In this document: piece after piece, positions 1 to 64,000 of the stretch
Position numbering within the stretch: the first letter of the stretch is position 1
How the letters are laid out: every line of letters begins with the position of its first letter
Source: an uncultured Rhodobacterales bacterium
Lineage (GTDB): Bacteria; Pseudomonadota; Alphaproteobacteria; Rhodobacterales; CAZPXZ01
Direction of reading: 5' to 3'
Length of the DNA stretch: 64,000 nt
Assembly (NCBI GenBank): GCA_964586735.1
Contig: CAZPIN010000089.1
Coordinates: forward strand, 1,200 to 65,199
Notes under the pieces: generated by a model
The model's input: only the letters and a program-made list of their open reading frames with translations
What the model was told of the DNA's origin: nothing
Databases searched by the model: none
Made by a program: the position numbers and the translations under genes

Positions 1-55
1 ACGGTGACGTCTTCCCAGTCATGGCTGGAATGCGCAGCGTCCTGTCGGACTTGCC

Positions 56-3000
56 TTGACTCTGGAATCAGCGCCGATAACGTACGCGCAGCAACAAGCC
101 TGGTGGGGAGAAAGCGGCATGAGTGAACACTCGCCGAGCAGTCAGGAAGTACTAGAGCTCGACGCCGTCACGGGAAGCGTAAGGCTTCCGGCGTCTTGGG
201 TGGAGATCGTCCAGACCCGTCGCGAGGGCGACGACCTCGTCGTGCAGCTTGTCGACGGGCGCACTTTGCTTGTGCCCGACTTTTTCTCCATCGCGCAGGC
301 TGTGGCCTTAGTGCGCGAGCCAACAGGTGTCATCCTTGCCTTGGACATCACTCCCCAAGGCGAATCGCAGGGAGTCCGCTCCGTCTCCCTGAGCTGGCTG
401 GAGGAGATGTTTGGCATCGAGCCCGAGGAGCAGGTCGCCGCTGAACTCGATGCAGTCGAAGATTCGGAGGAGGAACCAGCCGAAGAGTCCGCCGAAGATC
501 AGGCGGACGAGGCCGCTGCCGTTGCCGCCATCGAAGAGGAAGCCGAACCGGACCAGGTGGCGGCGCCTGAAACCCAGCCAGACTCCAGCGTTGCGGCCAC
601 ATCTTCAGACGAGGACAACGCGACATCCGACGCGCCCAGAGAGCCCAAAAGCGCTGGCAGCTATGTCGACGAGATCATGGTGGCAAGCGCCGTACTGGGA
701 GTCGCCGCCCTCGTCGGAGGTGACGAGGAATCAACGTCGCCGCTTGCGGTTGACCCCGCGTTGAAGCCAGCGCTGCCGGACAGCGAAGTGGTGGAGCGAG
801 GCATAACGAAGACTGAGCAGGCAAGAGTGTTCAATATCGCGGACTGGGCCATCCCTGACGCGGCCCGGATACCCAGCGAAGCGGATGTGGTCTGGACGCC
901 TGCCAGCGGCAGGGAAGGGACGACCCTGCAGGCCAACTTCGACCTCGACGGAGATGGCGCCGTCGACGCCCAGACGAGGATTCACTTCAACGCAGACTAT
1001 GTTGCGACCGGCGTTGACTTCGACGACAACTACGACGGGTCGACGGACCGAAGCGTGGCGTTCACGGTCAACGAAAGCGGCCAGCATACCCTGGCGCGGT
1101 ACGACGACGATGGCGACGGCTCATATGACAGAGCGGAAGCCTACGGAACGGACAGCGACGGCAACCGGGTGGTCCAACATGATGACGACTACCGCGGCGC
1201 CTTTCTGGCGGACAGAATCGAGACCATAACGCAGGATGCCGACGGCACCACCGTTGCGGAGATTGACGAGAACGGTGACGGCAGCCCAGACCGGATCGAA
1301 AGGCGGTTTCTCGACAGAAGCGAAACGCTCAGCGAAGTTTGGGTGTTCGACCTCTCTGACGGCAACCCTGAGGACATCGACGCGCGCAAGACCTATCACT
1401 ACAACGAAATCGGCTTATTGGAGCGCGTTGACCATGACGAGTACGTAGACGGTACTGTTGACAGGTCGGAGTTCTATTTCGGGGGAGACGGCGAAGCCAA
1501 CCGGAGCGAATCGTATTTCCTTGACAGTCAGGGACGCCTCGTCGCTATCTCGTACGACGACGACAACGACGGCAATCCGGACTGGACGGCCGTCCTGGGC
1601 TATGGAGATGCCGCTGGCGGCTCCGCCATAAGCGGCCGAGCCGTCAACCCCGACCCGCGCGAGCATGCGACCGGGCACAGGGCCACCAGCATCACAATCG
1701 ATGAGGATTACGACAGAATTATCGACCGATCTGAGCAGTACGAGTATGTCAGTACCGGCTACGCAAGGGGCCGCGTTGCCGCCATAACGTACGATAACGA
1801 CCACAGCAACGACGGCACCTTCGAGCTTAGGGAAACATTCGAGTATGATCGGAGCTCCCCGCAGCAGAGTCAGCCCCTGCGCAAGTACGTAGATCAGTTC
1901 GCAGATGGGACCTTCGAGCGAGTCGAGCAGTACCGCTACAGTGAAGGCCTTGCCGACAGGGTAGAGCGAATCGAATACGACGACAGCTATGATGGAACCA
2001 GCTTTCAGTCGGACCGGGCTGAGGACATTGAGTATAATAGCCGGGGGGCGGTGAGTAGAACTCGATACGACGACGACAATGACGGAGACGCTGATCGGAT
2101 CGAGGAATACCGCTATGGCCTGGACGCGCGTGTCTCCGAGGTCCGGTTTGACGGGAATGCCGATGGAATCTGGGACTCTATCGAGCGCCATAGATGGAAC
2201 GGCAATGGCAAGCGGGCCGGACGAGTTTATGACAGCGATGCGGATGGCACCCCGGACCGCGCCGAAGCATATCAGTACAACATTAAGGGCCGATTGGGCG
2301 CGATACAAATTGACGATGACGCGGACGGCACCGTCGATTCCTCTGTCGCCATTGCCTATAACGCGCGGGGGCAAGAATCAGCTAGGCTGCATGATGATGA
2401 CATCGACGGTACGGCCAACAGAATTGACACATACAGCTATAGCGGACAGGGCGTACTGGAGAGACTCACCACCCAGACAGATCACAATGACAACGGGTAT
2501 ACCAATTACGAGCGAATTGATACGTTTCTCTACAATGGCGGAATCCTGACCAGCCACCGCGTTCAATACGATCCAGACGAGGATGGCTCCTATGAACGGG
2601 ATGAAGTGACGCTGTACAGCGCGGAGGGCGTCCGTTATGACCGCACCATCAGGCGCGACACCAACGACGACGGAACCTTCAACAGCGTGGAGCGCACCGA
2701 GTGGAGCCTCAGCGATGACTCTTACCGGATCACCGTGAGCCTATATCCGGACTCAAGTCTGGTAGGTTCGCCAAACCGAATGGAAGTGCGCCAGTACGAC
2801 GAGCAGGGCACTATCGACACTGGCATTGAGTATTTCGACTACTCCAGAGACGGCGACTGGGACGAGGTGATCCGCACAACGTATGCCAATGGGCTGCCGC
2901 ACATACTGGAGATATTCGAGGACTTTGACGGCACGATGGCTGCGGATAGAATCATTGTGTACGAATACGACAGCGAAGGAAGCGTCGCGCGGGCAAAGTA

Positions 3001-6000
3001 CGATGATGACGCGGACGGCCAGGGTACTGGCGACTTTGAGAGAATTGAAACTTACACGGGCCGCAACAGCCGGGGAGACCTGACGAGTGTCAGCTACGAT
3101 GACAACGCCGACGGCGTTATCGACCGCACAGAAGTCCGCGAGTACAACGCCGATAATTTGCACGAGAGAAGCACGTTCCTGATTGACGAGAACAATGATC
3201 TTGTCAATGAGCGCCGAGAGACGCTAACTTACAACCAGCTCGGCCAGATTGTGCGCGCGGAATATGATGGCGCCAATGGACCCGATGGCTCGCCAGATGC
3301 CTTGGGGTGGGTTGACCCAACCGGCGCTTCCTATGGCACCGTTGACGGTACAACGGACTGGAGCGAGGAGACGGTGTGGTTTGGCAGCGCGGTAGGAAGG
3401 AAAACCCTCCATTTCCATGGATTCGTCAGTGGGGCAATTGAAAAGACGGAAGTGCATCATTTCGAGCAGGGGGCAATCGGCCGCATCGACCACTACGGGC
3501 GAACCTTGCTCGACGGCACCGCCGACTCTTTGGGCGAAATCGACCCGGACGGAACAGTCTATGGCACATCTGACGGCACGGCAGATGGCTCTCCCGACTG
3601 GACGGAGGACTTCGACTACGCGCCCATGCCGGGTGTCGCGCTTCGCACAACCTCCCGCTACTACGTGGCCGGAAACTCCAACCCAAAGGCAGAGGTGGTG
3701 CGGGAAGACTATACTGACGGAAGCTTCGTCCAGATAAACCGCTGGGATGACGAAGGCGGCACGGCGGATGGGACCATGGACCGCGCTCAGTCCCGGTATT
3801 TTGCGGCGGACGGCCAATTAGCTTATGTCCTTGACGACAGTAACAATGACGGCACCTGGGAATCCAGGGGACAATTTACCTTCAACGAGCAGAACGTCGC
3901 GACTGAATCATTTGTTACCGAATATGGCAGCGATGGCAGGGCCATAGTCCGAACTATAGCAAGCGTGTTTGAGGTGACTCCAAATTCCAGACAGCTGAGA
4001 GAGGAAACCGTAACGGACTACTCCGATGGTGGCACAAACGCCGACAGAATTGTAACTACGAGATACCTCACTTCAGGCGCCGACAGAGGCAAGCCAGAGC
4101 AGACGCTTGTTGACACCAACGGCGATGGTTTGTGGGAAACTGATACTGTTTCAAGCTATTCAGCCACAGGGCGTACGGATCTAGTTAGCTACCATCTCCA
4201 CCCCACGGACGATTCTATAGTTAACCGCGGTGAGCGCCAAACATTTAATGAAGTGGGCCATTTAACTGGCATTGAGCATGACATGGACTATAACGGCACT
4301 GAGGCCGATTTTTCCGCCGATGCGACAACCGAGCACGCTTATGAAGCCAATGGCAGGCGAACGGTTTCGAGATTTGACCTGAACGCGGATGGTACCGTGG
4401 ACATCGCCTACTCATACAGCTATGACGCAAGCGGCACCCGGGAGTCGGTTGGAATCCATAACGACGGAACCATTAGCGGCAGTGCTGACCGGTCAGAGAC
4501 GATGGTATACAACGACGATAGCGGGCTGCCGAGTCAGGTTGAGTACGACTATGACAATGACAGCACCGTCGACGCGCGGGCGATAAACCGCTATGACGAC
4601 TCTGGTCGCTTGATCGTGATTCGCCACAACGATGGCTCGTCCGAAAGGACCGAAACGCGAACCTTCAACGTAAGGGACCAAATCGCAAGCATTGCACGCG
4701 ATTTTGACGGAAATGGCACGGCTGACGCGCTTGAGGAGAACCGCTATGACAGTTCTGGCCGGCTGAGTCGCATCCTTTATGACGACAACCATAGTGATGA
4801 CGGTGTTTATGAGCGAATTGTGCGCATTGTCTACAGCAATGGCCAGATCGAGCGCATACAGTATGATATGGACGCTGACAGCGCGATCGACTTTGAAGTC
4901 GACGCATTCGGTTACGATTCTCTTGGCAGGAGGGTAAGTGAAACCACCAGCGAAAGCGGCGTTGCTACGCGCACCGATACTATTGAATACGAGGGAAACA
5001 GCCAGCGCCTTGCGAGGCGCACTATCTCCTGGCGCAATGTGGATGGTGACGGCGATGGAACGCCAGGCGTGATCGAAAGGCGGGAGTACGATGCATTCGG
5101 CAGAGTTACGCGCGTTGAATACTACGACAACATCGCTGCAATTGCCTCTAACGACGAGGATCGAATAGTCTCGTACACCTACAACGGCAGCACGAACCTT
5201 GTAGCAACGGCCAATTTCGACATCGACGGAGACGGCACCGTCTCCCGTCACGCAACCTACACGTACGGGACAAACAATCGACTCCAGTCCATTGCCGTTA
5301 ATCTCGACCTTGATGATGATGGCACCACTGATGAATCTGAAACCTACACCTATACCTCGGATCGTACTGTCACCATCGAATATGACGGGACAGACGATCG
5401 GGTTGAATATTTAACCTACGCTGGGGCCAGTATCCAATCTCCCTCACTGCCAGGAACAGATGTCGAAGTACCGCCAAGCGTGGCGGAGCTCGCTTCTTTA
5501 CGGAGTGTACTGGAGGGAGTTGCCAGAATTGCACACGGCCGCATCGAAAGACTGGCGACAAACCATATATCCAACAGCAACGACGTTACAATTGATGAAG
5601 TTGAGACGTATTACTACAACCAGGGCGGTGATTTGATTCGCACTGACATCGATATGGATAACGATGGCACAGTAGACAGGAGACAGCACATTAGTGAAGG
5701 CGATTTTAACTGGCTTGAAGTTGACCATAATGATGATGGAACCTTTGACGAAGTCTATCGAGATGTTGAATTCGATGAAGAGGGTCGCGCTAGCGTCCGC
5801 GAATATTCTGACATCGAATCCGCGCCCGATTTTGAAGTAAACATAACTGAGTTTCGACTGTACGAGAGTGCAAGCGATAGCCTCCCATGGGCCCATGTGC
5901 GCGACTTGGACGGTGATCCAGATTACGACACCATGTATGTGGAATTCTCCGGCGGGACTTTGGAGATTCTCCCGACAACAGGTTCACTGTTCCCGCATCT

Positions 6001-6307
6001 TGAAACGATTGATCTTGGAGGGCTGACCCTCGATGGCAGCAGTCCATCGGTAACTCTGGATATTGACTCGGAAACGGTTCGAAATCTTGCAGGGGGAGCT
6101 GATGGAACCATTGACAACCGATACAACGAAGAATCCCCCTATGTGCTGAGAATCATTTCCAACCGCGCGTCCGGACTCAACCTAGCCAGCAGCGAATTCG
6201 CAAGAGACGACAGCGCTGATTCCGGCGACCTGCAAGCCTATAGGGCTTCCAGCAATGACTTGCTGGTTGTTCTGGTGGACCCGGACATTACCGTTACACT
6301 GGCTTAA
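56..6307 (+). CDS. Giant polyacidic repeat protein, family member A (BapA-prefix-like N-terminal cassette, one hydrophobic helix, YD-like + DxDxDG repeats, conserved C-terminal cassette)
   Basis: Uninterrupted 2083-codon ORF. The track start at 56 is TTG; the ATG at 119, preceded by GGGGAGAAAG, is the more likely start. N-terminal cassette: RREGDDLVVQLVDGRTLLVPDFF...LSWLEEMFG. An E/A-rich linker and one hydrophobic helix follow (IMVASAVLGVAALVGG, ~nt 668-721). The body is dozens of ~45-55-aa units (Y-x-YD-x-x-G-x-L then DxDxDG-x-x-DR). The protein ends LLVVLVDPDITVTLA. Confidence 0.85.
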   Translation: MTLESAPITYAQQQAWWGESGMSEHSPSSQEVLELDAVTGSVRLPASWVEIVQTRREGDDLVVQLVDGRTLLVPDFFSIAQAVALVREPTGVILALDITPQGESQGVRSVSLSWLEEMFGIEPEEQVAAELDAVEDSEEEPAEESAEDQADEAAAVAAIEEEAEPDQVAAPETQPDSSVAATSSDEDNATSDAPREPKSAGSYVDEIMVASAVLGVAALVGGDEESTSPLAVDPALKPALPDSEVVERGITKTEQARVFNIADWAIPDAARIPSEADVVWTPASGREGTTLQANFDLDGDGAVDAQTRIHFNADYVATGVDFDDNYDGSTDRSVAFTVNESGQHTLARYDDDGDGSYDRAEAYGTDSDGNRVVQHDDDYRGAFLADRIETITQDADGTTVAEIDENGDGSPDRIERRFLDRSETLSEVWVFDLSDGNPEDIDARKTYHYNEIGLLERVDHDEYVDGTVDRSEFYFGGDGEANRSESYFLDSQGRLVAISYDDDNDGNPDWTAVLGYGDAAGGSAISGRAVNPDPREHATGHRATSITIDEDYDRIIDRSEQYEYVSTGYARGRVAAITYDNDHSNDGTFELRETFEYDRSSPQQSQPLRKYVDQFADGTFERVEQYRYSEGLADRVERIEYDDSYDGTSFQSDRAEDIEYNSRGAVSRTRYDDDNDGDADRIEEYRYGLDARVSEVRFDGNADGIWDSIERHRWNGNGKRAGRVYDSDADGTPDRAEAYQYNIKGRLGAIQIDDDADGTVDSSVAIAYNARGQESARLHDDDIDGTANRIDTYSYSGQGVLERLTTQTDHNDNGYTNYERIDTFLYNGGILTSHRVQYDPDEDGSYERDEVTLYSAEGVRYDRTIRRDTNDDGTFNSVERTEWSLSDDSYRITVSLYPDSSLVGSPNRMEVRQYDEQGTIDTGIEYFDYSRDGDWDEVIRTTYANGLPHILEIFEDFDGTMAADRIIVYEYDSEGSVARAKYDDDADGQGTGDFERIETYTGRNSRGDLTSVSYDDNADGVIDRTEVREYNADNLHERSTFLIDENNDLVNERRETLTYNQLGQIVRAEYDGANGPDGSPDALGWVDPTGASYGTVDGTTDWSEETVWFGSAVGRKTLHFHGFVSGAIEKTEVHHFEQGAIGRIDHYGRTLLDGTADSLGEIDPDGTVYGTSDGTADGSPDWTEDFDYAPMPGVALRTTSRYYVAGNSNPKAEVVREDYTDGSFVQINRWDDEGGTADGTMDRAQSRYFAADGQLAYVLDDSNNDGTWESRGQFTFNEQNVATESFVTEYGSDGRAIVRTIASVFEVTPNSRQLREETVTDYSDGGTNADRIVTTRYLTSGADRGKPEQTLVDTNGDGLWETDTVSSYSATGRTDLVSYHLHPTDDSIVNRGERQTFNEVGHLTGIEHDMDYNGTEADFSADATTEHAYEANGRRTVSRFDLNADGTVDIAYSYSYDASGTRESVGIHNDGTISGSADRSETMVYNDDSGLPSQVEYDYDNDSTVDARAINRYDDSGRLIVIRHNDGSSERTETRTFNVRDQIASIARDFDGNGTADALEENRYDSSGRLSRILYDDNHSDDGVYERIVRIVYSNGQIERIQYDMDADSAIDFEVDAFGYDSLGRRVSETTSESGVATRTDTIEYEGNSQRLARRTISWRNVDGDGDGTPGVIERREYDAFGRVTRVEYYDNIAAIASNDEDRIVSYTYNGSTNLVATANFDIDGDGTVSRHATYTYGTNNRLQSIAVNLDLDDDGTTDESETYTYTSDRTVTIEYDGTDDRVEYLTYAGASIQSPSLPGTDVEVPPSVAELASLRSVLEGVARIAHGRIERLATNHISNSNDVTIDEVETYYYNQGGDLIRTDIDMDNDGTVDRRQHISEGDFNWLEVDHNDDGTFDEVYRDVEFDEEGRASVREYSDIESAPDFEVNITEFRLYESASDSLPWAHVRDLDGDPDYDTMYVEFSGGTLEILPTTGSLFPHLETIDLGGLTLDGSSPSVTLDIDSETVRNLAGGADGTIDNRYNEESPYVLRIISNRASGLNLASSEFARDDSADSGDLQAYRASSNDLLVVLVDPDITVTLA

Positions 6308-6569
6308 TTAACAGCGCATCCATCAGTTGTCTTCCGGCAAAGTCGTGGCGAACAAGTACCGCAGCTTTGCCGAGTCAAGGGAACCCACGTCTCAGGAAGA
6401 CCAGCCGGCCATGTCACCAGATATTCCGCCAAATCAGCTCAAGGTAAGCCAGGTTCCGTTGCCCTTTGCTCCTGCTGCCTGTTCCCGCCGGTTGCCTGCC
6501 CGTCAGACGGCATCCCCGATTGCTTCTCTCTGTCATTGCGCCTTGCGGCAGCAGGAATCTGCGGCACTC

Positions 6570-6598
6570 TTGCACCAGTACCAGAGCTGCCTTAGTAT
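6570..6598 (+). promoter_or_regulatory. sigma70-like promoter candidate (TTGCAC-N17-TAGTAT) upstream of the TylF-like methyltransferase gene
   Basis: TTGCAC at 6570-6575, a 17-nt spacer, then TAGTAT at 6593-6598. It lies ~70 nt upstream of the ATG at 6669. Pattern match only. Confidence 0.3.
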
Positions 6599-6668
6599 AC
6601 CAGCATACTCAACCAGTGCACGTTGATACGGTACTGGCTTGTTGCTGCCATATCCCATTGGAGGAACT

Positions 6669-7442
6669 ATGTTCTACGCAAATTTTCGCCCGGGCGAGAG
6701 AGAACGCCTGCAGGAAGTTATCCGCTACCTGCAAAGCACATTCCATAGAGTCTTTGCTATGGACAACCTGATTGCACTGGGAAAGAGCGCAGGGTTCATG
6801 CAGGATAACCGCTTTACGGGCGCTGTAGAGCGCCACGCGAAAACCCAGCAGGAGCATTCGCTGCTCTGGCGGCTGCACACGCTTGTGTGGGCTGCCCAAA
6901 ATGCCCTGTCCGTCCAAGGCGACTTCGTGGAATGCGGAGTTTGGCGCGGATACAGCTGCGCCGTCATCACATCCTATCTGGATTTCGCCAAGATCGACAA
7001 AACCCTGTATCTGTATGACACGTTTCGCGGGATACCCGATTCTTACAATTCAGAGAACCGGCCCAATGCCATCTATGATCGAGAGAACAAGGATGACCCC
7101 GACACCATCCTCAATCATGTCCGCAGCGTTTTCGAACCTTTTCCCAATGTGCGCATTGTGCCAGGCGTAATTCCAGACACCTTCAAGAACGAATGCCCTG
7201 AGCACATTTCTTTTCTCCACATTGACATGAACTCCGCCGCTTCAGAAATGGCCGCTCTAGAGCACCTTTACGACCGCGTGACTCCTGGCGGCATAATAGT
7301 GTTTGACGATTATGGCTGGAACGCCTACATCGCTCAGAAGAAGGCGGAGGACAAGTTCATGTCCGCGCGCAATCAGCACATACTCGAACTGCCCACTGGG
7401 CAGGGTCTTCTCGTGAAGCAGGCACCGGCGAAATCCACCTAA
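6669..7442 (+). CDS. TylF/MycF-family SAM-dependent (sugar) O-methyltransferase
   Basis: ATG at 6669 preceded by GGAGGA; the track ORF begins at 6639. Family-typical motifs: ECGVWRGYSCAVI (SAM-binding E-x-G-V-x-x-G) and FLHIDMNSAASEMAALEHLYDRVTPGGIIVFDDYGW. Confidence 0.8.
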   Translation: MFYANFRPGERERLQEVIRYLQSTFHRVFAMDNLIALGKSAGFMQDNRFTGAVERHAKTQQEHSLLWRLHTLVWAAQNALSVQGDFVECGVWRGYSCAVITSYLDFAKIDKTLYLYDTFRGIPDSYNSENRPNAIYDRENKDDPDTILNHVRSVFEPFPNVRIVPGVIPDTFKNECPEHISFLHIDMNSAASEMAALEHLYDRVTPGGIIVFDDYGWNAYIAQKKAEDKFMSARNQHILELPTGQGLLVKQAPAKST

Positions 7443-7486
7443 CGCAACAAGGATAGCTTCCACACGGCGATGCAACGGAGGCAGTG

Positions 7487-8257
7487 CTACGCCACGCGCC
7501 TGAGATACCCATTGCGGGCTGCAGATATGGACAAGCGATCCGTAATTGCATGATCGCATTCATACTCGGGATGCGTCTGCAAAAAATCCCGAACGGCGGA
7601 CATCGGATTGTTGCCTGGTCCCCATGGCCGGTCTGGATAGGAGTCAGCTGGCATGTCCTCGATAAGGGTGTCAAACACCACGCAGTAGCTGCCCACCGAA
7701 ACTAACGGCGCATAGACTTCCAGCTCAGCCCGGACGTGTTCATGCGTGTGGTTGCTGTCCAAGCATACCAGAATCCGCTCATAGTCCTTGGAGAATTCAC
7801 GCACCCCGTCTAGTACTCCTTCGTCAGTACTTGGCCCTTCCACCATTTCGATCCGCGAGCGCATCGGATGTGCGTCCAGCGCAACGCGATTGTGCTCCCG
7901 AATGTCGATATCGATACCCAGCACCCGCCGATGGGATACTGCAGGATCCATCATCTTACCCGCTTCAATTGCCTCGCACATGTCCAGCATCGCCAGCATT
8001 GATGCGGACAAGACTAGGGAGCCGCCATGGGCAATCCCGGTCTCGATAACCAAGTCTGGCCGCAGCTCCCAGATTAGCTCCTGGATCGCGACAATGTCCT
8101 GCGGATACTGGATGATTGGCCTGTCTAGCCAGTGAAAGTTGTACGAATACCTTGGTCCTACGGACGCCCGCAGGAACTCCAGCGCAGCCTTCCTCAGCCT
8201 TTCATCATTCGCCAGGTCAGCGGTGCGACGCACAACCTCTTCCTTGAAACTGTTCAT
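7487..8257 (-). CDS. CmcI-family ('cephalosporin hydroxylase'-type) methyltransferase
   Basis: ATG at 8257 preceded by GGAGGCGGG; the track ORF extends to 8308. Motifs: RYSYNFHWLDRPIIQYPQDIVAIQELIW, VIETGIAHGGSLV and LDSNHTHEHVRAELEVYAPLVSVGSYCVVFDT, typical of CmcI-like methyltransferases found in glycan clusters. Confidence 0.8.
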   Translation of the reverse strand: MNSFKEEVVRRTADLANDERLRKAALEFLRASVGPRYSYNFHWLDRPIIQYPQDIVAIQELIWELRPDLVIETGIAHGGSLVLSASMLAMLDMCEAIEAGKMMDPAVSHRRVLGIDIDIREHNRVALDAHPMRSRIEMVEGPSTDEGVLDGVREFSKDYERILVCLDSNHTHEHVRAELEVYAPLVSVGSYCVVFDTLIEDMPADSYPDRPWGPGNNPMSAVRDFLQTHPEYECDHAITDRLSISAARNGYLRRVA

Positions 8258-8360
8258 GGACCCGCCTCCGGAAGTGTACAGGCGGCGCGCGTCTTGGCGC
8301 AAGCCCAACCATCTGGCTCCAGGCTGCCATGCTCATCCGCGCCGATTTCTGAATACACAC

Positions 8361-9194
8361 TCATTCTCCCTCCTCCGGGCGTACTCCCACCACGCGGGCA
8401 GGGTCGGTCAGATTGTCCGGACGCGCGCCGAACCTCAGCAGGTCCCGGCGGCCGTATCCATCGGCAATGCTCTCGGCCAGGCTTCGCACGGTGATTCCCT
8501 TGCCAGTCGAGATGTTGGTCGCTCCCTGCCGTGTTCCCAGCGCTTCCGAAACCATCAGTCTAGCGGCGTCCTTGACATCGATGAAGTCCCGCACCTGGCC
8601 TCCGCCGGAGAGTTCGGCCGGTTCCCCTCGCTGCATCTGCTGGTGCAGATAGGGTACCAGACGGCGTGGATCCTCTCCTTCACCGTACAGATAGAACAGC
8701 CTTGCCCACAGAAACGAGATGCTCTTCTCTGCAAAGTAGCTCCGCAGGGTTAAATAGGCCGCCGCTTTGGCCGCCGCGTAGGGTGTCTGCGGGTTCAGCT
8801 GAGTGTCTGCCGTCAGGTCTCCACCGATCAAATCATACTCGAAACAGGTACCAACGCCCACAAAGCGCGGCACACCCGCTTGCGCTGCTCCCTTCGCCAT
8901 AGCCAGAGTACCAGACAGGCAGTCAAGATTTTTGTCAGAAACAAGATACTTCCCCGGTTCGGCATACCAGGCCAGATGCAGTGCCAGGTCCACGCCAGAC
9001 AGCCGCTCCGCCCACCAGTCTGGGCATTCCGCGAACAGATCATCGCTTTCCGCGATGCTGGCGGATTCTGCCGGCAAGCGGCCGGCGGTTCCGGCGCGTA
9101 CCACGCACGCTACCTCGCACCCCTGCACAACCAATTCGGCCATGACTGCCCTGCCAACAAACCCCGTAGCCCCGGTCAATAGCACGCGCGCCAT
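8361..9194 (-). CDS. NAD-dependent epimerase/dehydratase family (extended SDR) sugar-nucleotide reductase/epimerase
   Basis: N-terminal Rossmann motif MARVLLTGATGFVGRAV and catalytic YAAAK (PYAAAKAAAY). Sits within the sugar cluster on the same strand. Confidence 0.8.
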   Translation of the reverse strand: MARVLLTGATGFVGRAVMAELVVQGCEVACVVRAGTAGRLPAESASIAESDDLFAECPDWWAERLSGVDLALHLAWYAEPGKYLVSDKNLDCLSGTLAMAKGAAQAGVPRFVGVGTCFEYDLIGGDLTADTQLNPQTPYAAAKAAAYLTLRSYFAEKSISFLWARLFYLYGEGEDPRRLVPYLHQQMQRGEPAELSGGGQVRDFIDVKDAARLMVSEALGTRQGATNISTGKGITVRSLAESIADGYGRRDLLRFGARPDNLTDPARVVGVRPEEGE

Positions 9195-9303
9195 CAGCGA
9201 CCTCCGCAGCTAAGCCCTTGAGTCGCGCACAATACCTCCGGCGGGTGCGTCAAGGCAGAGTTCGCCGCGAAACGATGTCCGGCGAGGCAACGCGACGGTC
9301 TGT

Positions 9304-9846
9304 TCACAGGGAGGACACTTCGGAGCACGGTGGCAGTTCCTGGTCACGCTGGGACCGTACGGTGACGGTCAGTGGCCACTGAATACCAAGTTCGGGATCA
9401 AGCGCCTGCACGCCGCCCTCGGCTTCCGGCGCGTATGGTGACGAGCAGAAGTACTGCAGCTCGCAATTGGCCGTTAGGGCCTGGTAGCCGTGGGCGAATC
9501 CCTCCGGTACATAGATCGCGTTGCGCGTCTCTGAGTCTAATTCCAGCGAAACGTGCTGGCCAAAACTCTCCGACCCGCTACGCAGGTCGACGATGACATC
9601 GTGCGCGCGGCCGTTCAGCGCCCGCACCAGCTTGCATTCGGCATACGGCGGACGCTGAAAATGCATGCCGCGCAGCGTCCCAGCCTGGACAGACAGGGCG
9701 ACGTTCATCTGCGGCCAGTCGACGTTGAGGCCGGAGTTGGTAAACTCCCTGCTGCAGAAGATTCGCGCGAACATCCCTCGCTCGTCAGCCTTGGGCTCGA
9801 TCAGCACCTCGTACGAGCCGGACAAGGCAAGCGGCCTGATAATCAT
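9304..9846 (-). CDS. RmlC-like cupin sugar-nucleotide 3,5-epimerase
   Basis: 180 aa with RmlC-family signatures (GTLRGMHFQ, AIYVPEGFAHGYQAL). The ATG overlaps the rfbG stop by 4 nt (ATGA at 9843-9846). Confidence 0.75.
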   Translation of the reverse strand: MIIRPLALSGSYEVLIEPKADERGMFARIFCSREFTNSGLNVDWPQMNVALSVQAGTLRGMHFQRPPYAECKLVRALNGRAHDVIVDLRSGSESFGQHVSLELDSETRNAIYVPEGFAHGYQALTANCELQYFCSSPYAPEAEGGVQALDPELGIQWPLTVTVRSQRDQELPPCSEVSSL

Positions 9847-10886
9847 GGGCTGCCAAATTCCTCAATCTGCTCCCGGGTCAAGGCAAGCGCGTTCTCGTTC
9901 CGATGCGCTCGGCGGTACCAGTCGACCGTTCGCTGCACGGCACTGTCGCTGTCCCAGCGGGGACTGTAGCCCAGATCGCTCCTCGCCGTCTCGATGTCTA
10001 GGCTAAGCAGTCCAGCCTCGTGCGGCGCGTTCGGATCCGCTGCCTCTTCCCACTCGCCCGGCCACAGCGCCAGTACAGCCTCGACAAGCTCGCCAACGCT
10101 CTTCCAGTCGCCCTTGTCAGGACCGAAATTGTAGGCATTTGCCAGTCCCTCTGGCGCTGTTGCCAGCCGCTCGGCCAGCCGCAGATAGCCGGACAGGGGC
10201 TCTAGCACGTGTTGAAAGGGACGGACGGCGGCACGGTGGCGCACATGCACGGGGCGGCCTGCCTGAAGCGCCCGCACGATGTCTGGCACAATGCGGTCCT
10301 TGGCCCTGTCGCCGCCGCCGATGACGTTGCCGGCGCGCGCCGAGGCGATGCGGACCGCGCCGTTTTTGAAAAACGCCCGGCGCCAGGACGAAATCGCCAC
10401 CTCCATTGCGGCCTTCGACGCGCTGTAGGGATCGTGTCCGCCCAGCCTGTCGGTCTCGCGGTAGGGCTTCTCCGTCTCGCGGTTCTCGTAGACCTTGTCC
10501 GTAGCTACCATCACCACCGTACATGGCGCGTCCAGTTGCCGCACCGCCTCCATCAGATGCAGGCTGCCCATGACATTGCTGCTCCACGTTTCCAGCGGAT
10601 CTTCGTAGGAAGCCAGTACCAGCGGCTGCGCGGCCAGATGAAACACGATATCGGGCCGCGTCTCGGTCAATCGGCGCGACACTACATCGGCATCCCGTAT
10701 GTCGCCTTCGGCGTGGTCCAGACGACCGGCCAACCCAAGCTGGCCAAACAGCGGCTGGTTGACCGTAGGAGCCAAAGCAAGCCCGAATGCCTTAGCCCCC
10801 AGCCTTAGTAGCCATTCGCTCAGCCAAGCACCCTTGAAGCCGGTGTGCCCGGTTACCAGCACCCGTTTTCCAGCCCAGAAACTCAA
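9843..10886 (-). CDS. rfbG: CDP-glucose 4,6-dehydratase
   Basis: FWAGKRVLVTGHTGFKGAWLSEWL and YSASKAA motifs. I prefer the TTG at 10886, which gives MSFWAGKRV as in known RfbG N-termini and overlaps the rfbF stop as TTGA. The track start is an upstream TTG at 10913. Confidence 0.85.
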   Translation of the reverse strand: MSFWAGKRVLVTGHTGFKGAWLSEWLLRLGAKAFGLALAPTVNQPLFGQLGLAGRLDHAEGDIRDADVVSRRLTETRPDIVFHLAAQPLVLASYEDPLETWSSNVMGSLHLMEAVRQLDAPCTVVMVATDKVYENRETEKPYRETDRLGGHDPYSASKAAMEVAISSWRRAFFKNGAVRIASARAGNVIGGGDRAKDRIVPDIVRALQAGRPVHVRHRAAVRPFQHVLEPLSGYLRLAERLATAPEGLANAYNFGPDKGDWKSVGELVEAVLALWPGEWEEAADPNAPHEAGLLSLDIETARSDLGYSPRWDSDSAVQRTVDWYRRAHRNENALALTREQIEEFGSP

Positions 10887-11671
10887 GTGCCCGATGCCTC
10901 CCAAACTCGCCAAGGCGCCCTGCCAGAGGACCAGAGACGCTCTAGGTACGTCTTGTCCCGCAACGTGTCCATGGCCTGCCAGAAGCCTCTGTGCTTCCAG
11001 ACTGCCAGCTGTCCGTCCTTGGCCAGTCCCTCAAGCGGCGTCTTCTCGAAGACAGTCTCGTCACCCTCGATCCGCTCCAACACTTCTGGCCTGCACACCA
11101 TGAAGCCGCCGTTCACCCACTGCCGGTCGCCTACGGGCTTTTCCTGAAACCGCGCCACGCGGTCTCCCTCGACCGCCAGTGCGCCAAAGCGGCCCGTGGG
11201 CTGCACCGCGGTCAGCGTTGCAAGGCAGTCCTGCTCCCGGTGAAACGCCACAAGCCCGCCGATGTCCACGTCGGACACCCCGTCGCCATACGTGAGGCAA
11301 AAATCACCGTCGATGTGATCGGCCACACGCAGAATGCGGCCACCAGTCATGGTCGCTTCGCCGGTATCCACCAGAGTCACTTTCCAAGGCTCGGCTTTGC
11401 GGTTGTGCACCTCCATGCCACTGCCCGCCATGTCAATGGTGACGTCCGACATGTGCAGGACGTAGTTGGCGAAGTACTCCTTGATGGCGTATCCCTTGTA
11501 GCCGCAGCAGATGACGAACTCGGTGATGCCGTGGTGGCTGTAGATTTTGAGGATATGCCAGAGTATCGGACGGCCGCCGATCTCGACCATTGGCTTGGGG
11601 CGGATATGGGTCTCCTCGCTGAGCCGCGAACCGTATCCCCCTGCCAAGATAACGGCTTTCAATGCGGTCAA
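10883..11671 (-). CDS. rfbF: Glucose-1-phosphate cytidylyltransferase
   Basis: KAVILAGGYGSRLSEETHIRPKPMVEIGGRPILWHILKIYSHHGITEFVICCGYKGYAIKEYF is near-canonical RfbF. The start is TTG at 11671 (TTGA overlap with the GT2 stop) or TTG at 11662 (giving MKAVILAGG). Confidence 0.9.
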   Translation of the reverse strand: MTALKAVILAGGYGSRLSEETHIRPKPMVEIGGRPILWHILKIYSHHGITEFVICCGYKGYAIKEYFANYVLHMSDVTIDMAGSGMEVHNRKAEPWKVTLVDTGEATMTGGRILRVADHIDGDFCLTYGDGVSDVDIGGLVAFHREQDCLATLTAVQPTGRFGALAVEGDRVARFQEKPVGDRQWVNGGFMVCRPEVLERIEGDETVFEKTPLEGLAKDGQLAVWKHRGFWQAMDTLRDKTYLERLWSSGRAPWRVWEASGT

Positions 11672-13374
11672 ACCCCCACGAGGCTGGCTTTGCGGGTGGC
11701 GATGTCCGACTTCAGCCGGGACTGCAGGGACTGAAGCTCCTCGTTTTCCCCGTCCTCTGACAGCCGGTCCTCGACGATGGCCTGCGCCATCTCCTCAAAC
11801 CCCAGCTGCACCAGCACATCGACGTAGCTTCCCAGCAGCCCGATGTTCTTGGAGCTTACCGAGAGTGCCTGCGAAAGGCTTGCCTCCGCATCGTCCCAGC
11901 GTCCCATCTGCGCCTGCGCCTCGGCCGCCAGCCTGAGCGTCGGTACGCTGTGGGGATGGTCCAGAAGAATTTGGTCCAGCTCCTTCAGGGCACCAGCCGG
12001 GTTGCCGCTTCGCAGATGCAGCTGCGCCCTCGCCAGACCCTTCTGTGCAACCATGCTGGAGTATTCTCCGGCATACTTGCGAATTGCCTGGCTGGGAGAC
12101 TGCTGAAGGGGCGGCTGCACCGACTCGGCGAACTTGATCGCGTCGAGGATGGTCTTGAATCCAAGCTTGTTGCCATTGACCACCAGACGGTCGAACAGAT
12201 ACTCCTCCCGCTTGTCTTTCTCTTCGCCTTTGGGAACGGGCCGCGGCGGAGGAGGCTTCGCCCCCTGCTCGTGCGTGAAGCCGGCGCTCAGCTTGCGCAT
12301 GTCCGGCATCTTCACCTTGTCCTTCAGGTCCCAACGCTCGGCCAGAGCCTCAAGCGCGGCGCGCGCCATCGGAAACGACACCGATTCGTATCCCCGCGAC
12401 ATTTCCTCGGCCATGTAGGACCAGGCCCTCTCGCGATGGATGTCAGCCTTGGGCTCGCCAAGAGCCTTTCGGATCTCGTCCATCATGCGCAGCTGGCACT
12501 GGACTATCACCGCCCGGTTGGCGCGCAGCCCCAGCTCGTCGGCCAGAAACACCTCGTCGCTCGTCGGGTTGTCCGGGATCATGTTGCGCATGCTCGTACG
12601 GAAAGAGATGGCTGTGCGGAACGACCCGGAATTGCTCTTCTTGCTGTGCCCCGACACGAACACGCAGCGCTCGGCGCGGGCGTACTTCCTGGCGTACATC
12701 AAGGTCGCGTAGCCGGAGTCGAAATCGGGGATGGGATCCACGATCCAGCGGCCCCGCAGTTTCTTGATCCTCTGCAGGTACTCCATGCGTACGAAGCCGT
12801 AGTAGAGGCCCGGTCCCGTGCCGATGCGGGGGTTGTAGTCGATCGCCCGACGCAGAATCTGCTTGGGATCCTGATAGATGAGAATCTCCTCGTTGAAGCG
12901 CATCTGAAGGTAGTTGCGCCTGCCGGGGAACGGATAGTCGTGCCACTTGAAGATCGAGTAGCCGCCTTGCAGCACGTCGACGTCAAGGCGGGGAAGAAGG
13001 TTTCTGGCCCAGCGAAAGCAGTCCGGCATCACGGCGTCGTCATCGCCGATGACGGTGACGTAGTCGCCGTTCGCCCGGTCAAGAGCGAACTCCCAGTTGT
13101 CGCGCATCGACAGAAACTCGTTCGTCTTCTGGTAGACCACGCGGCGGGTCCAGTTGCGTTCTTCGATCATGTCGCGCAGACGGTCGTCGTCGCTGTTGTC
13201 GGACACGACGATCTGCAGAAGCGGATCATCGCAGTTGATCGCAGACTCGACCGCCGCGATCGCCGTGTGCTGGCGATTGCGGGTCGGGATCAGCAGCGAG
13301 AAGGACAGCGGCTTCTCCTTCGGCTCCTGCTTCTTGTCCTGCTTGCTGTCCTGTTTCTTCTTCTCTTCGGCCAA
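11668..13374 (-). CDS. Family-2 glycosyltransferase with C-terminal TPR-like region
   Basis: GT2 signature FSLLIPTRNRQHTAIAAVESAI...VVSDNSDDD and DxD (VIGDDDAV). The C-terminal ~130 aa are helical-repeat-like (LARAQLHLRSGNPAGALKELDQILLDHPHS...AEAQAQMGRWDDAEASL). The N-terminus is Lys-rich. First gene of a translationally coupled run. Confidence 0.75.
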   Translation of the reverse strand: MAEEKKKQDSKQDKKQEPKEKPLSFSLLIPTRNRQHTAIAAVESAINCDDPLLQIVVSDNSDDDRLRDMIEERNWTRRVVYQKTNEFLSMRDNWEFALDRANGDYVTVIGDDDAVMPDCFRWARNLLPRLDVDVLQGGYSIFKWHDYPFPGRRNYLQMRFNEEILIYQDPKQILRRAIDYNPRIGTGPGLYYGFVRMEYLQRIKKLRGRWIVDPIPDFDSGYATLMYARKYARAERCVFVSGHSKKSNSGSFRTAISFRTSMRNMIPDNPTSDEVFLADELGLRANRAVIVQCQLRMMDEIRKALGEPKADIHRERAWSYMAEEMSRGYESVSFPMARAALEALAERWDLKDKVKMPDMRKLSAGFTHEQGAKPPPPRPVPKGEEKDKREEYLFDRLVVNGNKLGFKTILDAIKFAESVQPPLQQSPSQAIRKYAGEYSSMVAQKGLARAQLHLRSGNPAGALKELDQILLDHPHSVPTLRLAAEAQAQMGRWDDAEASLSQALSVSSKNIGLLGSYVDVLVQLGFEEMAQAIVEDRLSEDGENEELQSLQSRLKSDIATRKASLVGV

Positions 13375-13538
13375 GGCGTGTATCTCCCATGCTGTGGTTA
13401 GGGTTGCTGCTGCATCTGCCAGCTGCGGCGGCCTCGCCGGCCGCGGCAGCTAAAGATATAGGTTGGTGTGCGGCCCGCGCAACCGAGCCAGCCAGTCGAG
13501 CGGCCGGTCTGTCGCGAAGCGAGTTTACCGCTGGACGG

Positions 13539-13967
13539 TCAGAACGCCACGCAGACCTCTTCCGAGACCTTCAGGACAAACTCCTGCCCGAAGCGCTCCC
13601 TGTAGGCTCTGCCAATCTGCTTGACCCGGTTCCAGCCGTCAGCGCCCTTCGGAATGACCACGTTGATCACCTTCGTGCGCTCGCGTTCGATGACGCCAGA
13701 GTCGGTCTTCCACTGGCCCCGTGCATCGAACAGCGTAAACCCGTCGGGCAGCACCGTGGACACCGTGGTGGCGAGAAAGTCCTCCCAGTCGTACTCGCTG
13801 ATCACCTCTTTGCCGTCGCGGTTTCGCCCGAAGTAGAGCCAGTAGCCCTCCCACGCCTCCATCCCCTCCTGACAGCCATGGGACGACGCCGCGGCCGGTA
13901 TGGTCGGCGCGGCAAGCAGCAGCGCGGCAGCTAGAGCCACGCACGTCCTGAAGTTTCTTCGGTGCAT
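13539..13967 (-). CDS. Small secreted protein, DUF3574-like (recalled family, unverified)
   Basis: 142 aa with a signal peptide (MHRRNFRTCVALAAALLLAAPTIPAAA). The core WLYFGRNRDGKEVISEYDWEDFLATTVSTVLPDGFTLFDARGQW resembles what I recall of DUF3574. Confidence 0.55.
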   Translation of the reverse strand: MHRRNFRTCVALAAALLLAAPTIPAAASSHGCQEGMEAWEGYWLYFGRNRDGKEVISEYDWEDFLATTVSTVLPDGFTLFDARGQWKTDSGVIERERTKVINVVIPKGADGWNRVKQIGRAYRERFGQEFVLKVSEEVCVAF

Positions 13968-14379
13968 ACTAACACCCTCCTATAGGTTAGCCCATGCTCG
14001 GCAAGGTTGCGGGAGGCCAGACCATGCCCACTCCCGCCGGTTCCTCAGGATACCGAAACTCGGCACTGAAGTCCATCCTGCCACTACGTGAATCGCACTA
14101 TACATCAGTCTGCCTCCGCTAGGAAGCCTGTCTTCTTGCCGCGAGACTCCGCCAAGCAGCGCCTGCCCAGAACCAGCCATGCCTCCTTCAAAGCCCCCGC
14201 TTGGCCAGCATTCCCCTGTAGAAGGGCGAGTCGCAGGATACCTCCAACTGCCATCCCAAAGCACCTTCGCACTGCCCACAAGCTGCCCTTCTGACTTGCG
14301 GCGCATTCTGACAACAGGCTTTGCCGCGTGTTTCCAAAGCGATTCCAGGGCGCGGGGCAAGGTGCCGAAAGCTGCCCTG

Positions 14380-15220
14380 TCAGGCCACGGTAACTACGGT
14401 AAAGTCTGGATCAATATAGACTGTGCCAACGCTGCCTTGATAGCCCATGCGGCCATCTGAGTCCGCTGAGCCCTCACCAACAATACGGTCGATTCCCTCG
14501 CCAAAGATTCGCACTGTATCCGTGGTGCGGGTGCTGTCAATAGCCAATGAATATCCATCGCTGGTACCCGCCAGCACCGACAGCAACTCATCGGACATCG
14601 TAAAGGTAATCTCTGGAATATCCAACCCAGCCATGTTGACTCTGCGGATGCCTTGGATCGACTCCGCCTCAGAAGCGTCCTTTGCCCATGAACTGTAACT
14701 TCTTCCTCCCATCAATGTTAACTTGTCCCACGTACCGCCCGCGCCATCCGGCAGCCCTTCTCCATCATGCAGTAGATGTAAAGGTGTATCCGCGCTGCTG
14801 AAAATTCTGGAATCCACAACGTCCACCGTACCATTATCGTCATTTTCCCAGTTGCGAGTAAGGGATTTTCGAACTCTGCCTCCATCAGTGTATGTCCAGA
14901 TCTGGACACGGTTAAACACTCCGTCGTCATCATCATCCAATTCCAGTACGCTGGACACCAGCGCACCCTCCACATACGTATCCGTACCCCGATGCCACTG
15001 TGAAGGGCCACGTTCAGTATCAAAACGGACTCGGCCGGGCTGTCAGCAGCGAAAAACCCTTTGACCAGCAGCGCTTCTCCGCCAGCCACGACCACCACGA
15101 GATCGTCGCCGTCGCGGTAGGTGCGTTCAATCTGGCCGCGGGCGACGGGTATGCGGAAGCCTGCCCGCCACCGTCAAGGGGCATGGAACTGCCGGTTTCC
15201 CGTGCAGATTCGGTAGCCAT
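14380..15220 (-). pseudogene. Decayed family member B: N-terminal cassette and C-terminal cassette retained, core deleted, at least two frameshifts
   Basis: There are three overlapping fragments in different frames. The first is MATESARETGSSMPLDGGGQ (from ATG 15220). The second is IPVARGQIERTYRDGDDLVVVVAGGEALLVKGFFAADSPAESVLIL (open from a TGA at 15174-15176). The third is ORF 14380-14973 (ELDDDDDGVF...ENDDNGTVDVVD...), which ends with the family cassette GTVYIDPDFTVVTVA. No hydrophobic helix remains. Confidence 0.7.
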
Positions 15221-15261
15221 GGTTCGTCTCTTCAGGCCATACACCGCTTGCTCTCAAGCTA

Positions 15262-15289
15262 TTCATAGCATGGTTGGCCAAATTATCAA
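15262..15289 (-). promoter_or_regulatory. Family-type promoter candidate (TTGATA-N16-TATGAA) upstream of decayed member B
   Basis: On the minus strand, TTGATA lies at 15289-15284 and TATGAA at 15267-15262, with a 16-nt spacer. This is the same geometry as the promoters of members E, F and G. A GAGAGCAAGCGG leader motif follows. Confidence 0.3.
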
Positions 15290-15446
15290 ATGGTGAATCT
15301 GCTGGCGCTGCCGACAGCAGCAGCGGTGCATCCCGAAGGACCGCATTATTCTCGTCCCCTATGCCGCAGCGTAACGCAGCGGCTTGCCGGACAAGGTAAA
15401 ACCGGCACTCTCGTATCCGGCATGTCCACCGACAAAGAGACTCCCC

Positions 15447-15929
15447 ATGCGCACCAGCATCCACCTGCAGTTCGACGGCAACTGCCGCGAGGCGTTTGAG
15501 TTCTATCGCTCGGTCTTCGGCGGCGAGTTCGAGGTCATGGTGACCTTCCGCAGCCTGCTGCTCAGCGGCTATAGCCGCGAGGGACTTGAATTCTACCGCT
15601 CAGTCTTTGGCGGCGAATCCGAGGTCACCGACCTTCCCTCCGAGGACCTCGACAGGATCATGCACGTGGCCCTGCCCATCGGCGATGGCAGAGTCATGGG
15701 CGCGGACATTCCGGCAGCCTTCGGCGCTCCCAGGCAGACGGGCGGCAACTTCGCCTTCACCATCAATCCCGACAGCCGGGACGAGGCCAGGCGGATCTTC
15801 CATGCGCTCGCGGAAGGCGGCAGCGTGCTGATACCAATCGATGACACGTTCTGGGGAGGGTACTTTGGATACCTGAAGGACCGCTTTGGTATCCAGTGGA
15901 AGATTCTCTTCGAGGAATCGCCGAACTGA
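15447..15929 (+). CDS. VOC/PhnB-like (glyoxalase-fold) protein, copy 1, with an internal partial re-iteration
   Basis: ATG at 15447 (the track ORF starts at 15384). Paralog of 16429-16851. EFYRSVFGGE[FS]EV occurs twice, 30 codons apart (15498 and 15588), so copy 1 is ~20 aa longer than copy 2. Confidence 0.7.
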   Translation: MRTSIHLQFDGNCREAFEFYRSVFGGEFEVMVTFRSLLLSGYSREGLEFYRSVFGGESEVTDLPSEDLDRIMHVALPIGDGRVMGADIPAAFGAPRQTGGNFAFTINPDSRDEARRIFHALAEGGSVLIPIDDTFWGGYFGYLKDRFGIQWKILFEESPN

Positions 15930-15963
15930 CGGCGCGCTTCCCGCGGGCTGGCGCATTGGCCGC

Positions 15964-16023
15964 TCAGGTCTCCGAGCGCACCGCCCAGCCTGGCGTCCGC
16001 TCCAGCATCACCACTACGTAGCA
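15964..16023 (-). pseudogene. Relic of the 3' end of the ABC permease gene, carried along by the segmental duplication
   Basis: The minus-strand translation CYVVVMLERTPGWAVRSET* matches the true permease C-terminus YYVVVMLERTFAGWAERSET* encoded at 16889-16950. Confidence 0.7.
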
Positions 16024-16428
16024 GAGGAGGATTCCGAATCGAGTCGATCTACCGGAAAAACGGCCAGCTCTACGCTATACCACCCAAGCCCGGCGGGATA
16101 CCAAGACTGTGCACGTGGCTACGTACCTTTCGCTGAATACGGTTCCGTTCAAGGGTCTCCGAGACATCGGCTTCGCGGCAATGTAGTGCCTTGCCGCTGG
16201 GCGGATTACTGCAAAATAGGGCGTTTCTCAGAAAAACCGTCGAACTTCGGGGCCAATTCGCGCATCTTGACCATGTACATTGAGTACGCCGGAAACATGG
16301 CGCTGGTTGGCGACGCGCAGGCTGAGACCGAAGCGATGCAGCGAAACGCCAGCAGCGCACCCGCTTGCGGGACGGGGTAAAACCCGGCATTCTCATGCTA
16401 GACAAGTCCATCGACGAGGAGACTCCCC

Positions 16429-16851
16429 ATGCGTACCAGCACCTACCTGCTGTTCGACGGCAACTGCCGCGAGGCGTTTGACTTCTACCGCTCGGTCTTC
16501 GGCGGCGAGTTCGAGGTCATGGAGACGTTCCGCAGCGGCCCGGAGGGCATGGACATTCCGCCCGAGGATCTCGACAAGATCATGCACATGGCCTTGCCCA
16601 TAGGCGATGGCAGGATCATGGGCGCCGACATTCCGGCGGCCTTCGGCGACCCCAAGCCGGCGGGCGGTAATTTCGCCGTCTCCGTCAATCCCGACAGCCG
16701 CAGCGAGACCGATCGGATATTCCACGCGCTGGCGAAGGGCGGCAGCGTACTGATGCCCATCGAGGACATGTTCTGGGGCGGGTACTTTGGGCACCTGAAG
16801 GACCGCTTCGGCATCCAGTGGATGCTCCACTTCGAGGAGTCGCAGGGCTGA
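16429..16851 (+). CDS. VOC/PhnB-like (glyoxalase-fold) protein, copy 2
   Basis: 140 aa: MRTSTYLLFDGNCREAFDFYRSVFGG...MHMALPIGDGRIMGADIP...MFWGGYFGHLKDRFGIQWML, typical of PhnB/VOC-family proteins. Confidence 0.8.
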   Translation: MRTSTYLLFDGNCREAFDFYRSVFGGEFEVMETFRSGPEGMDIPPEDLDKIMHMALPIGDGRIMGADIPAAFGDPKPAGGNFAVSVNPDSRSETDRIFHALAKGGSVLMPIEDMFWGGYFGHLKDRFGIQWMLHFEESQG

Positions 16852-16888
16852 CGGCACCCTTTCCGCCGACTCCGCGGCAGCCTACCGC

Positions 16889-17653
16889 TCAGGTCTCCGA
16901 GCGCTCTGCCCAGCCCGCAAACGTCCGCTCCAGCATCACCACGACATAGTAAAGGACAATTCCGAGAATCGCCAAAGCGATCAGTACGGCGAACATCAGC
17001 GGATAGTCGGCGCTGATCTTGCCGCTGTCGAACAGGTGCCCCAGCCCCCTGCCGTGCGGCTCGACGATCTCCATCAGGTTGGTGCCGATGAACGCCAGCG
17101 TCACCGCCACCTTCATCGCGCCGAAAAACTCCGGCAGGGTCTTGGGAAGCGCGATCTTCCAGAACACCGTGAAGCGGCTTGCGCCCAGCGACCGCAGGAT
17201 GTCGCGGTACTCCGGCTCGAGGGTCGACAGGCCGATGGAGATGGACACGGCGATAGGAAAAAATGAGATCATGAAGGCGATCAGGACGGTGTTCATGTCG
17301 TGGGCGCCGACGAAAATCAGGGCGATGACCGGCACCACCGTCGCCTTGGGGATGGCGTTGAAGCCCACCAGCAGCGGATAGAGCGCCTCCCGCATGGTCC
17401 TAGAGTTGCCCATGACGACGCCGAGGCCGACGCCCACCACCACCGAGAGGCCGAGACCGGCCACCGTCCGCCACAGCGTGTCCCAGCTGTACTCCAGAAA
17501 CAGCCAGCGGAACTTCCAGAATGCCGGCCCAAGGTCGGAGGGCGATGCCATTTTGTAGTTCGGCCACTGGTTGAACCACACCAGCCACTCCCAGAACAAC
17601 AGAAACACCGCCATGGCGGCCAGCGGCACCATGCTCTCGCGCAGCAATTTCAT
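16889..17653 (-). CDS. ABC transporter permease (NitT/TauT-type, SsuC-like)
   Basis: 254 aa, polytopic and hydrophobic, with a BPD-transporter EAA-like region (MREALYPLLVGFNAIPKATVVPV). The start overlaps the ATPase stop by 4 nt. Confidence 0.85.
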   Translation of the reverse strand: MKLLRESMVPLAAMAVFLLFWEWLVWFNQWPNYKMASPSDLGPAFWKFRWLFLEYSWDTLWRTVAGLGLSVVVGVGLGVVMGNSRTMREALYPLLVGFNAIPKATVVPVIALIFVGAHDMNTVLIAFMISFFPIAVSISIGLSTLEPEYRDILRSLGASRFTVFWKIALPKTLPEFFGAMKVAVTLAFIGTNLMEIVEPHGRGLGHLFDSGKISADYPLMFAVLIALAILGIVLYYVVVMLERTFAGWAERSET

Positions 17654-18495
17654 GGCGTCACCTCCGCCGCCGCATCCGCCACCGCCCCGCCGACGCCCGC
17701 CGCCCCGTCGGGCGGCAGATGGCCTTGGGCAATTTCGATCTGGCGGCGCAGCTCGGCCAGCATCGCAGCCGATTCGGGCGTGTAGAGGTCGTCGAGGGAG
17801 CGCTCACGGCCCATCGGTACGTCCATGACGTACTGGGTGGTGCCGGGCCGCCCCGACATCACGACGATTCGGTCGGCAAGAAACAGGGCCTCGCGCAGGT
17901 CATGGGTGATGAACAAACACGTAAACCGCTCCTCGTGGCGCAGGTCGTGCATGATCTGCCAGAGGTCCTCGCGGGTGAAGGCGTCAAGCGCGCCAAACGG
18001 CTCGTCGAGAATCAGCACCTCGGGGCGGTGGGCAAGGGCGCGGCACAGCGAAGCTCTCTGCCGCATGCCGCCCGACAGCTCCGAGGGGCGCTTGTCCTCG
18101 AAGCCCGCCAGCCCCACCAGTCCAAGCAGCGTCCTGGCGCGCTCCTCGCGTTCGCGGCTTTTCATGCCGCTGGCGACGATCTCCAGGGGCAGGATGACGT
18201 TGCGCAGAATCGACCGCCACTCCAGCAGCACTGGATTCTGGAAAGCCATGCCCACCGTGGAGCGCGGCGACACCACCCGCTCGCCGTGCAGCCGCACCTC
18301 GCCGCGGTCCGGTATCAGCAGGCCCGACACCAGCCGGGTCAGGGTCGATTTACCGCAGCCCGACGGGCCGACCACCGCGGTGAAGGTCTCGGCCGCGCAG
18401 GCGAAGCTCAGGTCGTTGAGCACCGGAAGCGGGCCGTCCGCCATGGCGTAGGCGTGCCCGACTCCGTCGACCTCGATGTGGCGGGAAGGATCCAT
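17650..18495 (-). CDS. ABC transporter ATP-binding protein (NitT/TauT-type)
   Basis: Walker A GPSGCGKSTL, signature LSGGMRQR and Walker B LILDEPFGALD. The C-terminus is a low-complexity A/G tail. Confidence 0.85.
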   Translation of the reverse strand: MDPSRHIEVDGVGHAYAMADGPLPVLNDLSFACAAETFTAVVGPSGCGKSTLTRLVSGLLIPDRGEVRLHGERVVSPRSTVGMAFQNPVLLEWRSILRNVILPLEIVASGMKSREREERARTLLGLVGLAGFEDKRPSELSGGMRQRASLCRALAHRPEVLILDEPFGALDAFTREDLWQIMHDLRHEERFTCLFITHDLREALFLADRIVVMSGRPGTTQYVMDVPMGRERSLDDLYTPESAAMLAELRRQIEIAQGHLPPDGAAGVGGAVADAAAEVTP

Positions 18496-18547
18496 TGCAA
18501 CACCCGGCCCCGGGCACGGCGCGCCCGGGGCCGGGGCTGGCCTTGCC

Positions 18548-19549
18548 TCAGTACTTGAGGCTGCCGTCCTTCGGCAGGTACCGGTCGGTGTAGTACAGCG
18601 ACGCGTCCGGCGCCCTCTGCAGGTCCAAGTTGACCACCAGCTGCTTCAGGCTGCGTTCAAACCTCGCTGGATCGATGCTGCCGATTCCGTTGGCGCGGGT
18701 GTAGTCGGTAACCACGTTGGCCTCGATCGACATCTTGAGGCGGCGGGTCTCCAGTGCCAGATCGATGGCCGGATTGCGCTGCTGCACGCTTCTGGCGCCC
18801 GCCTCGGGATCGGCGATGACATCCTTCCAGCCTCTGGCGACGGCCCGGATGAAGCCGGTGACTGCATCGGGGTTGTCCCGGGCGAAGTCGGTGTTGACGA
18901 TGATCGCGTTGCCGTAGAGGTCCAGTCCGTGGTCAGCCATGAGCAGCACCGAGATGTCGCTCTCGGGCACGCCCAGCCTCACCAGGTTGAGGTAGCTCGA
19001 GAACCAGAAGCCGGTGATGGCATGCACATTGCCCTCGGCCAGAGACGGCTCGCGGGTGGGAAAGCCCACCGGCTCTATCGTGATCTTGCTGACGTCGAGT
19101 CCGTTGGCCTCGGCGAAGGCTTCAAACTGCGCCCAGGCACCGTCGGGCGGCGGCGCGCCCAGAATACGGCCTTCAAGGTCGGACGGCGCGCTGACGCCTA
19201 GCGAGTGGCGGCCGATGATGGCAAACGGCGGCTTGTCGTAGACCATCATGACCGCGGTAACGGGCGCACCGGGATTGGAGTCGAGAAATTTCACCAGACT
19301 GTTGATGTCGGCGAAGCCCACGGGAAAGGCTCCCGTGGCGACCTTGGGGATGGCGTCGAGCGATCCCTTGCCGGCGGAGATTTCCACGTCCAGGCCCTCG
19401 CGGGCGAAGTGGCCGTTGTCGATGGCGGCGAAGTACGCGGCGCTGGGGCCCTCGAACTTCCAGTCGAGAGCCATCGGCATCTTCATCTGGGCGTGGGCGG
19501 CGGAAAGCGGCAGGGCCAAGGCGGCGGCCGCGAAAAGGAGTTTGCGCAT
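18548..19549 (-). CDS. ABC transporter substrate-binding protein (NMT1/THI5-like)
   Basis: Signal peptide MRKLLFAAAALALPLSAAHA. Periplasmic-binding-protein length, directly upstream of its ATPase and permease on the same strand. Confidence 0.8.
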   Translation of the reverse strand: MRKLLFAAAALALPLSAAHAQMKMPMALDWKFEGPSAAYFAAIDNGHFAREGLDVEISAGKGSLDAIPKVATGAFPVGFADINSLVKFLDSNPGAPVTAVMMVYDKPPFAIIGRHSLGVSAPSDLEGRILGAPPPDGAWAQFEAFAEANGLDVSKITIEPVGFPTREPSLAEGNVHAITGFWFSSYLNLVRLGVPESDISVLLMADHGLDLYGNAIIVNTDFARDNPDAVTGFIRAVARGWKDVIADPEAGARSVQQRNPAIDLALETRRLKMSIEANVVTDYTRANGIGSIDPARFERSLKQLVVNLDLQRAPDASLYYTDRYLPKDGSLKY

Positions 19550-19701
19550 GGCGGGTCTCCATATGTGACCTGAGGGGATGGCTAGACTATCGCCGTACTT
19601 GCCGCTTCGCGCAACCCGTCGCTGACCGCCCCCTCAGCCGGGCCGCGGGAAACTGGCGATTGGGGTGTGGGAAGCGGGGCGCGCAGCGGGGAGACACGGA
19701 T

Positions 19702-20850
19702 ATGACCTGGACCGACATTGCAGCCCAAATCGGGCTGGATGGCCTTGCCTGGCAGCTGGCGCTGGCGGCGGCGCTGGCCCTGCTGGCCCCGGCGCTGCTG
19801 CGCCGTCCGCTCGCAAGCCTGGCGCTGTGGCCAGTGCGCGGCGTGCTGGCGCGCCTGACCCGCGCGTCCGACGAGAGTCTCCAGCGCGTGCTGCGCGACC
19901 CCCTGACGCTGGCGCCGGTGCTGGCGGGCCTGTGGGCGTCCGCGCGCATCCTTCGCCTCGAGGGCGACGGCGCCGATGTGGTGCGCCTTGTCGTGCTGTC
20001 ACTGGCGGTCGTCTCGGTGACCTGGATGCTGGCGCGGGCCGTGCAGGAGGTGGCCGACGCCAGCACGAAACTGCACGAAATGCTTGGCCGCGAGCTGGTC
20101 GACTGGGGCGCGCGGGCGCTCGTGATACTGGTGTGGATCATCGGCGCGGTGGCGGTGCTGGAGACCTGGGGCGTGCGCGTCGCCCCGCTTATCGCCAGCC
20201 TCGGCATCGTCGGCGTGGCCGTGGCCCTGGGGGCGCAGGACTTCTTCCGCAACCTCATATCCGGGCTGGTGGTGCTGTCGGAGAAACGCTACCGCATCGG
20301 CGACCGCATCCAGCTGGCCGGCGTGGTCGACGGCGGGGTCGAGGACATCGGCTTCCGCTCCACCCGGGTGCGGCTGTTCGACGGCGCGCCGGTGTCGGTG
20401 CCCAACGCCATGCTGGCGGACGGCGCCCTCGTCAACTACGGCGAGATTCCCTGGCGGCGAGTCCTGCTCCACATCGGTCTGGAGTATCGCACTACCGTCG
20501 GCCAGCTGCGCCAGGTGCGCGACCAGATCGCCGCCTATCTCGAGTCCAGCGGCGACTTCGTTACCGACGGCCAGGCGACTCTGGAGGTACGGGTTGACCG
20601 GTTCTCCGACTCCTCCATCGACGTCATGGTGTACGCCTTCGCCAACACCCGCGAGTGGGGACCATGGATAGCGGCCAAGGAGCGGCTGATGTTCAGGATT
20701 ATGGAGATCGTCGAGGAGACCGGCACCGGCTTCGCCTTCCCCAGCCGCTCCATCTACATGGAGCCTTCGACGCCGGCGGCGGCCCTTCCCCCGGCCTCGC
20801 CCTTCACGGCGGCGGCTCCAGCGGCGACGGCGGATTCGGCGCGGCCATGA
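19702..20850 (+). CDS. Mechanosensitive ion channel family protein (MscS-like)
   Basis: ATG at 19702 after GGAGA (the track ORF starts at 19660). Several TM helices, then the MscS core GAQDFFRNLISGLVVLSEKRYRIGDRIQL...GVEDIGFRSTRVRLFDGAPVSVPN. Confidence 0.8.
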   Translation: MTWTDIAAQIGLDGLAWQLALAAALALLAPALLRRPLASLALWPVRGVLARLTRASDESLQRVLRDPLTLAPVLAGLWASARILRLEGDGADVVRLVVLSLAVVSVTWMLARAVQEVADASTKLHEMLGRELVDWGARALVILVWIIGAVAVLETWGVRVAPLIASLGIVGVAVALGAQDFFRNLISGLVVLSEKRYRIGDRIQLAGVVDGGVEDIGFRSTRVRLFDGAPVSVPNAMLADGALVNYGEIPWRRVLLHIGLEYRTTVGQLRQVRDQIAAYLESSGDFVTDGQATLEVRVDRFSDSSIDVMVYAFANTREWGPWIAAKERLMFRIMEIVEETGTGFAFPSRSIYMEPSTPAAALPPASPFTAAAPAATADSARP

Positions 20851-21710
20851 CCCCGCGTATCATCAACCGCCTCGAGGAAGTGGCGGAGGGACGCGACGGA
20901 ATCCTCTGCGACGTCTGGGGGGTGTACCACAACGGCCGGGAGGTCCACCCGCCTGCCGCCGCCGCTCTGCGGCGGTTTCGCGACCGGGGCGGCACCGTCG
21001 TGATGCTGACCAACGCACCCAGCCCGCGCGAGATGGTGGCGGCGATGATCGACCGCCTTGGCGGCTCCGACGGCGACTACGACACCATCGTCACCTCGGG
21101 CGACGCGACGCGCGAAGCCCTGGCCAGCGGAGACTGGGGACGGCGCTGCCACTACATCGGCCCGGACCGCCATCTCGACGTCGTTGCGAGCGGCCATGTC
21201 GAGCGCGTCGGCATCGGCGAGGCGGAGTTCGTGCTGTGCGCGGGTCTCGTCGACGACTCCACGGAGACGCCCGACGACTACGCGGCCCTTCTGGCGCGAC
21301 TGCGGAAGGCGAACCTGCCCATGCTGTGCTCCAATCCCGACCTTCAAGTGGACCGGGGCAGCGACCGGGTCTACTGCGCCGGCGCCCTGGCGCTGGCCTA
21401 CGAGCGCATGGGCGGATCCGTCACCTACTACGGCAAGCCGCATCCACCGGTGTACCAGTCGGCGCTGCGGCGGCTTGCCGAGTCCGCCGGCCGCGACCTC
21501 GACCCCGGCCGGATCCTCGCCATCGGCGACGGCGTGCGCACCGACGTCAAGGGTGCCGCGGCGATGGGCATCGACTGCCTGTTCGTCACCGGCGGACTCG
21601 CCAGCCCCGAGGTGGGCCACCGCGACGGCCGCCCGGTCGAATCAGATCTCGCCGCATACCTGGAGCGCTGCGGCGCCCGGCCCATGGCGGCGATGTCCCG
21701 CCTGGCATGA
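20847..21710 (+). CDS. HAD-superfamily subfamily IIA hydrolase
   Basis: The ATG at 20847 overlaps the MscS stop (ATGA). Motif I is ILCDVWGV; YYGKPHPPVY and IGDGVRTDVKGA are also present. The track ORF extends spuriously upstream to 20655. Confidence 0.75.
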   Translation: MTPRIINRLEEVAEGRDGILCDVWGVYHNGREVHPPAAAALRRFRDRGGTVVMLTNAPSPREMVAAMIDRLGGSDGDYDTIVTSGDATREALASGDWGRRCHYIGPDRHLDVVASGHVERVGIGEAEFVLCAGLVDDSTETPDDYAALLARLRKANLPMLCSNPDLQVDRGSDRVYCAGALALAYERMGGSVTYYGKPHPPVYQSALRRLAESAGRDLDPGRILAIGDGVRTDVKGAAAMGIDCLFVTGGLASPEVGHRDGRPVESDLAAYLERCGARPMAAMSRLA

Positions 21711-21777
21711 GGCGGAGGCGTTTGCGCTTGCCACCGCCCTTGGCTACACAGCGCCAACCGCAAAGAAGGAGGCCCGC

Positions 21778-22203
21778 ATGGCCGACCAGCTGTATCTGGA
21801 AGACATGGAGCCGGGGCTGACCCGCAGTTTTTCGCGGGTCGTCGGCGACAAGGAGATCGAGCAGTTCGGCGCGCTCTCCGGCGACCGCAACCCCATCCAT
21901 TTCGACGACGCCTACGCCGCCGGCACGCGGTTCGGCGGGCGAATCGCCCACGGCATGCTGTGCGCTGCCTTCATCTCCAAGCTGCTGGGCATGCACCTGC
22001 CCGGCATCGGCGCGGTGTATCTGGGCCAGACCCTCAAGTTTCGCGCGCCAGTGCGGCCGGGCGACGAGGTGACGGTTACTGGCACGGTCCGCGAGGTGCA
22101 CCGCGACAGGGGTCGCGTCACCATTGACTGCGAGTGCCGGGTCGGCGACACGGTGGTGGTGGCAGGCGAGGCCACGGTGCTCGTGCCGTCGCGGTCCGCC
22201 TGA
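21778..22203 (+). CDS. MaoC-like (R)-specific enoyl-CoA hydratase/dehydratase
   Basis: ATG at 21778 after AGGAGG. Hot-dog-fold motif GDRNPIHFDDAYAAGTRFGGRIAHGML. 141 aa. Confidence 0.85.
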   Translation: MADQLYLEDMEPGLTRSFSRVVGDKEIEQFGALSGDRNPIHFDDAYAAGTRFGGRIAHGMLCAAFISKLLGMHLPGIGAVYLGQTLKFRAPVRPGDEVTVTGTVREVHRDRGRVTIDCECRVGDTVVVAGEATVLVPSRSA

Positions 22204-22225
22204 TCCGAAGAGGGCGCGGCGCGGC

Positions 22226-23170
22226 ATGCGCATCATCCGCGGCTGGGAGGCGGTCGAGGAAGCGGACCGCGGGGCGTACGCCGCCATCGGCAATTTCGAC
22301 GGCGTCCACCGGGGGCACCAGACCGTCATCGCCCAGGCCGGCGGGACGCGGGGCAAGCGCGCGGTGATTACCTTCGAGCCGCATCCGCGAAGCTACTTTG
22401 GACGCGGCGGTGACCCCTTCCAGCTGACCCCGTCTCCCGCCCGCGAGCGCCGCCTGGCCATGGCCGGTGTGGAGCTGCTGTTTCTGTTTCCCTTCGACGC
22501 TGCGCTGGCGGAGATGCCGGCGGAGAGGTTTGCCGCCGATATCCTTGGCGACCGACTGGGCCTGCGCGGAGTGACCGCCGGCTCGGATTTTCGCTTCGGC
22601 CACAAGCGGACCGGGGACCTGGCGCTGCTGCGCCGCGTGGGCGAGACGCGGGGCTACGAGGTGCGGGAGGTGGCGATGGCCGGCGACGGCGAGGCGTATT
22701 CCTCCTCCGCAATCCGCGCCGCGCTGCGCGTCGGCAATCCTGAAGAGGCTGCCAGGCAGCTGGGCCACTGGCACAGCATCGAGGGCACGGTGCAGCGCGG
22801 CGAGGGCCGCGGCGCCAAGGACCTTGGCATGCCCACCGCCAACCTGCCGCTGGGCGAGGCCCTGCGGCCCGCGCCGGGCGTCTACGCGGTGGAAGTCGAG
22901 GTGCTGGAGGGGGACGGAGCGGGGCGCCACGACGGAGTCGCCAGCCTCGGCTACAACCCGACCTTCGGTCTGGCCGAGATGCGTCTGGAGGCGCATCTGT
23001 TCGGCTTCGCGGGTGACCTGTACGGACGGCGGGTGGCGGTGGGCCTGCGGGCGCTGCTGCGCGATGAGCGGAAGTTCGACAGCCTCGACAGCCTTGCCGG
23101 GCAGATGCACCGCGACGCCGAGCAGTCGCGCGAGACCATCGCCCGCCAGCAGCTCCCCTGGGAGTCCTGA
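22226..23170 (+). CDS. ribF: Bifunctional riboflavin kinase / FMN adenylyltransferase
   Basis: ATG at 22226. GNFDGVHRGHQ motif, SSSAIR, and the C-terminal kinase region GRGAKDLGMPTANL...PTFG...EAHLF. Confidence 0.9.
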   Translation: MRIIRGWEAVEEADRGAYAAIGNFDGVHRGHQTVIAQAGGTRGKRAVITFEPHPRSYFGRGGDPFQLTPSPARERRLAMAGVELLFLFPFDAALAEMPAERFAADILGDRLGLRGVTAGSDFRFGHKRTGDLALLRRVGETRGYEVREVAMAGDGEAYSSSAIRAALRVGNPEEAARQLGHWHSIEGTVQRGEGRGAKDLGMPTANLPLGEALRPAPGVYAVEVEVLEGDGAGRHDGVASLGYNPTFGLAEMRLEAHLFGFAGDLYGRRVAVGLRALLRDERKFDSLDSLAGQMHRDAEQSRETIARQQLPWES

Positions 23171-23172
23171 CC

Positions 23173-23463
23173 ATGGCCGCCAAGCCCGGCTCTCCATCCA
23201 GCGGCAAAGGCGAGGACGAGCGGGCGCGGGACGCCCAGGCCGCTCTCGACGCGATGCGCCACGAGGCTGGCGGCACCCTGACGCCCGAGGAGCTGCGCGA
23301 ACGGCACGGCATCGAAGACCCCGGCGAAGAAGTGCCGCTCGACTGGCGGCTCACGCCGGCCAACGTCATCCTCCAGGTGCTGGCGGCGGCGGCGTTTCTG
23401 GCGGTGGTAGGGTTTCTTGGCTGGCTGGTGTGGGACGGCGTGCGGGCGATCTTCCTCCGGTAG
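23173..23463 (+). CDS. Small hypothetical membrane protein
   Basis: 96 aa. The ATG lies 2 nt after the ribF stop. Charged N-terminal half, then one C-terminal TM helix (VILQVLAAAAFLAVVGFLGWLVW). No recognisable family. Confidence 0.4.
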   Translation: MAAKPGSPSSGKGEDERARDAQAALDAMRHEAGGTLTPEELRERHGIEDPGEEVPLDWRLTPANVILQVLAAAAFLAVVGFLGWLVWDGVRAIFLR

Positions 23464-23695
23464 AACGGCCCCGACGCGGGACGGCCGCCAAGAGACGCAG
23501 CCCGCCGACTGCATCGAATCGCGACTGGCGATGGCGGTCTTGGGACGGTGGCCGCCCCGTGAATCCTGGGATTCTGGCGGTGCAAACGCCTTGCATCTAA
23601 AGCATCTATTACGTGGCGTGCAATTTTTCGAACCGCTGTTTGTATGCTAAATTTCCGCCCGATTTTGCCGAATTACGGGCGATCTAAGCGGCGAT

Positions 23696-23724
23696 TTGAC
23701 ACTTCGGGACGATGCTTCTAGTAT
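23696..23724 (+). promoter_or_regulatory. sigma70-like promoter candidate (TTGACA-N17-TAGTAT) upstream of the Rpn-type nuclease gene
   Basis: Consensus -35 TTGACA at 23696-23701 and TAGTAT at 23719-23724, ~55 nt upstream of the ATG at 23779, in an AT-richer intergenic stretch. Confidence 0.35.
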
Positions 23725-23778
23725 GCATCGTCGCATCCACAACAGCAACAGCCAAGGCATCCCATAGGGAGAATCAGC

Positions 23779-24789
23779 ATGTCCGTTCCGCCTCAACTTC
23801 AGGACACCACCTTTCACCTGATCGTTGCGCACCCTAAGTGCAGGGGCGAACTGATTCGCTTTATCCTGTCGGACGAGTGTCTGGAAGAAGTCGATACGAG
23901 CTACGAGCCTCGGCCCCTCAACCCACGCGTGGAGGGAGAGGACGGCTTACGAAGCGTAGGCGATGGCGACCTACTTCTGCGACTCAACACCAAGCGATTC
24001 GGCCTCGTTTCGTGTGAGGCAAAGTCCTACTTTGACTCTGATGCGGTGTGGCAGGCACTCTCCCACGGGCTGCGCCAGGCCCTTCACGTAGCGAGGCACG
24101 ATAAGGAAGCCTGCGGGCAGATACCGGGCCTCGTCGTCGCGCTGGTGATGCACGGAAAGGGGGCGAAGACCAAGATCAAGAGTCTGGCCGAGATTTCCAA
24201 CATGACCGGTGCGTGGAGGAAGGCAGTGGTGGATGTAGATCTAAAGTCGATACGGATCATCAACTGCTCCGACTTCTCCCGCGAAGACCTCAGCGACTAC
24301 CCCGAGGCTGGGGGATTGCTGCTTCTGCTGATTCTCAGCGACGGTCGCAAGATTGAGGGCGGAGACATCGACTATCTGGCCAGAGCCTGGGCCCTTTACC
24401 CAGATGACATGAGGTGGTATACTACCGCGTACGTCACCGACGAGCTGAGAGTGCATCGGCAACGATGGTGCTCTGAGCTGCTGAAGGTAGCCCGTCCAGA
24501 AGAGGTGGAGTTACACATGAACGGGGTCGAAGCGGTACAGGCCAACTCCGAGGCCAAGGGCTTGGCCAAGGGCTTGGCCAAAGGAAGGGCCGTGGGAGAG
24601 GCCAAGGGCTTGGCCAAGGCGTTTCTCACCATGGCGGAACAGCGGTTCCCTGATGTTCCCAAGCATCTCGCGGCCCGAGTGCGCCGTGCGCCAGCGAGGC
24701 GGATTCACGCTTGGGTCAAGCAGCTGCCAGATGCCCCTGACCTCGAGTCTTTGCTCAACGGAGGCATCAATGGCAAGCCTCGCAGCTAG
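23779..24789 (+). CDS. Rpn-family recombination-promoting nuclease / YhgA-like putative transposase (PD-(D/E)XK) with DUF4351-like C-terminus
   Basis: PD-(D/E)XK-like D...E-x-K (GDGDLLLRL...GLVSCEAKS). C-terminus: EAKGLAKGLAKGRAVGEAKGLAKAFLTMAEQRFPDVPKHLAARVRRAPARRIHAWVKQL, like the DUF4351 tails of Rpn proteins. Lies in an AT-richer islet. Confidence 0.65.
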   Translation: MSVPPQLQDTTFHLIVAHPKCRGELIRFILSDECLEEVDTSYEPRPLNPRVEGEDGLRSVGDGDLLLRLNTKRFGLVSCEAKSYFDSDAVWQALSHGLRQALHVARHDKEACGQIPGLVVALVMHGKGAKTKIKSLAEISNMTGAWRKAVVDVDLKSIRIINCSDFSREDLSDYPEAGGLLLLLILSDGRKIEGGDIDYLARAWALYPDDMRWYTTAYVTDELRVHRQRWCSELLKVARPEEVELHMNGVEAVQANSEAKGLAKGLAKGRAVGEAKGLAKAFLTMAEQRFPDVPKHLAARVRRAPARRIHAWVKQLPDAPDLESLLNGGINGKPRS

Positions 24790-24900
24790 CCTGGCTGACT
24801 GACGCGAGGCGATGTCGCCAGAGCCTTCCGCTTGCGGCGGAGCGCGGTTTCTGGAAAGATTGGAGACAGCCACAAACACACTTGTCGACCTTCGCGACGA

Positions 24901-25053
24901 TTGCTTGGCCAAGGGGAGGGCAGAGGTTTGCTCACAATCGCGGAACAGCGGTTAAATGAAGTTCCAGAGCACCTCGTGGCTCGCGTATACAACGCGTCAG
25001 CGAAGCGGATTCACGCGTGGGTCGAGGAAATGCAATATGCCTCTGACCTAGAG
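24901..25053 (+). pseudogene. Relic of a second DUF4351/Rpn C-terminus
   Basis: LLGQGEGRGLLTIAEQRLNEVPEHLVARVYNASAKRIHAWVEEMQYASDLE parallels the C-terminus of the adjacent Rpn protein. No nuclease domain lies upstream of it. Confidence 0.5.
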
Positions 25054-25302
25054 CCTCCTTACCGCTACATGCAGCGGCGTGAAACCATAAAAATCCATCG
25101 CTTCGAAGCTGGTGCCAAGGTCAATCAGCGTCAAGATCGCGTCTTTCGCATCGTTCATCATAGTTCATCGCCGCCCAATGCAGCGGGTAACGTTATCGTC
25201 GCCCTTCGATTCAATGCTTACCCTGAGTCGAGCAGAGCTTTGAGCGCGGCAGCCGCATTCCTCCTTGCCGCCCAATGCTGCGGACTGAATCCATTCCAGT
25301 CT

Positions 25303-25764
25303 TTAATCCATAAGCGGGCACCGACATTGAGTAAAGCGCGAATTGCGTCCATCGGAGTCGTCCGCTGTCACCCTATACACCGCGGTGAGACCATAATTTT
25401 CCGCAACTTCAAGTTTGGCACCCACTTCGAGTGGTACCTGAAGCATATTTATCCTGTTTTTCAATACCGCCAAATGCAGCGAAGTGTTACCGTCACTGTT
25501 TCTTGTCTCGATGTTGGCAGCAGAGTCGACCAGCGACCGAGCCGCATCCACGGCACCCCATCATGCCGCCCTCTGCAGCGAAGCATTGCACCCATAATCC
25601 CTTGCTTCAAGATATTCGCCCTCTTTGACCAATGTCAGTATCGCCTCTGCGTCATTTTTGCCGCTGCGGCATGAAGGGCTGATTCCTGAGCGTTTCCTAT
25701 GCATCGAAGCAAGAAGCATTGCGATTCCCGCGGCTGGAAGCGAGAGGAGCCCAGACCTCAGCAT
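25303..25764 (-). pseudogene. Ankyrin-repeat gene remnant interrupted by an in-frame TGA
   Basis: ORFs 25561-25764 and 25303-25551 are in the same frame, separated by a TGA at 25561-25563. ANK-like units are present (NDAEAILTLVKEGEYLEARDYGCNASLQRAA*WGAVDAARSLVDSAANIETRNSDGNTSLHLAVLKN). ANK-like text continues in other frames downstream. Confidence 0.5.
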
Positions 25765-26024
25765 CTTGGCTAAGCCGCCGTTTCAGCATGCGACAAAGAA
25801 GGTGCTGGCGATCATTCGGGATGGCATCGGAATACCAGTTGCAATGCGGTAGCCCAACGCACGAATCGGAACCTTGCCAGCGATATCGCCTGCCCCACCC
25901 GTATGCAAACTCCATGCACGATAGGCCAAGCACTCTAGCGGCACCCCATCAAGCAGGTTGACCTTTCCTTACCATTCTGGGTAATATGGCATCCCCACTG
26001 AAGAAGTATGGAGATATTCCATCC

Positions 26025-26618
26025 ATGACCCCCTTCAAGCTGCTTACGCGGCTGGCTGCCCTTGCAGTCACCGTGCTTCTGGCCTCATGCGGGAAGATGA
26101 TGACGGCGGCCGCCGTCGCTGCCACCGTGCTTTTGGCCTCCTGCGCAAACCTGATGACAACCCCAAAGACCTATCTGTTCGAGGTCACCAACGAGCTCTC
26201 TGACGAGTTTTTGGCGCCCATTCTCGTGGCGCCGCTTGCGCAGGACGGCATGATATTCGTTGGCTCCTATGTGTCGGACGAGGCTGAGGTACAGATTCTC
26301 ACGGGAGACCCCAGCCAGCTGGCGGATGCTATTGGTTACTGGGCCACGGTCGCGCACGGCAACGACGGCCCTCCGGGCATCCTACTGGCGTCGGGCAAGT
26401 CCCTGACCTTTCGCGTTGTCACCGACGCTCCCTCGGTACGGGTGCTGGCGATGGTTGCGCCAACCAAAGTACCCGACAACTACGTGTCTACCGTCGTCTC
26501 TCTAGGCGATTCCGTCAGCACGACACTGGACCGGTTTGACATAGGCCACAACGAGGGCACCCGGACAGTCTCTCGGGTGTCCACGGGCGTAGTCAGCCTC
26601 TCCGTTAGAGGGATGTAG
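26025..26618 (+). CDS. Hypothetical lipoprotein with a tandemly duplicated lipobox
   Basis: ATG at 26025 (MTPFKLLTRLAALAVTVLLASCGKMMTAAAVAATVLLASCANLMT). Two LLASC lipoboxes lie 15 codons apart. No family is recognisable for the mature part. Confidence 0.55.
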   Translation: MTPFKLLTRLAALAVTVLLASCGKMMTAAAVAATVLLASCANLMTTPKTYLFEVTNELSDEFLAPILVAPLAQDGMIFVGSYVSDEAEVQILTGDPSQLADAIGYWATVAHGNDGPPGILLASGKSLTFRVVTDAPSVRVLAMVAPTKVPDNYVSTVVSLGDSVSTTLDRFDIGHNEGTRTVSRVSTGVVSLSVRGM

Positions 26619-26678
26619 CTGTTATACAAGGGCTTCCGCCTTCGGGCGATCGCCCGGCCCCCGCCGCCTTCGGACGAC

Positions 26679-27605
26679 CTAGGACAGCAGGCTGCGCAGC
26701 AGAATCGCCTTTTGAATGTGGAGGCGGTTTTCCGCCTGGTCGAGGACTCGCGACTGACTGCCATCGATCACATCTGCCGCCACTTCTTGGCCACGGTAGG
26801 CCGGCATGCAGTGCAGGAAGATGGCGCCCGAAGCGGCGCGGGCCATTAGCTCTGCATCCACCTGGTATGCCCGAAACACCTCCTCGCCGCTTTCGCCGCC
26901 ACTGTCCATCGACCGCCACGTGTCGGTCATCACGCAATCGGCGTCCTGCCCTGCATCAGCCGCAGTGCTGAATAGCTCGATGCTGGCACCCGCTTCCCGC
27001 GCCCGTTCCAGGTCCTTGGAGTCAGGGCCTTGCTCCGGGGGGCAGGCTATGGCGAGATCGAAGGAAAACTTCCCTGACGCTTCGATAAACGAGCGCAGTA
27101 CGTTGTTGCCGTCGCCGCACCAGGCAAGCCGCTTCCCATCGATACCGCCGCAGTGCTCTTCAATAGTCAGAAGGTCTCCCAGCACCTGGCAGGGATGGGT
27201 ACGATCAGTCAGACCATTGATCACTGGTACGCTGGCCGCCTCGGCGAGCTCTTTCATTCTGGCATGGTGCCCCGTACGAATCATCACCGCGTCCACCATG
27301 CGCGAAAGCACTCGGGCGGTGTCGCCAATCTCCTCACCCCGCTGGAGATGCGTCTCCTGCGCGCTGAGCAAAAGAGTCGTGCCTCCGAGCTGGCGCATGG
27401 CTATGTCGAAGGAAACCCGGGTGCGCAGCGAAGGCCGCTCGAAGAGCATCGCCAGGATGCGCCCCTCGAGGCATGGATCTGGGTCGCGTTGGCCAGCGAA
27501 AAAACCGGCCCGGTCCCGCTTGCGGGCGCGGGCCACATCCAGCAGATCGCGCAGGCTGTCCGCGGCGACGCTGGCGATGTCGAGAAAGTGTACGGGCATC
27601 GTCAT
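26679..27605 (-). CDS. argF: Ornithine carbamoyltransferase
   Basis: SLRTR, HPCQ and DGNNV motifs, 308 aa. The start overlaps the argD stop by 4 nt. Confidence 0.9.
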
Positions 27606-28783
27606 GCTGCCTCCGCGGCGAGCTCCGCAAATACCTTGTCAAGGATATCCACAGCACTGCCAAGGTCGTCGTCCGTAGCGATGAGCGGGGGGAGAATTCG
27701 CAGTGTGTCTTCCGCCGCAGCCACTGCCAGCAGGCGATGGTTCGCGGCGCGTTTCACGACATCGCCCACCGGCACCTTACAGCGCAGTCCCAGCATCAGT
27801 CCCTCGCCGCGCAGCTCGGCAACCACGCCGGGGTAGGCGTCAACCAGCGCCGCCAAACGCTGCTGCAGACCGCCGGAGACGCGGCGTACGCGTTCCAGAA
27901 AACCCTCATCCAGAACCACGTCCAGCACGGCGTTGCCGACCGCCATCGCAAGAGGATTGCCGCCAAACGTAGAGCCATGGGTGCCGGCGGTCATGCCAGC
28001 GGCGGCGCGCTCCGTTGCAAGGCAGGCGCCCAGCGGAAAGCCGCCGCCGATTCCCTTGGCGATTGTCATGATGTCGGGAACGACGCCGGACCACTCGTGG
28101 GCGAACAGCTTGCCGGTGCGCCCCATCCCGCACTGCACCTCGTCGAACAGCAGAAGCAGTCCGTGCCTGTCGCATAGATCGCGAATGGCGCGCAGCGTGG
28201 AGTCGGAAAACTTGCGGATGCCACCCTCGCCCTGAATGGGCTCCAGCAGCACCCCCGCAGTTTCGGGGCTGATGGCCTCCTCCACTGCCGCGGCACTGTC
28301 GAAGGCCACCACGTCGAAACCGTCGAGCATCGGCCCGAAGCCGTCCACCAGCTTGGGCTTGCCGGCGGCTGCGATGGTGGCAAGCGTGCGGCCGTGGAAA
28401 GCGCCGTCCATGGTGACCAAGCGGAAGCGCTCTGGGGCGCCGGACTGGCTGTGGTAGCGGCGGGCCATCTTGATGGCGGCCTCCACCGCCTCGGCACCCG
28501 AGTTGCTAAAGAACACCGTATCGGCAAAGGTGGTCTCGACCAGCCGTCTGGCCAACCGCTCCTGGCCGGGAATGCGGTAGAGGTTGGAGGTATGCCAGAG
28601 CCTGCCAGCCTGCTCCGTCAGTGCCTCGATGAGGCGGGGATGGGAATGGCCCAGCAGCGAAACGGCGATACCGGCCCCGAAGTCGAGGTACCGCTCACCG
28701 TCTTCGTCGAAAAGCCAGGAGCCCTCGCCCCTGATGAATGCGAAAGGAGTGCGCTGGTAGGTTGGCAGGACAGGATCGATCAT
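27602..28783 (-). CDS. argD: Acetylornithine aminotransferase (class III PLP aminotransferase)
   Basis: [35 protein letters not shown] and the PLP-lysine context [14 protein letters not shown]. Directly upstream of argF. Confidence 0.9.
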
Positions 28784-28912
28784 GCTGGGGCCTCGTGCTG
28801 GAATTCAATGCGCCCGCCACGGAACGCGACGGGCGCACATCGCCACTCTTTCCAAAAACCGCGGCATTGTCAATCGCCGCCGGGCGGACGGCGCGACTGC
28901 TGCCGCATGCAC

Positions 28913-28997
28913 TGGTGCCCGCTGCCGGACTCGAACCGGCACTCCCTAAGGAAACGGATTTTAAGTCCGTCGCGTCTGCCTGTTCCGCCAAGCGGGC
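28913..28997 (-). tRNA. tRNA-Leu (anticodon UAA), CCA encoded
   Basis: The minus strand reads GCCCGCT TG GCGG...ACGGA CTTAAAA TCCGT + long variable arm (TCCTTAGGGA) + GCCGG TTCGAGT CCGGC + AGCGGGC ACCA. It has a perfect 7-bp acceptor stem, a 5-bp anticodon stem, a T-loop TTCGAGT and anticodon TAA. Confidence 0.9.
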
Positions 28998-29236
28998 CAA
29001 GTACCGCAAGCTTACCGCACTAGGACCGGAATGTCATCATCAGGTACCTGCCGCTTGCGTCGGCCTATGGTCACCAGCCGCGAGATGGCTCCCCTTGGAC
29101 AGAGCCGGCGGCGCGCGGCCGGGCGCTGCTTGCCGTTCTCCCAACCAAGGCGTCCTGAGACATGGGCCTTGCGGGCTGGAGACGCTATGCCCGTCCCGCC
29201 GCCAGTGGGCTACCGGGTCAAGTCATCTACCGCCAG

Positions 29237-30607
29237 TCAAGCAACGCCAGTTACCGTAATGTCAGAATCGAAGAGCACAATCCCGCTGTCGCTTCGGTAG
29301 GTCGCCGTGTATGCCGCGTATCCAAATTCATCAGAGCCTGCTGCGCGGACTACACCGCCTCCGACTATGTCAATAGCGTCGTTGTTTTCGCCTTCAAACC
29401 TGATGGCGATTCCCTCCTCTTCCAGGCCGCCCTGCAAGATCAGGATCTGCTTAGCGGTGAGAGAAAGCGTTGTGCTGGCGGAGCCCTCTAGCGAGACTTC
29501 ATCGATTCCTTTGACAACTCTCGCAACACGGTCTGTCAGGGTGTATGAACTGGTGCCCTCGTCGCTGTCGACATCCAGCGCCATCCGATCAAACACAAGA
29601 TCCGGATCGCTATCCTCGTCCCCATCGTATGCCGTCGCCCCCGGCTCGCTGCCCGCTGTGCCGCCGAGATCGAATTTGGCAGCAATTCCATGCTCATACT
29701 CGTCGAGTGGAAAGGAAAATTCTATATCTGAGGTACCGTCAGCGTCGGTGTCCATTTCCACATCGATTCGGTTTCGAGTATTAAATGAATGAATGCTCCA
29801 GATATGCCTTTCGTTCACTTCAGCAAAGTCCTCCGGGGCATGGTCAATCTCCACGACCACATTCTCGTCTTGGAAAACGAAAGTTGCCTCGTCTCCTGCG
29901 TTCCTGTATGCTGTGACAAGAAAAAGCAGCCCCTGTATCCGGAATTGCTGAAAATCCTTCACGCTGTCCTTGCCAACCGCTTCCATGAGTTCGTTTCTGG
30001 CCAAGGGTCCATAGATGGTTTCGTAGGCATCCAAGGTGTTTCTGGCATCTTCCGCATTTGCCGTCTCGGCGCCGCGCATGCCCTCAATTGACCTGAGCAA
30101 TGAGAGTTCGGCGCCCGCTTTCTCCTCCTCGTCATCACCGAAAAGGAACACCGCTCCCGCCACCAGTATAGCCAGTCCGCCCAGAATGACCCAAGCCGAA
30201 CCCGGCTCGCCGCCCCCCGACGTCCTATTCTGGGCCAGTACCGACTCGATGTCGACAGGGGCGGCTCCGAACATCTCTTCCAGCCGTCCCAGCGCCATTC
30301 GCTCGACGTAGACAATTTCTCCATCGGCGGAGACGTGGATGGCGGACACTTCGCCTGACAAACCGCCCTGCAAGAGCAGCACAGGTTCTTCTTCTTTCGA
30401 GCGGGAGAAATACCCCTCCAGCACAAGCTCGCTTCCGTCCAGCAGCACGACTGCCAAATCGTCGCCCTCGCGGCACGTCAGCGCTACATCATCCCAGTAC
30501 GCTGGCAGAATCACCCCCTGGACGCCTTCGGGCGCCTGCGTTCGCGAACGGCCGTCCCCCGCTGCCGCCTTGGCATGAACACTCCCACAGTCCATCATTC
30601 CCTCCAT
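29237..30607 (-). CDS. Polyacidic family member C (one ~285-aa module)
   Basis: 456 aa. N cassette: CREGDDLAVVLLDGSELVLEGYF...ALGRLEEMFG. Hydrophobic helix: WVILGGLAILVAGAVFLFG. One helical + DxDxDG + C-cassette module follows. Ends GIVLFDSDITVTGVA. The start could be one of the ATGs at 30607-30595. Confidence 0.8.
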   Translation of the reverse strand: MEGMMDCGSVHAKAAAGDGRSRTQAPEGVQGVILPAYWDDVALTCREGDDLAVVLLDGSELVLEGYFSRSKEEEPVLLLQGGLSGEVSAIHVSADGEIVYVERMALGRLEEMFGAAPVDIESVLAQNRTSGGGEPGSAWVILGGLAILVAGAVFLFGDDEEEKAGAELSLLRSIEGMRGAETANAEDARNTLDAYETIYGPLARNELMEAVGKDSVKDFQQFRIQGLLFLVTAYRNAGDEATFVFQDENVVVEIDHAPEDFAEVNERHIWSIHSFNTRNRIDVEMDTDADGTSDIEFSFPLDEYEHGIAAKFDLGGTAGSEPGATAYDGDEDSDPDLVFDRMALDVDSDEGTSSYTLTDRVARVVKGIDEVSLEGSASTTLSLTAKQILILQGGLEEEGIAIRFEGENNDAIDIVGGGVVRAAGSDEFGYAAYTATYRSDSGIVLFDSDITVTGVA

Positions 30608-30744
30608 TGGGCGCGCGCGTCCCGGAAACTCCTTAAGTACATCTGCACTGGAGATATGGTGTCCCCGTGCAGTCGCACTGTCAAACGTATGTCGCCCTCG
30701 CGGTCCAGTACCTGCCGTCGAATGACCATCACCCGCTCGGAGGG

Positions 30745-33700
30745 CTAAATGGTTATGTCCGGGTCTACGTAAATCGTACCGTCTGTCCCCTCATAGATGA
30801 TGAGACCTCGGTCATCCATATCAGCGCCCGCTGTGCCGTCGATGTCTACGGCCTCAATGCCGATGCCGGGCGTAAAGATGGAGCCGCTGGGCCCCCTCAG
30901 GACAAGTTCGTAGTCCTGGTCCGGCGAGCCGTCGCCGTTGCCATCCGCAAGCAGCGTAAGCTGGGCGTCGGTGATTGCTAGTGTCGTCCCCGACGTTGAG
31001 TCGCCGTCCATCTGAATATCCCGTATCCCAGCGAGAAACCTTGCCTGCTCGTCGGTTAGCGTCAGCTGGAGCTCTTCGCTCAGCGACATGCTATCAATCA
31101 CGAGGTTGCCGGGGGCAATTGGGCTTCCATCAGTTAGCGTCACATCGTTGACGCCGTTACCGCTCCAGTCCATCTTCAGCTCCAGCTGCGGGCCGGTTTG
31201 ACCGGGCAGGGAAACGAAGAGCGTCTGGTCCGTCGTGGTATCCGCGTCCTGGTCCACTGCAATCTCGATGATGCCCTGGCCATCGGCATCGAGCGTCCAT
31301 GTGTGAATGGCTTCCACCGTACCATCGTCTTCGCGATCAAGCCTGAAAACCACCACGTTGAGATCCGGCGTACCATCGTCATCCATGTCGACGCCAAATG
31401 TCGGCTCCTTGCCCTGATACTCGGACTGCAGGTAGGTGTTGACCAGAGGCACCATCCCCTGGATTGCGGCGAGATGGGCAGGCTCCAGCGCGTCCGGACT
31501 CTCACGCAGGCTGGCCATGGCTTCCGCGCCATACAGCGCACCGTACGATTCCAGCAGCCAGCCGGCGTTGCGCTGATTGGCGCCCTGCACCGCCGCCTGG
31601 CGCAGCACCGCCATCTCCCGCCAAGCCCCTTCGCCAATGGCAAGCGTAACGTCCCTGTCCAGAAGCAGCGTTGCGCCCATCAGCGAAAACGCGCGATGCG
31701 TCGTTGTGTCCTGGCTGGTATCGGGGGATATGGAAAGGGCGGGCAATGCCAGCACATCGCCAATGTCGGCCTCTACGGTAAGCGTGTAGCCATGATCCAC
31801 GCTCCCGTCGCGGTCACCGTCAGCCAGCAGCGACAGCGTCTCGGGCGAGATGGAGATATCCGTGACTCCGTTCGTCGCCATCTGCACCTCCTTGATCCCG
31901 CCCAGCAGCCTCGCGTGGTCTGTGGCAAGCACAACCGTCTGGTTTCCCGTGAACTCGATGCGATCAATTACCAGATCAGCGCTTCCCCAGTCGCCTCCAC
32001 CATCGATCACTGCCGTTTCCGCCGTACCGTCTCCATCGAAATCCACCTGCCCCCGAAGCGCTGTCCCGTCCTGATCAGCAATCACAAGAACAACAACCGC
32101 ATCCACCGTGTCGTCGGCGTTGTTGTCAACGCTCAGCTCGAGCGCTCCCTCGACGTCCCCGCTAAGCGACCAGTGATGTACCGCATCAGTGGAGCCGTCG
32201 TCATCGGCGTCAAGGTCCAGCGTAACCCGGTCTTGCCGCTCCGTCAGGGCTAGATTGTACCCCGAGGTCAGATAGGCGCCGTACAGGCGGGCTAGTCCCT
32301 GCAGCCCCGCAAGTTGCTCCGCCTCCGCGCTGCTCGGATCTTCCCGCAGACCATCGATTATCTCCGTGCCAAACAGAACCCCGTAGGCCATCAGCACCTG
32401 CTCGGCTGTCTTCACGGCAGCCTGCTGGGAGCTGCCCGGAGGGGCAACGTCAATGGACAGCTGCCGCAGCAGCGAAAGGTCCCGCCACGCGCCTTCGCCG
32501 ATGCCAAAAGTTATGTCCTTGTCCACCTCAATCGTCACGCCCGGCACCGAGTAGGCGCGGTATGTTTCTCTGTCCTGACGGGGCAGTCGCTCCAATGTAC
32601 CGTCGCTGACCAGTACAATGTCGGAGCTGTCACCATTGATTCTCAGCGTGTAGCCGTCTTCCTGTCCCGATCCCAGTGCTTCCAGCTGCGGCACGGTAAT
32701 GGAAATTTCGGTTACCCCGTTGTCGGCGAGGGAAACCTCCCTCACACCAGCCAAATACGCCGCGTCCACGTCGCGAACCTCAATCGCGTCGTCCATGTCG
32801 AACACCAGCCGGTCAAAACTGATGCCGTCGCCGTACAGGGTAGCGTCGCCCGTACCGTCCCGCTCGAAATCCACCTCCGCCACAATTATCGCCGCCGTCT
32901 GCTGCGCTGGCTCCAAGAGAAACACCGCGTCGATGGTTTCCGACGCTTCGACATCGACATTCACCGCCAGCAGTTTTTCTTCGGCGCCGCCCGGCATCCA
33001 GGTGTGGGTCACGTCCGCCGAGCCATCGCCGGTCAGGTCAAGGCCGAGCACCACCTCGCCATCCCCGTAGGTGATCCGGTCCTCAGTCACGGTCTGCTCC
33101 CCCAACGCGTTTTGGGAGTTTAGGTAGGCATTGACGATATTCAGCAGACCCTGAATCTGAGCCTTGGCCTCGTCGTCGACCTCTTCGGGATTCCCCGTGA
33201 GCGCCGCCAGCGCCTCCTCTCCGAACACCGTCTCGAAGGACTTAACGGCAATTTCCGCGCTTGTTTCGTCAGCCCCCTCTAGCCCCAGGTCCTGGACGAT
33301 CTGCTGCTCACGTGGAAGGCCGCCGCCGCCGTCGTCGCCGCCGCCGAAAACGCTCGTGCGCTCGTAAAGGTAGCCGATGATCAGGACGATGAGGCCCAGC
33401 TCCTGGTCAGACAGGCCCAACCAATCGGCGATGAACGGCATGTCGCCACTGGAGTGGCTTTCGCGTCTGGCAAACATTTCGTCCAGCCGCCCCAAGGCCA
33501 CGGGTTCGCCATCGGCTATCGCGCTATCGGCTGACGGCAACGCCGTCTCCGGCCAGTCTCCGGCGCTGACTGCTACCGCGCAGGCATCTGCCCCAGCATC
33601 CAGCGAAACCAGATTGGCAAAGCAGCCGACGACCCGCAGCTGCCTTCCGTCGACCAGCACAACCACAAGGTCATTGCCCTCGCGAAACACCCCCTCCACC

Positions 33701-33807
33701 TCATGGCGACGGCCAGGAGGCAGATATCTCCAGACGCTTTCGTCCAAGACATTCTGGCCGCGGGCGGCGACGGCAGCCATCGTCGGGGGATCGTCTTGGA
33801 AGACCAT
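30745..33807 (-). CDS. Polyacidic family member D (three tandem ~285-aa modules)
   Basis: The track ORF begins at TTG 33930, which is the TTG of a TTGACA box, so I prefer ATG 33807 (MVFQDDPP...). N cassette: FREGNDLVVVLVDGRQLRVVGCF...ALGRLDEMF. Helix: LGLIVLIIGYLY. Three modules are delimited by GIGEGAWR[DE][LM].[LV]LRQ at ~32500 and ~31640. Ends GTIYVDPDITI. Confidence 0.8.
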   Translation of the reverse strand: MVFQDDPPTMAAVAARGQNVLDESVWRYLPPGRRHEVEGVFREGNDLVVVLVDGRQLRVVGCFANLVSLDAGADACAVAVSAGDWPETALPSADSAIADGEPVALGRLDEMFARRESHSSGDMPFIADWLGLSDQELGLIVLIIGYLYERTSVFGGGDDGGGGLPREQQIVQDLGLEGADETSAEIAVKSFETVFGEEALAALTGNPEEVDDEAKAQIQGLLNIVNAYLNSQNALGEQTVTEDRITYGDGEVVLGLDLTGDGSADVTHTWMPGGAEEKLLAVNVDVEASETIDAVFLLEPAQQTAAIIVAEVDFERDGTGDATLYGDGISFDRLVFDMDDAIEVRDVDAAYLAGVREVSLADNGVTEISITVPQLEALGSGQEDGYTLRINGDSSDIVLVSDGTLERLPRQDRETYRAYSVPGVTIEVDKDITFGIGEGAWRDLSLLRQLSIDVAPPGSSQQAAVKTAEQVLMAYGVLFGTEIIDGLREDPSSAEAEQLAGLQGLARLYGAYLTSGYNLALTERQDRVTLDLDADDDGSTDAVHHWSLSGDVEGALELSVDNNADDTVDAVVVLVIADQDGTALRGQVDFDGDGTAETAVIDGGGDWGSADLVIDRIEFTGNQTVVLATDHARLLGGIKEVQMATNGVTDISISPETLSLLADGDRDGSVDHGYTLTVEADIGDVLALPALSISPDTSQDTTTHRAFSLMGATLLLDRDVTLAIGEGAWREMAVLRQAAVQGANQRNAGWLLESYGALYGAEAMASLRESPDALEPAHLAAIQGMVPLVNTYLQSEYQGKEPTFGVDMDDDGTPDLNVVVFRLDREDDGTVEAIHTWTLDADGQGIIEIAVDQDADTTTDQTLFVSLPGQTGPQLELKMDWSGNGVNDVTLTDGSPIAPGNLVIDSMSLSEELQLTLTDEQARFLAGIRDIQMDGDSTSGTTLAITDAQLTLLADGNGDGSPDQDYELVLRGPSGSIFTPGIGIEAVDIDGTAGADMDDRGLIIYEGTDGTIYVDPDITI

Positions 33808-34340
33808 GGAGAGCGCTCTCGAAACGGCGTACAGACCAACCGCCCCGGCGGTGCCGCTTGCCAGCGGCTCCGGGATGCTGCGGCGCAGTCCATCACACCG
33901 GAGTCTTGGAGCTATCGGGCGGAATGTCAAATCCGCGATTTCTGGCGCACCTTGCGACCCAGTCCGTCACTGCCGCGGCTTGGCACACGCCCGCAGGACG
34001 CTGGTGCAGGAGTCCATCCGCACAGCACTCCCATGCTCCACGCTCCATGACGGCGAGCGGCGCGAAGCAGACACGGCTCCCAAGGTCGAAGCGGCGCGCC
34101 GTCTCGCGGCAGCAAGACGCGGCGGCGGCAGGCCTCCGCGGTACAGGGAGCTCAGGACGGAAGGCTCCGCCTGGGCGGCTGTGCTGCCTGGCGCCTGCCC
34201 GCACGCGTCCGTCACGATGGCTTGTCCCGACGGGCCTGCGGAGTCTGAAACTGGCGTCCGCAAGCCTCTCCGGCGCCGGACTGCAGCTGGCCGCCCCTAT
34301 CCACGCCTTCGTGCCCGGCACTTCGCGGGGCGTGCTGCCG

Positions 34341-36500
34341 TCAAGCTACAGCTATCTCCGGGTCTACGTAGAACGTAACCACCACCGCCGCGCTGTCGCT
34401 GGGGTCAACAACTTCAAAGGGCGTGAACGTCTCGCCATCGATCATCACGTCAGCACCAGCCTCAACGCCCTCGATGGCGACGCTGTCGTTGCCGTCTCCG
34501 TAGATTTTGATCCCGTGGCCCGGTTCGCCTGCCGCGCTCTCCGCCCACTCGAGCAGGCTTTCCAGCGAGATCGTGATGCTCGTTGCCTCCTCGTGCAGCG
34601 TGATGCTCTCAAGCTCGCCCAAGTCGAAGATTTCCCCCAGATTCAACGAAGACGACGGGAGCGAGTCCATGTTGTATGTCCCCCCAGCCAAAATCTCGGC
34701 CGACACCAAATCGTAGTTGCCGTCACCATCGTCTTCGCTGTATTCGCCGATGTATCTGACATCATACGCGCCATCGGCGTCGAAGTCGATACTTGCCGAT
34801 ATCTGGCGGAACCCGAGCATGCGGCTAAAGTCCAGCTCATACCTTTTCTCGGGCACCAGCTGGGACGGGAACTGGTCGCTGTCTCCAGTGGCGACTGCAA
34901 ACTCCGCCCTGTTGTTCGCCAGATTGTCGAAGCTCCACTCCTCATAATGCCATTCATCCGCGTCCCCCAGAGCCGCGAAGCCAATCTGGTCCACGCCCTT
35001 TATCTCGTTGGTCACAGTGTTGATTTCCAACTCTGTGTTGCGCAGGGCGTAATTGTAGTGCAAGAGGGAAACGATGCCCTGCACCTGAAGCAGGGTCAGG
35101 TTCTGTCCTCCGTTTCCCGCCTCCTTCGCGATAGCCAGCACATCCAGCAAATCCTGCAGGATCGCGTTCGACGGGGCGCTTAGGTCGTCTACGTCGACGC
35201 CCGCCGTGCGAAAGTCATTCCAGATGGCGCTTCCGGCGTTGATTCTCGCCATCGCCGCCACTTGCGCGGGGTTGTTCGGGTCAATGAACTCCATTCTGCT
35301 GACCGTGCCGTCGTCGTTGTCGGACACCGCCACACTGTCCGCCCTTCCGTCGCCGTCGGTGTCGCGCTCGATGCGGTCGACGGTGCCGTTCGCGTCGCCA
35401 GTGCCGTCACCATCGATATCAGCCCTGACCGCCAGCTCGTTCTCGTCGCGGTAATGGTACTGGTGCTCCTCGTCGTGGGTGCCGTTGTCCTCGGTCCCAC
35501 CGAAGAACCTGGCTCCGACGGGTCTGTAGCCGTTCCCCGTATCGAAACTTGCTGTCTGGTCGGCTGTGCCATCGCCATCGGTATCGACGCCAAAGTCCAG
35601 CGAATCATGGTCGTCGTCCGTGTTGCGCGGGCTGCCCAGCGACCGCGCGGCTGGGCCGGCTGGGGCAGTCGGATCAAAGTCGACGGACACGACCCGAGCG
35701 TAGCCCTGGTCTACGTTCACCGTAGAGGCTCTTTCCACCGCGTAGGCGATCCTCTCCACCTCGGTACTGCTGAGACTCTGGCCACCGCCAAGCTCCGCCA
35801 CCGTGTCCATCAGATTGTGCAGCAGGTTTTCCCTGTCGGCGGCGCTGGCTCCTGCTGCCACCTCGACGCCGAAGCGTCCCCAGTCATCGAGACTGGCGCT
35901 GCCGCTGTTGATCCTGCCCAGCGCGGCTGCGTCCGGGTTGCTGCCGTCGCGGTCGCTGTCGCTGCTTGAAGTCAGCGCTACGGCCGCCAGGGTAATCGTG
36001 CCTCCGACGAGCAGCGGTCCAATGAGTGCCGAGCTGCTCTCCTGCAGCGCTTGTACACCAGGCTCCAGCAGGGGCTCCTCAGCGAAATCGCCATCGACGC
36101 TGAACATCTCGTCGAGACGCCCAAGCGCTGTTGGCTGCGCGGCGGCGGCCATGCCGTCGGCGTTTACATCCAGAACGGCCATCTGCCCATCCGGTCCCTC
36201 GGTGGTGAGCAGCACGGGACGATCCGCTATGGGAATGGGAAGTGGGGTGGACGTGAGCGGGATATCGTCACCGTCGGAGCCATCCGCCATCGAGAAGCCC
36301 GCAAAGTACCCCTCGACAAGCAGCAGCCGTCCGTCGGCCACTTCGACCACAAGGTCGTCTCCCTGGCGGAAAGTGCGAATCACCTCCGCCCGCGAAATGG
36401 GAAGGTGAACCTCCCTGGTCTCGATGGAAACGGCGAAGCGCTCATGCACGGCGAACTCTGCGTTGGGCCGGGCGAGCGTACTGCATCCGATGGCGCTCAT
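34341..36500 (-). CDS. Polyacidic family member E (two modules)
   Basis: 719 aa. N cassette: FRQGDDLVVEVADGRLLLVEGYF...ALGRLDEMF. Helix: LIGPLLVGGTITLAAVALT. Two helical segments of the type ARINAGSA.W.DF...GV.V, each followed by DxDxDG loops. Ends VVVTFYVDPEIAVA. Confidence 0.8.
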   Translation of the reverse strand: MSAIGCSTLARPNAEFAVHERFAVSIETREVHLPISRAEVIRTFRQGDDLVVEVADGRLLLVEGYFAGFSMADGSDGDDIPLTSTPLPIPIADRPVLLTTEGPDGQMAVLDVNADGMAAAAQPTALGRLDEMFSVDGDFAEEPLLEPGVQALQESSSALIGPLLVGGTITLAAVALTSSSDSDRDGSNPDAAALGRINSGSASLDDWGRFGVEVAAGASAADRENLLHNLMDTVAELGGGQSLSSTEVERIAYAVERASTVNVDQGYARVVSVDFDPTAPAGPAARSLGSPRNTDDDHDSLDFGVDTDGDGTADQTASFDTGNGYRPVGARFFGGTEDNGTHDEEHQYHYRDENELAVRADIDGDGTGDANGTVDRIERDTDGDGRADSVAVSDNDDGTVSRMEFIDPNNPAQVAAMARINAGSAIWNDFRTAGVDVDDLSAPSNAILQDLLDVLAIAKEAGNGGQNLTLLQVQGIVSLLHYNYALRNTELEINTVTNEIKGVDQIGFAALGDADEWHYEEWSFDNLANNRAEFAVATGDSDQFPSQLVPEKRYELDFSRMLGFRQISASIDFDADGAYDVRYIGEYSEDDGDGNYDLVSAEILAGGTYNMDSLPSSSLNLGEIFDLGELESITLHEEATSITISLESLLEWAESAAGEPGHGIKIYGDGNDSVAIEGVEAGADVMIDGETFTPFEVVDPSDSAAVVVTFYVDPEIAVA

Positions 36501-36603
36501 GGTAAGGACTCCTGTTCCTCAGGTTGCTGCGTTGGCCCGTTCGCAGTTCCCATCTACAGCTTGGCCGCTGCGGGTACGTACAAGTGGACCATCTTGCCTC
36601 CAA

Positions 36604-36631
36604 CTGATACAGATTTCTCTCGGCCTGTCAA
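36604..36631 (-). promoter_or_regulatory. Family-type promoter candidate (TTGACA-N16-TATCAG) upstream of member E
   Basis: On the minus strand, TTGACA lies at 36631-36626 and TATCAG at 36609-36604, with a 16-nt spacer. The leader contains GGAGGCAAGATGG and ACCCGCAGCGGCC, echoing the F/G leaders. Confidence 0.35.
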
Positions 36632-36700
36632 GTCACAATTCCGCGCCCGGCGAGACGCGCCGCCAGACGCCGGCGAGGGCGGCTTCTGGCAGTTGGCTCT

Positions 36701-37549
36701 CTAGTCCTTGATGCGGAAGCCGATGCGAAGCAGCCAGTAGGTGGTGGCCCACAGCGCCGCACCCAGTGCAAGGGACACCGCCAGCCCAATGCGGGGGTCG
36801 GCATCCGAGACCCCCAGCACGCCGTATCGGAATCCGTCGATGAGGTAGAAGAACGGATTGAACCGCGAGACAGTTTCCCATGGCTCGGGCAGGTAGCGAA
36901 TCGAGTAGAAGGTGCCCGACAGAAACGACAGCGGGACAATCAGGAAATTGGTGACCGTCGCCATATGGTCGAATTTCTCCGCCCACATGCCAGTGAGGAT
37001 ACCCACCGAGGCAAGCAGGCTGGAAGCCGCCAGCACGAAGTACATGGCCCAAAACGGATTGGCTACGGTCAGCCCGAACAGCGGAAAGAGCACTGCGGAA
37101 ATGGCCGCCGCCACCAGCGCGCCGCGTATGATTCCCCCCATCGCATAGCCGAGGTTGAGCTCCCCCGGCGACAGAGGCGCAACAAGGGTGTCGTACAAGC
37201 TGCCGAGAATCTTGGCGTGAAGGATCGAGGAGCCGGTGTTCTGGAAGGCGTTCTGGATCACGGCCATCATCACGATTCCCGGGACCAGAAAGGAGAGAAA
37301 CGGCACGTCGCCGATCTCGGGACGGCCCGAGGCGAAGGCGAAAGTGAAGACAGTTACGAACAGCAGCGACGTGAACACCGGAGCCAGCACGGTCTGCTGC
37401 CAGATCTTCGCGAAGCGCAGCACCTCCCGCGCGACCAGGGTCCAGAGTCCCAGCCAGTTGACGCGCCCGAACCGGCGGCGGCTGACCGGCGGCGGCAGCA
37501 TGGTGTTCCCGAGCATTTCTGACACTCCCTCTAGCGGTGGCACAAGCAT
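36701..37549 (-). CDS. ABC-2-type transporter permease (NodJ/YadH-like), no cognate ATPase adjacent
   Basis: 282 aa with six predicted TM stretches and an ABC-2-like N-terminus (WLGLWTLVAREVLRFAKIWQQTVLAPV). The upstream neighbour is divergent gcrA, so no ATPase gene is contiguous. Confidence 0.75.
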   Translation of the reverse strand: MLVPPLEGVSEMLGNTMLPPPVSRRRFGRVNWLGLWTLVAREVLRFAKIWQQTVLAPVFTSLLFVTVFTFAFASGRPEIGDVPFLSFLVPGIVMMAVIQNAFQNTGSSILHAKILGSLYDTLVAPLSPGELNLGYAMGGIIRGALVAAAISAVLFPLFGLTVANPFWAMYFVLAASSLLASVGILTGMWAEKFDHMATVTNFLIVPLSFLSGTFYSIRYLPEPWETVSRFNPFFYLIDGFRYGVLGVSDADPRIGLAVSLALGAALWATTYWLLRIGFRIKD

Positions 37550-37642
37550 ACACCGCTAACCGCGGGCACTGGAACATCGGGGGTACGGTTCCTATCTATT
37601 GGGCGGAGCCACCATCGCCCCAGGTCAGCGCGAGTCGACGAC

Positions 37643-39043
37643 ATGTCCGGATACGAATGGACCTTCAAGAGCGTATCTCTGCTCAAGAAAATGCATGCCA
37701 AAGGCGCCGCCGCATCCGCCATTGCCAAGGCGATTGGCGGGAACATCTCGCGGAACGCCGTCATCGGCAAGATCCACAGGCTGGGGCTCTCCATGCCCAA
37801 AGCACAGCAGGAGAAACCGAAGGACGACTCCGGGAAGAAGGGAGACCCGTCTGCCAAGGTCGCATCTGCCACGTCCAAGAGGACAGTGCCTGCGACGCCG
37901 CTGAGTGCCTATGTCAAAGCCAAGGTCAAGGCCAAGGCCAAAACCGCGGCTGAAGGCAGCGGCGCGAAGGCCGAGTCCGGAAAGCCGACCGCCGCCAGAA
38001 AGAACCGCCCGGCAAGCGACGCGGCCGCTGCGAAGCAGACCGTCAAGCCAACCGCAGCCAAGACTCCCATCGCCAGCTTGAAACCGCCCGCGGCCAAGCA
38101 ATCCAACACCAAGCCATCCGCAGCCAAGCCCGCCAGCGCCAAGCCACCCGCAGCCAAACCTGCCAGCGCCAAGAAGCCGCTTGCCAAGAGCGCACTCAAG
38201 ATCGACCCCAAGACGGCAAAGCCATCCGCAAAGCCCGCAGCCCCTGCGGCCAAGGCAGCCACCAGCCCCAAGGCAAAAGCAGCAGACAAGGCCGATGCCA
38301 AACCAGCGGCCATGGCCAAGGCCGCCGCGGCAAAGCCGACCGAAATCACTAAGGCGCCCGCCGCTGCGAAAGCACCTGTCAAGAAGGCCAAGACTGTCGC
38401 AGCCACCAAAACATCGCCTGAGAAAAAAAACCTGGCGATGCCAACACCCGCTACCAGCGGCAAGACCGCTGCCAAGCGAAAGCCCTTGGCGGTGCCGGCG
38501 CCCGCCGCGAAAGCACCCGCAAAGATGGCAAAGGCTGCCGCAGCCGCATCAGCCAGGAAGTCGGCTGGAGCAAAAAAGGCAGCCAGAACACCGACTGGGA
38601 AAAAGCCGCTGGCAATGCCAACCGTCGCCGCCAGTGGCAAAACCGCAGCCAAAGGGAAACCCCGGGCGATGCCGGCGCCTGTTGCCAGCGGCAGAAAGCC
38701 CGTCAAGGCTAAGCCCGACGCGAAGTCAACCGCAGTCGCCGCGAGAAGCAGCAATGCCCCGGCCAAGCCGGCAGCCTCCGCCAAACCGAAGTCCAAGGAA
38801 GCGCAGTCGACCGCAGCGGCGGCGAGCCGCGACAGCGCTCCCGACAAGCCGCCGATTCTGGTGTCTCTGGTAGATCTCACCGAGCGCATCTGTCGCTGGC
38901 CCTACGGCGACCCGAAAACTGACGACTTCGGCTTCTGCGGCCGCCCGGCCATGGCCGGCAAGCCGTACTGCGAACAGCACGCCGCAGCGGCGTTTCAGCC
39001 GCCTAGCGCGCGCAGAGAGCGCGGAAGAGTCCGCAACCGCTGA
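37643..39043 (+). CDS. gcrA: GcrA cell-cycle regulator with a ~300-aa Ala/Lys/Pro-rich insertion
   Basis: GcrA N-terminal DNA-binding domain: WTFKSVSLLKKMHAKGAAASAIAKAIGGNISRNAVIGKIHRLGL. C-terminal domain: LVDLTERICRWPYGDPKTDDFGFCGRPAMAGKPYCEQH. A long AKP-rich repeat linker separates the two domains. Confidence 0.85.
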   Translation: MSGYEWTFKSVSLLKKMHAKGAAASAIAKAIGGNISRNAVIGKIHRLGLSMPKAQQEKPKDDSGKKGDPSAKVASATSKRTVPATPLSAYVKAKVKAKAKTAAEGSGAKAESGKPTAARKNRPASDAAAAKQTVKPTAAKTPIASLKPPAAKQSNTKPSAAKPASAKPPAAKPASAKKPLAKSALKIDPKTAKPSAKPAAPAAKAATSPKAKAADKADAKPAAMAKAAAAKPTEITKAPAAAKAPVKKAKTVAATKTSPEKKNLAMPTPATSGKTAAKRKPLAVPAPAAKAPAKMAKAAAAASARKSAGAKKAARTPTGKKPLAMPTVAASGKTAAKGKPRAMPAPVASGRKPVKAKPDAKSTAVAARSSNAPAKPAASAKPKSKEAQSTAAAASRDSAPDKPPILVSLVDLTERICRWPYGDPKTDDFGFCGRPAMAGKPYCEQHAAAAFQPPSARRERGRVRNR

Positions 39044-39344
39044 TTTTCTGCAGGCCGCGCCGTCAGCGCTCCACAGACGATACCGCACCGTGCGCCCTGT
39101 CTGGCCTCCCGCTTTCGGCAAGCGACGGAACGGGTCGCCCGCCTGGAGACTCTTGGCAGCTGATGCCGCCCGTCGACTCGGTGCTTGGACTACCCGCGCT
39201 TCGGGGTTTCGCTGGCCTCGCCAGACCGATTCGCCGCCGAATGCAAGCACCCCACCACATGCCCACGGTGCCCCGCGTCCGGTCGACCGGATGCCGCCTC
39301 TCCCCGACAGAGCCGACAACGGCGCTGCCGACCCGGGACAGGAC

Positions 39345-40343
39345 ATGCGCCTGGTGGAAGGCTTCCCGTTCCCCGTCATGGTGGTTGATGCCAACGGCTA
39401 CATCCGCGCCACCAACGAGCCTGCCCGGCGGCTGTTCGGCGCCGACCTGCTTGGTGCGCATTTCACCGCCGTGCTGCGCGACCTTGGTTTCCGCGAGACT
39501 GTGCGGCGCGCCCTGAACGAGGGCGTCTCTAGCTCCACCGACTTCGACCTCCAGCGCAGCACCGACCTGCATTTCCGCGCCACCGCGCAGCCGGTCAATA
39601 TCGCGGGTATGGGCCGCTGCGCCTGCGTGTGCCTCGTCAACCGCACGGCCGAGCAGCGGCAGGTCAGCCTTCACCGCGACTTCGTGGCCAACGCCAGCCA
39701 TGAGCTGCGAACACCGCTCGCCACCGTGACAGCCTGCATTGAGACGCTGCGCGGCCCGGCGCGCGCGGACCGGGTGGCGATGGACCGGTTTCTCGAGGTT
39801 CTGCGGCGCGAGGCCGTGCGGATGCGGTCGGTGGTCGACGACCTGCTGTCGCTCAACCAGATTGAGCAGTACGAACATGTGCGGCCCGCCGACTGGCTGG
39901 ACCTGGCGCAGGTCGCCCGCGAGGCCATGGCGCGTAGGCCGCCAGAAGGACAGGTGGCGGTGGAAGGCGAGGCCGAGGCCAGGGTGGCCGGCGACCGCAC
40001 CGAGCTGCTGCACGCGCTGGCCAACCTCCTCGACAACGCCGACCGGCACGCCGGCGGTGCCCGGAGGGTGAGGGTGCTGGCAGAGGACGAGCGGGTCGGG
40101 GTGGCAATCGAGGATGACGGTCCGGGGGTTGCCCGCGAGCACTTGCCGCGGCTAACGGAACGGTTCTACCGGGTGGAACCAGCCAGCGGAGGGCAGCAGC
40201 AAGGCACCGGCCTAGGCCTCGCCATCGTCAAGCACGTGGCGGCGCATCACGGCGGCACTCTGGACATCGACAGCAAGCCTGGCCGCGGCAGCCGCTTCAC
40301 CCTGTGGGTAGCCCGCGAATCCATCTCACGGACATCCATATGA
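39345..40343 (+). CDS. phoR: Phosphate-regulon sensor histidine kinase (PAS + HisKA + HATPase), start uncertain
   Basis: H-box FVANASHELRTPL and G2 box GTGLGLAIVKHVAAHHGGTLDIDSKPGRGSRF. The PAS-like N-terminus starts at MRLVEGFPFPVMVVDANGYI (ATG 39345). The ORF is open from 39090, with an alternative ATG at 39291. No TM segment appears under any start choice. Confidence 0.8.
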   Translation: MRLVEGFPFPVMVVDANGYIRATNEPARRLFGADLLGAHFTAVLRDLGFRETVRRALNEGVSSSTDFDLQRSTDLHFRATAQPVNIAGMGRCACVCLVNRTAEQRQVSLHRDFVANASHELRTPLATVTACIETLRGPARADRVAMDRFLEVLRREAVRMRSVVDDLLSLNQIEQYEHVRPADWLDLAQVAREAMARRPPEGQVAVEGEAEARVAGDRTELLHALANLLDNADRHAGGARRVRVLAEDERVGVAIEDDGPGVAREHLPRLTERFYRVEPASGGQQQGTGLGLAIVKHVAAHHGGTLDIDSKPGRGSRFTLWVARESISRTSI

Positions 40344-40599
40344 ATCATTTTGCAGCCGCCGTCTCAGCGTCTCCTTCGTTCCACCACATCATGTACAACC
40401 CTAGATGGACGATCAGGCGCAGGGCTGGACTCATCCACGCCTCTCCGCAAACACCGCTGCGTTACCGCCGTATCCTGACCCGGACGCCCGATTCTGCAAT
40501 TGAGACTGTTTCCCACTTCCGGGACTTTGACACAAAGCGCCCCCAACTGCCCCGATTGGAATGGACTCCCGTTTGGAACAGCATGCGCTCTTCTTGATG

Positions 40600-41079
40600 T
40601 CACTCCAAGTGAGGTGACAACTTGTCTCCGTTGAAATATATTACATGGCTTGGTGAATCTGCGCACCACACCACTGTTTCCCAAGAAATTTCCTGCAAGT
40701 GCCTTCCCATCACCGATCTATCAGGGAACGCGGATACCAGCACCAGTTTTGACTGGCATGGCTCAAACAGCCGCATGAGCTCCCCAAATCGCTTCGCGTC
40801 GGCTGGACCATGACTGACCACGCATTCTACCAAAAGGAGCCAATCCTTCTTTTCGTAATGCAATACCACATCTGGCATCTTGCCGTGCTTATCCAGTGTA
40901 ATACCCGCATTAGCCAGCCAAATTTTGTCCATATACTTGTTCTTTGTCTGTGTGTCGCCAACATATATTGCTTTTGCGCCCGGCGTGAACCTTGGTGCAA
41001 ATTCCTCAATTGCATCCTTTGCCAGATTGTTATGGTCTCCTGGCGAAAGACTCAATTTCTTTCCGCCTTGAAATACCAC
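40600..41079 (-). CDS. BsuBI/PstI-family restriction endonuclease, C-terminal (catalytic) portion only
   Basis: LSPGDHNNLAKDAIEEFAPRFTPGAKAIYVGDT...MPDVVLHYEKKDWLLLVECVVSHGP...ISWETVVWCADSPSHVIYFNGDKL matches the family C-terminal domain as I recall it. The track start is a GTG. The ORF is in the same frame as 41092-43233, separated by a TAG plus 4 codons. Confidence 0.6.
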   Translation of the reverse strand: MVFQGGKKLSLSPGDHNNLAKDAIEEFAPRFTPGAKAIYVGDTQTKNKYMDKIWLANAGITLDKHGKMPDVVLHYEKKDWLLLVECVVSHGPADAKRFGELMRLFEPCQSKLVLVSAFPDRSVMGRHLQEISWETVVWCADSPSHVIYFNGDKLSPHLE

Positions 41080-41091
41080 ATCGACCTTGCA

Positions 41092-43233
41092 CTATTCACG
41101 CTCCCTAGACCACTTTCTTGCAAGGCTGTTCTTTAATTTCAAAACGGTGTTTGTCGCTTCTGCCCACCCATCTGTGCCGTATGTCACCAGTACATCCGCC
41201 GCATCCTGACTCAATTGATAGCACGCATGCGGACTATTCACCGGGCGATCTGGTTGATCGGGGTTGTACAACGCAATACCTGCCTCGACAAATTGATGCA
41301 TGGTTTGCCTTCTAAATGTTTCTCTGGTGTTTGGGGCATAATTTCGCCCGTACATCTCTAAAGCAAACTTCATAATTGGCGTAATTCCAATCAAAGGAAG
41401 TGAAATTTCGCTCCACGATCCATCCGGCTTTAGATCTGCCAGTGCCAGCAAAGTGAGAGCCGATCTCTCATTCTGCTGGGCCCGCGGCAAACCGAGGGAT
41501 CTCAGTATTTCTGTTGCTTGCTCGACTTTTTTCTGTGCAAGCAATGGGTTTTCATCCCCGAAGAGCTCAGCCATTTTTTCCTCCAGGATTTGATCCACGG
41601 TACGTTGTGAGAATACAGAATCTTCGAACTTCCTTCCCATTGAAAGCAGGGCTTCCTTCTCCGGGTAGCGCAGCGCTCGAAGATCTGTTGCATTCACCTG
41701 TGTATGCCCATTGAACTGACGAAAGTATCTGTCAACCAAGCTGCTGTTGAGGAATGCGCATATTCCATGCGCAAGCCGTTTCTGCATTCCTCGCTGATTG
41801 ACGTGAAATACGTTGAGGTGGTTCTCGAACCCAACAAGATCGCCTGGCAGCCCGGAATCATACACGCTTGCAACGATTCTCCGTCGGTCTTCCTTTGCGG
41901 AGAGTCTTCGAACCACAACGTAATATCCCTTATTTTTCCACAGCCACTTTCTGCTGCTGTTCGTTACCGTTATGGCGTTTGGCTTTTTCATATCCTTGGG
42001 CCATTCCAGCCGGCATAATGGAAAGTGCGCCGGATAGAGCAGAGGAGCAGACGACCGGCATGGACGCTTGCGCAATTGCCCCTTGTGCCGATATTCCACT
42101 ATTGGCCCCGTGGACACTTCAACGCCCAGATCTCCAAGCGACACCGGAAGAAGCGCCATTCGGCCCGCGACCACTTCGTCAATTTTGTTGGTCAGAATGT
42201 TGATAAACTTGTTTGGATCGGCCGGGCGCACAATCTTCTCATATGGCAACGCCTGCATTGTTTCCGCCTGTATACTGCACGTCAATGCACCCGTCTCTTT
42301 AGCGTGCTCGGCAATTCCGCCTGCAGACACGAACACGGTCTTTACGCCCGCACCCTTTACAGCGTGAACAATCACATTCTCCTGAAGCACTCCATAATCC
42401 CGAAACGCCGTGTTGCGCTGATCAAATACATGTATTTGCCGAATGGACATCATTGACAGAAACTGCTGCCTGAATGACCTGAAGTACGGGCCATTACAGA
42501 AAGAGCGGGGTACGATAGCCACAAGCTCGCCGCCAGACTCCAGTTTCATGGCGGCAAGATGCATAAAGCCGGTATACAAATTTGTCGCATCTATGCCCAA
42601 AGCCGCCAGCGCTTGCCGATGCGCCGATGATGAATGAATCTTCTTGTACGGAGGATTCATAATAACATGGGTGAAGCACTCATCATGCCGCGCATTGGCG
42701 CAAAGATACTCAGACTGGCACAGAATAAAATCCTGCTCGCGAACGTCAAAGCGCGCTTCAATGCGTGAATCCGTGCATTGCTGCATGGCGTCCTGAAGCA
42801 CGCGCTGAAGATAGTTGATCATAAGGTGCTCAATTTCATAGCAGGTTAGATCGACTGAACATGGCTTCGGGGCTCCGTTGCAGATTCTCTCAACAAAAGC
42901 GGCGGAAAGCGATCCGACGCCTGCGCCGGGGTCCAAGACACGAACTTCGCCATCGACCCTGTCAAACATACTGGCCAGGAATCGCGCAAGCGGAGCCGCC
43001 GTAAGAAATTGCCCAAGCTCCGCCTTTCGCTTCTGGTCGACTCGACAGGAAGCGTCGGCGCGATAGTAGTCTACCATCTCAATGGGAGCGACGGTCTGCA
43101 TGATGTGTCTAGCCTCGAACATAACCCTTCGAGACAGTGTCGCGCTTTGCTCTGCCGCGGCAGCGCGCAAACGACGGAACACGCCAAAGAGGTCATTACA
43201 GGCGCATAGTACAGTGTCCCCTGTCGATGTCAA
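41092..43233 (-). CDS. N6-adenine DNA methyltransferase (Eco57I/PstI-methylase-like) fused to the N-terminal domain of a BsuBI/PstI-family endonuclease
   Basis: SAM motif VLDPGAGVGSL and catalytic VIMNPPYKK. The C-terminal ~190 aa (ILRSLGLPRAQQNERSALTLLALADL...ITPIMKFALEMYGRNYAPNTRETFRRQTMHQFVEAG) look like the endonuclease N-domain. Terminates at a TAG at 41092-41094. The start is uncertain (43233, or ATGs ~110-130 nt downstream). Confidence 0.8.
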   Translation of the reverse strand: MTSTGDTVLCACNDLFGVFRRLRAAAAEQSATLSRRVMFEARHIMQTVAPIEMVDYYRADASCRVDQKRKAELGQFLTAAPLARFLASMFDRVDGEVRVLDPGAGVGSLSAAFVERICNGAPKPCSVDLTCYEIEHLMINYLQRVLQDAMQQCTDSRIEARFDVREQDFILCQSEYLCANARHDECFTHVIMNPPYKKIHSSSAHRQALAALGIDATNLYTGFMHLAAMKLESGGELVAIVPRSFCNGPYFRSFRQQFLSMMSIRQIHVFDQRNTAFRDYGVLQENVIVHAVKGAGVKTVFVSAGGIAEHAKETGALTCSIQAETMQALPYEKIVRPADPNKFINILTNKIDEVVAGRMALLPVSLGDLGVEVSTGPIVEYRHKGQLRKRPCRSSAPLLYPAHFPLCRLEWPKDMKKPNAITVTNSSRKWLWKNKGYYVVVRRLSAKEDRRRIVASVYDSGLPGDLVGFENHLNVFHVNQRGMQKRLAHGICAFLNSSLVDRYFRQFNGHTQVNATDLRALRYPEKEALLSMGRKFEDSVFSQRTVDQILEEKMAELFGDENPLLAQKKVEQATEILRSLGLPRAQQNERSALTLLALADLKPDGSWSEISLPLIGITPIMKFALEMYGRNYAPNTRETFRRQTMHQFVEAGIALYNPDQPDRPVNSPHACYQLSQDAADVLVTYGTDGWAEATNTVLKLKNSLARKWSRERE

Positions 43234-43752
43234 GTTACAGTACCAGCGTGCATGAAGCTTCGAGTACGGCCCGGAAGGCTACACAGCCCACGCCAGCCGC
43301 CTGTCCGGACATCGCTCCCAGCTCACCCGCGGTCGTACTTGGCATTCCCGACACTCTCCCCAGCCAGCCGAAGCCAGCAGTAGTGTTCCAGCAGCTCCTC
43401 CGCCGGCATGTCCCGCAGGTTGGCAACCGCCCTGCTAGTCCGTCCCATCACTTCTCCCCGGCAGTCTTCTCCACATCTATCACCAGCCGCACCGCCAACC
43501 CACGGCGAGAGTTCGTGGGATGCCGCTGTCCGAAACCTTCTCCTTGAGGCTTCTGCTCCTCTCCATCTTCAGTCGCTTCACTCTGTGTACCGCCCGCGAA
43601 TCTGCCTGCAGTACGGCTTTGATACCACGGCCAGAAGCGCTGCCGACTGCAACATTTCCGCAACATAATTGCCCGCCCTTCCATCGCCCAACATGCCAGA
43701 CTAGCGGCAACGGCATCGACCAGAGATGCCATCCATATAATTGGAGCATCCC

Positions 43753-44781
43753 ATGCCCTTCTCTCGCATCCTCGCGGCCGCCGCGCTTGCGCTGCTGGCT
43801 TTCGGCGTACAGCCTTCCGAGGCGCGCGACCGGATCACAATTGTCGGCTCCTCGACGGTTTTCCCGTTCGCCGCAGCTGCGGCAGAGCGGTTCGGCCACG
43901 AGAGCGACTTCCCCACGCCGGTGATCGAGGCGACGGGCTCCGGCGGCGGTCTCAAACTGTTCTGCGCGGGCGTCGGCTCGGAGCATCCCGACATCGCCAA
44001 CGCCTCGCGGCGGATCAAGGCCAAGGAACTGAAGACCTGCTGGGACAATGGCGTAGACGAAGTGGTCGAGGCGATCATCGGCTTCGACGGCATTGTCATC
44101 GCCAACGCCCGCTCCGCCACGCCGTTCGACCTGACTCTGGAGCACATGTACATGGCGCTGGCCGCCGAGGTTCCGCATGACGGCAAAGCCGTGGCCAACC
44201 CCTATAGCCGCTGGTCCGACATCGACCCGTCGCTTCCCCGCCAGGCCATCGAAGTGCTTGGGCCGCCGCCTACATCGGGCACCCGCGACGCCTTCGACGA
44301 GCTGGCCATGCGGGCCGGCTGCGAAGCGTCCGATGCCGAGGCGGCCGGCATCGACTGCAGGAGAATCGAGATGCGCCGCGATGGTCCGTGGGTGGACGCC
44401 GGCGAGAACGACAACCTGATCGTCTCCAAGCTGGAGGCCAACACCAGCGCACTTGGCGTATTCGGGTTTTCGTTCCTTGACCAGAACTGGTCCAAGCTGC
44501 AGGGCAGCGCCGTCGACGGCGTCGAGCCTACGTTCGAGAACATCGCCGACGGCGCCTATCCGGTGTCGCGGTCCCTCTACTTCTACGTCAAGAAGGCGCA
44601 CGTGGGAGTCGTGCCGGGCATTCTAGAGTACGTCGAGGCGTTCCTCTCGCCCTCGTCCGTCGGCGACGATGGCCATCTGGTTGACAAGGGCCTGATTCCC
44701 CTGCCGGCGGACGAGTACAGCAGCAGCTCGAAGCGGACTCTCTCGCTGACCCCGATGACGGGCCAGGAGAATCTGTCCTAG
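43753..44781 (+). CDS. pstS: Phosphate ABC transporter substrate-binding protein
   Basis: ATG at 43753 after TTGGAG (the track start at 43741 is TTG). Signal peptide MPFSRILAAAALALLAFGVQPSEA. GSSTVFPF and TGSGGG motifs. First gene of the pst operon. Confidence 0.9.
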   Translation: MPFSRILAAAALALLAFGVQPSEARDRITIVGSSTVFPFAAAAAERFGHESDFPTPVIEATGSGGGLKLFCAGVGSEHPDIANASRRIKAKELKTCWDNGVDEVVEAIIGFDGIVIANARSATPFDLTLEHMYMALAAEVPHDGKAVANPYSRWSDIDPSLPRQAIEVLGPPPTSGTRDAFDELAMRAGCEASDAEAAGIDCRRIEMRRDGPWVDAGENDNLIVSKLEANTSALGVFGFSFLDQNWSKLQGSAVDGVEPTFENIADGAYPVSRSLYFYVKKAHVGVVPGILEYVEAFLSPSSVGDDGHLVDKGLIPLPADEYSSSSKRTLSLTPMTGQENLS

Positions 44782-44793
44782 GCGGCCCTCTCC

Positions 44794-46167
44794 ATGTACA
44801 TGTGGATCGCCGCAGCGCTGGCGACGGTCGCCCTGGTCTCCTTCGAGGCCGGCAGGCGGCGCGCTTTTGCCCTGAGCGGCGGCAACCCGCGCGCCCTTCA
44901 TTCCCGTCCGCGCCACCACGGCGCCCTTGTCGGGCTTGTGGCGCTGCTGGCCGGAAGCGCCGTACTTGTACTGTCGGCCACCGGCTTTGAACTCTGGCTC
45001 GTCCGCGACCTCTCGTCCATCGCCCGCGCCTCCTACGGTGTGGAGCTCCATGCCATCCAGATCGAGCAGGCGGTCCACGAGGGCATTGCCCTCGCCCGCG
45101 GGGAGGCGGTGGCAACTGTGGACGCCGCACGGACGGCTGTCGCCGAGCGCTACCTTGCCCTGTCGGGACCGAGGCTTTGGGTCGAGGGACTCCTTCCCCT
45201 GCTGGCGGCCGCGGTCGCCGGCGCCGCCATGGCGCTGCGCGTCCATCCTGGCCTGCGCGCCCGCAGCCATCTGGAAACGCTGCTGCGCATCTGCCTGCTG
45301 TGCTGCGCCGGCGTGGCGGTGCTGGCCACCGTCGGCATCGTCATGTCGCTGGCGGGAGAGACGCTGCGGTTCTTCTCGCAGGTGCCGCCGCATAAATTTC
45401 TCTTTGGCTTCGAGTGGGCGCCGCTGTCCGGCGTTTTCGAGGGCAGCCTCAACATCGACCGCCTCGGCGCCCTGCCCCTGTTTCTGGGCACCGCCATGAT
45501 CACCCTCATCGCCATACTGGTGGCGGCGCCGGTGGGCCTGCTGGCGGCCATCTACCTTGCGGAGTTCGCCAGCAGCCGCACCCGCGGGTGGGCCAAACCC
45601 CTGCTGGAGATTCTGGCCGGCATTCCAACTGTGGTGTACGGCTTCTTCGCCGCCCTGACCGTAGCCCCGGCCCTGCGCGGCTTCGGCGGCCATCTGGGCA
45701 TTCCCGTCGCCTCCGAGAGCGCCCTAGCGGCCGGACTGGTGATGGGGATCATGATCATCCCCTTCGTCTCCTCTCTCTCCGACGACGTCATCAACGCCGT
45801 GCCGCAGTCGCTGCGCGACGGGTCGATGGCCCTGGGCGCCACCAGCGCCGAGACCGTCCGCCGCGTGGTGCTGCCGGCGGCCCTGCCCGGCATCGTCTCG
45901 GCCATCCTGCTCGGCGTGTCGCGGGCGGTGGGCGAGACCATGATCGTGGTGATGGCGGCGGGACAGGGCGCCAATCTGACGGCCAATCCGCTGCAGGCGG
46001 TAACCACCGTAACCGTACAGATTGTGGCCCTGATCACCGGCGACACCGAGGCCGAGACCGCCGCCGGCCCGGCCTTCGCCCTGGGCTTCACTTTGTTTTG
46101 CGTGACTCTCGCCCTCAACGTCGTGGCGCTGCGCATCGTCCGGCGCTACCGCGAGGTCTACGAGTGA
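44794..46167 (+). CDS. pstC: Phosphate ABC transporter permease PstC (long form)
   Basis: 457 aa, polytopic. The conserved PstC region is LLEILAGIPTVVYGFF...ALGATSAETVRRVVLPAALPGI. Followed by pstA with an ATGA-type overlap. Confidence 0.9.
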   Translation: MYMWIAAALATVALVSFEAGRRRAFALSGGNPRALHSRPRHHGALVGLVALLAGSAVLVLSATGFELWLVRDLSSIARASYGVELHAIQIEQAVHEGIALARGEAVATVDAARTAVAERYLALSGPRLWVEGLLPLLAAAVAGAAMALRVHPGLRARSHLETLLRICLLCCAGVAVLATVGIVMSLAGETLRFFSQVPPHKFLFGFEWAPLSGVFEGSLNIDRLGALPLFLGTAMITLIAILVAAPVGLLAAIYLAEFASSRTRGWAKPLLEILAGIPTVVYGFFAALTVAPALRGFGGHLGIPVASESALAAGLVMGIMIIPFVSSLSDDVINAVPQSLRDGSMALGATSAETVRRVVLPAALPGIVSAILLGVSRAVGETMIVVMAAGQGANLTANPLQAVTTVTVQIVALITGDTEAETAAGPAFALGFTLFCVTLALNVVALRIVRRYREVYE

Positions 46168-47846
46168 TGGCCATCCTACCTGACGATGGCAGCGCGGCCC
46201 GCCGCCTGCGGCGACGCCACCGGCAGGGGGCCAGGCTGCGGCTCTACGGGATTCTCGCCATCGCCCTTTCGGTACTGGCCCTGGCGGCGCTGCTGGGCTC
46301 CGTAGCGTCGCGGGCGCACCTCGCCATCACCGAAACCCATCTGGCCATCGACGTTGGCGAGGCTGGCGCGCGTACTGCGGAGGCGTGGCACCAGGCGCTG
46401 CGGCAGGGACTGCGGGACGCCTTCCCCGGCGCCGCCGACCGGCGGCAGCGGCGCGAGCTCGCCGCCCTGATCAGCGACGGCGCATCATGGGACCTCGCCG
46501 AGAGTGGCGCAACGGCGGAGGGCGGCGTGGCGATGGCGCTCGCCTCGGACCATGCGGACCTGTACTACAAGGGGCAGATCGCCAGGACCGAGCGCATGGA
46601 AGATGAGCATCCGGTACGGCTGGAGCGCCACGACGGCGGCTACGCGCTGCTGGCGGAGGGCGGCGGAGATTTCATGCTGGCATCCGCGGCGGTACGCGAA
46701 GCCCTGCGCCGCCAGGCGGAGGCGGCCCGGCAGGAGGCTGGACGGCTTATGGAAGGCGCGCGGGAGGCCGCCGGCAATCCCGAATTCGAGGAGGACCGGA
46801 AGCAGTGGCTGGCCAAGGCCGAGACGCTGATGGAGGAGGCCGCCGAGCTCGACCGCAGAAGCCGAGCCGACGCCATTGACGTTGACGGCAGCCTGCCAAG
46901 CGTGATGGTGCAGGCGGCGGGCGGCGTGCTGCTGGCCACCCGGCTCGACGAACGGCGGATGAATCTCGATGCGCTGGTGGAGCCCGCCGAGACGGGCGCG
47001 ATGGCCGCCGGGTCGTGGCGGATCCTGGCCACCGAACAGCCGCCGGAGTGGCGGTCGCTGTCGGACCGCCAGATCGCCTGGCTGGAGACGCTGGCGGAGC
47101 GGGGCCGGGTGGAGCGGACGGTGGCCTGGCGGCTGCTGACCGCCGACAACAGCCGCGAGCCGGAGCTGGCCGGGCTGCGCGACGCCGCGCTGGGATCGTT
47201 CTGGACGCTGCTGGTGTGCCTGCTGGTGGCCGTTCCGGTCGGCGTGCTGGCGGCGCTGTATCTGGAGGAGTTCGCCCCGCGCAACCGGCTCACCGATATC
47301 ATCGAGATCAACATCAACAACCTCGCGGCAGTGCCCTCGATCATCTTCGGCCTGCTGGGGCTGGCGGCCTTCATCCAGTTCTTCGGCCTGCCCCGCTCGG
47401 TGCCGCTGGTGGGCGGCCTGGTGCTGGCGCTGATGACGCTGCCCACCGTCATCATCGCCGCCCGCGCCGCCATCCACGCCGTCCCCCCGTCGATTCGCGA
47501 CGCCGCCCTGGGCGTCGGCGCGTCGCGGATGCAGACCACCCTGCACCATGTGCTGCCGTTGGCCATGCCGGGCATCCTCACCGGCGCCATCATCGGCATG
47601 GCCCGGGCGCTGGGCGAGACCGCGCCGCTGCTGCTGATTGGCATGGTGGCCTTCATCGTCGGCGGCAGGAGCGGGATTCTCGAGCCGGCCTCGGCGCTGC
47701 CGGTGCAGATCTTCCAGTGGGCTGACCTGCCGGAGCAGGCGTTCGCCAACCGGGCGGCGGCGGCCATCGCCGTCCTCGTCCTGTTTCTCGTGGCGATGAA
47801 CCTGCTGGCGGTGGTACTGCGTCGGCGCTTCGAGCGGCGCTGGTAG
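46167..47846 (+). CDS. pstA: Phosphate ABC transporter permease PstA (long form)
   Basis: The ATG at 46167 overlaps the pstC TGA (the track ORF runs spuriously from 45414 in the same frame). One N-terminal TM helix, a ~280-aa soluble loop, then the PstA core ([17 protein letters not shown]...[29 protein letters not shown]). Confidence 0.85.
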
Positions 47847-47859
47847 GAGGGGACTCACC

Positions 47860-48684
47860 ATGGACCTGATACTCACTCCGGACACCGCGCCGAATCCGGC
47901 GGACGGGGCGGGCCGGGAGGAAGCGCCCGCCGTCAAGATGGCCGCCCGCGGCGTCTCGGTGCGCTACGGAAGGAAGGTCGGCATCGCCAACGTCACCACC
48001 GATATTTGCGAGCGCAGCGTCACCGCCTTCATCGGCCCGTCGGGATGCGGCAAGACCACCTTCCTGCGGTGCCTCAACCGCATGAACGACCCCATCCCCG
48101 GCTGCCGCGTCGACGGCCAGGTGCTGCTCGACGGCGTCGACATTTACGGCGCGGAGGTCGACCCGGTGCTGGTGCGAGCGCGGGTGGGGATGGTGTTCCA
48201 GAAGCCCAACCCATTTCCCAAGTCGATCTACGAGAACGTCGCCTACGGGCCGCGCATCCACGGCCTTGCGGCGGACCACGCCGACCTGGACGGCATCGTC
48301 GAGAAGTCGCTGCGCCGGGCCTCGCTATGGGACGAGGTCAAGGACCGGCTGCGGGACCCCGCCACCGGCCTGTCGGGCGGCCAGCAGCAGCGGCTGTGCA
48401 TCGCCCGCGCCATCGCCACCTCGCCGGAGGTGCTGCTGATGGACGAACCGTGCTCGGCACTGGATCCGGTGGCGACGGCGCGCATCGAGGACCTGATCGC
48501 CGAGATCCGCCGCAAGTACGCCATCGTCATCGTGACCCACTCCATGCAGCAGGCGGCGCGGGTGTCGCAGCAGGCGGCGTTTTTCCATCTGGGATCGCTG
48601 GTCGAGCAGGGCGAGACGGGGAGGATGTTCACCAACCCCTCCGACCCGCGCACGCTCGACTACATCACGGGCCGGGTCGGCTGA
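47860..48684 (+). CDS. pstB: Phosphate ABC transporter ATP-binding protein
   Basis: Walker [10 protein letters not shown], signature [14 protein letters not shown] and Walker [22 protein letters not shown]. Confidence 0.95.
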
Positions 48685-48710
48685 GCGCCGCCCCCGCCAG
48701 GGAGACATCC

Positions 48711-49454
48711 ATGGCCGCAGGAAGCGACCTCAACCCGCACATCGTCTCGGGCTTCGACGACGACCTGCGCGCGCTGACCCGCCAGGTGCTGGAGATGGGC
48801 AGCCTCGCCGAGCACCAGCTGAAGACGGCGCTGGACGCGCTGCAGCAGCGCGACCCGGCCCTCGCCGAGAGCGTTGTGAAGGCGGACGCGCGAATCGACG
48901 CGGCCGAGGTCGAGCTGGAGGAGAAGGCCATCCAGACCCTGGTGCTGCGCCAGCCGCTGGCCCTGGACCTGCGCGAGACCATCGCCGCCCTCAAGACGGC
49001 GTCGACGCTGGAGCGAATCGGCGACCTGGCCAAGAGCGTCGCCCGCTGCGTGCCGGCCATCGCCGCCCGCCCGCCGGTGCGCCTGGCGCGGCCGCTGGTG
49101 CAGATGGGCCACGACGCGCGGAGGCTGTTTGGCGACGTCCTCGACGCCTACGGCACCCGCGACGCCGAGAAGGCGGTGGAGGTGTGGAACCGCGACATCC
49201 AGATTGACGAAACCTACAACAGCCTGTTCCGCGAGATCACTACGTACATGATGGAAGACCCGCGCACCATCGGCAGCTGCGCCCTGCTCATGGCGATCGC
49301 CAAGAACCTCGAGCGCGTCGGCGACCACGCCACCTTCGTCGCCGAAATGACGTACTTTATCGTCGAGGGCGAGCGTCTCGGCGACGACCGGCCGAAGGGA
49401 CAGCCGGCCGGCCTGTTTCTGGACCCAGCCAACGGCAGAAGCGCGGACGCGTAG
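48711..49454 (+). CDS. phoU: Phosphate signalling complex protein PhoU
   Basis: ATG at 48711. Two PhoU repeats with E/D-x-x-x-D motifs (ADARIDAAEVELEE..., IQIDETYNSLFREI..., NLERVGDHATFVAE). Confidence 0.9.
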   Translation: MAAGSDLNPHIVSGFDDDLRALTRQVLEMGSLAEHQLKTALDALQQRDPALAESVVKADARIDAAEVELEEKAIQTLVLRQPLALDLRETIAALKTASTLERIGDLAKSVARCVPAIAARPPVRLARPLVQMGHDARRLFGDVLDAYGTRDAEKAVEVWNRDIQIDETYNSLFREITTYMMEDPRTIGSCALLMAIAKNLERVGDHATFVAEMTYFIVEGERLGDDRPKGQPAGLFLDPANGRSADA

Positions 49455-49481
49455 GAAGCGGCAGAACGGCGGGAGGCGAGC

Positions 49482-50183
49482 ATGCCCGAAGACGTGCGAA
49501 TACTGGTGGCGGAGGACGATTCGGCGCTGGCCGAGCTGCTGCGCTTCAACCTGGAGCACGAGGGCTACGAGACGGTCCTCTGCGCCGACGGCGAGGAAGC
49601 GGCCAGGATGCTGCGCGACTCCCCTCCACGCCTGGCGATACTGGACTGGATGCTGCCGGCCCGGTCGGGGCTGAAACTGTGCCGCGACATACGGGCCAAT
49701 CCGGTGACAGCGGGTATGCCAGTGATGATCCTGACCGCCCGCACCACGGTGGAGGACAGGCTGCGGGGTTTCGACGCGGGTGCCGACGACTACCTGGGCA
49801 AGCCGTTCGAGATGGCGGAACTCGTGTCGCGGGTGAAGGCGCTGCTGAGGCGGGCCGAGGGCTATCCGGCTGGAACGCAGATGGAGGTGGGAGCGGTCAC
49901 GCTCGACCCGGTGCGGCGGCGGGTGCGCAGCGGAGAACGGACCGTGCCTCTGGGGCCGAAGGAGTACGGCATCCTGGAGTGCCTGATGCGCGAGCCGGGC
50001 CGGGTGTACTCGCGGGAGGAGCTGCTCGACGCGGTGTGGGGACCGGACTCGTACGTCGACCCCAGAACGGTGGACGTCAATGTCAACCGCCTGCGGCAGG
50101 CGCTGGTGAAAGGCGGAGGAGGTGGACTGATACGCACCGTGCGGCTGGGCGGCTATGCCATCGATGACCTTGACGCCGGCTAG
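49482..50183 (+). CDS. phoB: Phosphate-regulon response regulator (OmpR family)
   Basis: Receiver domain (ILVAEDD...ILDWMLP...ILTARTT) plus winged-helix domain (LGPKEYGILECLMREPGRVYSREELLDAVWG...RTVDVNVNRLRQAL). Last gene of the pst-pho operon. Confidence 0.9.
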   Translation: MPEDVRILVAEDDSALAELLRFNLEHEGYETVLCADGEEAARMLRDSPPRLAILDWMLPARSGLKLCRDIRANPVTAGMPVMILTARTTVEDRLRGFDAGADDYLGKPFEMAELVSRVKALLRRAEGYPAGTQMEVGAVTLDPVRRRVRSGERTVPLGPKEYGILECLMREPGRVYSREELLDAVWGPDSYVDPRTVDVNVNRLRQALVKGGGGGLIRTVRLGGYAIDDLDAG

Positions 50184-50253
50184 CTTGGCGGTCTCCACTG
50201 AATCCAGATGGACCGTCGAAGAAGCGTGCGCTTCGATGTACATGACTCGGGGC

Positions 50254-50401
50254 TTGACACCTCTGATAGCGCCACTATGATGTGCGCGCTTGCCAGCGGG
50301 CAACCGATTCGGTACCCGCACTGGTGGCAGCAAGGCAAACTGCGGGATGCCGCTGGCGGATGCTTTGATTCGGCAGCCGGCGCCTGAAACAGGAGAACAC
50401 C
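50254..50401 (+). promoter_or_regulatory. Family promoter (TTGACA-N16-TATGAT) plus conserved ~115-nt leader of member F
   Basis: GGGCTTGACAC (TTGACA at 50254-50259) and ACTATGATGTGCGC (TATGAT at 50276-50281). The 16-mer GGTGGCAGCAAGGCAA at 50323-50338 sits in the loop of a CCCGCA/TGCGGG stem. RBS and start context: AGGAGAACACCATG. Confidence 0.5.
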
Positions 50402-53400
50402 ATGACCTTCGCCCAACTCGACGCGAGAGCGTCCATCACCCTTTCCGACAACATGGAAGCTGTACTTTTGCCAGTGCAGCCGAACCAGATTGAGCGCACC
50501 TACAGGGATGGCGACCATCTGGTGGTAGCGCTGGTCGACGGCAGGGAACTGCTGCTGGAGGGGTGGTTTAGCAGGCTGGAGGAAGGAAGCGAGGTCGCGC
50601 TGCTGGCGCGTGACGGAAGTACCGGCGAAATCGTAGCGGTAACCATCACCGAGACCGGTGAGTATGCCAGGACGCAGCCCGTCGCCCTGGGCCGTCTGGA
50701 GGAAATGTTTGACGCCGATGCCAACGCCATCGAGGAGGCGCTGCAGAAGGTCGGGGTGTCCGCGCAAGCCAGAACCGCGGCTGAGGTATTCACCCCTGAA
50801 CTCACCGCGGCGGCGATTGTAGGGGGCGTGGTCCTGGTAGCGGCCGTGGCGTTTATCGAAGAGTCCGAGGGGGAGCCCGAGCAAGCCGGGGCCGACAGGC
50901 CCGCAGTCACCGTTACTGCCGTTGACGATGATGGAGACGGAACCCCGGACGACAGCAACAACGACGGCACTCCGGATTTTGTAGACATCGACCCAGGCTC
51001 GGACGGCACCACGGACTTCAGGGTGGAGACAGCAGCCGAGCGGGTGGAAGTTTTTGGGACAAGCTACGAGCTGGATGGTAGCGGGGTGCAGCAGATAAGG
51101 TCAATCGCGCAGCCGGTGGCAGGCATCGAGACCATTCAAGAGGTCGATCTGGGCACGGACGGCAGGCCAGTTGCTATGAGCGTCCACAGCTCGGCGCTGG
51201 ACGAACTGGCGGGTACCGCCAGCGATGCCTACAGCCTGACCGTCGTGGGGGGCAGCGACGACCAGATAGCGTTTCTGGATGGCATCGTGTTCCAGGTGGA
51301 TTCCGGTACGACCGGCTTCAATGTCTACCAGGACCATCGCGGAGCGCGGTACGTCGTCGATGAGGATATCGACGTTGCGGGTGCTGGCTTCTACGAGTCC
51401 CCTCTTGCCGCGATCGTCGGCAAAGTGGAAGATGGCATAGTGGAAGACATCAATCTGGTCATGGTCGGAGCAACCGACGTTGGCGATGCTATCTCGGACA
51501 ATAACCTTGAGCATTTTCACACGCTGCTGGAAGCCATTCGGGACGCATCGGCCAGCGCAGCGGGAGCGGCGGTGAGCAGAAGCATCGCCGTGCCCGCGAA
51601 TGTACCGGCGCTGGACGACCTGACAGAAGGTGATCTGGTGAAGCTGGCCGGGTACGTCAACGACTACGTGCAGGGCAGCGACGACAGCGGCGACATCAGC
51701 ATGACCGCGTCCATCACCGGGCGCACGCTGACCATGACCGTCGAGGACGGGGATGGAACCGACGACAAGGATGTGGAGATCGTGTTCGCCACTGCGGGCG
51801 CGGGGCAAACAAGCCTGGACGCGGCGGTGATCACCCAAAAACGGGACACGGACGGCGATGGCAGCGTAGACCGCGTCAGCATCGACGGGACCACCGGCGA
51901 GGCTGCTGACGGCACTGCAGACCAGCACGAGGATTTCGAGTACGACTCCGATGGTAGCGTAACATCGAAAAGGCTGGATACGGATGCGGACGGCACACCC
52001 GATGGCAGTGAAACCTTCGCGTATACGAACGGGGCCACCCGAGCGGAGCGAGACTCCGACAACGACGGCACTCCTGATCGAATCTCGCATGATGCTGACA
52101 GCGACGGCAATGCCGAGCTCATCGAGCATGACGACGATGACAATGGCACCATCGACCGCACCGAGCATGATGCTGACAGTGACGGCACGCCGGAGCGGAT
52201 CGTACACAACGCCGATGCGGCTGGCGTCAACGTGCGCACCGAGGATGACGCCAACGACAATGGCACCATCGAACGCACCCGGCACGACGCCAATGGCGAT
52301 GGTACGCCGGAACGGATCGAATACGACCAGGATGAAAACGGCACCATAGACTTGACGACGTCCGATTCCGATGGAGACGGATATGCCGATCTGTGGGAAT
52401 GGGACACGGATGAGGATGGCACCGCTGACTTTAGAGGCTACGACACGGACAACAACGGCACCGTGAACTACTACGAGAATAGATTTGATCGGGGCGGCGC
52501 GCAGCTCCGATTCGACTACGACCGGGACGAAAACGGCACCATCGACCTGACTGCATTCGACTCAGATGGAGACAGGCGAGCGGAACTGCTGCATTTCGAC
52601 ACGGACGAGGACGGGACGCCGGAAGCCACGGGATACGACACGGACGATGACGGCAGAGTGAACTACTACGAGATCGACTCCAATCAAGATGGTACTCTGG
52701 ACGGCTACATCCTGGACGAGGACGACAACGGCTCACCGGACTTCTCGCAGGTTGACAGCGACCAGAATGGAGTGTTCGAGTCTGCCACACGTTCCCCCGA
52801 CGCCACGGGGAGCAGGGTTATCCGAGTCGACAATCTGCTGGTCACTCAGCCCTCCGAAGTAATCAGCTATGACCGGCTTGGAAGAATTTCCGCCATTAGC
52901 GTCGACTCGGACCAGAATGGCACCGCCGAAGAGCACCAGACCTATATCTACAACTCCTTTGACCCTCTGGGAAGGGTGGTGGAGGATGCGGCCGATTCAG
53001 CGTTGGATGAAGGGGGAATAGACGGCTCCCTCGACGACATTCACTACTATTTCCATGGTGCCTATATCCCAACTTCTGCAGACGGGCAGGTGCGCGTTGT
53101 GACGGCGGCTAACCCGCAGAGCGAGGGGGGGCTTCCCACGGGCATTGCGATCGACTTTAACGGCGACGGCACAGTGGATGCAGAGGGAGCGCCAGCTGTA
53201 AACGTTGAATCAGTTAGCGAGGACGTCAACGGAACCACTACGGATCTGCTCAATCAGCCGTCAATACAGACCGTGTTCTTCGAGCCGGACGACACGGTAC
53301 GGGACCCGGAAAACCCGTACTGGGTTGAACACTTGGTACACGGCTATACCGGCAACCTCCTTCATGCAACGGTCATTGCGGGCGACTCCATCTATATGCA

Positions 53401-54244
53401 TGGCAGTTTCGCCGCGATCAATATGGCGTACACGTATGGGACCATCGACAGCCAGCCGGACAGCGATCTGCACGTGTCCCGAATCCAGTACGACGTAACC
53501 CATGGTATAGGGGAGGACGCGACAGTGGACCGCGAGTGGGGCGAGGCGTACTCCTATACGCTGACGACAGGTCCCGATGAAGTCACCCAGATCATCGACA
53601 CGATCAGGAAGGATGTCTTCTCAACGGACCATGACGGCACGGCGGATCCCGACCGGACCGAGCTGTATCATTACGACGAGAACGGCATGATCGAAAGCGT
53701 CGAGATTGACAGCGTCGGCACCGACGGAACCGGTACTGCCGACGGCACGTATGACAGCACCGAGACGTATTTCTACGGCCCCGGCGCTTTCTATGACAGC
53801 TATCGCGATACCGGAAAGATGTTCGTCTACAAGACCGTGGACGATGACCGCGACGGGACGGCGGACAGCCTGGATTTTGCCAACGGCGTCACCTACAGCT
53901 TTGCGCCTGGCGCGGATGAGTTGGACGCTCTGGTTGGCATTGCCAGTATCAACCTGTCCGGCACCGCTGACGACCCCGCCTATCCAGCCATTCTGATCGA
54001 CGGCGTGACCACGTTGACCATAACCGACGAGGTGCTGTCAGCGCTTGCGGACCGCGATGGCGACGGCACCGCTGACACCGGCTACACCCTTACCATCGAC
54101 AGCGACGGAACGAACGATGTCGTACGGATCGGAGCCGGCATTGAAATGGTGGCAGGTAGCGACGATGGCGAGGGCCGCGTTTACCATCAGGGAACCGACG
54201 GAGTCATCTACATCGACCCGGATATCACCGTGGAAGCGGTATAG
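50402..54244 (+). CDS. Polyacidic family member F
   Basis: 1280 aa. N cassette: IERTYRDGDHLVVALVDGRELLLEGWF...ALGRLEEMF. Helix: AAIVGGVVLVAAVAFI. An internal C-cassette-like copy lies at ~51135-51385. A 13-residue-period DxDxDG array spans ~51843-52785. Ends GVIYIDPDITVEAV. Confidence 0.85.
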   Translation: MTFAQLDARASITLSDNMEAVLLPVQPNQIERTYRDGDHLVVALVDGRELLLEGWFSRLEEGSEVALLARDGSTGEIVAVTITETGEYARTQPVALGRLEEMFDADANAIEEALQKVGVSAQARTAAEVFTPELTAAAIVGGVVLVAAVAFIEESEGEPEQAGADRPAVTVTAVDDDGDGTPDDSNNDGTPDFVDIDPGSDGTTDFRVETAAERVEVFGTSYELDGSGVQQIRSIAQPVAGIETIQEVDLGTDGRPVAMSVHSSALDELAGTASDAYSLTVVGGSDDQIAFLDGIVFQVDSGTTGFNVYQDHRGARYVVDEDIDVAGAGFYESPLAAIVGKVEDGIVEDINLVMVGATDVGDAISDNNLEHFHTLLEAIRDASASAAGAAVSRSIAVPANVPALDDLTEGDLVKLAGYVNDYVQGSDDSGDISMTASITGRTLTMTVEDGDGTDDKDVEIVFATAGAGQTSLDAAVITQKRDTDGDGSVDRVSIDGTTGEAADGTADQHEDFEYDSDGSVTSKRLDTDADGTPDGSETFAYTNGATRAERDSDNDGTPDRISHDADSDGNAELIEHDDDDNGTIDRTEHDADSDGTPERIVHNADAAGVNVRTEDDANDNGTIERTRHDANGDGTPERIEYDQDENGTIDLTTSDSDGDGYADLWEWDTDEDGTADFRGYDTDNNGTVNYYENRFDRGGAQLRFDYDRDENGTIDLTAFDSDGDRRAELLHFDTDEDGTPEATGYDTDDDGRVNYYEIDSNQDGTLDGYILDEDDNGSPDFSQVDSDQNGVFESATRSPDATGSRVIRVDNLLVTQPSEVISYDRLGRISAISVDSDQNGTAEEHQTYIYNSFDPLGRVVEDAADSALDEGGIDGSLDDIHYYFHGAYIPTSADGQVRVVTAANPQSEGGLPTGIAIDFNGDGTVDAEGAPAVNVESVSEDVNGTTTDLLNQPSIQTVFFEPDDTVRDPENPYWVEHLVHGYTGNLLHATVIAGDSIYMHGSFAAINMAYTYGTIDSQPDSDLHVSRIQYDVTHGIGEDATVDREWGEAYSYTLTTGPDEVTQIIDTIRKDVFSTDHDGTADPDRTELYHYDENGMIESVEIDSVGTDGTGTADGTYDSTETYFYGPGAFYDSYRDTGKMFVYKTVDDDRDGTADSLDFANGVTYSFAPGADELDALVGIASINLSGTADDPAYPAILIDGVTTLTITDEVLSALADRDGDGTADTGYTLTIDSDGTNDVVRIGAGIEMVAGSDDGEGRVYHQGTDGVIYIDPDITVEAV
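51843..52785 (+). repeat. Coding array of DxDxDG loops with ~13-residue spacing in member F
   Basis: Example: DSDNDGTPDRISHDADSDGNAELIEHDDDDNGTIDRTEHDADSDGTPERIVHNADAAGVNVRTEDDANDNGTIERTRHDANGDGTPERIEYDQDENGTIDL... About 20 or more loops can be read off the translation. Confidence 0.8.
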
Positions 54245-55406
54245 CGGCAGGCCGATCCAGTCACCGCTTGGGTCACCGCCCCGTCCGGGGCCGTAGCTGT
54301 CCAAGGCCCGCCACGCGGAAACCGCCCGGCATTTGCGGCAAGGTTTCTCGCCAGCTATGGCGCACCTCGGGCAATATTCGGAAGCTTGCTGCAGGCGCGG
54401 GTTGGCATAGGTGAGGAAATCTGCCTCTCCCGAGTAGCTGCCTCGCGGCGGCCAGACCGTCGTTCAAGTGGGGGAGCGCGGCGTACGCCGTTTCTGCCGG
54501 AACCAGCAACGCCGCCTGCCGCAGGCGGTGACAGAAAGGATGCTGGCCACTGTGCCTGCAGGCCGCGAAACGGGAGCGGGCGAGCGGCGCAGGTCGGCAT
54601 AGGTACCGCAGCCTGATCGTCTCCCGGATGCCCAACGCATGGGCAAGAACACCCTATAGCCACCGCGGGAAGTTCAGCGTCTCCATCGACAGATGAAGTG
54701 GAGCGAAAGCCGGGATGCCTGGCTTCGCTGCTGCGCAGAGTGCGCTCTCTGCACCCTGCGCATCGAGGGAAACGCGCGCCTTGTTCTGGTCGGGGAAGAT
54801 GTCGGCTGGAGCAAGCGCAGGGATGGCCTGTCTCGGATGTTCCCATATCTCACCGCGGGCCGTGGCCGAGAGTCGCTGGCGCACTGTCGGGGACAGCGGA
54901 AGGCAGAGGAGGGGTTCCCTTCCATACGCGCCCCGCACGCCTTCGGGCGCGGCGGGTACTCGCCGGACGGCATTGCGGACCGACGCCCGCATCGCGACTT
55001 CCTTCTTTACCAGCTACCTGAGTCTGGCATCTGGCGCATCGAGTGTCGATTCAAAGTCAGCGCAGGGGACACAGTACAACCCACACGGCCCTTACGAATC
55101 GGTGCCTGATCGTACTGCACCGCTCAGCTGGCATCTGTCCGTACACCACGCCGTTCAGGCATGAGGCGGATGCGAAGTCCTTGTGCGGGGCGATGCTGTT
55201 GCCGCAGGCTTACGCTCCGGTCAGTGGGCCCCTTGAGGCATCGGCCCTGCGGCGCGGTGGCGTCTTGGCCCGGTCTAGTTGCTTGTGGAATATGGCATTA
55301 TTGAGAAAGCCGTCGGAGTCAGTTGGTGCCAGATAGCATCGAGTCGATCGGCAGGGCCAGCTGGACAGACGAGGAAGCGAACGCTATGGTATCTCGTCAG
55401 ATGGGC

Positions 55407-55556
55407 TTGACACGCCCATGTGCGTTACTATGATGCGCACACTCACAAGCGAATCGCCGACGCGGCCCTAGCGTCGGTGGCAGCAAGACAACCCGCAGGG
55501 GCCCGTTCGCGGGTCCATACATCTGGCCCCTCCAGTGCCAGAATAAGGAGAACACT
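55407..55556 (+). promoter_or_regulatory. Family promoter (TTGACA-N16-TATGAT) plus conserved ~115-nt leader of member G
   Basis: GGGCTTGACAC (TTGACA at 55407-55412) and ACTATGATGCGC (TATGAT at 55429-55434). The 16-mer GGTGGCAGCAAGACAA lies at 55476-55491, 42 nt after the -10 box exactly as in F. Followed by an ACCCGC...GCGGGT hairpin. RBS and start context: AGGAGAACACTATG. Confidence 0.5.
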
Positions 55557-58500
55557 ATGTCCTTGTCACAACTCGACTCCCAGCTCGACATGAGAGTGCC
55601 CACCGCCCTTCCCGACGGCTTGGATGCCGTGCTTCTGCCAGTGCATCTCGACCAGGTCGGGCGAACCTACAGGGACGGCAACCACTTGGTGGTAGTGCTG
55701 GCCGATGGTAGGGAACTGCTTCTAGAAGGGTGGTTTGTCAGGCTGGAAGAAGGGAACGGGGTCGCGCTGCTGGTACGGGACGGAAATACCGGCGAAATCG
55801 TTGCGCTCACCATCTCCGAGACCGGCAAGTATGCGGGCGCGCAGCCCGTCGCGCTGGGTCGCCTGGAGGAGATGTTTGGCGCCGACGCTGACGCCATCGA
55901 GGAGGCCGTGCAGAAGGCCGGGGTCCATGCGCTTGTGGCAACCACCCCTGAACTCACCCAGGCGATAATAGTCGGAGGCGTAGTCTTGACCGCGTCCGTG
56001 GCCTTTATCACACAGTCCGAGCGTGAGACCGGTACGGGAGTGACTGTCACTACCGTTGACGATGACGAAGATGGCACCTTCGAGCAAATCATGTATGACA
56101 ACGACAGCGACGGCACCATAGACCGTACCGAGTACGACGACAACGATGACGGCTCCATCGACCGCACCGAGCACGACTCAGACGACAACGGTACGGCCGA
56201 TCGCACAGAGTACGATGCCAACAACAACGGCAATCCAGAAAGAATCGTGTACAACGCAGACGGGGCTGGCGTCAACGTACGAAGAGCGTTTGACACCGAC
56301 GACAACGGCTCCGTCGATCGCACTGAACACGACGCCGACGGCGATGGCACACCGGATCGAATTGTGCACAACGCAGACGCGGCGGGCATCAACGTACGCA
56401 CTGAGCATGACGCCGATGAAGACGGCACCTTCGAACGCACCGAGTACGACGCCGATGGCGACGGTGCGCCGGAGCGGATCGCGCATGACGCCGACGAGGA
56501 CGGTACTGCCGAACGCACCGAGTATGATACGAACGACAACGGTTCCATCGACCGTACCGAGCATGACGACAACGGCGACGGCACGCCGGAGCGGACTGTG
56601 CACAACGCAGACGCGGCTGGAGTCAACGTGCGAACTGAGCACGACACCAACAGCGACGGGACGCCAAACCGCACCGAGTACGACGCCGATGGCGACGGCA
56701 CCCCAGAGCGCACCGTTTACGACGACGATGACGATGGCATAGCCAACAGCACCGAGTACGACGACAATGACGACGGCACCGTCGAGCGCACCGAATACGA
56801 CGACGACGCAGACGGCACCCCAGACCGCACCGAGGATGGTCCCAGAAGTGTCGTTCTCAGAGGCCCGGAGCTCAGCACTGAGCAGGCCGAGGCGGCGCTG
56901 CTGGAAGCCGCCGGCACAAGCGTTGACGGGACGCAGGAGGCAGCGATTCGGGCGCTGGCTCGGGCGATAACGCCCCGCGGTCTCGACAGCGTGCATGCCG
57001 CCGAAATTGGCACCACGGGCGGATATGTGGAGTTCGACATCGACGGCGACGGTACCGCCGACCAGCGCTCCGAACTCGAGTGGGCGCAGGATTCGTACGT
57101 TCTGCGCACGGAGAGAGTGGACCTCGACTACGACGGAACGTTCGAAGCGGACCTCGTCAGGGAATGGTCGTCTTTCGACAGCGAGGGACGCCCAGCGGTG
57201 GAGACAGTCGACGAAAACGCCGACGGCAGCGCGAACCGCCATATGCAGCATGTCTATGACGATCAGGGACGCGTGGTAGAGACGAGGATATCGACCTATC
57301 AGGCTGCAGGCTTCGACGGAGCGGCGGTGGACCCCGAGTCCTTTGTCAGCGCAATGTTTCAGGTCGAGATTGACACCAACGGCGACGGTACGGCCGAGAC
57401 CTTCCAGGTGACGAATCCCAGAGGGAGCATCGCCGTGGCAGATGGCGTAATTGTGGTCAACCTGCAGGCGCGCGTTCCCAAATCAGATCCCCAAGGCAGC
57501 GCGTTCACGGAAAACCGGGGGCCGGACTATTCAGCCGTTGACACGGACGATCTGGAAAGCGTCGTGCTGGTGGACACCAACGACGATAGTACGCCGGACA
57601 GGGTCTATCCAGTCATACAGGCCATAGAGATCGATGGCACCAGCCACGCCCTGTATTATGACTTTAGGCGTGACAACGGGCTGGTCGGCGTACACAGGCA
57701 TCAGGAGCAAACCCTGCACATTGACACTGACGGAGATGACACTCCGGACAAAGTCTACACTGCCAGGAATGGCAGGATCGTGGTTGAAAATGTCTACACG
57801 GACAATGACGGTACGATTGTAACGGAAGAAGTGGAGTACACGCCGTTTAACGCCATAGACTATGACGGCACCGTGGTCAGGGTTTCCGAGTATTCCGGCG
57901 ACCTCGCCGTGGAGGGTGCGGTACTGACCTTTGTTGACGGAACCATGACCGCTGCGGCCATTGACGGCGCGGCAACGCAGGTTGCCAGCGGCACCATTGA
58001 AAGCATAGCCGTTGACGCCACTGCCGAGGAAATCGTGAAGTATGCATACGGGACCGCGGGCGGAAGCCAGGAAGCGGCCGACAGCGAGGACATGGCGGAG
58101 CATCTCATATCGACCAGCTACGACTACGACGCGGACGGTACCGCCGAGCGGGTCGACAGGTACGAGCGCAACGACCGGGGCCACATCATCAAGGTCGGGT
58201 ACGACTTAAACGGCGACGGCACGGCCGAGCGCAGCGAATCCTATCTCCTGCGGGATGACTGGATGCGGGGTACGGAAAACAATGTCGCCCGGGAATTCGT
58301 GAGCGCGCGGCGGGGCGATATCGACGCCCTGGACATTATTGATCAGTCCGAGCACCGGGAAGTTGCCGCGGCGCTGCAGCGCAACCTATTTTCGGGTGCG
58401 CAGATCGCCGCCATACAGTACGACGACAACGATGACGGGACAACGGATCGAGTCGAGCGCGTAAGCTATGACGACGCCGGCCGTCCAGCTGCAGTCCAGG

Positions 58501-61500
58501 TGGATCTCGGCTTTAACGGCACCGTGGACCGCACCGAAGCCTACGGCTACAACGACAAGAATCAGATTGTCAGCGCCCGGTTTCACGAGGGCGACAATAC
58601 GGACGATGCGCATTATCTCGAGCAGATCTACGCATATGACGAATATGGCCGCATGTACCGGATCGAGAGCCATACCAATGGCGACGGCACGGCGGAGGAA
58701 GTCCGCAGTTTCGAATTTGACGACCAGGGCCGTATCAGCGCGTACAGGCTGCAGTCCGGCCTTGAGATTCAGTCAGAGACTGACGGAGCTGGATTCACGC
58801 GGGTTGCCGTTTATGGCGTAGACCACACGGAGGAGTTCGAGCGCAACGAGCTTGGCCAGATCGTCAGATCCCAGACCCGCGTGGAGGACGCGGACCCCGA
58901 TGGATACAGGCCGTTCATCGAGTATGAGTGGGACGGTCAGGGACGGTTGGTAACGGAGCGCCACGACATATTTGATCTGTCACAGCTTGATATCCCGCTC
59001 CTCCCAGGCCTTCCTCCCCCACCGCCATCGCCGCAGGCTTTCGAGCTGGGTTTTGAATACGAATACAACGCCGCAGGGCAGGTCGCCAGACGCGTCGAAC
59101 TTGTGAGCGTGGACGGCACGCTTGAAGAAAAGGCGGCGACCAGATTCGAGTATGACGATCTTGGCAGGCTTTACCTGAAGACTGTCGAGGGGGAAGCCGA
59201 ATTCGGCAACGGCAGGCCGACCACCACCAGCTTCTATGCCAGCGGGAGCTACTTTGCCTTTCGGAAGTCGCTGGCCAGCGAAGTCGCGTACCTTGAGGAC
59301 TATCTGGGAGCCGACGTTGGAGGCGACCGTCTGTCGGACACCGCGGGAACCGACGGCAGCGCGGGCGCCGACGGTACGGCGGACGACTTGTGGGGAGTTG
59401 GCGACCGGTTCGCCGACGCGAACAGCGACGGGAGGCCAGACGACGTCTGGCACGACCGCGACGGCGACGGAACGGCAGACGATTTCTGGAGAGACAACGG
59501 CTACCTGCATAGTGATGGCTGGGTGGAATTCAGCGACAGATTCGCGGACGGCACGCCGGACGATTTCTGGTCCGATGTCAACGGCGACGGCAATTATGAC
59601 GATTTCCTGCCAAATCTTGTAACGTTCAATCCTGGCGACAGAATTGCGTACAACCACCGCGGGGTAACCATCATTCATCCCGGTGACGCGATTGTTGATA
59701 TTGGAGGTACCACTGATACGGGCATGATTGGATCTGACGACAGGCACGTCATCGACGAAAGCAATGTGATTGCGGTTGCCTCCGGCTTCGTGAGGGTCAC
59801 CGATTCCGATGGCATCCGTACGATTTACGGCGGCGGCACATCGTTTACCGTCGGCGAGGGCGACTGGCTCGCCATATCCAATGGCGCCAGATTTACCGTC
59901 GACGGCGGCAGCGACATAACCGTTTGGCAGGCGAGCTCGATGGTCATCAGGGCCGATGGCACAATTTCCGTCAATCCCGACGGAACCAATGACATCAGGC
60001 CAGACGGCGTTCCAGATGAAAATCCGGACGGCACTCCCGACATGTTCCCTGACGGCACGCCGGACATCAACCCCGACGGCACGCCGGATGACTTTCTTGG
60101 AGCATATGACCTGGACGGCAACGCGATCGGCGACGGCATTCCGGACCTGGTCCCCGGCGTATCCGATGGTACGGCAGATCCGGTTTCCGACGGAACGGTG
60201 GACGATTTCTTTGACGCTGACGGCACTCCGGGAGCGGACGGCACTCCCGATGACGCGGCTCCCGACGGAACCCCCGACCGCGGCTCCGACGGAACGCCAG
60301 AGAGGCTGGTGTTCAGCCATGCTGGGGACCTCACGGTCGACTCGGATTTTTTCGATCCGGCGCGGATCGCCGGCATCAGGGAGATCCATCTGGCGGGAGA
60401 ACGCCTGACGCACTCCATAGGCACAAGATTCGAGATCGCCGACGGGTTTCTGATCGACCTTGCGGAAGCCGGCTCCGCCGACGGTCCGGTGGAAATCGCC
60501 ATCCATGGCCACCGCGCATACTTTGACGCGGACGACGCCATCGCGTTCGAGGGAGATGGATTCCGGCGGGTCCGCTACGACCATGGCGGAAACAGCCTCT
60601 ATGTCGATTCGGACGGCAACAGGCTTCTCGTTGAGCGGGAAGACGTCGCAGTTTCGACGACGTTCACCAGAATGGTTCCGGAGCTTGTCGCGGCGGCCAC
60701 CAGCGGCGCGCTTACGGCGGCGCTTCTCAGAAGCGCAGGGATTGACGTCGCTGCCGAAACGGCCGTCAACAACGCCGAAAAGGTCATTGCCGCTTACGGC
60801 ACGGCCGTGGCAGACATCGATGACCCGGATGCGCGGAGCCTGCTTGAGCTCATCATGACGGACTCGCTGCCCGAGTATGTGAGGCCGTACGCCGCCCTTA
60901 CCGGCGCAAGATACGACGCTTCAGGAGAATTTCTGACGCTGTACATCAACGACGGCGGAGACGCCTCGGGGACGGCTGACCGGACCGCCAGGATCACCTA
61001 CGATGCCGACAGGGGCGGTCTTGCGGTATCGGCTGGATTCTTCCTTGGCGACGACGAGGATGGCGTTCAGCTCTATGGGGACTGGGTGGAAACCTATGCC
61101 TACAACCCCGACAGGAGCATGGTTACTACGATAGAGGCAGGCGGCGAGACTATTGGCCATCTGACATACAGCCTAGACGCTTTCGGCAACACCCTTAGCG
61201 ACGGCACTCCGGACGGTCTGGCGTTGCATGGCGACCTTGTGCTGGACGCGCACTTCGCGCAGATTCTCTCCGGCAACGGCATCAGCGTTATCGATATGGA
61301 CCGGCATATCCCCGAGCGCCCGTTCCAGGCTGCGGAAACTGGGGGGGTCTACACGGACGACGAGGGGACGGAGCAAACCTACGAGGGGCGCCCCGAGGTT
61401 TCCGCCCGGGACGAAGTTGAAGGAACCGCCGCGCATCTTCATCTCTCCGTCGAGTCGCTGGCCGTGCTGGCGGACGAAGACGGTGACGGTACGCCCGACC

Positions 61501-63173
61501 CCGACTACACGCTCGCCATTCATGGCGACCAGTCCGACACGCTGACTCTTTCGGGAGACTTTGTCAGGGCATGGGAGCTTGACAGCCTTCTGCCGTCGTT
61601 TGACGGCTTGAACGAGCGTTTCCACGCCTATCGAAGCGCGTCCGGCGTTGTTCTGGTGGATCCCAGCGTGTCAACCCGGATGGAAAGCCTTCTGGCCACC
61701 ATTTTTTCAAATGAGATAACGCTTCCTCCAGTCGGAGGGGGCGACGCCGTAACCCGCATTGACACCCCCGTTACCGACACCAATGGCGACGGTACGCCCG
61801 ACGCAGGAGACGGCACGGTCGACCGCTTCGAGTATGGCAGCGTAGCAGTGCAGATTGATGACGTAGTTGGCAGCAATCCGGTTCAGTTCAGAGCATACAC
61901 GGACGCCAACAATGATGGCGTATACGATATCTTTGGCCTCGACGGCACGCTCGATACGGACACCAACGGCGACGGCACGCTCAACGCCGATGTCTTTGGC
62001 TCCCGCGACGGCACGCTCGATACGGATACCAACGCCGACGGCACGCTCAACGGCGATCTCTTTTTCGGCGGCGACGGCACGCTTGATTCCGACACCAACG
62101 GCGACGGTACAAACAACGCCGATATCTTTGACCATCGCCCAGACGGTACGCTTGATACGGATACCAATGGCGACGGTGCGCTTGACGCCGACGTCTATGG
62201 CGGCGAAAGCGACGGCACGCTCGATACGGACACCAACGGCGACGGCACGCTCAACGCCGATGTCTTTGGCAGTGCCGATGTCTTTGGCAGTAGCGACGGC
62301 ACTTCGCGCGATGGCAACGATGGCATGCGGGACATAGATACCAACGGTGACGGCAGGCGCGACGTCGATCTCTTCATCGGCAAAATCGGCGACGGTACGC
62401 TCGATACGGATCTCAACCACGACGGTACGCTCGACTTCGACAATCAGGGTATCCCGGTACTCACGGATTGGATGTCTTCCAGATATCACTTTCAAGATGA
62501 GACGCCTGGTTCCGACGGCATAATTGACCGCGTGGAGCTGCGGCCTGCCCGCGTGGTACAACTGACCGACACCGACGGCGACGGCACCTTCGACCGCGTG
62601 ACCGAGGAAAGGGACACTGACCGGGACGGTACCTTCGACCGCATCGAGCACGCCGTTTACGACCAGGCGACGTTTGACGGCAACCTTGACGGTACGCTTG
62701 AAAGCGAATTCAGGGTCGTTTACCGGGAATACGACGACGACGCCAATGACGACCTTGACCGGGTGGTGTTCGAAAGCGGCCTTACCTATTCCCTGGACCT
62801 GACAGTGGCCAAGGCCGCTGACTGGGCGGGAGTCAATCGCATCACGCTGTCCCGCGGAGACACGGGCGAGACAACCCTCACGCTACCGCCGGACGCGTAT
62901 GTCGCAACCAGAGGGGATGTCCTCTCCGCTACCAGCGCTATGGCCTCAGAAAGGCGGCTGTGGATTGACGGCGATGAAAACGACACTGTCCAGATAGAGT
63001 TGGGGAGCGGCACGAACGAGTTCACGGCCGTAGACAACGACAATGACGGCACAGTGGATAACGTCAACGGCTATCACCGTTACTCCGCCACAATTGCCAA
63101 CAGCGGCGGAATGCAAATAGCCTATGACCTCAGGATTGACGCGGACATCACCGTCGTGGACATAACGCCCTAG
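55557..63173 (+). CDS. Polyacidic family member G (largest copy)
   Basis: 2538 aa. N cassette: VGRTYRDGNHLVVVLADGRELLLEGWF...ALGRLEEMFG. Helix: AIIVGGVVLTASVAFI. Several distinct repeat arrays are present, and two internal C-cassette-like copies lie at ~60373-60655 and ~61428-61683. Ends AYDLRIDADITVVDITP. Confidence 0.85.
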   Translation: MSLSQLDSQLDMRVPTALPDGLDAVLLPVHLDQVGRTYRDGNHLVVVLADGRELLLEGWFVRLEEGNGVALLVRDGNTGEIVALTISETGKYAGAQPVALGRLEEMFGADADAIEEAVQKAGVHALVATTPELTQAIIVGGVVLTASVAFITQSERETGTGVTVTTVDDDEDGTFEQIMYDNDSDGTIDRTEYDDNDDGSIDRTEHDSDDNGTADRTEYDANNNGNPERIVYNADGAGVNVRRAFDTDDNGSVDRTEHDADGDGTPDRIVHNADAAGINVRTEHDADEDGTFERTEYDADGDGAPERIAHDADEDGTAERTEYDTNDNGSIDRTEHDDNGDGTPERTVHNADAAGVNVRTEHDTNSDGTPNRTEYDADGDGTPERTVYDDDDDGIANSTEYDDNDDGTVERTEYDDDADGTPDRTEDGPRSVVLRGPELSTEQAEAALLEAAGTSVDGTQEAAIRALARAITPRGLDSVHAAEIGTTGGYVEFDIDGDGTADQRSELEWAQDSYVLRTERVDLDYDGTFEADLVREWSSFDSEGRPAVETVDENADGSANRHMQHVYDDQGRVVETRISTYQAAGFDGAAVDPESFVSAMFQVEIDTNGDGTAETFQVTNPRGSIAVADGVIVVNLQARVPKSDPQGSAFTENRGPDYSAVDTDDLESVVLVDTNDDSTPDRVYPVIQAIEIDGTSHALYYDFRRDNGLVGVHRHQEQTLHIDTDGDDTPDKVYTARNGRIVVENVYTDNDGTIVTEEVEYTPFNAIDYDGTVVRVSEYSGDLAVEGAVLTFVDGTMTAAAIDGAATQVASGTIESIAVDATAEEIVKYAYGTAGGSQEAADSEDMAEHLISTSYDYDADGTAERVDRYERNDRGHIIKVGYDLNGDGTAERSESYLLRDDWMRGTENNVAREFVSARRGDIDALDIIDQSEHREVAAALQRNLFSGAQIAAIQYDDNDDGTTDRVERVSYDDAGRPAAVQVDLGFNGTVDRTEAYGYNDKNQIVSARFHEGDNTDDAHYLEQIYAYDEYGRMYRIESHTNGDGTAEEVRSFEFDDQGRISAYRLQSGLEIQSETDGAGFTRVAVYGVDHTEEFERNELGQIVRSQTRVEDADPDGYRPFIEYEWDGQGRLVTERHDIFDLSQLDIPLLPGLPPPPPSPQAFELGFEYEYNAAGQVARRVELVSVDGTLEEKAATRFEYDDLGRLYLKTVEGEAEFGNGRPTTTSFYASGSYFAFRKSLASEVAYLEDYLGADVGGDRLSDTAGTDGSAGADGTADDLWGVGDRFADANSDGRPDDVWHDRDGDGTADDFWRDNGYLHSDGWVEFSDRFADGTPDDFWSDVNGDGNYDDFLPNLVTFNPGDRIAYNHRGVTIIHPGDAIVDIGGTTDTGMIGSDDRHVIDESNVIAVASGFVRVTDSDGIRTIYGGGTSFTVGEGDWLAISNGARFTVDGGSDITVWQASSMVIRADGTISVNPDGTNDIRPDGVPDENPDGTPDMFPDGTPDINPDGTPDDFLGAYDLDGNAIGDGIPDLVPGVSDGTADPVSDGTVDDFFDADGTPGADGTPDDAAPDGTPDRGSDGTPERLVFSHAGDLTVDSDFFDPARIAGIREIHLAGERLTHSIGTRFEIADGFLIDLAEAGSADGPVEIAIHGHRAYFDADDAIAFEGDGFRRVRYDHGGNSLYVDSDGNRLLVEREDVAVSTTFTRMVPELVAAATSGALTAALLRSAGIDVAAETAVNNAEKVIAAYGTAVADIDDPDARSLLELIMTDSLPEYVRPYAALTGARYDASGEFLTLYINDGGDASGTADRTARITYDADRGGLAVSAGFFLGDDEDGVQLYGDWVETYAYNPDRSMVTTIEAGGETIGHLTYSLDAFGNTLSDGTPDGLALHGDLVLDAHFAQILSGNGISVIDMDRHIPERPFQAAETGGVYTDDEGTEQTYEGRPEVSARDEVEGTAAHLHLSVESLAVLADEDGDGTPDPDYTLAIHGDQSDTLTLSGDFVRAWELDSLLPSFDGLNERFHAYRSASGVVLVDPSVSTRMESLLATIFSNEITLPPVGGGDAVTRIDTPVTDTNGDGTPDAGDGTVDRFEYGSVAVQIDDVVGSNPVQFRAYTDANNDGVYDIFGLDGTLDTDTNGDGTLNADVFGSRDGTLDTDTNADGTLNGDLFFGGDGTLDSDTNGDGTNNADIFDHRPDGTLDTDTNGDGALDADVYGGESDGTLDTDTNGDGTLNADVFGSADVFGSSDGTSRDGNDGMRDIDTNGDGRRDVDLFIGKIGDGTLDTDLNHDGTLDFDNQGIPVLTDWMSSRYHFQDETPGSDGIIDRVELRPARVVQLTDTDGDGTFDRVTEERDTDRDGTFDRIEHAVYDQATFDGNLDGTLESEFRVVYREYDDDANDDLDRVVFESGLTYSLDLTVAKAADWAGVNRITLSRGDTGETTLTLPPDAYVATRGDVLSATSAMASERRLWIDGDENDTVQIELGSGTNEFTAVDNDNDGTVDNVNGYHRYSATIANSGGMQIAYDLRIDADITVVDITP
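56050..56840 (+). repeat. Coding array of DxDxDG loops with 13-residue period in member G
   Basis: The unit [TE(Y/H)D(A/D)(D/N)(G/D)DGT(P/I)(E/D)R] is iterated ~20 times. It is interspersed with the variant ERIVHNADAAGVNVRTEHD, which is also present in F. Confidence 0.85.
59973..60305 (+). repeat. Pro/Asp 'PDGTPD' micro-repeat array in member G
   Basis: NPDGTNDIRPDGVPDENPDGTPDMFPDGTPDINPDGTPDDF...VSDGTADPVSDGTVDDFFDADGTPGADGTPDDAAPDGTPDRGSDGTPE, with units of 6-9 residues. Confidence 0.8.
61941..62294 (+). repeat. Five tandem 66-69-nt coding repeats plus a perfect 18-nt micro-duplication in member G
   Basis: Units start at 61941, 62007, 62073, 62142 and 62211 (DGTLDTDTNGDGTLNADVFGS...). The first 60 nt of units 1 and 5 are identical. 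GCCGATGTCTTTGGCAGT occurs twice in tandem (62256-62273 and 62274-62291). Confidence 0.9.
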
Positions 63174-64000
63174 CTGGTGTGAGCAATGCATAGGGGCATG
63201 CCGCCATATTGCCGAAATTGGCTCACTGGCGGTGTGCCTCTATATCATTCAGCTGCATGGCGGCTGGAGGCAGAAAGTTCAGACCGGTCGTTTTCGCTGC
63301 ATGCCCCTAAACGGAGTGAGGCATCGTCAGGCACGCTGTCGCACACAGGTCCACGGGCAGCCGCGCAAAAGCTGAAAGCGCATTTCAGATGCCGTAGCTA
63401 TCCGTCCTGAAGCGAACGTCTTCTTGTACCCGCCATACTGCCGCTTGCCATCCCCCAAGCATCGTTCCTGATTCAGTCGCGGACACGGAAACGTCGCGTT
63501 CTGCAGCCTGTGGCCACAGACGCCGAAAGTACAAGTCCCCACGCCAAGTACCCCCGCTTCCTGCTGCTAGCAATTTGCGAGAATACCGTGCTCTTGCATT
63601 AGGCAGCAGTTTAGGGCTTCGACAGCAGCCCTTGGCCATCTTCCCGGCTACCTGCGGAGCATTCCAGAGCTGATACCCGCCACTCGGCGTCCGCTCGACT
63701 GGGCTGCCCTCCAGCCCTGGCTCCTTTCCCCAGTCTCCCATGGCCGCTGCCGAGTTGTTTCGCCATGATCGCCTGACAAGCTATCTTCCTCGTAGACGCA
63801 GTGTCCGCTGCTTTTCGCTGCAGGACCGGTTCTGGTAGCCGCGAGACCGCCCAGCCGTACTTTGCTTGCGCAATTCGCGCAATAATCGCCCGACTGGCCC
63901 GTCAGATGCCCCTGCGTCATGGCGTCTCCGCTGACTAGCGCCACTGCGCACTTCCCGTTCGCTAGCCCTCAGGCTCGTGCCTGGCGATGCGCGACCAGTG

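Follow-up and report, generated by a model that had tools for sequence, protein, structure and literature searches.

The window analysed here, a stretch of 64 kb, contains seven loci, A to G, that are dispersed among housekeeping genes and together span ~25.1 kb, or 39% of its length (Table 1). An earlier note on this DNA had listed seven loci with a coverage of about 40%, and all of them were found where it had placed them. The start of locus A is most likely ATG 119 rather than TTG 56, since a GGGGAG Shine-Dalgarno sequence precedes ATG 119; the start of locus D is most likely 33807, as previously proposed. Locus B had been described as decayed and is a true remnant, with its N cassette and C domain in separate frames and the core deleted. 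When B was compared with a 1919-aa relative (P0010), residues 20-72 of the latter corresponded to positions 15164-15006 with 85% identity and residues 1745-1918 to positions 14943-14392 in a different frame, leaving ~1,670 core residues missing.

All intact proteins share one order of parts: an N-terminal BapA_N-like beta domain of ~90 aa (the N cassette), a hydrophobic helix rich in Gly and Ala and flanked by acidic residues, a strongly acidic and almost Cys-free core, and a C-terminal beta domain of ~95 aa (the C domain). The cores are assembled from a limited set of modules, namely helical 'A-L-x-x-I-N...G-V' units, beta segments with DxDxDG loops, YD-like hairpins, 13-residue EF-hand-loop arrays, and internal C-domain copies. 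Sub-threshold BapA_N was the only match that curated domain libraries returned for these ~25 kb of coding sequence.

The family proteins contain 9-15% Asp, 19-22% Asp plus Glu, and 0-3 Cys each. Neighbouring housekeeping proteins are ordinary in composition (12-15% Asp plus Glu, pI 5-6), so the acidity is specific to the genes of this family; for the same reason, a salt-in halophile was ruled out as its cause. The extreme acidity reported earlier is therefore real, and the description of the cores as made of DxDxDG loops fits A, F, and G (25, 24, and 49 motifs, respectively) but hardly C, D, and E (1, 5, and 6).

Table 1. Positions in the window of the seven loci, their parts, and one neighbouring gene. 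The external profile was built from sequences outside the window only.
Feature	Position	Strand	Remarks
Locus A	119..6307	+	2062 aa from ATG 119; ORF opens at TTG 56
A N cassette	161-415	+	89.6 bits
A hydrophobic segment	674-721	+	
A core		+	~27-aa units, YD-like and DxDxDG
A terminal C domain	5984-6301	+	39.2 bits, external profile
Locus B	14380..15220	-	decayed remnant
B first residues	15131-15220	-	frame -1
B N-cassette fragment	15006-15164	-	frame -3
B C-terminal 197-aa ORF with C domain	14380-14973	-	frame -2; 57 bits, external profile
Locus C	29237..30607	-	452-456 aa, minimal member; one D-type 288-aa module
C N cassette	30266-30532	-	
C hydrophobic segment	30140-30193	-	
C terminal C domain	29246-29527	-	58 bits, external profile
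Locus D	30745..33807	-	1020 aa
D N cassette	33469-33744	-	
D weak short hydrophobic stretch	33364-33399	-	
D modules		-	three in tandem, ~288 aa each: helical part, beta part with DxDxDG, C domain
D internal C-domain copy 1	32500..32766	-	58.4 bits, external profile
D internal C-domain copy 2	31636..31917	-	52.5 bits
D terminal C-domain copy	30748..31047	-	54.0 bits, external profile
Locus E	34341..36500	-	719 aa; two helical 'ALGRIN...GV..' modules
E N cassette	36099-36428	-	with 20-aa insertion
E hydrophobic segment	35973-36026	-	
E terminal C domain	34344-34634	-	36.5 bits; profile without window and E-like sequences
YadH-like ABC-2 permease	36701..37549	-	directly upstream of E-D-C, co-oriented
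Locus F	50402..54244	+	1280 aa; identical to database protein P0015
F N cassette	50444-50713	+	
F hydrophobic segment	50807-50857	+	
F internal C-domain copy	51110..51382	+	32.5 bits, E 2.6e-9
F array of EF-hand-loop-like units	51842..52780	+	~13-aa units (DxDxDGTxxRxEH)
F terminal C domain	53918-54238	+	63 bits, external profile
Locus G	55557..63173	+	2538 aa
G N cassette	55611-55880	+	
G hydrophobic segment	55962-56009	+	
G array, 13-residue lattice	56052..56867	+	unit [YH]-D-x-[DN]-x-[DN]-G-[TS]-x-[ED]-R-T-E
G weaker internal C-domain copy	60354-60659	+	20.1 bits
G internal C-domain copy	61377..61682	+	49.2 bits
G 22-aa repeats	61936..62277	+	DGTLDTDTNGDGTLNADVFGS x5
G terminal C domain	62811-63161	+	47 bits, external profile

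The N cassette and the hydrophobic segment

In pairwise BLAST comparisons, the N cassettes, which are not acidic, mostly align at E values of 1e-4 to 1e-60; the A-D pair is weaker (E 0.018), and several pairs with the short B fragment gave no significant match. Against a family profile of 24 sequences, their own among them, the six intact copies reach 78-116 bits. The N cassette is present at all seven loci, as had been claimed, with the copy in B lying in a different frame from the rest of the gene.

The proposed likeness of the N cassette to the BapA prefix also holds. The six intact copies reach 13-26 bits with the Pfam model BapA_N (PF22783; best F, 26.4), all under its cut-off of 27, and 20-26 bits with NCBIfam NF033677, under its cut-off of 35. 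Relatives found through the family profiles pass the Pfam cut-off at 31-50 bits (P0085 50.3, P0059 48.9, P0053 48.7, P0037 45.9, P0144 36.6, and P0010 30.8), so homology of the N cassette to the BapA prefix is well supported. The retention_LapA model (NF033682) had no match in the N-terminal regions of the family. An AF2 model of the N domain has a pLDDT of 75-90 in the beta core, and its best low-rmsd matches in the PDB are C-terminal regions of RTX lipases exported by type I secretion systems (T1SS); against 2qua the probability is 0.96 with an rmsd of 3.2 A and an E value of 0.08. Kinship between the N and C cassettes was ruled out (hhalign probability 0.6%).

Near the N-terminus, A, C, E, F, and G each contain one strong hydrophobic segment (KD19 > 1.5), rich in Gly and Ala. 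One such helix had been assigned to all six intact copies; five have it, but D carries only a 12-residue stretch, LGLIVLIIGYLY, under the threshold, and B indeed lacks the segment. It is retained in 27 of 31 N-cassette proteins, at a length of 16-18 residues. Because this segment after the cassette is the only hydrophobic stretch, the proteins have no Sec signal peptide. The 20 residues downstream of it contain on average 4.4 D/E, and the 20 residues upstream, also acidic, on average 0.7 K/R. Between the cassette and the helix, no consistent LapG-type site ([TAP]AA[GV] or TAAG) was found. Taken alone, the helix would suggest a membrane anchor, which counts against type I secretion; to our knowledge, hydrophobic helices of 16-18 residues have not been described in T1SS substrates.

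The segment might thus be a Sec/YidC signal-anchor (N-in, C-out) of single-pass inner-membrane proteins, whose BapA_N-like domain would be cytoplasmic and whose polyacidic region would serve as a periplasmic divalent-cation buffer or envelope spacer, with no type I secretion involved. A single conserved stretch at a fixed place agrees with such an anchor, as does the greater acidity of the downstream flank, which suits translocation of that side, and T1SS genes are not adjacent in five of the six contexts seen. However, the flanks carry no positive-inside signal, the Gly/Ala-rich segment is weak in D and several relatives, and a periplasm could hardly accommodate ectodomains as long as 2,400 aa. 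A membrane anchor would also leave unexplained the terminal C domain that follows RTX repeats in 54 relatives and the position of P0053 ahead of a T1SS operon (both described below), and we consider it distinctly unlikely.

The C domain

A profile built from sequences outside the window only detected the terminal C domain in A, B, C, D, F, and G with 39 to 63 bits, and the copy in E reached 36.5 bits with the HMMER filters off (Table 1). With E values of 1e-10 to 1e-19, this bears out the earlier statement that a cassette of ~90 aa ends all seven proteins. The domain, ~95 aa in size, has the consensus ...IE.IDL.G.G.NTLTL...DVL.L......L.I.GD.GD.V........G..Y..Y.....TLLVD.DI.V and the end motif [VI]-D-x-[DE]-[IV]-x-V. 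It is not an end tag alone, as further copies lie inside D (two), F (one), and G (two); given this internal occurrence, the C domain is a structural domain and more than a signal.

Is the homology of the seven loci real, or is their similarity a by-product of Asp-rich low-complexity composition? Several SEG-masked pairwise BLASTs of the C cassettes were not significant (A-B, A-C, and C-F; E > 0.6), which would fit the latter. Yet the N cassettes mostly align, the external profile recovers seven of seven terminal C domains, and orthologs align over their full length. From these comparisons we regard a compositional artefact as already refuted. Judged by the same alignments, the seven loci are homologous and form one family, as paralogs within a rare BapA-prefix subfamily.

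The C domain had been likened to the VC_A0849 subclass of T1SS target domains, and this likeness was not found. Pfam and NCBIfam models gave no relevant family for the C cassette at E values up to 10; NCBIfam had no match to the C-terminal ~90 aa of A-F at E <= 10, and for G only irrelevant sub-threshold ones (lanmodulin, E 0.012; YaaA, E 0.1). The C-termini of RTX-linked relatives likewise matched nothing relevant among the curated models.

At E <= 1e-3, an exhaustive search with the C-domain profile returned 148 proteins. Of the 149 that were analysed, 118 have the domain no more than 12 residues from the C-terminus, and 54 of these 118 contain at least three RTX nonapeptides. The gap between the RTX repeats and the C domain is nearly constant at ~22 residues, the last nonapeptide being 18-31 aa upstream in most of the 54. 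Among 37 matches scanned for other domains, FG-GAP was found in 17, HemolysinCabind in 14, and BapA_N in 12. A tblastn search of the C domains against plasmids gave no useful match.

Cores and calcium-type repeats

The cores had been called hypervariable and wholly unrelated between copies, which they are not. The entire ectodomain of C corresponds to one D-type 288-aa module (E 6e-24), of which D has three, and F and G are 46% identical over 246 aa of 13-residue repeats, with A weakly aligning to both. The reported lack of known repeat types was confirmed by pattern and Pfam scans: relaxed and strict patterns for RTX nonapeptides (GGxGxDxUx) had zero matches in A and C-G, HemolysinCabind had none in the window proteins, and neither Big_*, Cadherin, VCBS, nor Calx-beta matched them even at E <= 5.

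The array in G comprises 17 loop starts over 20 lattice positions, with the motif missing at three, periods of 39 nt and 117 nt, and the consensus YDxDxDGTxERTE. Similar arrays are present in F and in the relatives P0039, P0042, and P0005. Twelve-residue loops of EF-hand type (D1, D/N3, D/N5, G6, acidic 9, E12) occur in A, F, and G, where the relaxed pattern is found 10, 9, and 16 times, respectively, versus 0.03-0.14 in shuffles. A period of 13 residues leaves one residue between loops and hence no room for flanking helices. Pfam models of the EF-hand, TSP_3, and FG-GAP had no match in the window proteins, and the solved sequence nearest to the G array was lanmodulin, at a marginal E value of 0.014. 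From their sequence, the loops are predicted to bind Ca2+ and probably do so.

In thrombospondin, a chain of ~13-residue units makes up a 'wire' filled with Ca2+. The window arrays share with lanmodulin, thrombospondin type 3 repeats, and the Dx[DN]xDG 'calcium blades' (PMC3123361) the 12-residue loop D-x-[DN]-x-[DN]-G-x-x-[DE]-x-x-E. Unlike those systems, the window arrays have no flanking helices and no disulfides (0 Cys), and their units do not reach the length of propeller blades.

YD-like repeats in A, F, and G, visible as YDDQGR, YDEYGR, and FDDQGR in G and as ~27-aa units in A, could also mark Rhs/YD-type polymorphic toxins or contact-dependent effectors, and the relative P0085 has a weak RHS_repeat match (E 0.0011). 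Within the window proteins, however, RHS_repeat, toxin, and immunity domains are absent even at E <= 5, no small immunity-like gene follows the loci, and the conserved part is the C-terminus, the opposite of polymorphic toxins. A toxin function is thus very improbable.

Relatives and the proposed route to the cell surface

Members of this rare family come from alphaproteobacteria of marine type that are uncultured or poorly sampled. The idea of a recent, lineage-specific expansion that swaps cores found no support in comparison with relatives. The paralogs have their own full-length counterparts in other samples, with identities of 31-67% (A 40%, C 58%, D 39%, and E 67%), and the order of ABC2, D-like, and C-like genes is conserved in a second assembly (L064). 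The YadH-like ABC-2 permease is probably a neighbour and not a partner. Some mosaicism of N and C parts is real: by N cassette, F and G are each other's closest match at 69% identity, yet in pairwise comparison the C domain of F is closest to those of B and D and the terminal copy of G is among the most divergent.

Pattern searches added few members. The two-block pattern R-[ED]-G-[DN]-x-L ... L-[ED]-E-M-F was found in 26 genome and 33 metagenome stretches, the only true member being a 3.1-kb contig of a Jannaschia MAG (L026), and a 9-aa motif search of genome and metagenome contigs gave chance matches only. A word-index search with protein C alone, using an index known to miss family members, returned the protein itself and P0002. 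No 9-mer is common to at least three upstream regions of the loci, and Pho box matches there, with an E. coli-type consensus, were at chance level.

T1SS substrates are exported by a dedicated ABC-MFP-OMP system, the genes of which are often adjacent. In one relative's context (L066), P0053, with BapA_N, the hydrophobic segment, and a terminal C domain, immediately precedes an entire type I secretion operon encoding an OEP, a 721-aa ABC_membrane/ABC_tran protein, and an AprE-type MFP. P0053 is distant from the window family, with 47.5 bits for its C domain and, in a space of 1,000 sequences, an E value of 1.9e-8 for its N cassette. No T1SS, LapG, or LapD gene was found in the 64-kb window, nor any T1SS gene in four other family contexts with short flanks. 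These results count against type I secretion, for which the genomic link comes from one operon, and so do the lack of RTX nonapeptides, of a LapG-type TAAG site, and of a match to curated T1SS C-terminal models.

Even so, the position of the C domain, its co-occurrence with RTX repeats, and the T1SS-linked relative make type I-secreted, envelope-retained, Ca2+-binding surface proteins the best available reading, one that we consider reasonably probable. It retains the T1SS-adhesin-like character first proposed without the VC_A0849 likeness. Our inferences on the export route, on the binding of Ca2+, on retention, and on the biological role are as follows. The proteins would be synthesised without a Sec signal peptide and exported C-terminus first through a T1SS encoded elsewhere in the genome, with the terminal C domain supplying the targeting information. 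Extracellular Ca2+ bound to the many DxDxDG/EF-type loops would drive folding and stiffening, standing in for the RTX beta-roll and the Ca2+-bridged Ig-like extenders of classical RTX adhesins. The N-terminal domain and the hydrophobic helix would then stall export and tether the protein to the envelope, and the outcome may be a polyanionic, Ca2+-loaded surface or matrix layer.

The same secretion evidence would serve for proteins that are released and not retained, i.e. soluble or matrix Ca2+-binding exoproteins that organise exopolysaccharide like Rhizobium Rap proteins or form an S-layer-like coat, with the N cassette in another role such as self-association. The missing LapG cleavage motif and LapA-type retention module match agree with release, as does the rhamnose/O-methyl glycan cluster that adjoins locus A. 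Release appears unlikely, however, as the N cassette, a homologue of the BapA prefix, occupies the position of the RTX-adhesin retention module (bioRxiv 10.1101/2025.09.30.679566), and the conserved hydrophobic helix points to an association with a membrane or channel.

The window proteins resemble several known adhesins in part. With BapA of Salmonella and other BapA-prefix/RTX biofilm adhesins, which are exported by type I secretion, they share the N-terminal prefix-like domain, the conserved C-terminal end, a repetitive body that is very large, acidic, and poor in Cys and contains Ca2+-binding motifs, and, through P0053, a relative with both cassettes ahead of an OEP-ABC-MFP operon. They differ in lacking Ig-like, cadherin, and VCBS extenders and an RTX beta-roll, in falling just under the Pfam cut-off, in the helix after the prefix, and in their seven dispersed paralogs with no adjacent secretion genes. 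The minimum of an RTX adhesin is a retention module, an Ig-like extender array, and, at the C-terminus, a beta-roll bearing a T1SS signal (bioRxiv 10.1101/2025.09.30.679566); the window family has neither the extender array nor the RTX beta-roll. LapA/MapA-type adhesins are alike in the logic of an N-terminal folded plug and a C-terminal secretion signal (bioRxiv 10.1101/2025.09.30.679566), whereas the window family has no NF033682 match, no consistent (T/A/P)AA(G/V) site between cassette and helix, and no LapG/LapD in the window. The RTX/FG-GAP 'calcium-binding' giants end in the same C domain but carry FG-GAP propellers, have RTX nonapeptides ~22 aa upstream of that domain, and contain little Glu (about 2% E). 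In the window proteins both repeat types are absent, D and E are both abundant, and the C domain recurs internally.

Another alphaproteobacterial giant, MIP of Zymomonas mobilis, is a native T1SS cargo whose C-terminal tag (last ~60 aa) experimentally drives T1SS secretion, and relatives of this tag include FG-GAP, BapA-prefix, Big_6, and Big_13 proteins (bioRxiv 10.64898/2026.05.28.728472). Unlike the window family, MIP has Ig-like repeats and RTX motifs. Compared by description only, its tag may be the C domain of the window family, which is a lead.

A bolder proposal from the sequences is tentative and, in our view, rather doubtful. In it, the helix-less 13-residue EF-hand-loop arrays and DxDxDG modules would be an undescribed, disulfide-free, Ca2+-dependent fold that replaces the beta-roll and Ig-like extenders as the extracellular folding ratchet of type I-secreted giants, and the BapA prefix with its Gly/Ala-rich, acid-flanked helix would be a retention device free of LapG and LapD. 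With the unmodelled ~95-aa C domain added, the T1SS surface proteins built in this way would make up a new architectural class.

The practical interest of the family is moderate. If the preferred reading is true, the conserved ~95-aa C domain, shared with RTX and FG-GAP proteins and without a current model, would be a concrete, testable candidate T1SS targeting domain, and a profile of it would aid the annotation of T1SS cargo. Type I-secreted surface giants could then dispense with RTX repeats and Ig-like extenders by means of strings of bare EF-hand loops and of DxDxDG modules, and the helix after the BapA prefix would be a candidate retention mechanism different from the LapG/LapD paradigm.

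The seven loci and their chromosomal setting

All seven loci of the family (A to G) are present where the earlier note had placed them, with a total of about 25 kb, and they form a real and well-delimited paralog family; its core observation stands, with corrections. Locus B is indeed decayed, with pieces in three reading frames and about 1,670 core residues missing relative to a 1919-aa relative, to whose N cassette (the N-terminal BapA_N-like domain of ~90 aa) its own is 85% identical. AGGAG-type ribosome-binding sites were found at F, G, and E, and the context is near-identical in F and G (AGGAGAACAC[CT]ATG).

The window is a piece of alphaproteobacterial chromosome (GC ~62%) carrying genes for a GcrA cell-cycle regulator, pstSCAB-phoB, argD/argF, ribF, an MscS channel, a dTDP-rhamnose/O-methyltransferase cluster, and a restriction-modification fusion. 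A Logan assembly from SRR16090826 contains its sequence too, as does a 69,941-bp NCBI contig. The family proteins contain 19-22% D+E and 0-3 cysteines each. Since the adjoining housekeeping proteins have an ordinary composition (D+E 12-15%, pI 5-6), this acidity is a property of the family and not a genome-wide trait.

Features of the window with their coordinates
Feature	Position	Strand	Remarks
Locus A	119-6307	+	start probably ATG 119
Glycan cluster	6639-13374		immediately downstream of A; TylF-like and CmcI-like (rhamnosyl) O-methyltransferases, RmlC, two epimerase/dehydratases, nucleotidyltransferase, GT2-TPR protein
Locus B	14380-15220	-	decayed
Three successive ORFs	23779-26618	+	336, 280, 210 aa; middle one very basic (pI 10.3)
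tRNA-Leu(TAA)	28913-28997	-	between argD and C, edge of C-D-E cluster
Locus C	29237-30607	-
Locus D	30745-33807	-
Locus E	34341-36500	-
YadH-like ABC-2 permease	36701-37549	-	solitary, no adjoining ATPase
GcrA homolog	37643-39043	+	466 aa
30-nt tandem repeats	38087-38173		inside GcrA insert
Stretch grouped with methylase fusion	40600-41079	-
Eco57I-type methylase fused with BsuBI/PstI endonuclease HTH domain	41092-43233	-	between histidine kinase and pstS
pstS-pstC-pstA-pstB-(phoU)-phoB	43741-50183
Locus F	50402-54244	+	begins 219 nt past phoB
F-G gap	54245-55556		1.3 kb
Locus G	55557-63173	+	after F

Several neighbors deserve description in their own right. The tRNA-Leu gene could mark an old integration site, and the methylase fusion, lying in a low-GC stretch (0.53-0.57, GC3 0.55), is probably part of a horizontally acquired restriction-modification island. 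An epimerase gene, as found in the glycan cluster, also lies downstream of family member P0006 at another locus (L067), and a link of the family proteins to surface glycans or glycosylation is possible. The GcrA homolog, compared with the 173-position NCBIfam model, has its N- and C-terminal GcrA segments separated by a very basic low-complexity insert of ~300 aa (K+R 21%, pI 10.8); the GcrA gene as called in a second assembly (L064) encodes 78 aa only. In both assemblies the permease is solitary, beside gcrA and directly upstream of family genes (8444-9364 in L064). The three successive ORFs gave no Pfam or NCBIfam match, and the F-G gap contained no convincing ORF, Rfam family, or tRNA. Upstream of the family genes, matches to the Pho box were at chance level, using the E. 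coli consensus, which may not be that of the host.

Conserved ends and related cores

The N cassette is common to all seven loci by pairwise BLAST, as had been claimed, with E-values mostly between 1e-4 and 1e-60 and weaker ones for A-D (0.018) and for pairs with the short B fragment; the cassettes of F and G share 69% identity. Every intact copy matches Pfam BapA_N and NCBIfam NF033677, each time under the curated cut-off, whereas relatives recovered by family profiles exceed the Pfam cut-off (31-50 bits), and the suggested homology to the BapA prefix is therefore sound. In an AF2 model the beta core is predicted with confidence (pLDDT 75-90); the model's best low-rmsd PDB matches, with weak E-values, are to type I-secreted RTX lipases, in their C-terminal regions.

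SEG-masked BLAST of the C cassettes (the C domain, ~95 aa) linked only B, D, and F; local profile iteration widened the set to A and C and revealed internal copies. Against a profile that used proteins from outside the window solely (216 domain copies), the terminal copy scored 39-63 bits in each of six loci (A, B, C, D, F, and G) and 36.5 bits in E (HMMER filters off, E-like sequences left out of the profile). A compositional artefact was rejected on this basis. The domain, present in all seven loci as proposed, is not a mere terminal tail: it occurs three times in D, and internal copies are present in F (one) and G (two). Its model is good (pLDDT 85.5); Foldseek found no PDB match, and we found no sequence match among solved structures and no Pfam or NCBIfam model. 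The C domain of F is closest to those of B and D, though by N cassette the nearest to F is G; some mosaicism between the two ends is real.

The cores had been described as unrelated and hypervariable, and neither description held. D repeats a ~288-aa module three times in tandem; in each, a helical part is combined with a beta part bearing a DxDxDG loop and with a C domain. All of C beyond its helix corresponds to a single module of this kind (E 6e-24). Arrays of 13-residue repeats occur in both F and G, with 246 aa aligned at 46% identity, and A can be aligned with either. Full-length counterparts of A (40% identity), C (58%), D (39%), and E (67%) exist in other samples; F matches P0039, also from another sample, at 32% over ~920 residues.

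In the first array of G, the unit [YH]-D-x-[DN]-x-[DN]-G-[TS]-x-[ED]-R-T-E recurs on a lattice of 13 residues, and loops start at 17 of the 20 lattice positions. The unit is a canonical EF-hand loop followed by a single linker residue, which leaves no space for helices; the closest solved sequence is lanmodulin (E 0.014). For Dx[DN]xDG motifs and 'calcium blades', see PMC3123361. The core of A is built from ~27-aa units, each with a DxDxDG loop and a YD-like hairpin, and helical 'A-L-x-x-I-N ... G-V' units occur in E and some relatives. RTX nonapeptide arrays are lacking, as the earlier note had stated, and no LapG sites were found in the family proteins. The cores gave no Pfam match even at E <= 5, and a reading as Rhs-type toxins was rejected.

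Relatives, and proposed export and retention

When 1.84 billion representatives were searched exhaustively with HMMER, only 148 proteins matched the C-domain profile at E <= 1e-3, a lower bound because the profile was made from divergent acidic copies. The domain lies at most 12 residues from the C-terminus in 118 of 149 analysed proteins, typically ending [LIV]-[LIV]-[VI]-D-x-D-[IV]-x-[VI]; 54 of these 118 carry at least three RTX nonapeptides, the last being 18-31 residues upstream of the domain in most. Among 37 matches scanned, FG-GAP (17), HemolysinCabind (14), and BapA_N (12) domains were found. For Z. mobilis MIP, a study reports a T1SS tag that is conserved and functional, with FG-GAP, BapA-prefix, and Big_6/Big_13 proteins among its relatives (bioRxiv 10.64898/2026.05.28.728472); our C domain keeps the same domain company, a likeness at the level of described relatives.

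The family was found in a few Logan samples, on a TARA ocean scaffold, and in a Jannaschia MAG. The order ABC-2 permease, D-like, C-like is kept in L064, with GcrA, histidine kinase, and E-like genes nearby. P0144, an N-cassette relative, has ordinary Big_6/Big_13 extenders. P0053 combines BapA_N (48.7 bits), a hydrophobic segment, helical and YD-like repeats, and a terminal C domain, and is directly followed by a complete type I secretion operon (OEP, 721-aa ABC exporter, AprE-type MFP). No secretion genes were found within the short flanks of L064, L067, L068, and L069. Separately, many two-block DNA pattern matches (L005-L029, L031-L063; e.g. L010 3943-4142, L019 2973-3172) share an exact 200-nt spacing; these, from soil Hyphomicrobiales, Pseudolabrys, and Undibacter MAGs, matched neither cassette profile and presumably represent a different conserved protein that contains R-x-G-[DN]-x-L ... 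L-[ED]-E-M-F.

The T1SS-adhesin-like reading of the earlier note is the best available, through the P0053 operon and the terminal C domain, which in many relatives takes the place of the secretion signal after RTX repeats; it is indirect, with no T1SS, LapG, or LapD genes within the 64-kb window. The family proteins, without a Sec signal peptide, almost cysteine-free, and strongly acidic, would be exported C-terminus first through a T1SS encoded elsewhere. Their EF-type and DxDxDG modules would then fold outside the cell, driven by Ca2+, in place of an RTX beta-roll.

Retention would depend on the BapA-prefix domain and the hydrophobic helix. The window-type N cassette occurs in ~30 proteins of the relative set, the window's own counted, and a Gly/Ala-rich hydrophobic segment, flanked by acidic residues on both sides, follows it in 27 of 31. 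The single segment claimed for six intact copies is strong in five of them (A, C, E, F, and G); in D there is just a 12-residue stretch, and none was seen in B, as noted earlier. We know of no description of such a helix as a feature of T1SS cargo, and it accords with the main rival explanation, a single-pass protein that Sec inserts into the inner membrane, with its acidic domain in the periplasm. However, there is no positive-inside signal, and neither the ectodomain size nor the RTX and T1SS associations fit that topology. According to a second rival, the proteins are type I-secreted but not retained. Type I-secreted, Ca2+-folded, envelope-tethered surface proteins remain the best available, if indirect, description.

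The published minimum definition of RTX adhesins comprises a retention module, Ig-like extenders, plus a C-terminal beta-roll that has a T1SS signal (bioRxiv 10.1101/2025.09.30.679566). The window family fails two tested features of it and is not to be filed as RTX adhesins. It probably works like them, and the most fitting description is that of a rare branch of the BapA-prefix proteins, RTX-less and extender-less.

Follow-up and report, generated by a model that had tools for sequence, protein, structure and literature searches.

Three tandem paralogs with stable module numbers inserted between argD and gcrA in an uncultured Rhodobacterales bacterium: candidate type I-exported surface proteins

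Introduction

Do adjacent paralogs that differ in the number of a repeated module constitute a locus in which module number is still changing, or have their architectures long been fixed? The question is raised by three genes, here called C, D and E, which lie between argD and gcrA in a stretch of 64,000 nucleotides from an uncultured Rhodobacterales bacterium (the window in the following). An earlier note on this DNA had proposed unequal recombination, both inside the adjacent genes and from one to another, as the cause of changes in module number, by which length variants of one surface component would be produced. The explanation which we favour, with moderate confidence, is that of old, inserted and fixed paralogs with stable module counts, whose products would be exported by a type I secretion system (T1SS) and held at the cell surface.

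Organization of the block

As described in the earlier note, C, D and E are co-oriented paralogs which lie in tandem and contain repeated homologous modules; a tRNA-Leu gene, its 5' end facing C, lies beside them, and an integrase is absent from the block. The features of the locus are the following, where H-B-Ccas denotes a module of helical segment, beta region and C-cassette.

26679-27605: argF (Pfam OTCace)
27602..28783, minus strand: argD, class-III aminotransferase (Pfam Aminotran_3, 5e-113), conserved flank of the block
28913-28997, minus strand: tRNA-Leu(UAA) (ARAGORN; Rfam 58.4 bits), 5' end toward C
29237..30607, minus strand: gene C, 456 aa (452 aa in the database gene call, start 30595); N cassette, hydrophobic segment at aa 138-156 and one H-B-Ccas module
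29240-30115, minus strand: C module, aa 165-456, matched end to end by the module HMM
30745..33930, minus strand: gene D, 1061 aa (1020 aa from the probable start, ATG 33807); N cassette, weak hydrophobic segment and three H-B-Ccas modules
30748..31641, minus strand: D module 3, aa 764-1061, terminating in the family C-terminal motif ...GTIYVDPDITI
31642..32505, minus strand: D module 2, aa 476-763, starting at the conserved junction GIGEGAWRDL
32506..33345, minus strand: D module 1, aa 196-475 (HMM iE 5e-106)
34341..36500, minus strand: gene E, 719 aa; N cassette, hydrophobic segment at aa 158-176, then one module that is truncated and one that is complete but diverged
34344-35276, minus strand: complete diverged module of E, aa 409-719 (profile-profile comparison)
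35277-35945, minus strand: truncated module of E, aa 186-408, helical and Asp-rich part, C-cassette absent
36701..37549, minus strand: ABC-2 type permease gene (Pfam ABC2_membrane, 3.9e-32), between E and gcrA
37643..39043, plus strand: gcrA (Pfam GcrA, 7.4e-28), divergent from the block, conserved flank

C and D are separated by 137 nt, and D and E by 410 nt or 533 nt, depending on whether D begins at its TTG or at its ATG start, the latter being favoured by the database gene call and by an orthologue. The permease gene separates E from gcrA, so that the block does not adjoin gcrA directly, as had been assumed. At 466 aa, the gcrA product is of unusual length. In the block, scans for promoters and terminators gave background levels, and the tRNA was the sole match of an Rfam scan of the whole window, in which an open reading frame at 48660-50333 on the minus strand was also inspected and judged to be a spurious antisense frame. 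The GC content of the block had been called host-like, which roughly holds: its GC of 0.59-0.64 and GC3 of 0.73-0.76 are like those of argD, argF and gcrA, although not like those of the core genes at 16-23 kb of the window, whose GC3 of 0.86-0.89 is higher.

The three genes are old paralogs and belong to a small, clade-restricted family, of which six members are found in this 64-kb window, the other three at 56-6307, 50402-54244 and 55557-63173.

Architecture of the modules

The modules of C (a single copy) and D (three copies) comprise about 290 aa each, and the module HMM matches every one of them end to end. According to sub-HMMs and an AF2 model (pLDDT 73.7; helical, then beta, then alpha/beta), each consists of a helical segment, followed by an Asp-rich beta region and a C-cassette. 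Amino acid identity amounts to 29-34% among the D modules (E 1e-23 to 1e-44) and to 24-29% between C and D modules, with E values of 1e-10 to 1e-44 over all comparisons, and the inter-module junction of D is strongly conserved, with D-x-D-I/V-T-F/L on its one side and G-x-G-E-G-x-W on the other. In profile-profile comparison, aa 409-719 of E correspond to the complete module in diverged form (prob 96.9%, E 2e-10), and aa 186-408 align to module positions 4-206 only. The series of one, three and two modules that had been read from the sequence is thus approximate, because only one of the two E copies is complete, in diverged form, and the other is truncated and has no C-cassette; the counts for C and D stand, and the two full copies in E do not. 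The same applies to the proposed composition of a module from a helical segment, DxDxDG loops and a C-cassette-like domain, which is found in C and D but not in the first E copy.

No Pfam or NCBIfam model covers the ~290-aa module, for which a solved-structure relative was not detected, and no curated model of either collection covers the C-cassette. When the AF2 model of the module was compared with the PDB by Foldseek, no match at E<=0.001 was obtained and no Ig-like structure was matched; at the sequence level, neither D nor a profile of the C-cassette gave a significant PDB match.

Insertion into a conserved neighbourhood

Among 80 alphaproteobacterial loci retrieved with ArgD (whose counterparts there are 58-67% identical to it), gcrA stands divergent from argD in 60, at a median distance of 410 nt from start to start (range 253-1235). 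Here the distance is 8,860 nt, which bears out the view that the block is an insertion into a conserved neighbourhood, and homologues of C, D or E were found at none of the 80 loci. In six distant genomes, a homologue of the ABC-2 permease is encoded directly upstream of argD, and we regard the permease gene as the ancestral neighbour of argD, which marks the other edge of the insertion. A functional link between this permease and the family was considered and rejected, since the permease adjoins argD in genomes without the family. The tRNA-Leu gene is counted as inserted content; it is absent from the argD-gcrA interval in all 30 loci scanned for tRNAs (a subset of the 80 ArgD loci) and present after C in the related genomes L082, L083 and L084. 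The block, comprising C, D, E and the tRNA-Leu gene, entered between the permease gene and argD. Elsewhere in the window there is no partial duplicate of the tRNA, and repeats of tRNA fragments are not longer than 11 nt.

Stability of module number across lineages

L081, which is an independent assembly of this organism, matches the present sequence with 100% identity along 8,090 nt. In L082, with 75% DNA identity, D with three modules, C with one module and tRNA-Leu follow each other in this order, and L083 and L084 show the order gcrA, ABC-2 permease, D (three modules), C (one module) and tRNA-Leu. The same counts before the same tRNA are largely what the earlier note had expected to see in relatives if the arrangement were ancient and stable. 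The family proteins evolve faster than their neighbours, with 39% amino acid identity of D in L083/L084 as compared to 78% for the permease. Orthologues of D in L082 (67%) and P0005 (39%) both have three modules; those of C are P0002 (58%) and P0008 (32%). Each D module is nearest to the same-position module of the other lineages (69% and 42%, the identities also found between module 1 and module 1 of two orthologues), and the grouping of the modules across lineages follows their position and not the protein to which they belong. The E orthologue of L084, the one relative that shows E, is 40% identical and colinear, keeps the architecture and is located at a different position. Among the lineages compared, it is the position of E that is seen to vary and not the number of modules. 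On sequence grounds, this comparison shows module counts fixed at one in C and three in D since the lineages split, and an insertion which predates that split and goes back to an ancestor shared by at least three sampled lineages. The triple module of D arose by internal duplication before the three lineages separated, and its modules afterwards diverged independently to about 30% identity.

It is very improbable that the three genes form a recombination-prone array, in which unequal homologous recombination is now making module-number variants of a surface protein. Such an array would be tandem, co-oriented and homologous in its modules, as this one is, and would fit the fast evolution of D relative to the permease in L084, and the triple module of D must once have come from duplication; against it stand the identical counts in three lineages, the position-specific orthology and the unchanged sequence of L081. 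The modules are homologous at the protein level, but their DNA shows 42-51% identity and a longest shared exact word of at most 14 nt, and repeat finders detected neither long DNA repeats nor tandem repeats. RecA-dependent recombination needs about 20-30 bp of identity. Because of this low DNA identity and the shortness of the exact words, no substrate for homologous recombination is left, and the change of module number by unequal recombination that had been proposed is not borne out. Equally little credence can be given to a genomic island of recent acquisition with the tRNA-Leu gene as its integration site, for which the broken gcrA-argD neighbourhood, the adjoining tRNA gene and a GC3 below that of the most GC-rich core genes of the window might be cited. 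Genes for an integrase or other mobility functions are missing from the block, as is a direct repeat of any tRNA segment, it lies on the 5' and not the 3' side of a tRNA that is itself missing from the interval in the 30 distant relatives scanned, its GC is like that of argD, argF and gcrA, and plasmid (tblastn) and phage (megablast) searches gave no match. Furthermore, the arrangement is old rather than recent, because it is common to lineages with just 39% identity between their D proteins.

The N cassette and the hydrophobic segment

The N cassette common to C, D and E reads R-E/Q-G-D/N-D-L-V-V...D-G...G-Y/C-F, followed by A-L-G-R-L-E/D-E-M-F, and is likely to be remotely homologous to the BapA prefix-like domain (PF22783 / NF033677), of which the proteins are not formal members: none of the six window members reaches a curated cutoff. 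In all six, and likewise in relatives, BapA_N is matched at the same positions of the profile (E 6e-6 to 0.06), with scores of 21.7 bits for C, 13.5 for D and 19.7 for E (cutoff 27); for NF033677 the scores are 23.3, 20.2 and 24.7 bits (cutoff 35). Remote homology appears likely because a distant family member, P0027, passes both cutoffs (50.3 and 56.2 bits) while the window members fall below. The N-terminus of Blp2 weakly matches aa 39-163 of C. AF2 models the N cassette as a beta-rich structure (pLDDT 64.2), for which a Foldseek comparison with the PDB gave no match at E<=0.001, the highest-probability matches being beta-roll regions of T1SS lipases (prob 0.57-0.77, not significant). A retention-module fold is therefore unconfirmed, neither the module nor the N-cassette model having a significant PDB match.

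Behind the N cassette follows a hydrophobic segment, which is clear in C and E (19-aa Kyte-Doolittle, KD, 2.1-2.5) but weak in D (KD 1.4) and likewise in P0005. A 19-residue hydrophobic window of KD 2.1-2.6 occurs at the conserved position of aa ~130-160 in C, E, F, G, P0002 and P0003, and might just as well serve as a true transmembrane anchor. The equivalent segment of P0027 is a Gly/Ala-rich linker with a TAAG site, which is typical of LapG-processed adhesins; no conserved copy of the LapG di-alanine site ([TAP]AA[GV]) follows the N cassette in C, D or E.

Export and surface retention

Type I secretion, with retention at the cell surface, is the probable fate of C, D and E. Their N-termini are not signal-peptide-like, and their composition is marked by a net charge of -59 to -132, 0.6-1.8% Lys, <=0.4% Cys and about 21% Asp plus Gly. 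T1SS substrates are acidic and carry a non-cleaved C-terminal signal (PMC8277102). The extreme C-terminal motif ...G-x-x-G-h-h-h-D-P-D-I/V-T/A-V is conserved in most of the 29 family matches, and the C-cassette aligns with the C-terminal ~100 aa of P0031 and P0017, which in both come directly after true RTX repeats, with G-I-x-E-I/V-x-L, T-L-x-L-T, x-V-x-G-D-x-x-D and Y-x-x-Y...L-L-V-D-x-D-I-T as common features; P0031 matches the SMc04171-family Ca-binding repeat model. C, D and E themselves contain no strict RTX nonapeptide (GGxGxDxUx), no HemolysinCabind match and no Big, Cadherin or other Ig-like Pfam match at E<=0.1, and genes for a T1SS ABC transporter, membrane-fusion protein, TolC or LapG/LapD are absent from the 64-kb window.

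Without a signal peptide, the proteins would leave the cell C-terminus first via a T1SS encoded elsewhere in the genome, with the C-cassette as a putative uncleaved secretion domain. Outside the cell, the Asp-rich DxDxDG loops may bind Ca2+ and drive folding, thereby substituting for RTX nonapeptides, and the N cassette together with the Gly/Ala/Val-rich hydrophobic segment may plug or tether the protein at the envelope. The outcome would be a cell-surface component in length variants of one, about 1.5 and three modules, which would be fixed paralogs rather than switching alleles; that C, D and E act as one surface component is plausible.

Alternatively, though this is unlikely, the three products are bitopic inner-membrane proteins with a cytoplasmic N cassette, a signal-anchor helix and acidic Ca2+-binding modules in the periplasm, and have no need of a T1SS. 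The conserved hydrophobic window would suit such a topology, as would the acidic cluster behind it, which is consistent with the positive-inside rule, and the absence of RTX repeats and of T1SS genes nearby. The weak segment of D and P0005 and the linker with its TAAG site in P0027 do not, and a strictly C-terminal motif with homology to a post-RTX domain is hard to square with a periplasmic domain; composition, moreover, is typical of a T1SS substrate. Type I export at the surface remains our preferred reading, within which we attach little weight to a more specific version: an undescribed class of type I cargo whose duplicated unit includes the secretion domain, present three times in D, and whose DxDxDG loops replace the beta-roll, the internal copies serving as sequential Ca2+-dependent folding and ratchet units or being processed at the junction into C-like single-module proteins.

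Distribution and significance of the family

The family is rare, with 29 matches among 1.84 billion representative proteins. Word-indexed homologue searches with C and D recovered the queries themselves, one 58% orthologue and one weak match, and the same type of search with the N-cassette alignment gave no match; no relatives turned up on JGI metagenome contigs, which were scanned first with D and afterwards with the N-cassette alignment. The locus is not one of length switching but a fixed paralog set, whose counts are kept across lineages in which D has diverged to 39% identity, and it belongs to a poorly known family, its module having neither a Pfam or NCBIfam model nor a detectable relative of solved structure. 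If the proteins are T1SS cargo, the design of RTX beta-roll and Ig-like extenders would be replaceable by another Ca2+-binding module with its own C-terminal domain, and C, D and E would be candidates for surface or adhesion components in an alphaproteobacterial lineage that is under-sampled.

Comparison with known systems

Unlike a tRNA-integrated genomic island, the block has no integrase and no tRNA-derived repeat, and lies on the 5' side of the tRNA gene. Contingency-type surface-protein arrays resemble it in their adjacent co-oriented paralogs with differing module number, but the repeats here are only ~30% identical as protein and 42-51% as DNA, and their copy number is kept across lineages.

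RTX adhesins minimally comprise an N-terminal retention module, tandem Ig-like extenders as well as a C-terminal beta-roll bearing the T1SS signal (bioRxiv 10.1101/2025.09.30.679566). In contrast to RTX/Bap-type adhesins such as LapA, MpIBP, BapA and Blp2, the three proteins have no RTX nonapeptide or beta-roll and no Ig-like or cadherin extender array, are short (452-1020 aa) and are built from a composite ~290-aa repeat unit (helical, beta, C-cassette); they also differ from the LapA type in having neither a conserved LapG di-alanine site nor an adjacent T1SS or lapD/lapG. They share with these adhesins an N-terminal BapA prefix-like similarity, which stays below threshold, the lack of a signal peptide, an acidic, Cys-poor and Asp/Gly-rich composition, repeated modules with Ca2+-type DxDxDG loops and a conserved, uncleaved-looking C-terminal domain. 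Small alphaproteobacterial-type RTX proteins such as P0031 differ in that their C-terminal domain is preceded by RTX repeats, which the C-cassette is not, and D has two extra internal C-cassettes, each at a module end; the C-terminal ~100 aa of these small proteins nevertheless align with the C-cassette of C, D and E.

Gene arrangement

The earlier note placed three tandem, co-oriented family members between tRNA-Leu/argD and gcrA. These paralogs, C, D and E, are real: three minus-strand genes lie within 29237-36500, separated by 137 nt (C-D) and by 410 or 533 nt (D-E), as reported. The flanks are also as described, except that an ABC-2 permease gene, which had gone unlisted, sits before gcrA.

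Genes of the locus and further family members in the window
26679-27605, minus, argF, flank on the C side
27602-28783, minus, argD, flank on the C side
28913-28997, minus, tRNA-Leu(UAA), C-side flank
29237-30607, minus, gene C, 456 aa (452 aa in the database gene call P0001)
30745-33930, minus, gene D; ATG at 33807 (1020 aa) favoured by gene call P0004 and the orthologue P0005
34341-36500, minus, gene E, 719 aa
36701-37549, minus, ABC-2 permease gene, E-side flank, followed by gcrA
37643-39043, plus, gcrA, divergent, 466 aa, with the histidine kinase gene next
41092-43233, minus, restriction-modification gene (fused Eco57I-type methylase and BsuBI/PstI HTH domain), convergent to the histidine kinase gene
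56-6307, plus, family member, 2083 aa, same N cassette and C-terminal cassette
50402-54244, plus, family member, 1280 aa, same two cassettes
55557-63173, plus, family member, 2538 aa, same two cassettes

In the larger members, DxDxDG-type loops form long arrays; successive loops are about 27 residues apart in the 2083-aa protein and about 13 apart in those of 1280 and 2538 aa. One of these members adjoins a dTDP-rhamnose/GT2/methyltransferase sugar cluster (7487-13374), and another comes after pstSCAB. The D-E intergenic region (33808-34340, 533 nt from D's ATG) is unusually GC-rich (GC 0.71), with no Rfam match and no detected repeat, and the permease gene has no adjoining ATPase gene. GcrA's N- and C-terminal Pfam parts lie about 350 aa apart, joined by an Ala/Lys/Pro-rich low-complexity linker, and the gcrA region shows a strongly positive AT skew. 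On L084, a contig of a more distant lineage, some 1.9 kb separates the two parts (3123-5023), and there are apparently two copies of the gcrA 5' region.

Module architecture

The N cassette, common to C, D, E and the three further window proteins, follows the pattern R-E/Q-G-D/N-D-L-V-V...D-G-R...G-Y-F, then A-L-G-R-L-E/D-E-M-F; its matches to a BapA prefix-like domain are consistent across members and sub-threshold. It is followed, at about aa 130-175, by a Gly/Ala/Val-rich hydrophobic segment, pronounced in C and E but weak in D. D then holds three modules (aa 196-475, 476-763 and 764-1061) of 29-34% mutual identity (E 1e-23 to 1e-44), and C a single one (aa 165-456; 24-29% identity to those of D). 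A module HMM matches each of these end to end, and sub-profiles resolve three parts in each, the first helical, the second an Asp-rich beta region bearing DxDxDG-type loops, and the last a C-cassette of about 110 aa, a split with which an AlphaFold model of the module agrees (helices 2-71, strands thereafter; pLDDT 73.7).

In E, profile-profile comparison identifies aa 409-719 as a complete, diverged module (probability 96.9%, E 2e-10), while aa 186-408 align to module positions 4-206 only, without the C-cassette; sub-profiles find one C-cassette, at aa 632-718. The series proposed as 1-3-2 therefore holds for C and D and is nearer 1, 3 and about 1.5, since E has one full module and one lacking its C-cassette.

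The D inter-module junctions (31630-31660 and 32495-32525) share the pattern D-x-D-I/V-T-F/L-G/A-I/V-G/S-E-G-x-W-R/Q/P-D/E-L/M and are conserved across lineages far above the remainder of D; they could serve as a hinge or processing site.

An old insertion beside argD

The insertion into a conserved neighbourhood is borne out by 80 alphaproteobacterial loci retrieved with ArgD (58-67% identical). In 60 of these, gcrA is divergent from argD and the two starts lie 253-1235 nt apart (median 410), against 8,860 nt in the window. None of the 80 loci holds a C/D/E homologue, and none of the 30 scanned for tRNAs has a tRNA-Leu in the gcrA-argD interval. Six of the 80, all from distant alphaproteobacterial genomes, have a permease homologue (46-50% identical) immediately upstream of argD, and in one (L033) it is placed between gcrA and argD. 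From these loci, the ancestral order is therefore gcrA | ABC-2 permease - argD - argF, and what was inserted is E-D-C-tRNA-Leu, at about 28.8-36.7 kb.

This block bears no sign of recent mobility: as had been noted, it contains no integrase and is 5' of the tRNA gene; its GC content resembles that of the flanking genes, and neither a tRNA-derived repeat nor plasmid or phage relatives were found.

Assemblies from other samples also carry the locus. The same organism in another sample (L081) is 100% identical over 8,090 nt, and a relative at 75% DNA identity (L082) retains the tRNA-Leu together with orthologues of C (58%) and of D (67% aa identity, with the same three modules). The more distant lineage of L083/L084 (identities: D 39%, C 32%, permease 78%, histidine kinase 61%) shows the order histidine kinase - gcrA - permease - D - C - tRNA-Leu, where D (P0005) has three modules and C (P0008) has one. 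The arrangement D(3)-C(1)-tRNA-Leu is thus kept in L082 and L083/L084. An identity matrix and a neighbour-joining tree both pair D modules by position across lineages (69% and 42%) and not within the protein (29-34%). The triplication is therefore older than the lineage split, and no concerted evolution has followed it. The independent Logan contigs L082 (4547-4628), L083 and L084 all have their 3' end at the identical base within tRNA-Leu, probably because tRNA sequence common to co-occurring strains broke the assembly there.

The proposal that module number changes by unequal recombination, producing length variants, is unsupported: C and D have the same module counts in these relatives, the outcome that the earlier note had named as refuting it; module DNA is 42-51% identical in codon-aligned comparison, and the longest shared exact word is at most 14 nt. 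Repeat finders reported no long repeats, and homologous unequal recombination is left with no substrate today. The locus is an old, stable paralog set.

E, by its position, is the variable element. In L084 its orthologue, 40% identical and colinear with an unchanged 1.5-module layout, is found past the histidine kinase gene and not between permease and D; the equivalent window slot holds the low-GC restriction-modification gene (GC 0.51-0.53, GC3 0.55), suggesting a hotspot for local rearrangement or acquisition.

Probable secretion and surface retention

C, D and E have no signal-peptide-like N-terminus; they are Lys-poor, nearly Cys-free and strongly acidic, with net charges of -59, -132 and -96. 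Type I secretion system (T1SS) cargo is typically acidic and carries a C-terminal signal that is not cleaved off (PMC8277102). A conserved end motif, G-x-x-G-h-h-h-D-P-D-I/V-T/A-V, lies a few residues from the stop codon and is common to most of the 29 family matches. In the distant relatives P0031 and P0017 the C-cassette aligns to the final ~100 residues, directly after bona fide RTX repeats (HemolysinCabind 63 and 80 bits), the position that a T1SS targeting domain takes. In the family member P0027, BapA_N scores above cutoff, and a TAAG site and a linker rich in Gly/Ala are also present; this would tie the N cassette and hydrophobic segment to the apparatus by which LapA-type adhesins are retained.

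Together, these features lead us to favour export by a T1SS and retention at the surface, in which DxDxDG loops would drive Ca2+-dependent folding in place of RTX repeats and the N cassette and hydrophobic segment would hold the protein at the surface, as in LapA-type adhesins. Counting against secretion, the 64-kb window contains no T1SS genes; C, D and E also have no RTX nonapeptides, Ig-like extenders or conserved LapG site, and no fold match was found for either AF2 model (module or N cassette). The main rival reading makes them bitopic inner-membrane proteins with periplasmic modules. C, D and E belong to a family of probable surface proteins.

Comparison with RTX adhesins

The family is rare and uncharacterised: no curated model covers the module, among 1.84 billion representative proteins only 29 match it, and no relatives were found in JGI metagenome contigs. 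Its design is unusual in that a C-terminal domain of secretion type recurs internally, with conserved GxGEGxW junctions between the copies. [quoted passage not shown] Unlike these, C, D and E have neither Ig-like extenders nor RTX nonapeptides, and where RTX adhesins have a retention module, their N cassette gives the sub-threshold BapA prefix-like matches. They ought not to be classed as RTX adhesins, though they may well work like them.

What the first reader, a model, noticed from the sequence alone, without database searches (positions are those of the whole stretch)
30745..33807. The C-terminal 'secretion-signal-like' cassette is reiterated internally (three times in D, also inside F and G)
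Seen directly: D contains three copies of the cassette. These are VREVSLADNGVTEISITVPQLEALGSGQEDGYTLRINGDSSDIVLV...VTIEVDKDITFGI, IKEVQMATNGVTDISISPETLSLLADGDRDGSVDHGYTLTVEADIGDVLAL...ATLLLDRDVTLAI, and the terminal IRDIQMDGDSTSGTTLAITDAQLTLLADGNGDGSPDQDYELVLRG...GTIYVDPDITI. Each internal copy is followed by GEGAWR[DE][LM].[LV]LRQ. Comparable internal copies occur in F (~51135-51385, ...YVVDEDIDVAG) and twice in G (~60373-60655 and ~61428-61683, ...VVLVDPSVSTRM). Inference: if the cassette were only a C-terminal export signal it should not be reused internally. Either it is a structural or ligand-binding beta-domain that also happens to sit at the end, or multi-module proteins arose by head-to-tail fusion of complete single-module genes such as C.
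Basis: partly seen in the sequence, partly recalled or inferred. Interest (0 to 1): 0.65.

Follow-up and report, generated by a model that had tools for sequence, protein, structure and literature searches.

The report
Reused end-domain of secreted giant proteins
The roughly 110-residue "cassette" at the end of seven very acidic giant proteins is a real, folded domain absent from the Pfam, NCBIfam and PDB copies searched; it is typical of proteins exported by type I secretion, and it recurs inside the proteins because whole modules ending in it were duplicated long ago.

Summary
A profile built only from 305 copies in proteins outside this window finds 12 copies here: three in D, two in F, three in G, and one each in A, B, C and E. 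E-values run from 4.5e-9 to 3e-21, and the next-best ORF scores 0.29.

An exhaustive search finds the domain in 311 protein clusters. Of the top 150, 112 carry a copy at the extreme C-terminus and 113 carry internal copies. Relatives have RTX repeats or a BapA-type N-terminal domain, and one sits directly upstream of a type I secretion operon.

AlphaFold predicts a confident fold (pLDDT 91). I found no Pfam or NCBIfam model and no PDB match.

In D the repeated unit is a whole module of about 285 aa, and C is a single such module. The three modules are orthologous position by position in a distant relative, so the triplication is ancient. The N-terminal domain never recurs internally, so these are not fusions of complete genes.

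Terminal copies conserve the final V-D-P-D-I-T-V motif far more strictly than internal copies.

Best reading: the cassette is a structural end-piece of each calcium-binding module, and the last copy also carries the export signal. This is a new variant of a known kind, of moderate interest.

The parts
30745..33807 (-). Gene D (1020 aa as P0001; the longer TTG-started ORF runs to 33930). Layout: N-terminal domain, hydrophobic segment, then three modules.
30748..31113 (-). D3, the terminal cassette, ending ...IYVDPDITI*
   Evidence: 47.9 bits, external profile; AlphaFold pLDDT 91.2
31636..31983 (-). D2, an internal cassette, ending ...LLLDRDVTLA
   Evidence: 1.7e-10; 58.6 bits
32500..32832 (-). 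D1, an internal cassette, ending ...IEVDKDITFG
   Evidence: 4.7e-9; 71.2 bits
31597..31635 (-). GEGAWREMAVLRQ, the first helix of module 3, directly after D2
   Evidence: helix at residues 3-14 of the module model
32461..32499 (-). GEGAWRDLSLLRQ, the first helix of module 2, directly after D1
33448..33735 (-). D's N-terminal BapA-prefix-like domain; it occurs once only
29237..30607 (-). Gene C (456 aa). Layout: N-terminal domain, hydrophobic segment, then a single D-type module.
29243..29608 (-). C's terminal cassette
   Evidence: 57.7 bits
50402..54244 (+). Gene F (1280 aa)
51062..51385 (+). F1, an internal cassette, ...YVVDEDIDVAG
   Evidence: 42.8 bits. The 7-terminus profile misses it.
53846..54241 (+). 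F2, the terminal cassette, ...IYIDPDITVEAV*
   Evidence: 61.0 bits
55557..63173 (+). Gene G (2538 aa)
60282..60662 (+). G1, an internal cassette with a divergent end (...LYVDSDGNRLLVE)
   Evidence: 0.011; 37.9 bits
61371..61685 (+). G2, an internal cassette, ...VVLVDPSVSTRM
   Evidence: 2.3e-10; 40.3 bits
62739..63164 (+). G3, the terminal cassette, ...LRIDADITVVDITP*
   Evidence: 51.1 bits
5909..6304 (+). A's terminal cassette (gene A is 56-6307, 2083 aa)
   Evidence: 44.3 bits
14386..14745 (-). B's terminal cassette (ORF 14380-14973; database protein P0017 is 192 aa)
   Evidence: 63.3 bits
34344..34730 (-). E's terminal cassette (gene E is 34341-36500, 719 aa)
   Evidence: 32.0 bits
50801..50857 (+). 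The single strongly hydrophobic segment after F's N-terminal domain (AAIVGGVVLVAAVAFI). Equivalent segments occur in A, C, E and G, and in BapA_N relatives.

Best explanation
The cassette is an autonomous folded domain of about 110 residues, made of short beta strands and two short helices. It forms the C-terminal end-piece of calcium-binding modules in giant, very acidic surface proteins exported by type I secretion (T1SS).

These proteins leave the cell C-terminus first and fold outside, where calcium is available. I propose that the last cassette is the first part to emerge and fold. Its extreme end, V-D-P-D-I-T-V plus a hydrophobic tail of 3-9 residues, would be or contain the targeting signal for the ABC transporter.

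Internal cassettes are the same structural domain, closing each earlier module. They arose by ancient in-frame duplication of whole modules and are kept by selection. They probably act as the cap or folding nucleus for the calcium-binding stretch upstream of them, so a multi-module protein can fold block by block from C to N as it emerges.

Shown here: the copies are real; they are predicted to fold; they occur both terminally and internally across 311 protein clusters; they associate with RTX repeats, BapA_N domains and a T1SS operon; the modules are duplicated and positionally orthologous; and the end motif is specifically conserved in terminal copies.

Inferred, not shown: the signal function, the role as a folding nucleus, and calcium dependence.
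For: - Reality of the copies.
- Family size and positions: 311 representative proteins at E<=1e-3. Of the top 150, 112 have a copy within 15 aa of the C-terminus and 113 have internal copies, up to 13 per protein.
- Predicted fold: cassette pLDDT 91.2 and pTM 0.84. The whole D module 3 has pLDDT 91.6 and pTM 0.88, i.e. the helical region, beta region and cassette form one compact unit.
- Link to T1SS:
  - Relatives carry HemolysinCabind RTX repeats, BapA_N above threshold, and T1SS-143 repeats.
  - 60% of terminal and 73% of internal copies in relatives have an RTX-like GxGxDxU motif within 60 aa upstream.
  - Relative P0060 (BapA_N plus a terminal cassette) is followed directly by three secretion genes: a weak TolC-like outer-membrane protein; an LssB-type T1SS ABC transporter (723 bits, cutoff 693); and a HlyD-type adaptor (306 bits, cutoff 209).
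  - The window proteins have a single BapA-like N-terminal domain followed by a hydrophobic Gly/Ala-rich segment, as those relatives do.
- Calcium-binding bodies: there are 0 canonical RTX nonapeptides in the window proteins, but 23, 24 and 46 DxDxDG loops in A, F and G. In 10 of the 12 copies (all but F1 and G2) a DG-containing loop lies just upstream of the cassette.
- Ancient, selected duplication: D_m1, m2 and m3 match modules 1, 2 and 3 of ortholog P0009 at 39-41% identity, against 27-34% between paralogous modules. No long DNA repeats remain.
- Terminal specialisation: held-out terminal and internal copies are separable with AUC 0.79-0.91. The largest differences lie in the last motif: D108 is 87% versus 53%, D110 is 80% versus 45%, and P109 is 33% versus rare. 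Terminal tails are V/T/A/I-rich with a modal length of 5 residues. All 7 terminal copies in the window score higher with the terminal-only profile.
[quoted passage not shown] The T1SS-signal region of MpIBP is a folded domain proposed to nucleate folding (PMC5550230).
Against: - No T1SS ABC, adaptor or TolC genes lie within the 64-kb window.
- The BapA_N matches of the window proteins fall below the curated cutoffs.
- The window proteins have no RTX nonapeptides.
- The cassette does not match the curated T1SS C-terminal target-domain model.
- Foldseek found no significant similarity to any solved structure, so similarity to CyaA or MpIBP end structures is not demonstrated.
- Only one relative was seen next to a T1SS operon. 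Other contigs were short or uninformative.
- The terminal-versus-internal separation may partly reflect relatedness among proteins rather than function.
- Secretion, calcium binding and folding order were not measured.
Confidence: 0.58

Rival explanations
1. The cassette is purely a structural or ligand-binding (adhesive) domain with no part in export. It is terminal only because every module ends with it. Any secretion signal lies solely in the few residues after it, or elsewhere.
For: - The domain body is equally conserved in internal and terminal copies: mean column information is 1.74 versus 1.83 bits.
- Internal copies outnumber terminal ones, 210 to 102.
- The fold is confident and autonomous.
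- Published T1SS tags are about 29-60 aa, shorter than the cassette (background in bioRxiv 10.64898/2026.05.28.728472).
Against: - 112 of the top 150 relatives end exactly with this domain.
- The last strand motif, which is inside the domain, is much more conserved in terminal copies.
- Terminal and internal copies remain separable after the last 10 columns are removed, with AUC 0.79-0.88.
- No binding-domain family matched. The only hit was a single-member CBM_35_2 match at E = 0.038.
Confidence: 0.22
2. Internal cassettes are themselves functional secretion elements. They could be extra docking or ratchet sites for the T1SS as each module passes, or new C-termini exposed by proteolytic processing so that fragments are exported separately.
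For: - Internal copies keep a recognisable VDxD[IV] end: D1 VDKDITF, D2 LDRDVTL, F1 VDEDIDV.
- They are conserved over long evolutionary times.
- The unit 'calcium-binding block plus cassette' is reiterated in many relatives.
Against: - The end motif is clearly relaxed in internal copies.
- G1 and G2 have divergent ends.
- No cleavage motif or internal start is evident.
- Nothing here tests interaction with a transporter.
Confidence: 0.1
3. The multi-cassette proteins are head-to-tail fusions of complete single-module genes, and the internal cassettes are leftover, non-functional export signals.
For: - C, which lies next to D, is a single-module protein of the same kind.
- D is exactly three C-type modules.
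Against: - The N-terminal domain and hydrophobic segment never recur internally, either in the window proteins or in 24 relatives.
- The three modules are conserved position by position in an ortholog that is about 40% identical, so they are not decaying relics.
- AlphaFold folds module 3 as one compact unit.
Confidence: 0.03
4. The internal 'copies' are chance or compositional similarity among very acidic D/T/G-rich sequences.
For: - The proteins are compositionally biased, with 17-22% D+E.
- Pairwise identity between copies is only 17-50%.
Against: - Locally shuffled versions of five family proteins (A, D, E, F, G) score at most 7.8 bits, against 32-37 bits for D1, D2 and G2.
- The external profile gives E = 4.5e-9 to 3e-21 for all 12 copies and nothing else in the window.
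Confidence: 0.01

Closest known systems
[quoted passage not shown]
   Same: - A folded element lies directly C-terminal to a calcium-binding repeat block.
- It is the first part to leave the cell.
- It is proposed to scaffold C-to-N folding.
- Large proteins contain several such blocks in series (PMC9120197).
- In relatives, 60-73% of cassette copies follow RTX-like repeats.
   Different: - No sequence or Foldseek similarity to any solved structure was detected.
- The cassette is a larger, separately conserved domain of about 110 aa.
- The window proteins use DxDxDG (EF-hand-type) loops rather than GGxGxDxUx nonapeptides.
RTX/BapA-type giant adhesins secreted by T1SS (BapA, LapA, SiiE, MpIBP)
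   Same: - The general plan matches: an N-terminal prefix or retention-type domain, a long calcium-dependent repetitive body, and a C-terminal export region.
- In MpIBP the signal region is itself a folded domain proposed to nucleate folding (PMC5550230).
- BapA_N is detected.
- A T1SS operon lies next to relative P0060.
   Different: - There are no Ig-like extender domains.
- There are no RTX repeats in the window proteins.
- BapA_N matches are below cutoff in the window proteins.
- The end domain is a different, uncurated family, and it is reiterated internally.
NCBIfam TIGR03661, type I secretion C-terminal target domain (VC_A0849 subclass)
   Same: It is also a conserved domain at the C-terminus of very large T1SS substrates.
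   Different: No match was found. None of the 12 window copies matched at E<=10, none of the seven full-length window proteins at E<=0.01, and none of 10 relatives at E<=0.1. It is a different sequence family.
Extreme C-terminal motif of protease/lipase-type T1SS substrates: an acidic residue followed by hydrophobic residues (for example the last four residues of Erwinia PrtG). This is recalled from memory (Ghigo & Wandersman 1994) and was not checked here.
   Same: Terminal cassettes end with D-x-D followed by a V/T/A/I-rich tail, most often 5 residues long. The motif is far more conserved in terminal copies.
   Different: Here the motif is the last strand of a conserved 110-aa domain that also occurs internally. 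The equivalence of function is an inference.

Membership tests
T1SS substrate (RTX / BapA-like adhesin class) | Canonical RTX nonapeptide repeats (GGxGxDxUx; Pfam HemolysinCabind) upstream of the C-terminus | tested here: not met
   There was no HemolysinCabind hit in A, C, D, E, F or G and 0 strict motifs. The feature is met in relatives that share the cassette: P0021, P0043, P0100, P0105, P0137.
T1SS substrate (RTX / BapA-like adhesin class) | N-terminal BapA prefix-like or retention domain | tested here: inconclusive
   - Pfam PF22783 gave E = 6e-6 to 7e-4 and NCBIfam NF033677 gave E = 6e-6 to 4e-4; all are below the curated cutoffs.
- The window-derived N-terminal profile hits P0060 (1.3e-7) and P0023 (3e-6), which do pass the BapA_N cutoffs.
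T1SS substrate (RTX / BapA-like adhesin class) | Genetic linkage to T1SS genes for the ABC transporter, the adaptor (MFP) and the outer-membrane protein | tested here: inconclusive
   - None lie in the 64-kb window.
- In relative L004, the cassette-ended protein is followed by a TolC-like OMP, TIGR03375 (723 bits, above cutoff) and TIGR01843 (306 bits, above cutoff).
- The rest of this genome could not be examined.
T1SS substrate (RTX / BapA-like adhesin class) | An uncleaved C-terminal signal that is sufficient for export | not testable with these tools
   This needs secretion assays. The only indirect support is the stricter conservation of the final motif in terminal copies.
T1SS substrate (RTX / BapA-like adhesin class) | Acidic, cysteine-poor, calcium-binding polypeptide | tested here: met
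   D+E is 17-22% and K+R is 5-9%. There are 0-3 Cys per protein of 220-2579 aa. A, F and G carry 23-46 DxDxDG loops.
TIGR03661 T1SS C-terminal target domain (VC_A0849 subclass) | A match to the curated HMM at the C-terminus | tested here: not met
   NCBIfam scans of the full proteins, the 12 cassettes (E<=10) and 10 relatives (E<=0.1) gave no such hit.
CyaA-type RTX block cap | Structural similarity to a solved cap or end structure | tested here: not met
   - Foldseek against the PDB gave no hit at E<=1e-3.
- The best hits had TM-scores up to 0.40, among them the RTX lipases 2zvd, 2zj7 and 2qua.
CyaA-type RTX block cap | Position directly C-terminal to a calcium-binding repeat block | tested here: met
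   In relatives, 60% of terminal and 73% of internal copies have RTX-like motifs within 60 aa upstream. In the window, DG-containing loops precede 10 of the 12 copies (not F1 or G2).
Any curated Pfam / NCBIfam domain covering the cassette | A consistent HMM match across copies | tested here: not met
   There were only scattered single-member hits at E>=0.014. In relatives the cassette region is left uncovered.

The most novel reading that the evidence does not exclude
The cassette defines a sequence-conserved, structured class of T1SS export and folding domain that has not been curated. Its internal copies would be working checkpoints: each module of a giant substrate ends in its own cap that folds on emergence and ratchets the chain outward, possibly re-engaging the transporter. 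Export of very long proteins would then be organised module by module. This would add a recognisable consensus (the V-D-P-D-I-T-V end on a roughly 110-aa fold) to a signal class usually described as lacking one. It would also extend calcium-driven T1SS folding to RTX-free proteins built from EF-hand-type DxDxDG loops.
Probability: 0.25. Interest if true: 0.7.

Novelty: new variant of a known kind. Interest (0 to 1): 0.5.

Why it matters
T1SS signals are usually described as short and lacking a consensus. Here a conserved, confidently foldable domain of about 110 aa marks the C-terminus of proteins in at least 311 protein clusters, spanning Alphaproteobacteria, Gammaproteobacteria (Moraxella) and Verrucomicrobiota. 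It is not covered by Pfam, NCBIfam or any solved structure.

- Recognising it would improve annotation of giant "hypothetical" surface proteins and prediction of T1SS cargo.
- Its internal reiteration offers a natural test of the idea that calcium-binding blocks need a C-terminal cap to fold as they emerge.
- The clear difference between terminal and internal copies, confined mostly to the last motif, points to specific residues to mutate.
- It also suggests a compact secretion tag for biotechnology.

Tried and rejected
- **Curated family scans.** Pfam and NCBIfam scans of the whole proteins, the 12 cassettes and 10 relatives gave no family for the cassette.
- **Word-indexed protein searches.**
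  - With D as query, the search returned only D itself.
  - With the 84-sequence alignment, it returned only 7 short fragments.
- **Solved structures.**
  - The PDB sequence-profile search found nothing.
  - Foldseek against the PDB found nothing significant for the cassette or the module.
- **Genome-collection scan.**
  - The cassette and module alignments were too divergent to give search patterns.
  - Cluster look-ups gave no names or organisms for the window proteins.
- **T1SS genes in the window.** None were found.
- **Contexts of other relatives.** They were uninformative or the contigs were too short.
- **Recent DNA duplication.** Rejected; only 20-32 nt matches at homologous DG-loop codons remain.
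- **Whole-gene fusion.** Rejected.
- **Shared helical region.** The D/C-type helical region is not detectable in A, E, F or G, so the 285-aa module is specific to the D/C subfamily and only the cassette is shared by all.
- **Extra weak cassette copies in A or E.** None were found.
Full report
**1. What is in the window**

The window encodes seven related, very acidic proteins:

| Protein | Coordinates | Strand | Length |
|---|---|---|---|
| A | 56-6307 | + | 2083 aa |
| B | 14380-14973 | - | about 195 aa |
| C | 29237-30607 | - | 456 aa |
| D | 30745-33807 | - | 1020 aa as database protein P0001 (a longer TTG ORF runs to 33930) |
| E | 34341-36500 | - | 719 aa |
| F | 50402-54244 | + | 1280 aa |
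| G | 55557-63173 | + | 2538 aa |

- They contain 17-22% D+E and 0-3 cysteines.
- All except B begin with a domain of about 95 aa that weakly matches the BapA prefix-like domain. Pfam PF22783 gives E = 6e-6 to 7e-4 and NCBIfam NF033677 gives E = 6e-6 to 4e-4; all are below the curated cutoffs.
- A single hydrophobic Gly/Ala/Val-rich segment follows this domain. The same arrangement is seen in relatives that pass the BapA_N cutoffs.
- The protein bodies have no canonical RTX nonapeptides. They carry many DxDxDG loops instead: 23 in A, 24 in F and 46 in G, many of them fitting the 12-residue EF-hand loop pattern.
- The surrounding genes are ordinary alphaproteobacterial genes: GcrA, pstCA-phoU, argD/argF, an NMT1-type ABC importer, and a rhamnose/sugar-methyltransferase cluster. 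No type I secretion (T1SS) genes lie within the 64 kb.

**2. Checking the observation**

| Copy | E-value | Score |
|---|---|---|
| D1 | 4.7e-9 | 32.3 bits |
| D2 | 1.7e-10 | 37.0 bits |
| G2 | 2.3e-10 | 36.5 bits |
| G1 | 0.011 | 11.8 bits |
| F1 | not detected | - |

Five hundred locally shuffled versions of five family proteins (A, D, E, F, G) never exceeded 7.8 bits.

A much stronger and fully independent test used a profile built only from 305 copies in proteins outside this window. It finds exactly 12 copies here (D x3, G x3, F x2, and one each in A, B, C and E) at E = 4.5e-9 to 3e-21. This includes F1 (1.9e-12) and G1 (6.5e-11). Nothing else among the 699 six-frame ORFs is hit; the next best has E = 0.29.

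**3. The repeated unit in D is a whole module**

Aligning D's three segments with C shows a module of about 285 aa. It consists of a helical region that begins with GEGAWR..LRQ, an acidic beta region with DxDG loops, and the cassette. D has three such modules and C has one.

AlphaFold models D module 3 as one compact unit, with pLDDT 91.6 and pTM 0.88. Its helices span residues 3-71, its strands 95-170, and the cassette 183-291.

The helical region is detectable only in D and C, and not in A, E, F or G. The cassette is therefore the only element shared by the whole family.

**4. The duplication is ancient and selected, and it is not a gene fusion**

- Copies are 17-50% identical.
- Only 20-32 nt DNA matches remain between modules.
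- A relative, P0009 (1044 aa), also lies near gcrA and is followed by a C-like gene. It has the same three modules.
- Each D module matches the P0009 module at the same position best: 41%, 39% and 40% identity, against 27-34% for paralogous pairs. The triplication therefore predates a deep divergence, and all three copies have been kept.
- The N-terminal domain profile hits once per protein, always near residues 20-170. This holds for the window proteins and for 24 of the 150 relatives, and it never hits internally.

Fusion of complete genes is therefore not supported. In-frame module duplication is.

**5. The cassette is a widespread, uncurated domain of T1SS-type proteins**

An exhaustive HMMER search of 1.84 billion representative proteins with the 12-copy profile found 311 proteins at E<=1e-3, 54 at E<=1e-10 and 14 at E<=1e-30.

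Among the top 150 representatives:
- 112 have a copy ending within 15 residues of the C-terminus.
- 113 have internal copies, up to 13 per protein.

Sampled relatives carry RTX HemolysinCabind repeats, BapA_N above cutoff, T1SS-143 repeats, and VWA or FG-GAP domains. Their sources call them 'Ca2+-binding RTX toxin-like protein'. They come from a Verrucomicrobiota MAG and from Moraxella, among others.

In relatives, 60% of terminal and 73% of internal copies have an RTX-like GxGxDxU motif within 60 aa upstream. The reiterated unit is therefore 'calcium-binding block plus cassette'.

One relative, P0060, has BapA_N at its start and a cassette at its end. It lies directly upstream of three genes:
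- a TolC-like outer-membrane protein (weak match);
- an LssB-type T1SS permease/ATPase (TIGR03375, 723 bits, cutoff 693);
- a HlyD-family T1SS adaptor (TIGR01843, 306 bits, cutoff 209).

No Pfam or NCBIfam model covers the cassette, including the curated T1SS C-terminal target domain.

**6. Predicted structure**

With an 84-sequence alignment, AlphaFold gives the D3 cassette a pLDDT of 91.2 and a pTM of 0.84. The model has nine short strands and two short helices.

Foldseek against the PDB gave no hit at E<=1e-3 for either the cassette or the module. The weak top hits include the RTX-containing family I.3 lipases (2zvd, 2zj7, 2qua), insulin-receptor L domains and an LRR, which at most hints at a solenoid-like architecture.

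**7. Terminal and internal copies are the same domain but not identical in constraint**

- With profiles built from outside relatives only, all seven terminal window copies score higher on the terminal-only profile, by +1.6 to +19.4 bits. Three of the five internal copies score higher on the internal-only profile.
- In cross-validation across relatives, split by protein, the score difference separates terminal from internal copies with AUC 0.84-0.91. After removing the last ten columns the AUC is 0.79-0.88.
- The largest differences are in the final motif. D108 is 87% in terminal copies versus 53% in internal ones, D110 is 80% versus 45%, P109 is 33% versus rare, and T112 is 48% versus 22%.
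- Overall column information is similar, 1.83 versus 1.74 bits.
- After VDxDI, terminal copies carry a V/T/A/I-rich tail of 3-9 residues, most often 5. Internal copies run into Gly-rich linkers.
- From memory, an acidic residue followed by hydrophobic residues at the extreme C-terminus is the known requirement for protease/lipase-type T1SS substrates. I did not verify that citation here.

**8. Interpretation**

That reasoning is sound, and the evidence resolves it this way.

- The cassette is primarily a structural domain that closes each calcium-binding module.
- The terminal copy additionally bears a more strictly conserved end motif, which is the best candidate for the T1SS signal.
- T1SS substrates emerge C-terminus first and fold with extracellular calcium.
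- The CyaA literature shows that a C-terminal cap is needed to start vectorial folding of RTX blocks (PMC9120197).
- The MpIBP end region that spans the signal is a folded domain proposed to nucleate folding (PMC5550230).

By analogy, I propose that each cassette is the cap or folding nucleus of its module.

What is shown: the domain, its distribution, its associations, the duplication history, and the terminal-specific conservation.

What is inferred: the signal function, the folding-nucleus function, and calcium dependence.

**9. Caveats**

- No T1SS genes are in the window, and the genome could not be identified.
- The BapA_N matches of the window proteins are sub-threshold.
- The window proteins lack RTX repeats.
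- Only one relative was seen next to a T1SS operon.
- The terminal-versus-internal separation may partly reflect shared ancestry.

**10. Verdict**

- This is a new variant of a known kind: an uncurated end-domain family of T1SS substrates, reiterated internally, here in RTX-free proteins rich in EF-hand-type loops.
- Interest is moderate, 0.5.

Noticed in passing
window 14383-15173 (minus strand): B looks like a degraded family member. A fragment of the N-terminal domain (profile positions 5-53, E = 6.9e-13) lies at 15012-15155 in ORF 14721-15173. This is a different reading frame from the 'acidic region plus cassette' ORF 14383-15042, and the two ORFs overlap. A deletion plus a frameshift seems likely.
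   Followed up: partly
window 50402-54244 (F), 55557-63173 (G), 56-6307 (A): The protein bodies are long tandem arrays of EF-hand-type calcium loops, such as DDDDNGTIDRTE and DANGDGTPERIE. There are 23-46 DxDxDG motifs per protein, with almost no spacer and no flanking helices, and zero RTX nonapeptides. A also has YD/Rhs-like 'Y.YD..GR' periodicity between the loops. One cassette copy weakly hit lanmodulin (E = 0.014) for this reason.
   Followed up: partly
window 50801-50857, 55953-56009, 30140-30196, 35973-36029, 665-721: Each protein has exactly one strongly hydrophobic segment of 19-23 residues right after the N-terminal domain (Kyte-Doolittle mean 1.75-2.6). Relatives that pass the BapA_N cutoffs have the same. 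Whether it is a membrane anchor or the stretch that sits in the TolC channel is unknown. F has TAAA just before it, which resembles the LapG-type TAAG site (recalled from memory).
   Followed up: partly
window 37643-39043 (+): The GcrA cell-cycle regulator homolog is 466 aa, although the Pfam model has 155 positions and its match spans residues 5-459. This implies a very long insertion or linker. The region has a strong AT skew (0.19-0.27).
   Followed up: no
window 6639-13374: A sugar-modification cluster lies between A and B. It encodes a TylF-like and a CmcI-type rhamnosyl O-methyltransferase, two epimerase/dehydratases, RmlC, a nucleotidyltransferase and a GT2-TPR glycosyltransferase. It could make a surface glycan or modify the neighbouring secreted proteins.
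   Followed up: no
window 41092-43233 (minus strand), in the lower-GC stretch 40001-44000: This gene is a fused restriction-modification protein, combining Eco57I/N6-type methyltransferase motifs with a BsuBI/PstI endonuclease HTH domain. It lies in a stretch of 53-57% GC, against about 62-70% nearby, which suggests a horizontally acquired island between E and the pst operon.
   Followed up: no
window 34341-36500 (E): E contains two similar helical segments (…LGRINSGSASLDDWGRFGVEVAA… and …MARINAGSAIWNDFRTAGVDVDD…) but only one cassette. The stretch before the second segment (…DDGTVSRMEFIDPNNP…) resembles the start of a cassette, which may mark a deleted internal copy. Similar 'INAYDGTDAT…' helical repeats occur in relative P0060.
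   Followed up: partly
L007 (relative contig, 9081 bp): The arrangement of a D-like three-module gene followed by a C-like gene of about 439 aa, close to gcrA, is conserved in a relative. The relative's proteins are only about 40-56% identical to D and C, so the paralog cluster is old and syntenic.
   Followed up: partly

Follow-up and report, generated by a model that had tools for sequence, protein, structure and literature searches.

The locus described here raises the question of what is left of a restriction-modification (R-M) gene when a stop codon comes to lie inside it. In the window, i.e., the whole stretch of 64,000 nucleotides that was analysed, a methyltransferase (M) and a BsuBI/PstI-type endonuclease (R) share one reading frame, which is interrupted by a single TAG between the DNA-binding and the catalytic domains of the endonuclease. 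The first-pass annotation, made from the sequence alone, had offered three readings of this arrangement: (a) an endonuclease inactivated by a nonsense mutation, leaving an orphan methylase with a useless tail, (b) a split enzyme whose halves reassemble, and (c) a low-level read-through design that limits nuclease dosage. Option (a) proved the best supported of the three, given the relaxed constraint on the nuclease domain, its T762V substitution and the presence of the TAG in three sequencing runs, and we consider it probable that a widespread M-R gene, carried on a low-GC islet, had its nuclease cut off by the TAG, which left what is effectively an orphan methylase. Neither the split enzyme nor the designed read-through found positive support, as the junction is split in none of 80 related loci and TAG is an ordinary stop in the window.

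The interrupted reading frame

The pair of open reading frames (ORFs) reported in the first-pass annotation, their shared frame and the gap of a TAG plus four codons were confirmed in the sequence, where all the quoted peptides were found. The upstream ORF (41092-43233, reverse strand) has 713 codons, with TTG 43233 as the upstream limit of the open frame, and the downstream ORF (40600-41079, reverse strand) has 159 codons from a GTG, or 163 with the four post-TAG codons counted; only these four codons and the TAG (41092-41094) lie between them. Alignment of homologs and the database gene call P0001 place the probable true start at ATG 43101 (MQTVAPIE...), and therefore the read-through product would measure ~833 aa, not the ~877 aa claimed at first, although the frame is indeed continuous across the TAG. 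The features of the gene, 5' to 3' on the coding strand, are as follows.

43206-43233, reverse strand: sigma-70-like promoter match TTGACA-16-TACTAT, 10/12, a consensus match only, ~105 nt 5' of ATG 43101
41095-43101, reverse strand: truncated product, a 669-aa methyltransferase plus winged helix-turn-helix (wHTH) domain, 100% identical over 669 aa to database protein P0001
42232-43101, reverse strand: gamma-class N6-adenine methyltransferase (MTase) core with motif I LDPGAGVGSL and motif IV NPPY (Pfam, alignment)
41542-42231, reverse strand: middle region, presumed target-recognition region (TRD) of the MTase
41119-41532, reverse strand: BsuBI/PstI/SdaI endonuclease N-terminal winged-helix DNA-binding domain, PF17728 (Pfam, SdaI alignment)
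41092-41094, reverse strand: in-frame TAG in the HTH-to-nuclease linker, aligned with the conserved Met of REMQMIPV (alignment)
41080-41091, reverse strand: four-codon stretch CKVD separating the TAG from the GTG, where the family linker motif is QMIP; includes P674D
40600-41079, reverse strand: cut-off PD-(D/E)XK nuclease domain, PF06616 (Pfam, SdaI alignment)

The domain assignment made at first pass (an N6-adenine MTase followed by the BsuBI/PstI N-terminal and catalytic domains) was borne out by Pfam and by alignment to SdaI. The Eco57I-type MTase profile (PF07669) matched aa 172-274 of the first ORF (E 1e-10, 42.4 bits vs a cut-off of 25.3), BsuBI_PstI_RE_N (PF17728) matched aa 568-705 of the same ORF (E 2.5e-52, profile positions 2-139 of 140), and BsuBI_PstI_RE (PF06616) matched the detached domain with an E value of 6.9e-53, covering profile positions 2-153 of 154 with the four post-TAG codons included. 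Both endonuclease domains are present, yet they do not lie on one uninterrupted polypeptide. An intrinsic terminator was looked for and none was found.

Single-chain relatives and named systems

We compared the window copy, read through the TAG, with its relatives. All 119 other matches listed were intact fusions of 837-881 aa with PF07669, PF17728 and PF06616, showing 53-59% identity over 97-100% coverage, and the nearest relative among the matches listed stood at 59% identity. Relatives are encoded at no fewer than 589 genomic loci in many phyla, and the R.SdaI subfamily was described as including MTase fusions as early as 2008 (Orlowski and Bujnicki, 2008, PMC2441816), which overturns the first-pass premise that an M-R fusion is unusual. 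The associated claim that M and R are separate in characterised PstI/BsuBI systems is correct for PstI, BsuBI and their plasmid-borne relatives, but single-chain fusions are abundant. The locus shows that M and R of the PstI/BsuBI type do not always occur as separate proteins; the single-chain form, which combines an N-terminal methylase with a C-terminal nuclease and has two DNA-recognition modules independent of each other, is very frequent among genomes. A limited literature search returned no biochemical characterisation of this form. In Type IIC enzymes the nuclease is mostly found at the N-terminus (2014 review).

The intact fusions (~840 aa, named by NCBI 'BsuBI/PstI family type II restriction endonuclease' or 'N-6 DNA methylase') resemble the window gene in having the three Pfam domains in the same order within a solitary gene, and a search of 80 family loci revealed no conserved partner, be it a controller protein or a second methylase. 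The window copy differs from them in having a TAG where they have Met, Leu, Ile or Gln, in its diverged linker and in T762V; it lacks a continuous ORF and matches the ~840-aa three-domain layout only when the TAG is read through. Two-gene BsuBI/PstI-type systems, with M then R in head-to-tail order, are represented by those of Nitrosospira multiformis plasmid NC_007616 and of P. aeruginosa plasmids, which share 46-48% identity with the read-through product over 96-97% coverage and consist of an M of ~490-505 aa and a complete R of ~317-323 aa, with a gene overlap of 4 nt. Their break is at the M/R boundary, whereas the break in the window is inside R. The EcoGIII system of Stx phages, PstI-like according to the literature (CTGCAG, m6A), is likened to the window gene by description only.

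The R part of the window gene is collinear across the TAG with R.SdaI (PDB 2IXS; CCTGCAGG), with an E value of 6.8e-68 (query 10-312 vs chain 14-317). The two have the same wHTH plus PD-(D/E)XK architecture, and D, E and the Arg260-equivalent are conserved. Together with the PF17728 match, this alignment answers the doubt, voiced at first pass, that the C-terminal part of the 713-aa ORF might not be endonuclease-derived. SdaI stands alone as an endonuclease, its methylase being a separate protein, whereas the R part in the window belonged to a fusion, and Lys251 of SdaI is replaced by Thr in the fusion family and by Val in the window.

The stop codon and constraint around it

Constraint was assessed by counting private changes at conserved sites, defined as those kept in at least 95% of the family. 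None of the 55 conserved sites of the MTase core was changed, and LDPGAGVGSL and NPPYKK are invariant across the family alignment, with motifs I and IV in gamma order. The HTH was equally unaltered (0/38), with divergence at expectation (z = +0.24), so the methylase tail gives no sign of being useless, as had been suggested at first pass. The TRD region carried 5 changes at 50 conserved sites, the highest count when set against all 87 other members, although all five are conservative (BLOSUM62 of 0 or above).

Downstream of the stop, D744, E759, K770 and R771 are retained. The active-site residues of SdaI are PD, the E of EXXK, K251 and R260 (PMC3045609), and position 762, which aligns with the catalytic K251, is occupied by T in 86 of the 87 relatives and by S in the remaining one, whereas the window has V (T762V, 40816-40818). 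Relative to what the upstream region predicts, identity of the nuclease domain to its relatives was 0.053 too low, a lower result than for any of the 87 intact members; measured against the MTase and TRD region alone, z was -2.5 and 1 of 87 members was lower. By the count at conserved sites, which is stricter, the nuclease domain with its 3/44 changes is not an outlier, since 6 of 87 members reach at least that value. As the TRD, 5' of the stop, has more private changes than in any other member, the excess divergence is not strictly confined to the region downstream of it, and because the nuclease ORF is open, with D, E and K-R kept and only slight decay, the domain may still be functional.

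These measurements bear on whether the gene as a whole is a dead relic, its methylase and nuclease not made or inactive and its upstream conservation reflecting too little time. The raised count in the TRD points in that direction, the nearest relative, at 59% identity, is too distant for a direct measure of selection, and the sole expression signal is the promoter-like consensus match. We nevertheless regard this explanation as unlikely, given the absence of private changes at all 93 conserved sites of the MTase core and HTH, the excess divergence downstream of the stop, the conservative nature of the TRD changes and the intact motifs I and IV.

Alignment of 80 relatives identified the residue behind the TAG, a check proposed at first pass, as the conserved linker Met of REMQMIPV: 61 have M at this position, 14 L, 4 I and 1 Q, and none has a stop. 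The family ATG differs from TAG by two base changes, and the linker is the stretch with the greatest divergence in the window copy. A frameshift was considered as the cause of the diverged linker and rejected, since by eye the other two frames fit the family motif no better. The GTG that opens the second ORF lies 12 nt past the TAG and is the codon of the family-invariant V675; 5 nt upstream of it is AAGG, a 4-nt Shine-Dalgarno-like match.

This geometry makes re-initiation physically possible, as an AAGG-preceded GTG follows the TAG so closely, and a functional split enzyme could be envisaged in which a free 159-aa nuclease started at GTG 41079 joins the methylase-wHTH protein and restores cleavage, possibly at a reduced dose. 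Such an enzyme would be compatible with the open nuclease ORF, with the retention of catalytic D, E and K-R and with the modularity of SdaI, whose DNA-binding and catalytic domains are separate. The GTG is, however, an inherited valine codon and not a new start, AAGG is merely a 4-nt match, and constraint on the nuclease is relaxed, with the invariant T762 lost. The comparison of loci is also unfavourable: natural two-gene forms break at q509-517, the M/R boundary, and in all of them R is whole, whereas a split between HTH and nuclease was seen in 0 of 80 loci, contrary to the possibility raised at first pass that relatives are routinely divided at this point. We therefore judge a functional split enzyme improbable. 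Similarly doubtful is the idea that the truncation is a maintained state, in which the wHTH tail is selected (for example, for target recruitment or autoregulation), re-initiation at GTG 41079 supplies a 159-aa nuclease in trans, or both; if a trans-acting nuclease were real, an R-M enzyme that is normally a single chain would here exist in two pieces, with the break within R.

If the TAG were an error of sequencing or assembly in an intact 833-aa fusion, this would account for a lesion of one codon within an otherwise open frame of ~833 codons (877 from the TTG), and the source, with a contig of 69,941 bp, is apparently a draft or metagenome-derived assembly. We matched the 159-aa ORF to three Logan contigs from separately assembled runs, and the assemblies of SRR16090825, SRR16090826 and SRR16090827 agreed with the window at every position over 1.2-2.3 kb (100% identity), TAG included. 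The identical sequence in three separately assembled runs weakens the case for an error, and both the two base changes needed to turn ATG into TAG and the divergence of the neighbouring linker speak against it, which makes this explanation very unlikely.

Read-through of the TAG, whether programmed or suppressor-mediated, would yield a little full-length M-R enzyme and so limit the nuclease dose. The frame is preserved across the TAG, and UAG is read through at a low basal level in bacteria. However, TAG is the stop of 5 of the 17 high-GC3 ORFs in the window, among them the adjacent pstS, and no tRNA with a CUA anticodon (suppressor) was found in a search of the window; recoding of TAG was rejected on these two grounds. 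The feature also lacks conservation, as none of the 80 relatives carries a stop here, and we consider a read-through design the least credible of the explanations, with hardly any probability.

The low-GC islet and the probable fate of the gene

The M-R gene is the only gene on a low-GC islet, which sits between a PhoR-like kinase gene and pstS and is bounded by direct repeats. The segment measures 3.28 kb, and GC drops to 48-53% in it.

40289-40321, forward strand: left copy of a 33-nt imperfect direct repeat, located in the final codons of the PhoR-like kinase gene
40322-43569, no strand: low-GC islet of ~3.3 kb with the M-R gene only, GC 48-60% vs 65-72% in the flanks
43570-43602, forward strand: right copy of the 33-nt direct repeat, 5' of pstS

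The two repeat copies are 82% identical over 33 nt, with a score of 38 vs 20.2 +/- 2.3 for shuffled sequences (shuffle maximum 30). Pfam searches (E of 1 or below) of the non-coding flanks within the islet detected no remnants of an integrase, a controller or other genes. R-M insertion with long target duplication has been described as an insert of <20 kb without a mobility gene, flanked by a direct repeat of >30 bp (Furuta, Abe and Kobayashi, 2010, PMC2853133), and the islet agrees with this description on both counts, the repeat being barely above the length threshold.

The history that we favour, a fused gene that lost its nuclease to the TAG, would begin with a ~515-aa N-terminal gamma-class MTase joined to a complete ~320-aa endonuclease of the SdaI/PstI/BsuBI type. 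This gene may have arrived on the 3.3-kb islet, which would have integrated at the 3' terminus of the PhoR-like kinase gene, just 5' of pstS; later, the nonsense TAG would have arisen in the linker that joins the winged helix to the nuclease domain. Translation would then stop after 669 aa, keeping the methyltransferase and the DNA-binding domain without the nuclease, and the 159-codon remnant would be a young pseudogene fragment in which drift has begun. The host would in effect be left with an orphan methyltransferase; judged from the sequence, the methylase is probably still active and restriction is probably lost. The predicted target is CTGCAG-like. Avoidance of CTGCAG, which would hint at past restriction pressure, was looked for in the window and not seen; the site is over-represented (37 observed vs 22.6 expected).

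Orphan methyltransferases arise by decay of the R gene in R-M systems, whose usual fate is point inactivation of R with retention of M. As in such orphans, a point lesion would have removed the nuclease in the window while sparing the methylase motifs. Because M and R were once one polypeptide, the surviving methylase retains the DNA-binding domain of the endonuclease as a C-terminal tail, and the protein that the TAG leaves behind is a naturally occurring chimera of methylase and wHTH, of modest value for understanding how two recognition modules cooperate. The TAG itself is of little consequence, such decay being ordinary for R-M genes. Scattered nonsense or frameshift lesions were present in ~9% of the 80 family loci, so that decay is routine in the M-R fusion family as well.

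The M-R locus and its in-frame TAG

Two minus-strand ORFs in the window share one reading frame and, as the first-pass annotation had described, are parted by one TAG and four codons.

43233 to 41092, minus strand: first ORF, 713 codons counted from TTG
41092-41094, minus strand: in-frame TAG, with four codons the sole gap between the two ORFs
41079 to 40600, minus strand: second ORF, 159 codons counted from GTG

Pfam places an Eco57I-type N6-adenine methyltransferase at aa 172-274 of the first ORF (42.4 bits against a cut-off of 25.3) and the N-terminal HTH domain of BsuBI/PstI endonucleases at aa 568-705 (E 2.5e-52), confirming that the C-terminal part of this ORF is endonuclease-derived. 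The second ORF holds the BsuBI/PstI catalytic domain (E 6.9e-53), the match starting at profile position 2 when the four post-TAG codons are included, and the endonuclease part aligns with single-chain SdaI (2IXS) unbroken across the TAG (E 6.8e-68; query 10-312, chain 14-317). The earlier domain description was therefore accurate, but the read-through product, given there as ~877 aa, comes to about 833 aa, since ATG 43101 is the start both in the homolog alignment and in the 669-aa gene call of the database, P0001, which is the window's own protein. A promoter-like match, TTGACA-16-TACTAT, lies ~105 nt upstream of this ATG.

The exact 159-aa ORF is present in the Logan assemblies of SRR16090825 and SRR16090827, and that of SRR16090826 has the same DNA under an alternative gene call. 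All three match the window at 100% identity over 1.2-2.3 kb, TAG included; the TAG is therefore unlikely to be a one-off assembly error, and the sequencing error considered in the first-pass annotation becomes less likely. TAG also terminates 5 of the 17 well-supported (high-GC3) window ORFs, adjacent pstS among them, and Leu-UAA is the only tRNA; neither tRNA content nor TAG-ended ORFs gave any sign of TAG recoding within the 64-kb window.

Across 80 loci encoding relatives, the TAG aligns mostly with Met (61 loci; Leu in 14, Ile in 4, Gln in 1) and never with a stop. The codons are ATG (62), TTG (5), other Leu (9), Ile (4) and CAA (1), the additional ATG coming from a second R copy in L015 (Pseudomonas sp. 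NPDC086278), a locus with an intact fusion at 6001-8469 and, ~110 bp downstream, an endonuclease-only copy at 8582-9499 (query residues 526-831, 46% identity). At 41074-41097 the window reads RE*CKVDV, diverging exactly at the HTH-to-nuclease linker motif RE-M-Q-M-IPV. This motif includes two Met codons; it is highly conserved among the 19 closest fusions (family alignment A1) and varies more across the family at large.

Ribosomes could physically re-initiate at GTG 41079, an AAGG lying 5 nt upstream, but this GTG simply encodes V675, which is invariant, and the TAG/GTG arrangement is seen in no relative. Translation of the window copy would end after the wHTH, giving a methylase-wHTH protein without the nuclease; restriction has probably been lost and methylation probably persists.

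The fused family and its natural splits

With the read-through product as protein query (at least 8,000 scored candidates, all with E <= 1e-5), the window's own 669-aa protein was returned and all 119 other matches listed were intact 837-881-aa proteins sharing all three Pfam domains, with identities of 53-59% at 97-100% coverage. Of at least 600 stretches matched in representative genomes, at least 589 encode a relative, in Proteobacteria, Cyanobacteria, Acidobacteriota, Chloroflexota, Planctomycetes, Myxococcus, Pseudomonas, Xenorhabdus and others. Fusion is therefore common. The closest relatives on plasmids, with 46-48% identity across 96-97% of the read-through product, do have M and R annotated as separate genes: first an Eco57I-type methylase (~490-505 aa) and then, with a 4-nt overlap, a complete endonuclease (~317-323 aa). 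NCBI labels the fused relatives 'BsuBI/PstI family type II restriction endonuclease' or 'N-6 DNA methylase'. MTase domains on some R.SdaI subfamily members were already recorded and read as independent translational fusions (Orlowski & Bujnicki, 2008, PMC2441816), and the window copy is a degenerate member of this known fused family. No conserved neighbouring gene was found across the 80 loci; in the family as in the window, the fusion stands alone as a one-gene module.

In two of the 80 loci, L042 (at 7510) and L047 (at 7540), the ATG of the endonuclease comes directly after the methylase stop (TAA or TGA), with the frame unchanged, at query positions 509-517, and L068 also has a stop within this region. 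Because a single stop substitution would yield the fused form, L042 and L047 look like a snapshot of fusion and fission interconverting. These splits and the plasmid relatives leave R whole, and none of the 80 loci has the HTH/nuclease split as a two-gene system; the break point of the window copy does not recur among them. Interruptions at other positions affect about 9% of the 80 loci, by frameshift (L019, L074, L077, L078) or by nonsense codons inside domains (L024, L069, L075), and point decay is thus routine in the family.

A limited literature search found no biochemical characterisation of the fused family. The intact polypeptide would combine a gamma-class m6A methylase, monomeric and equipped with a recognition region of its own, with an SdaI-like endonuclease that dimerises through its wHTH domains on a palindromic site (PMC1874659). 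Cleavage would depend on dimerisation, and therefore on concentration, while methylation would not, which could supply the delay that two-gene systems obtain by regulation. The remaining interest lies in the fused family itself and in the natural methylase-wHTH chimera.

Constraint on either side of the TAG

Against a background of 87 intact relatives, the identity of the nuclease domain to relatives is 0.053 below the prediction from upstream-region divergence, more extreme than in all 87 members; with only MTase plus TRD as the reference, z is -2.5 and 1 of 87 members is lower. The HTH domain directly upstream of the TAG diverges as expected (z = +0.24).

Table. Private changes (window-only changes at positions that >=95% of the family conserve)
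MTase core: 0/55
Middle/TRD: 5/50, all conservative; exceeds every other member
HTH: 0/38
Linker: 1/2 (P674D)
Nuclease domain: 3/44 (T762V, T790S, H822Y); 6/87 members equal or exceed

The SdaI active site is an EXXK variant with Lys251 and Arg260, the latter the more important of the two (PMC3045609). The window retains the PD aspartate D744, the glutamate E759 and K770-R771 (Arg260 equivalent); at the Lys251 position the fused family has Thr (86/87) or Ser (1/87), and the window Val. These comparisons are suggestive rather than strong indications that the lesion is recent, with drift begun in the cut-off part and an invariant residue close to the active site lost, and that decay has not touched the methylase core or the HTH. 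As the TRD region shows it too, the excess divergence is not strictly confined downstream of the TAG. The first-pass proposal of a nonsense-inactivated endonuclease leaving an orphan methylase holds with two corrections: the fusion is common, and the tail, called useless there, is without sign of decay in its HTH (0/38 and the z above).

The low-GC islet and its surroundings

GC content is 48-53% across the M-R gene against 65-72% in the flanks, and the low-GC segment is bracketed by a 33-nt imperfect direct repeat (82% identity; local score 38 against 20.2 +/- 2.3 in shuffles, maximum 30).

40289-40321: left copy, last codons of the PhoR-like histidine kinase gene
43570-43602: right copy, upstream of pstS

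Both copies encode the kinase's C-terminal peptide, SRFTL..ARES. Within the 3.28-kb insert the M-R gene stands alone, and the sequence on either side of it gave no Pfam matches. These features agree with the sequence criteria of Furuta et al. (PMC2853133) for 'insertion with long target duplication', and the islet looks like such an R-M insertion at the 3' end of the kinase gene, just upstream of pstSCA.

A CTGCAG site lies at 43606-43611, immediately after the right-hand repeat. This canonical PstI site is over-represented, not avoided, in the 64-kb window (37 observed against 22.6 +/- 4.2 expected from dinucleotide shuffles; 0/100 reached 37). A homolog of the cell-cycle regulator GcrA is encoded at 37643-39043 on the plus strand (Pfam GcrA, E 7e-28); its match spans aa 5-459 against a profile of 155 positions, so the N- and C-terminal GcrA parts are separated by an insert, which is low-complexity, Ala/Lys/Pro-rich and roughly 300 aa or more.
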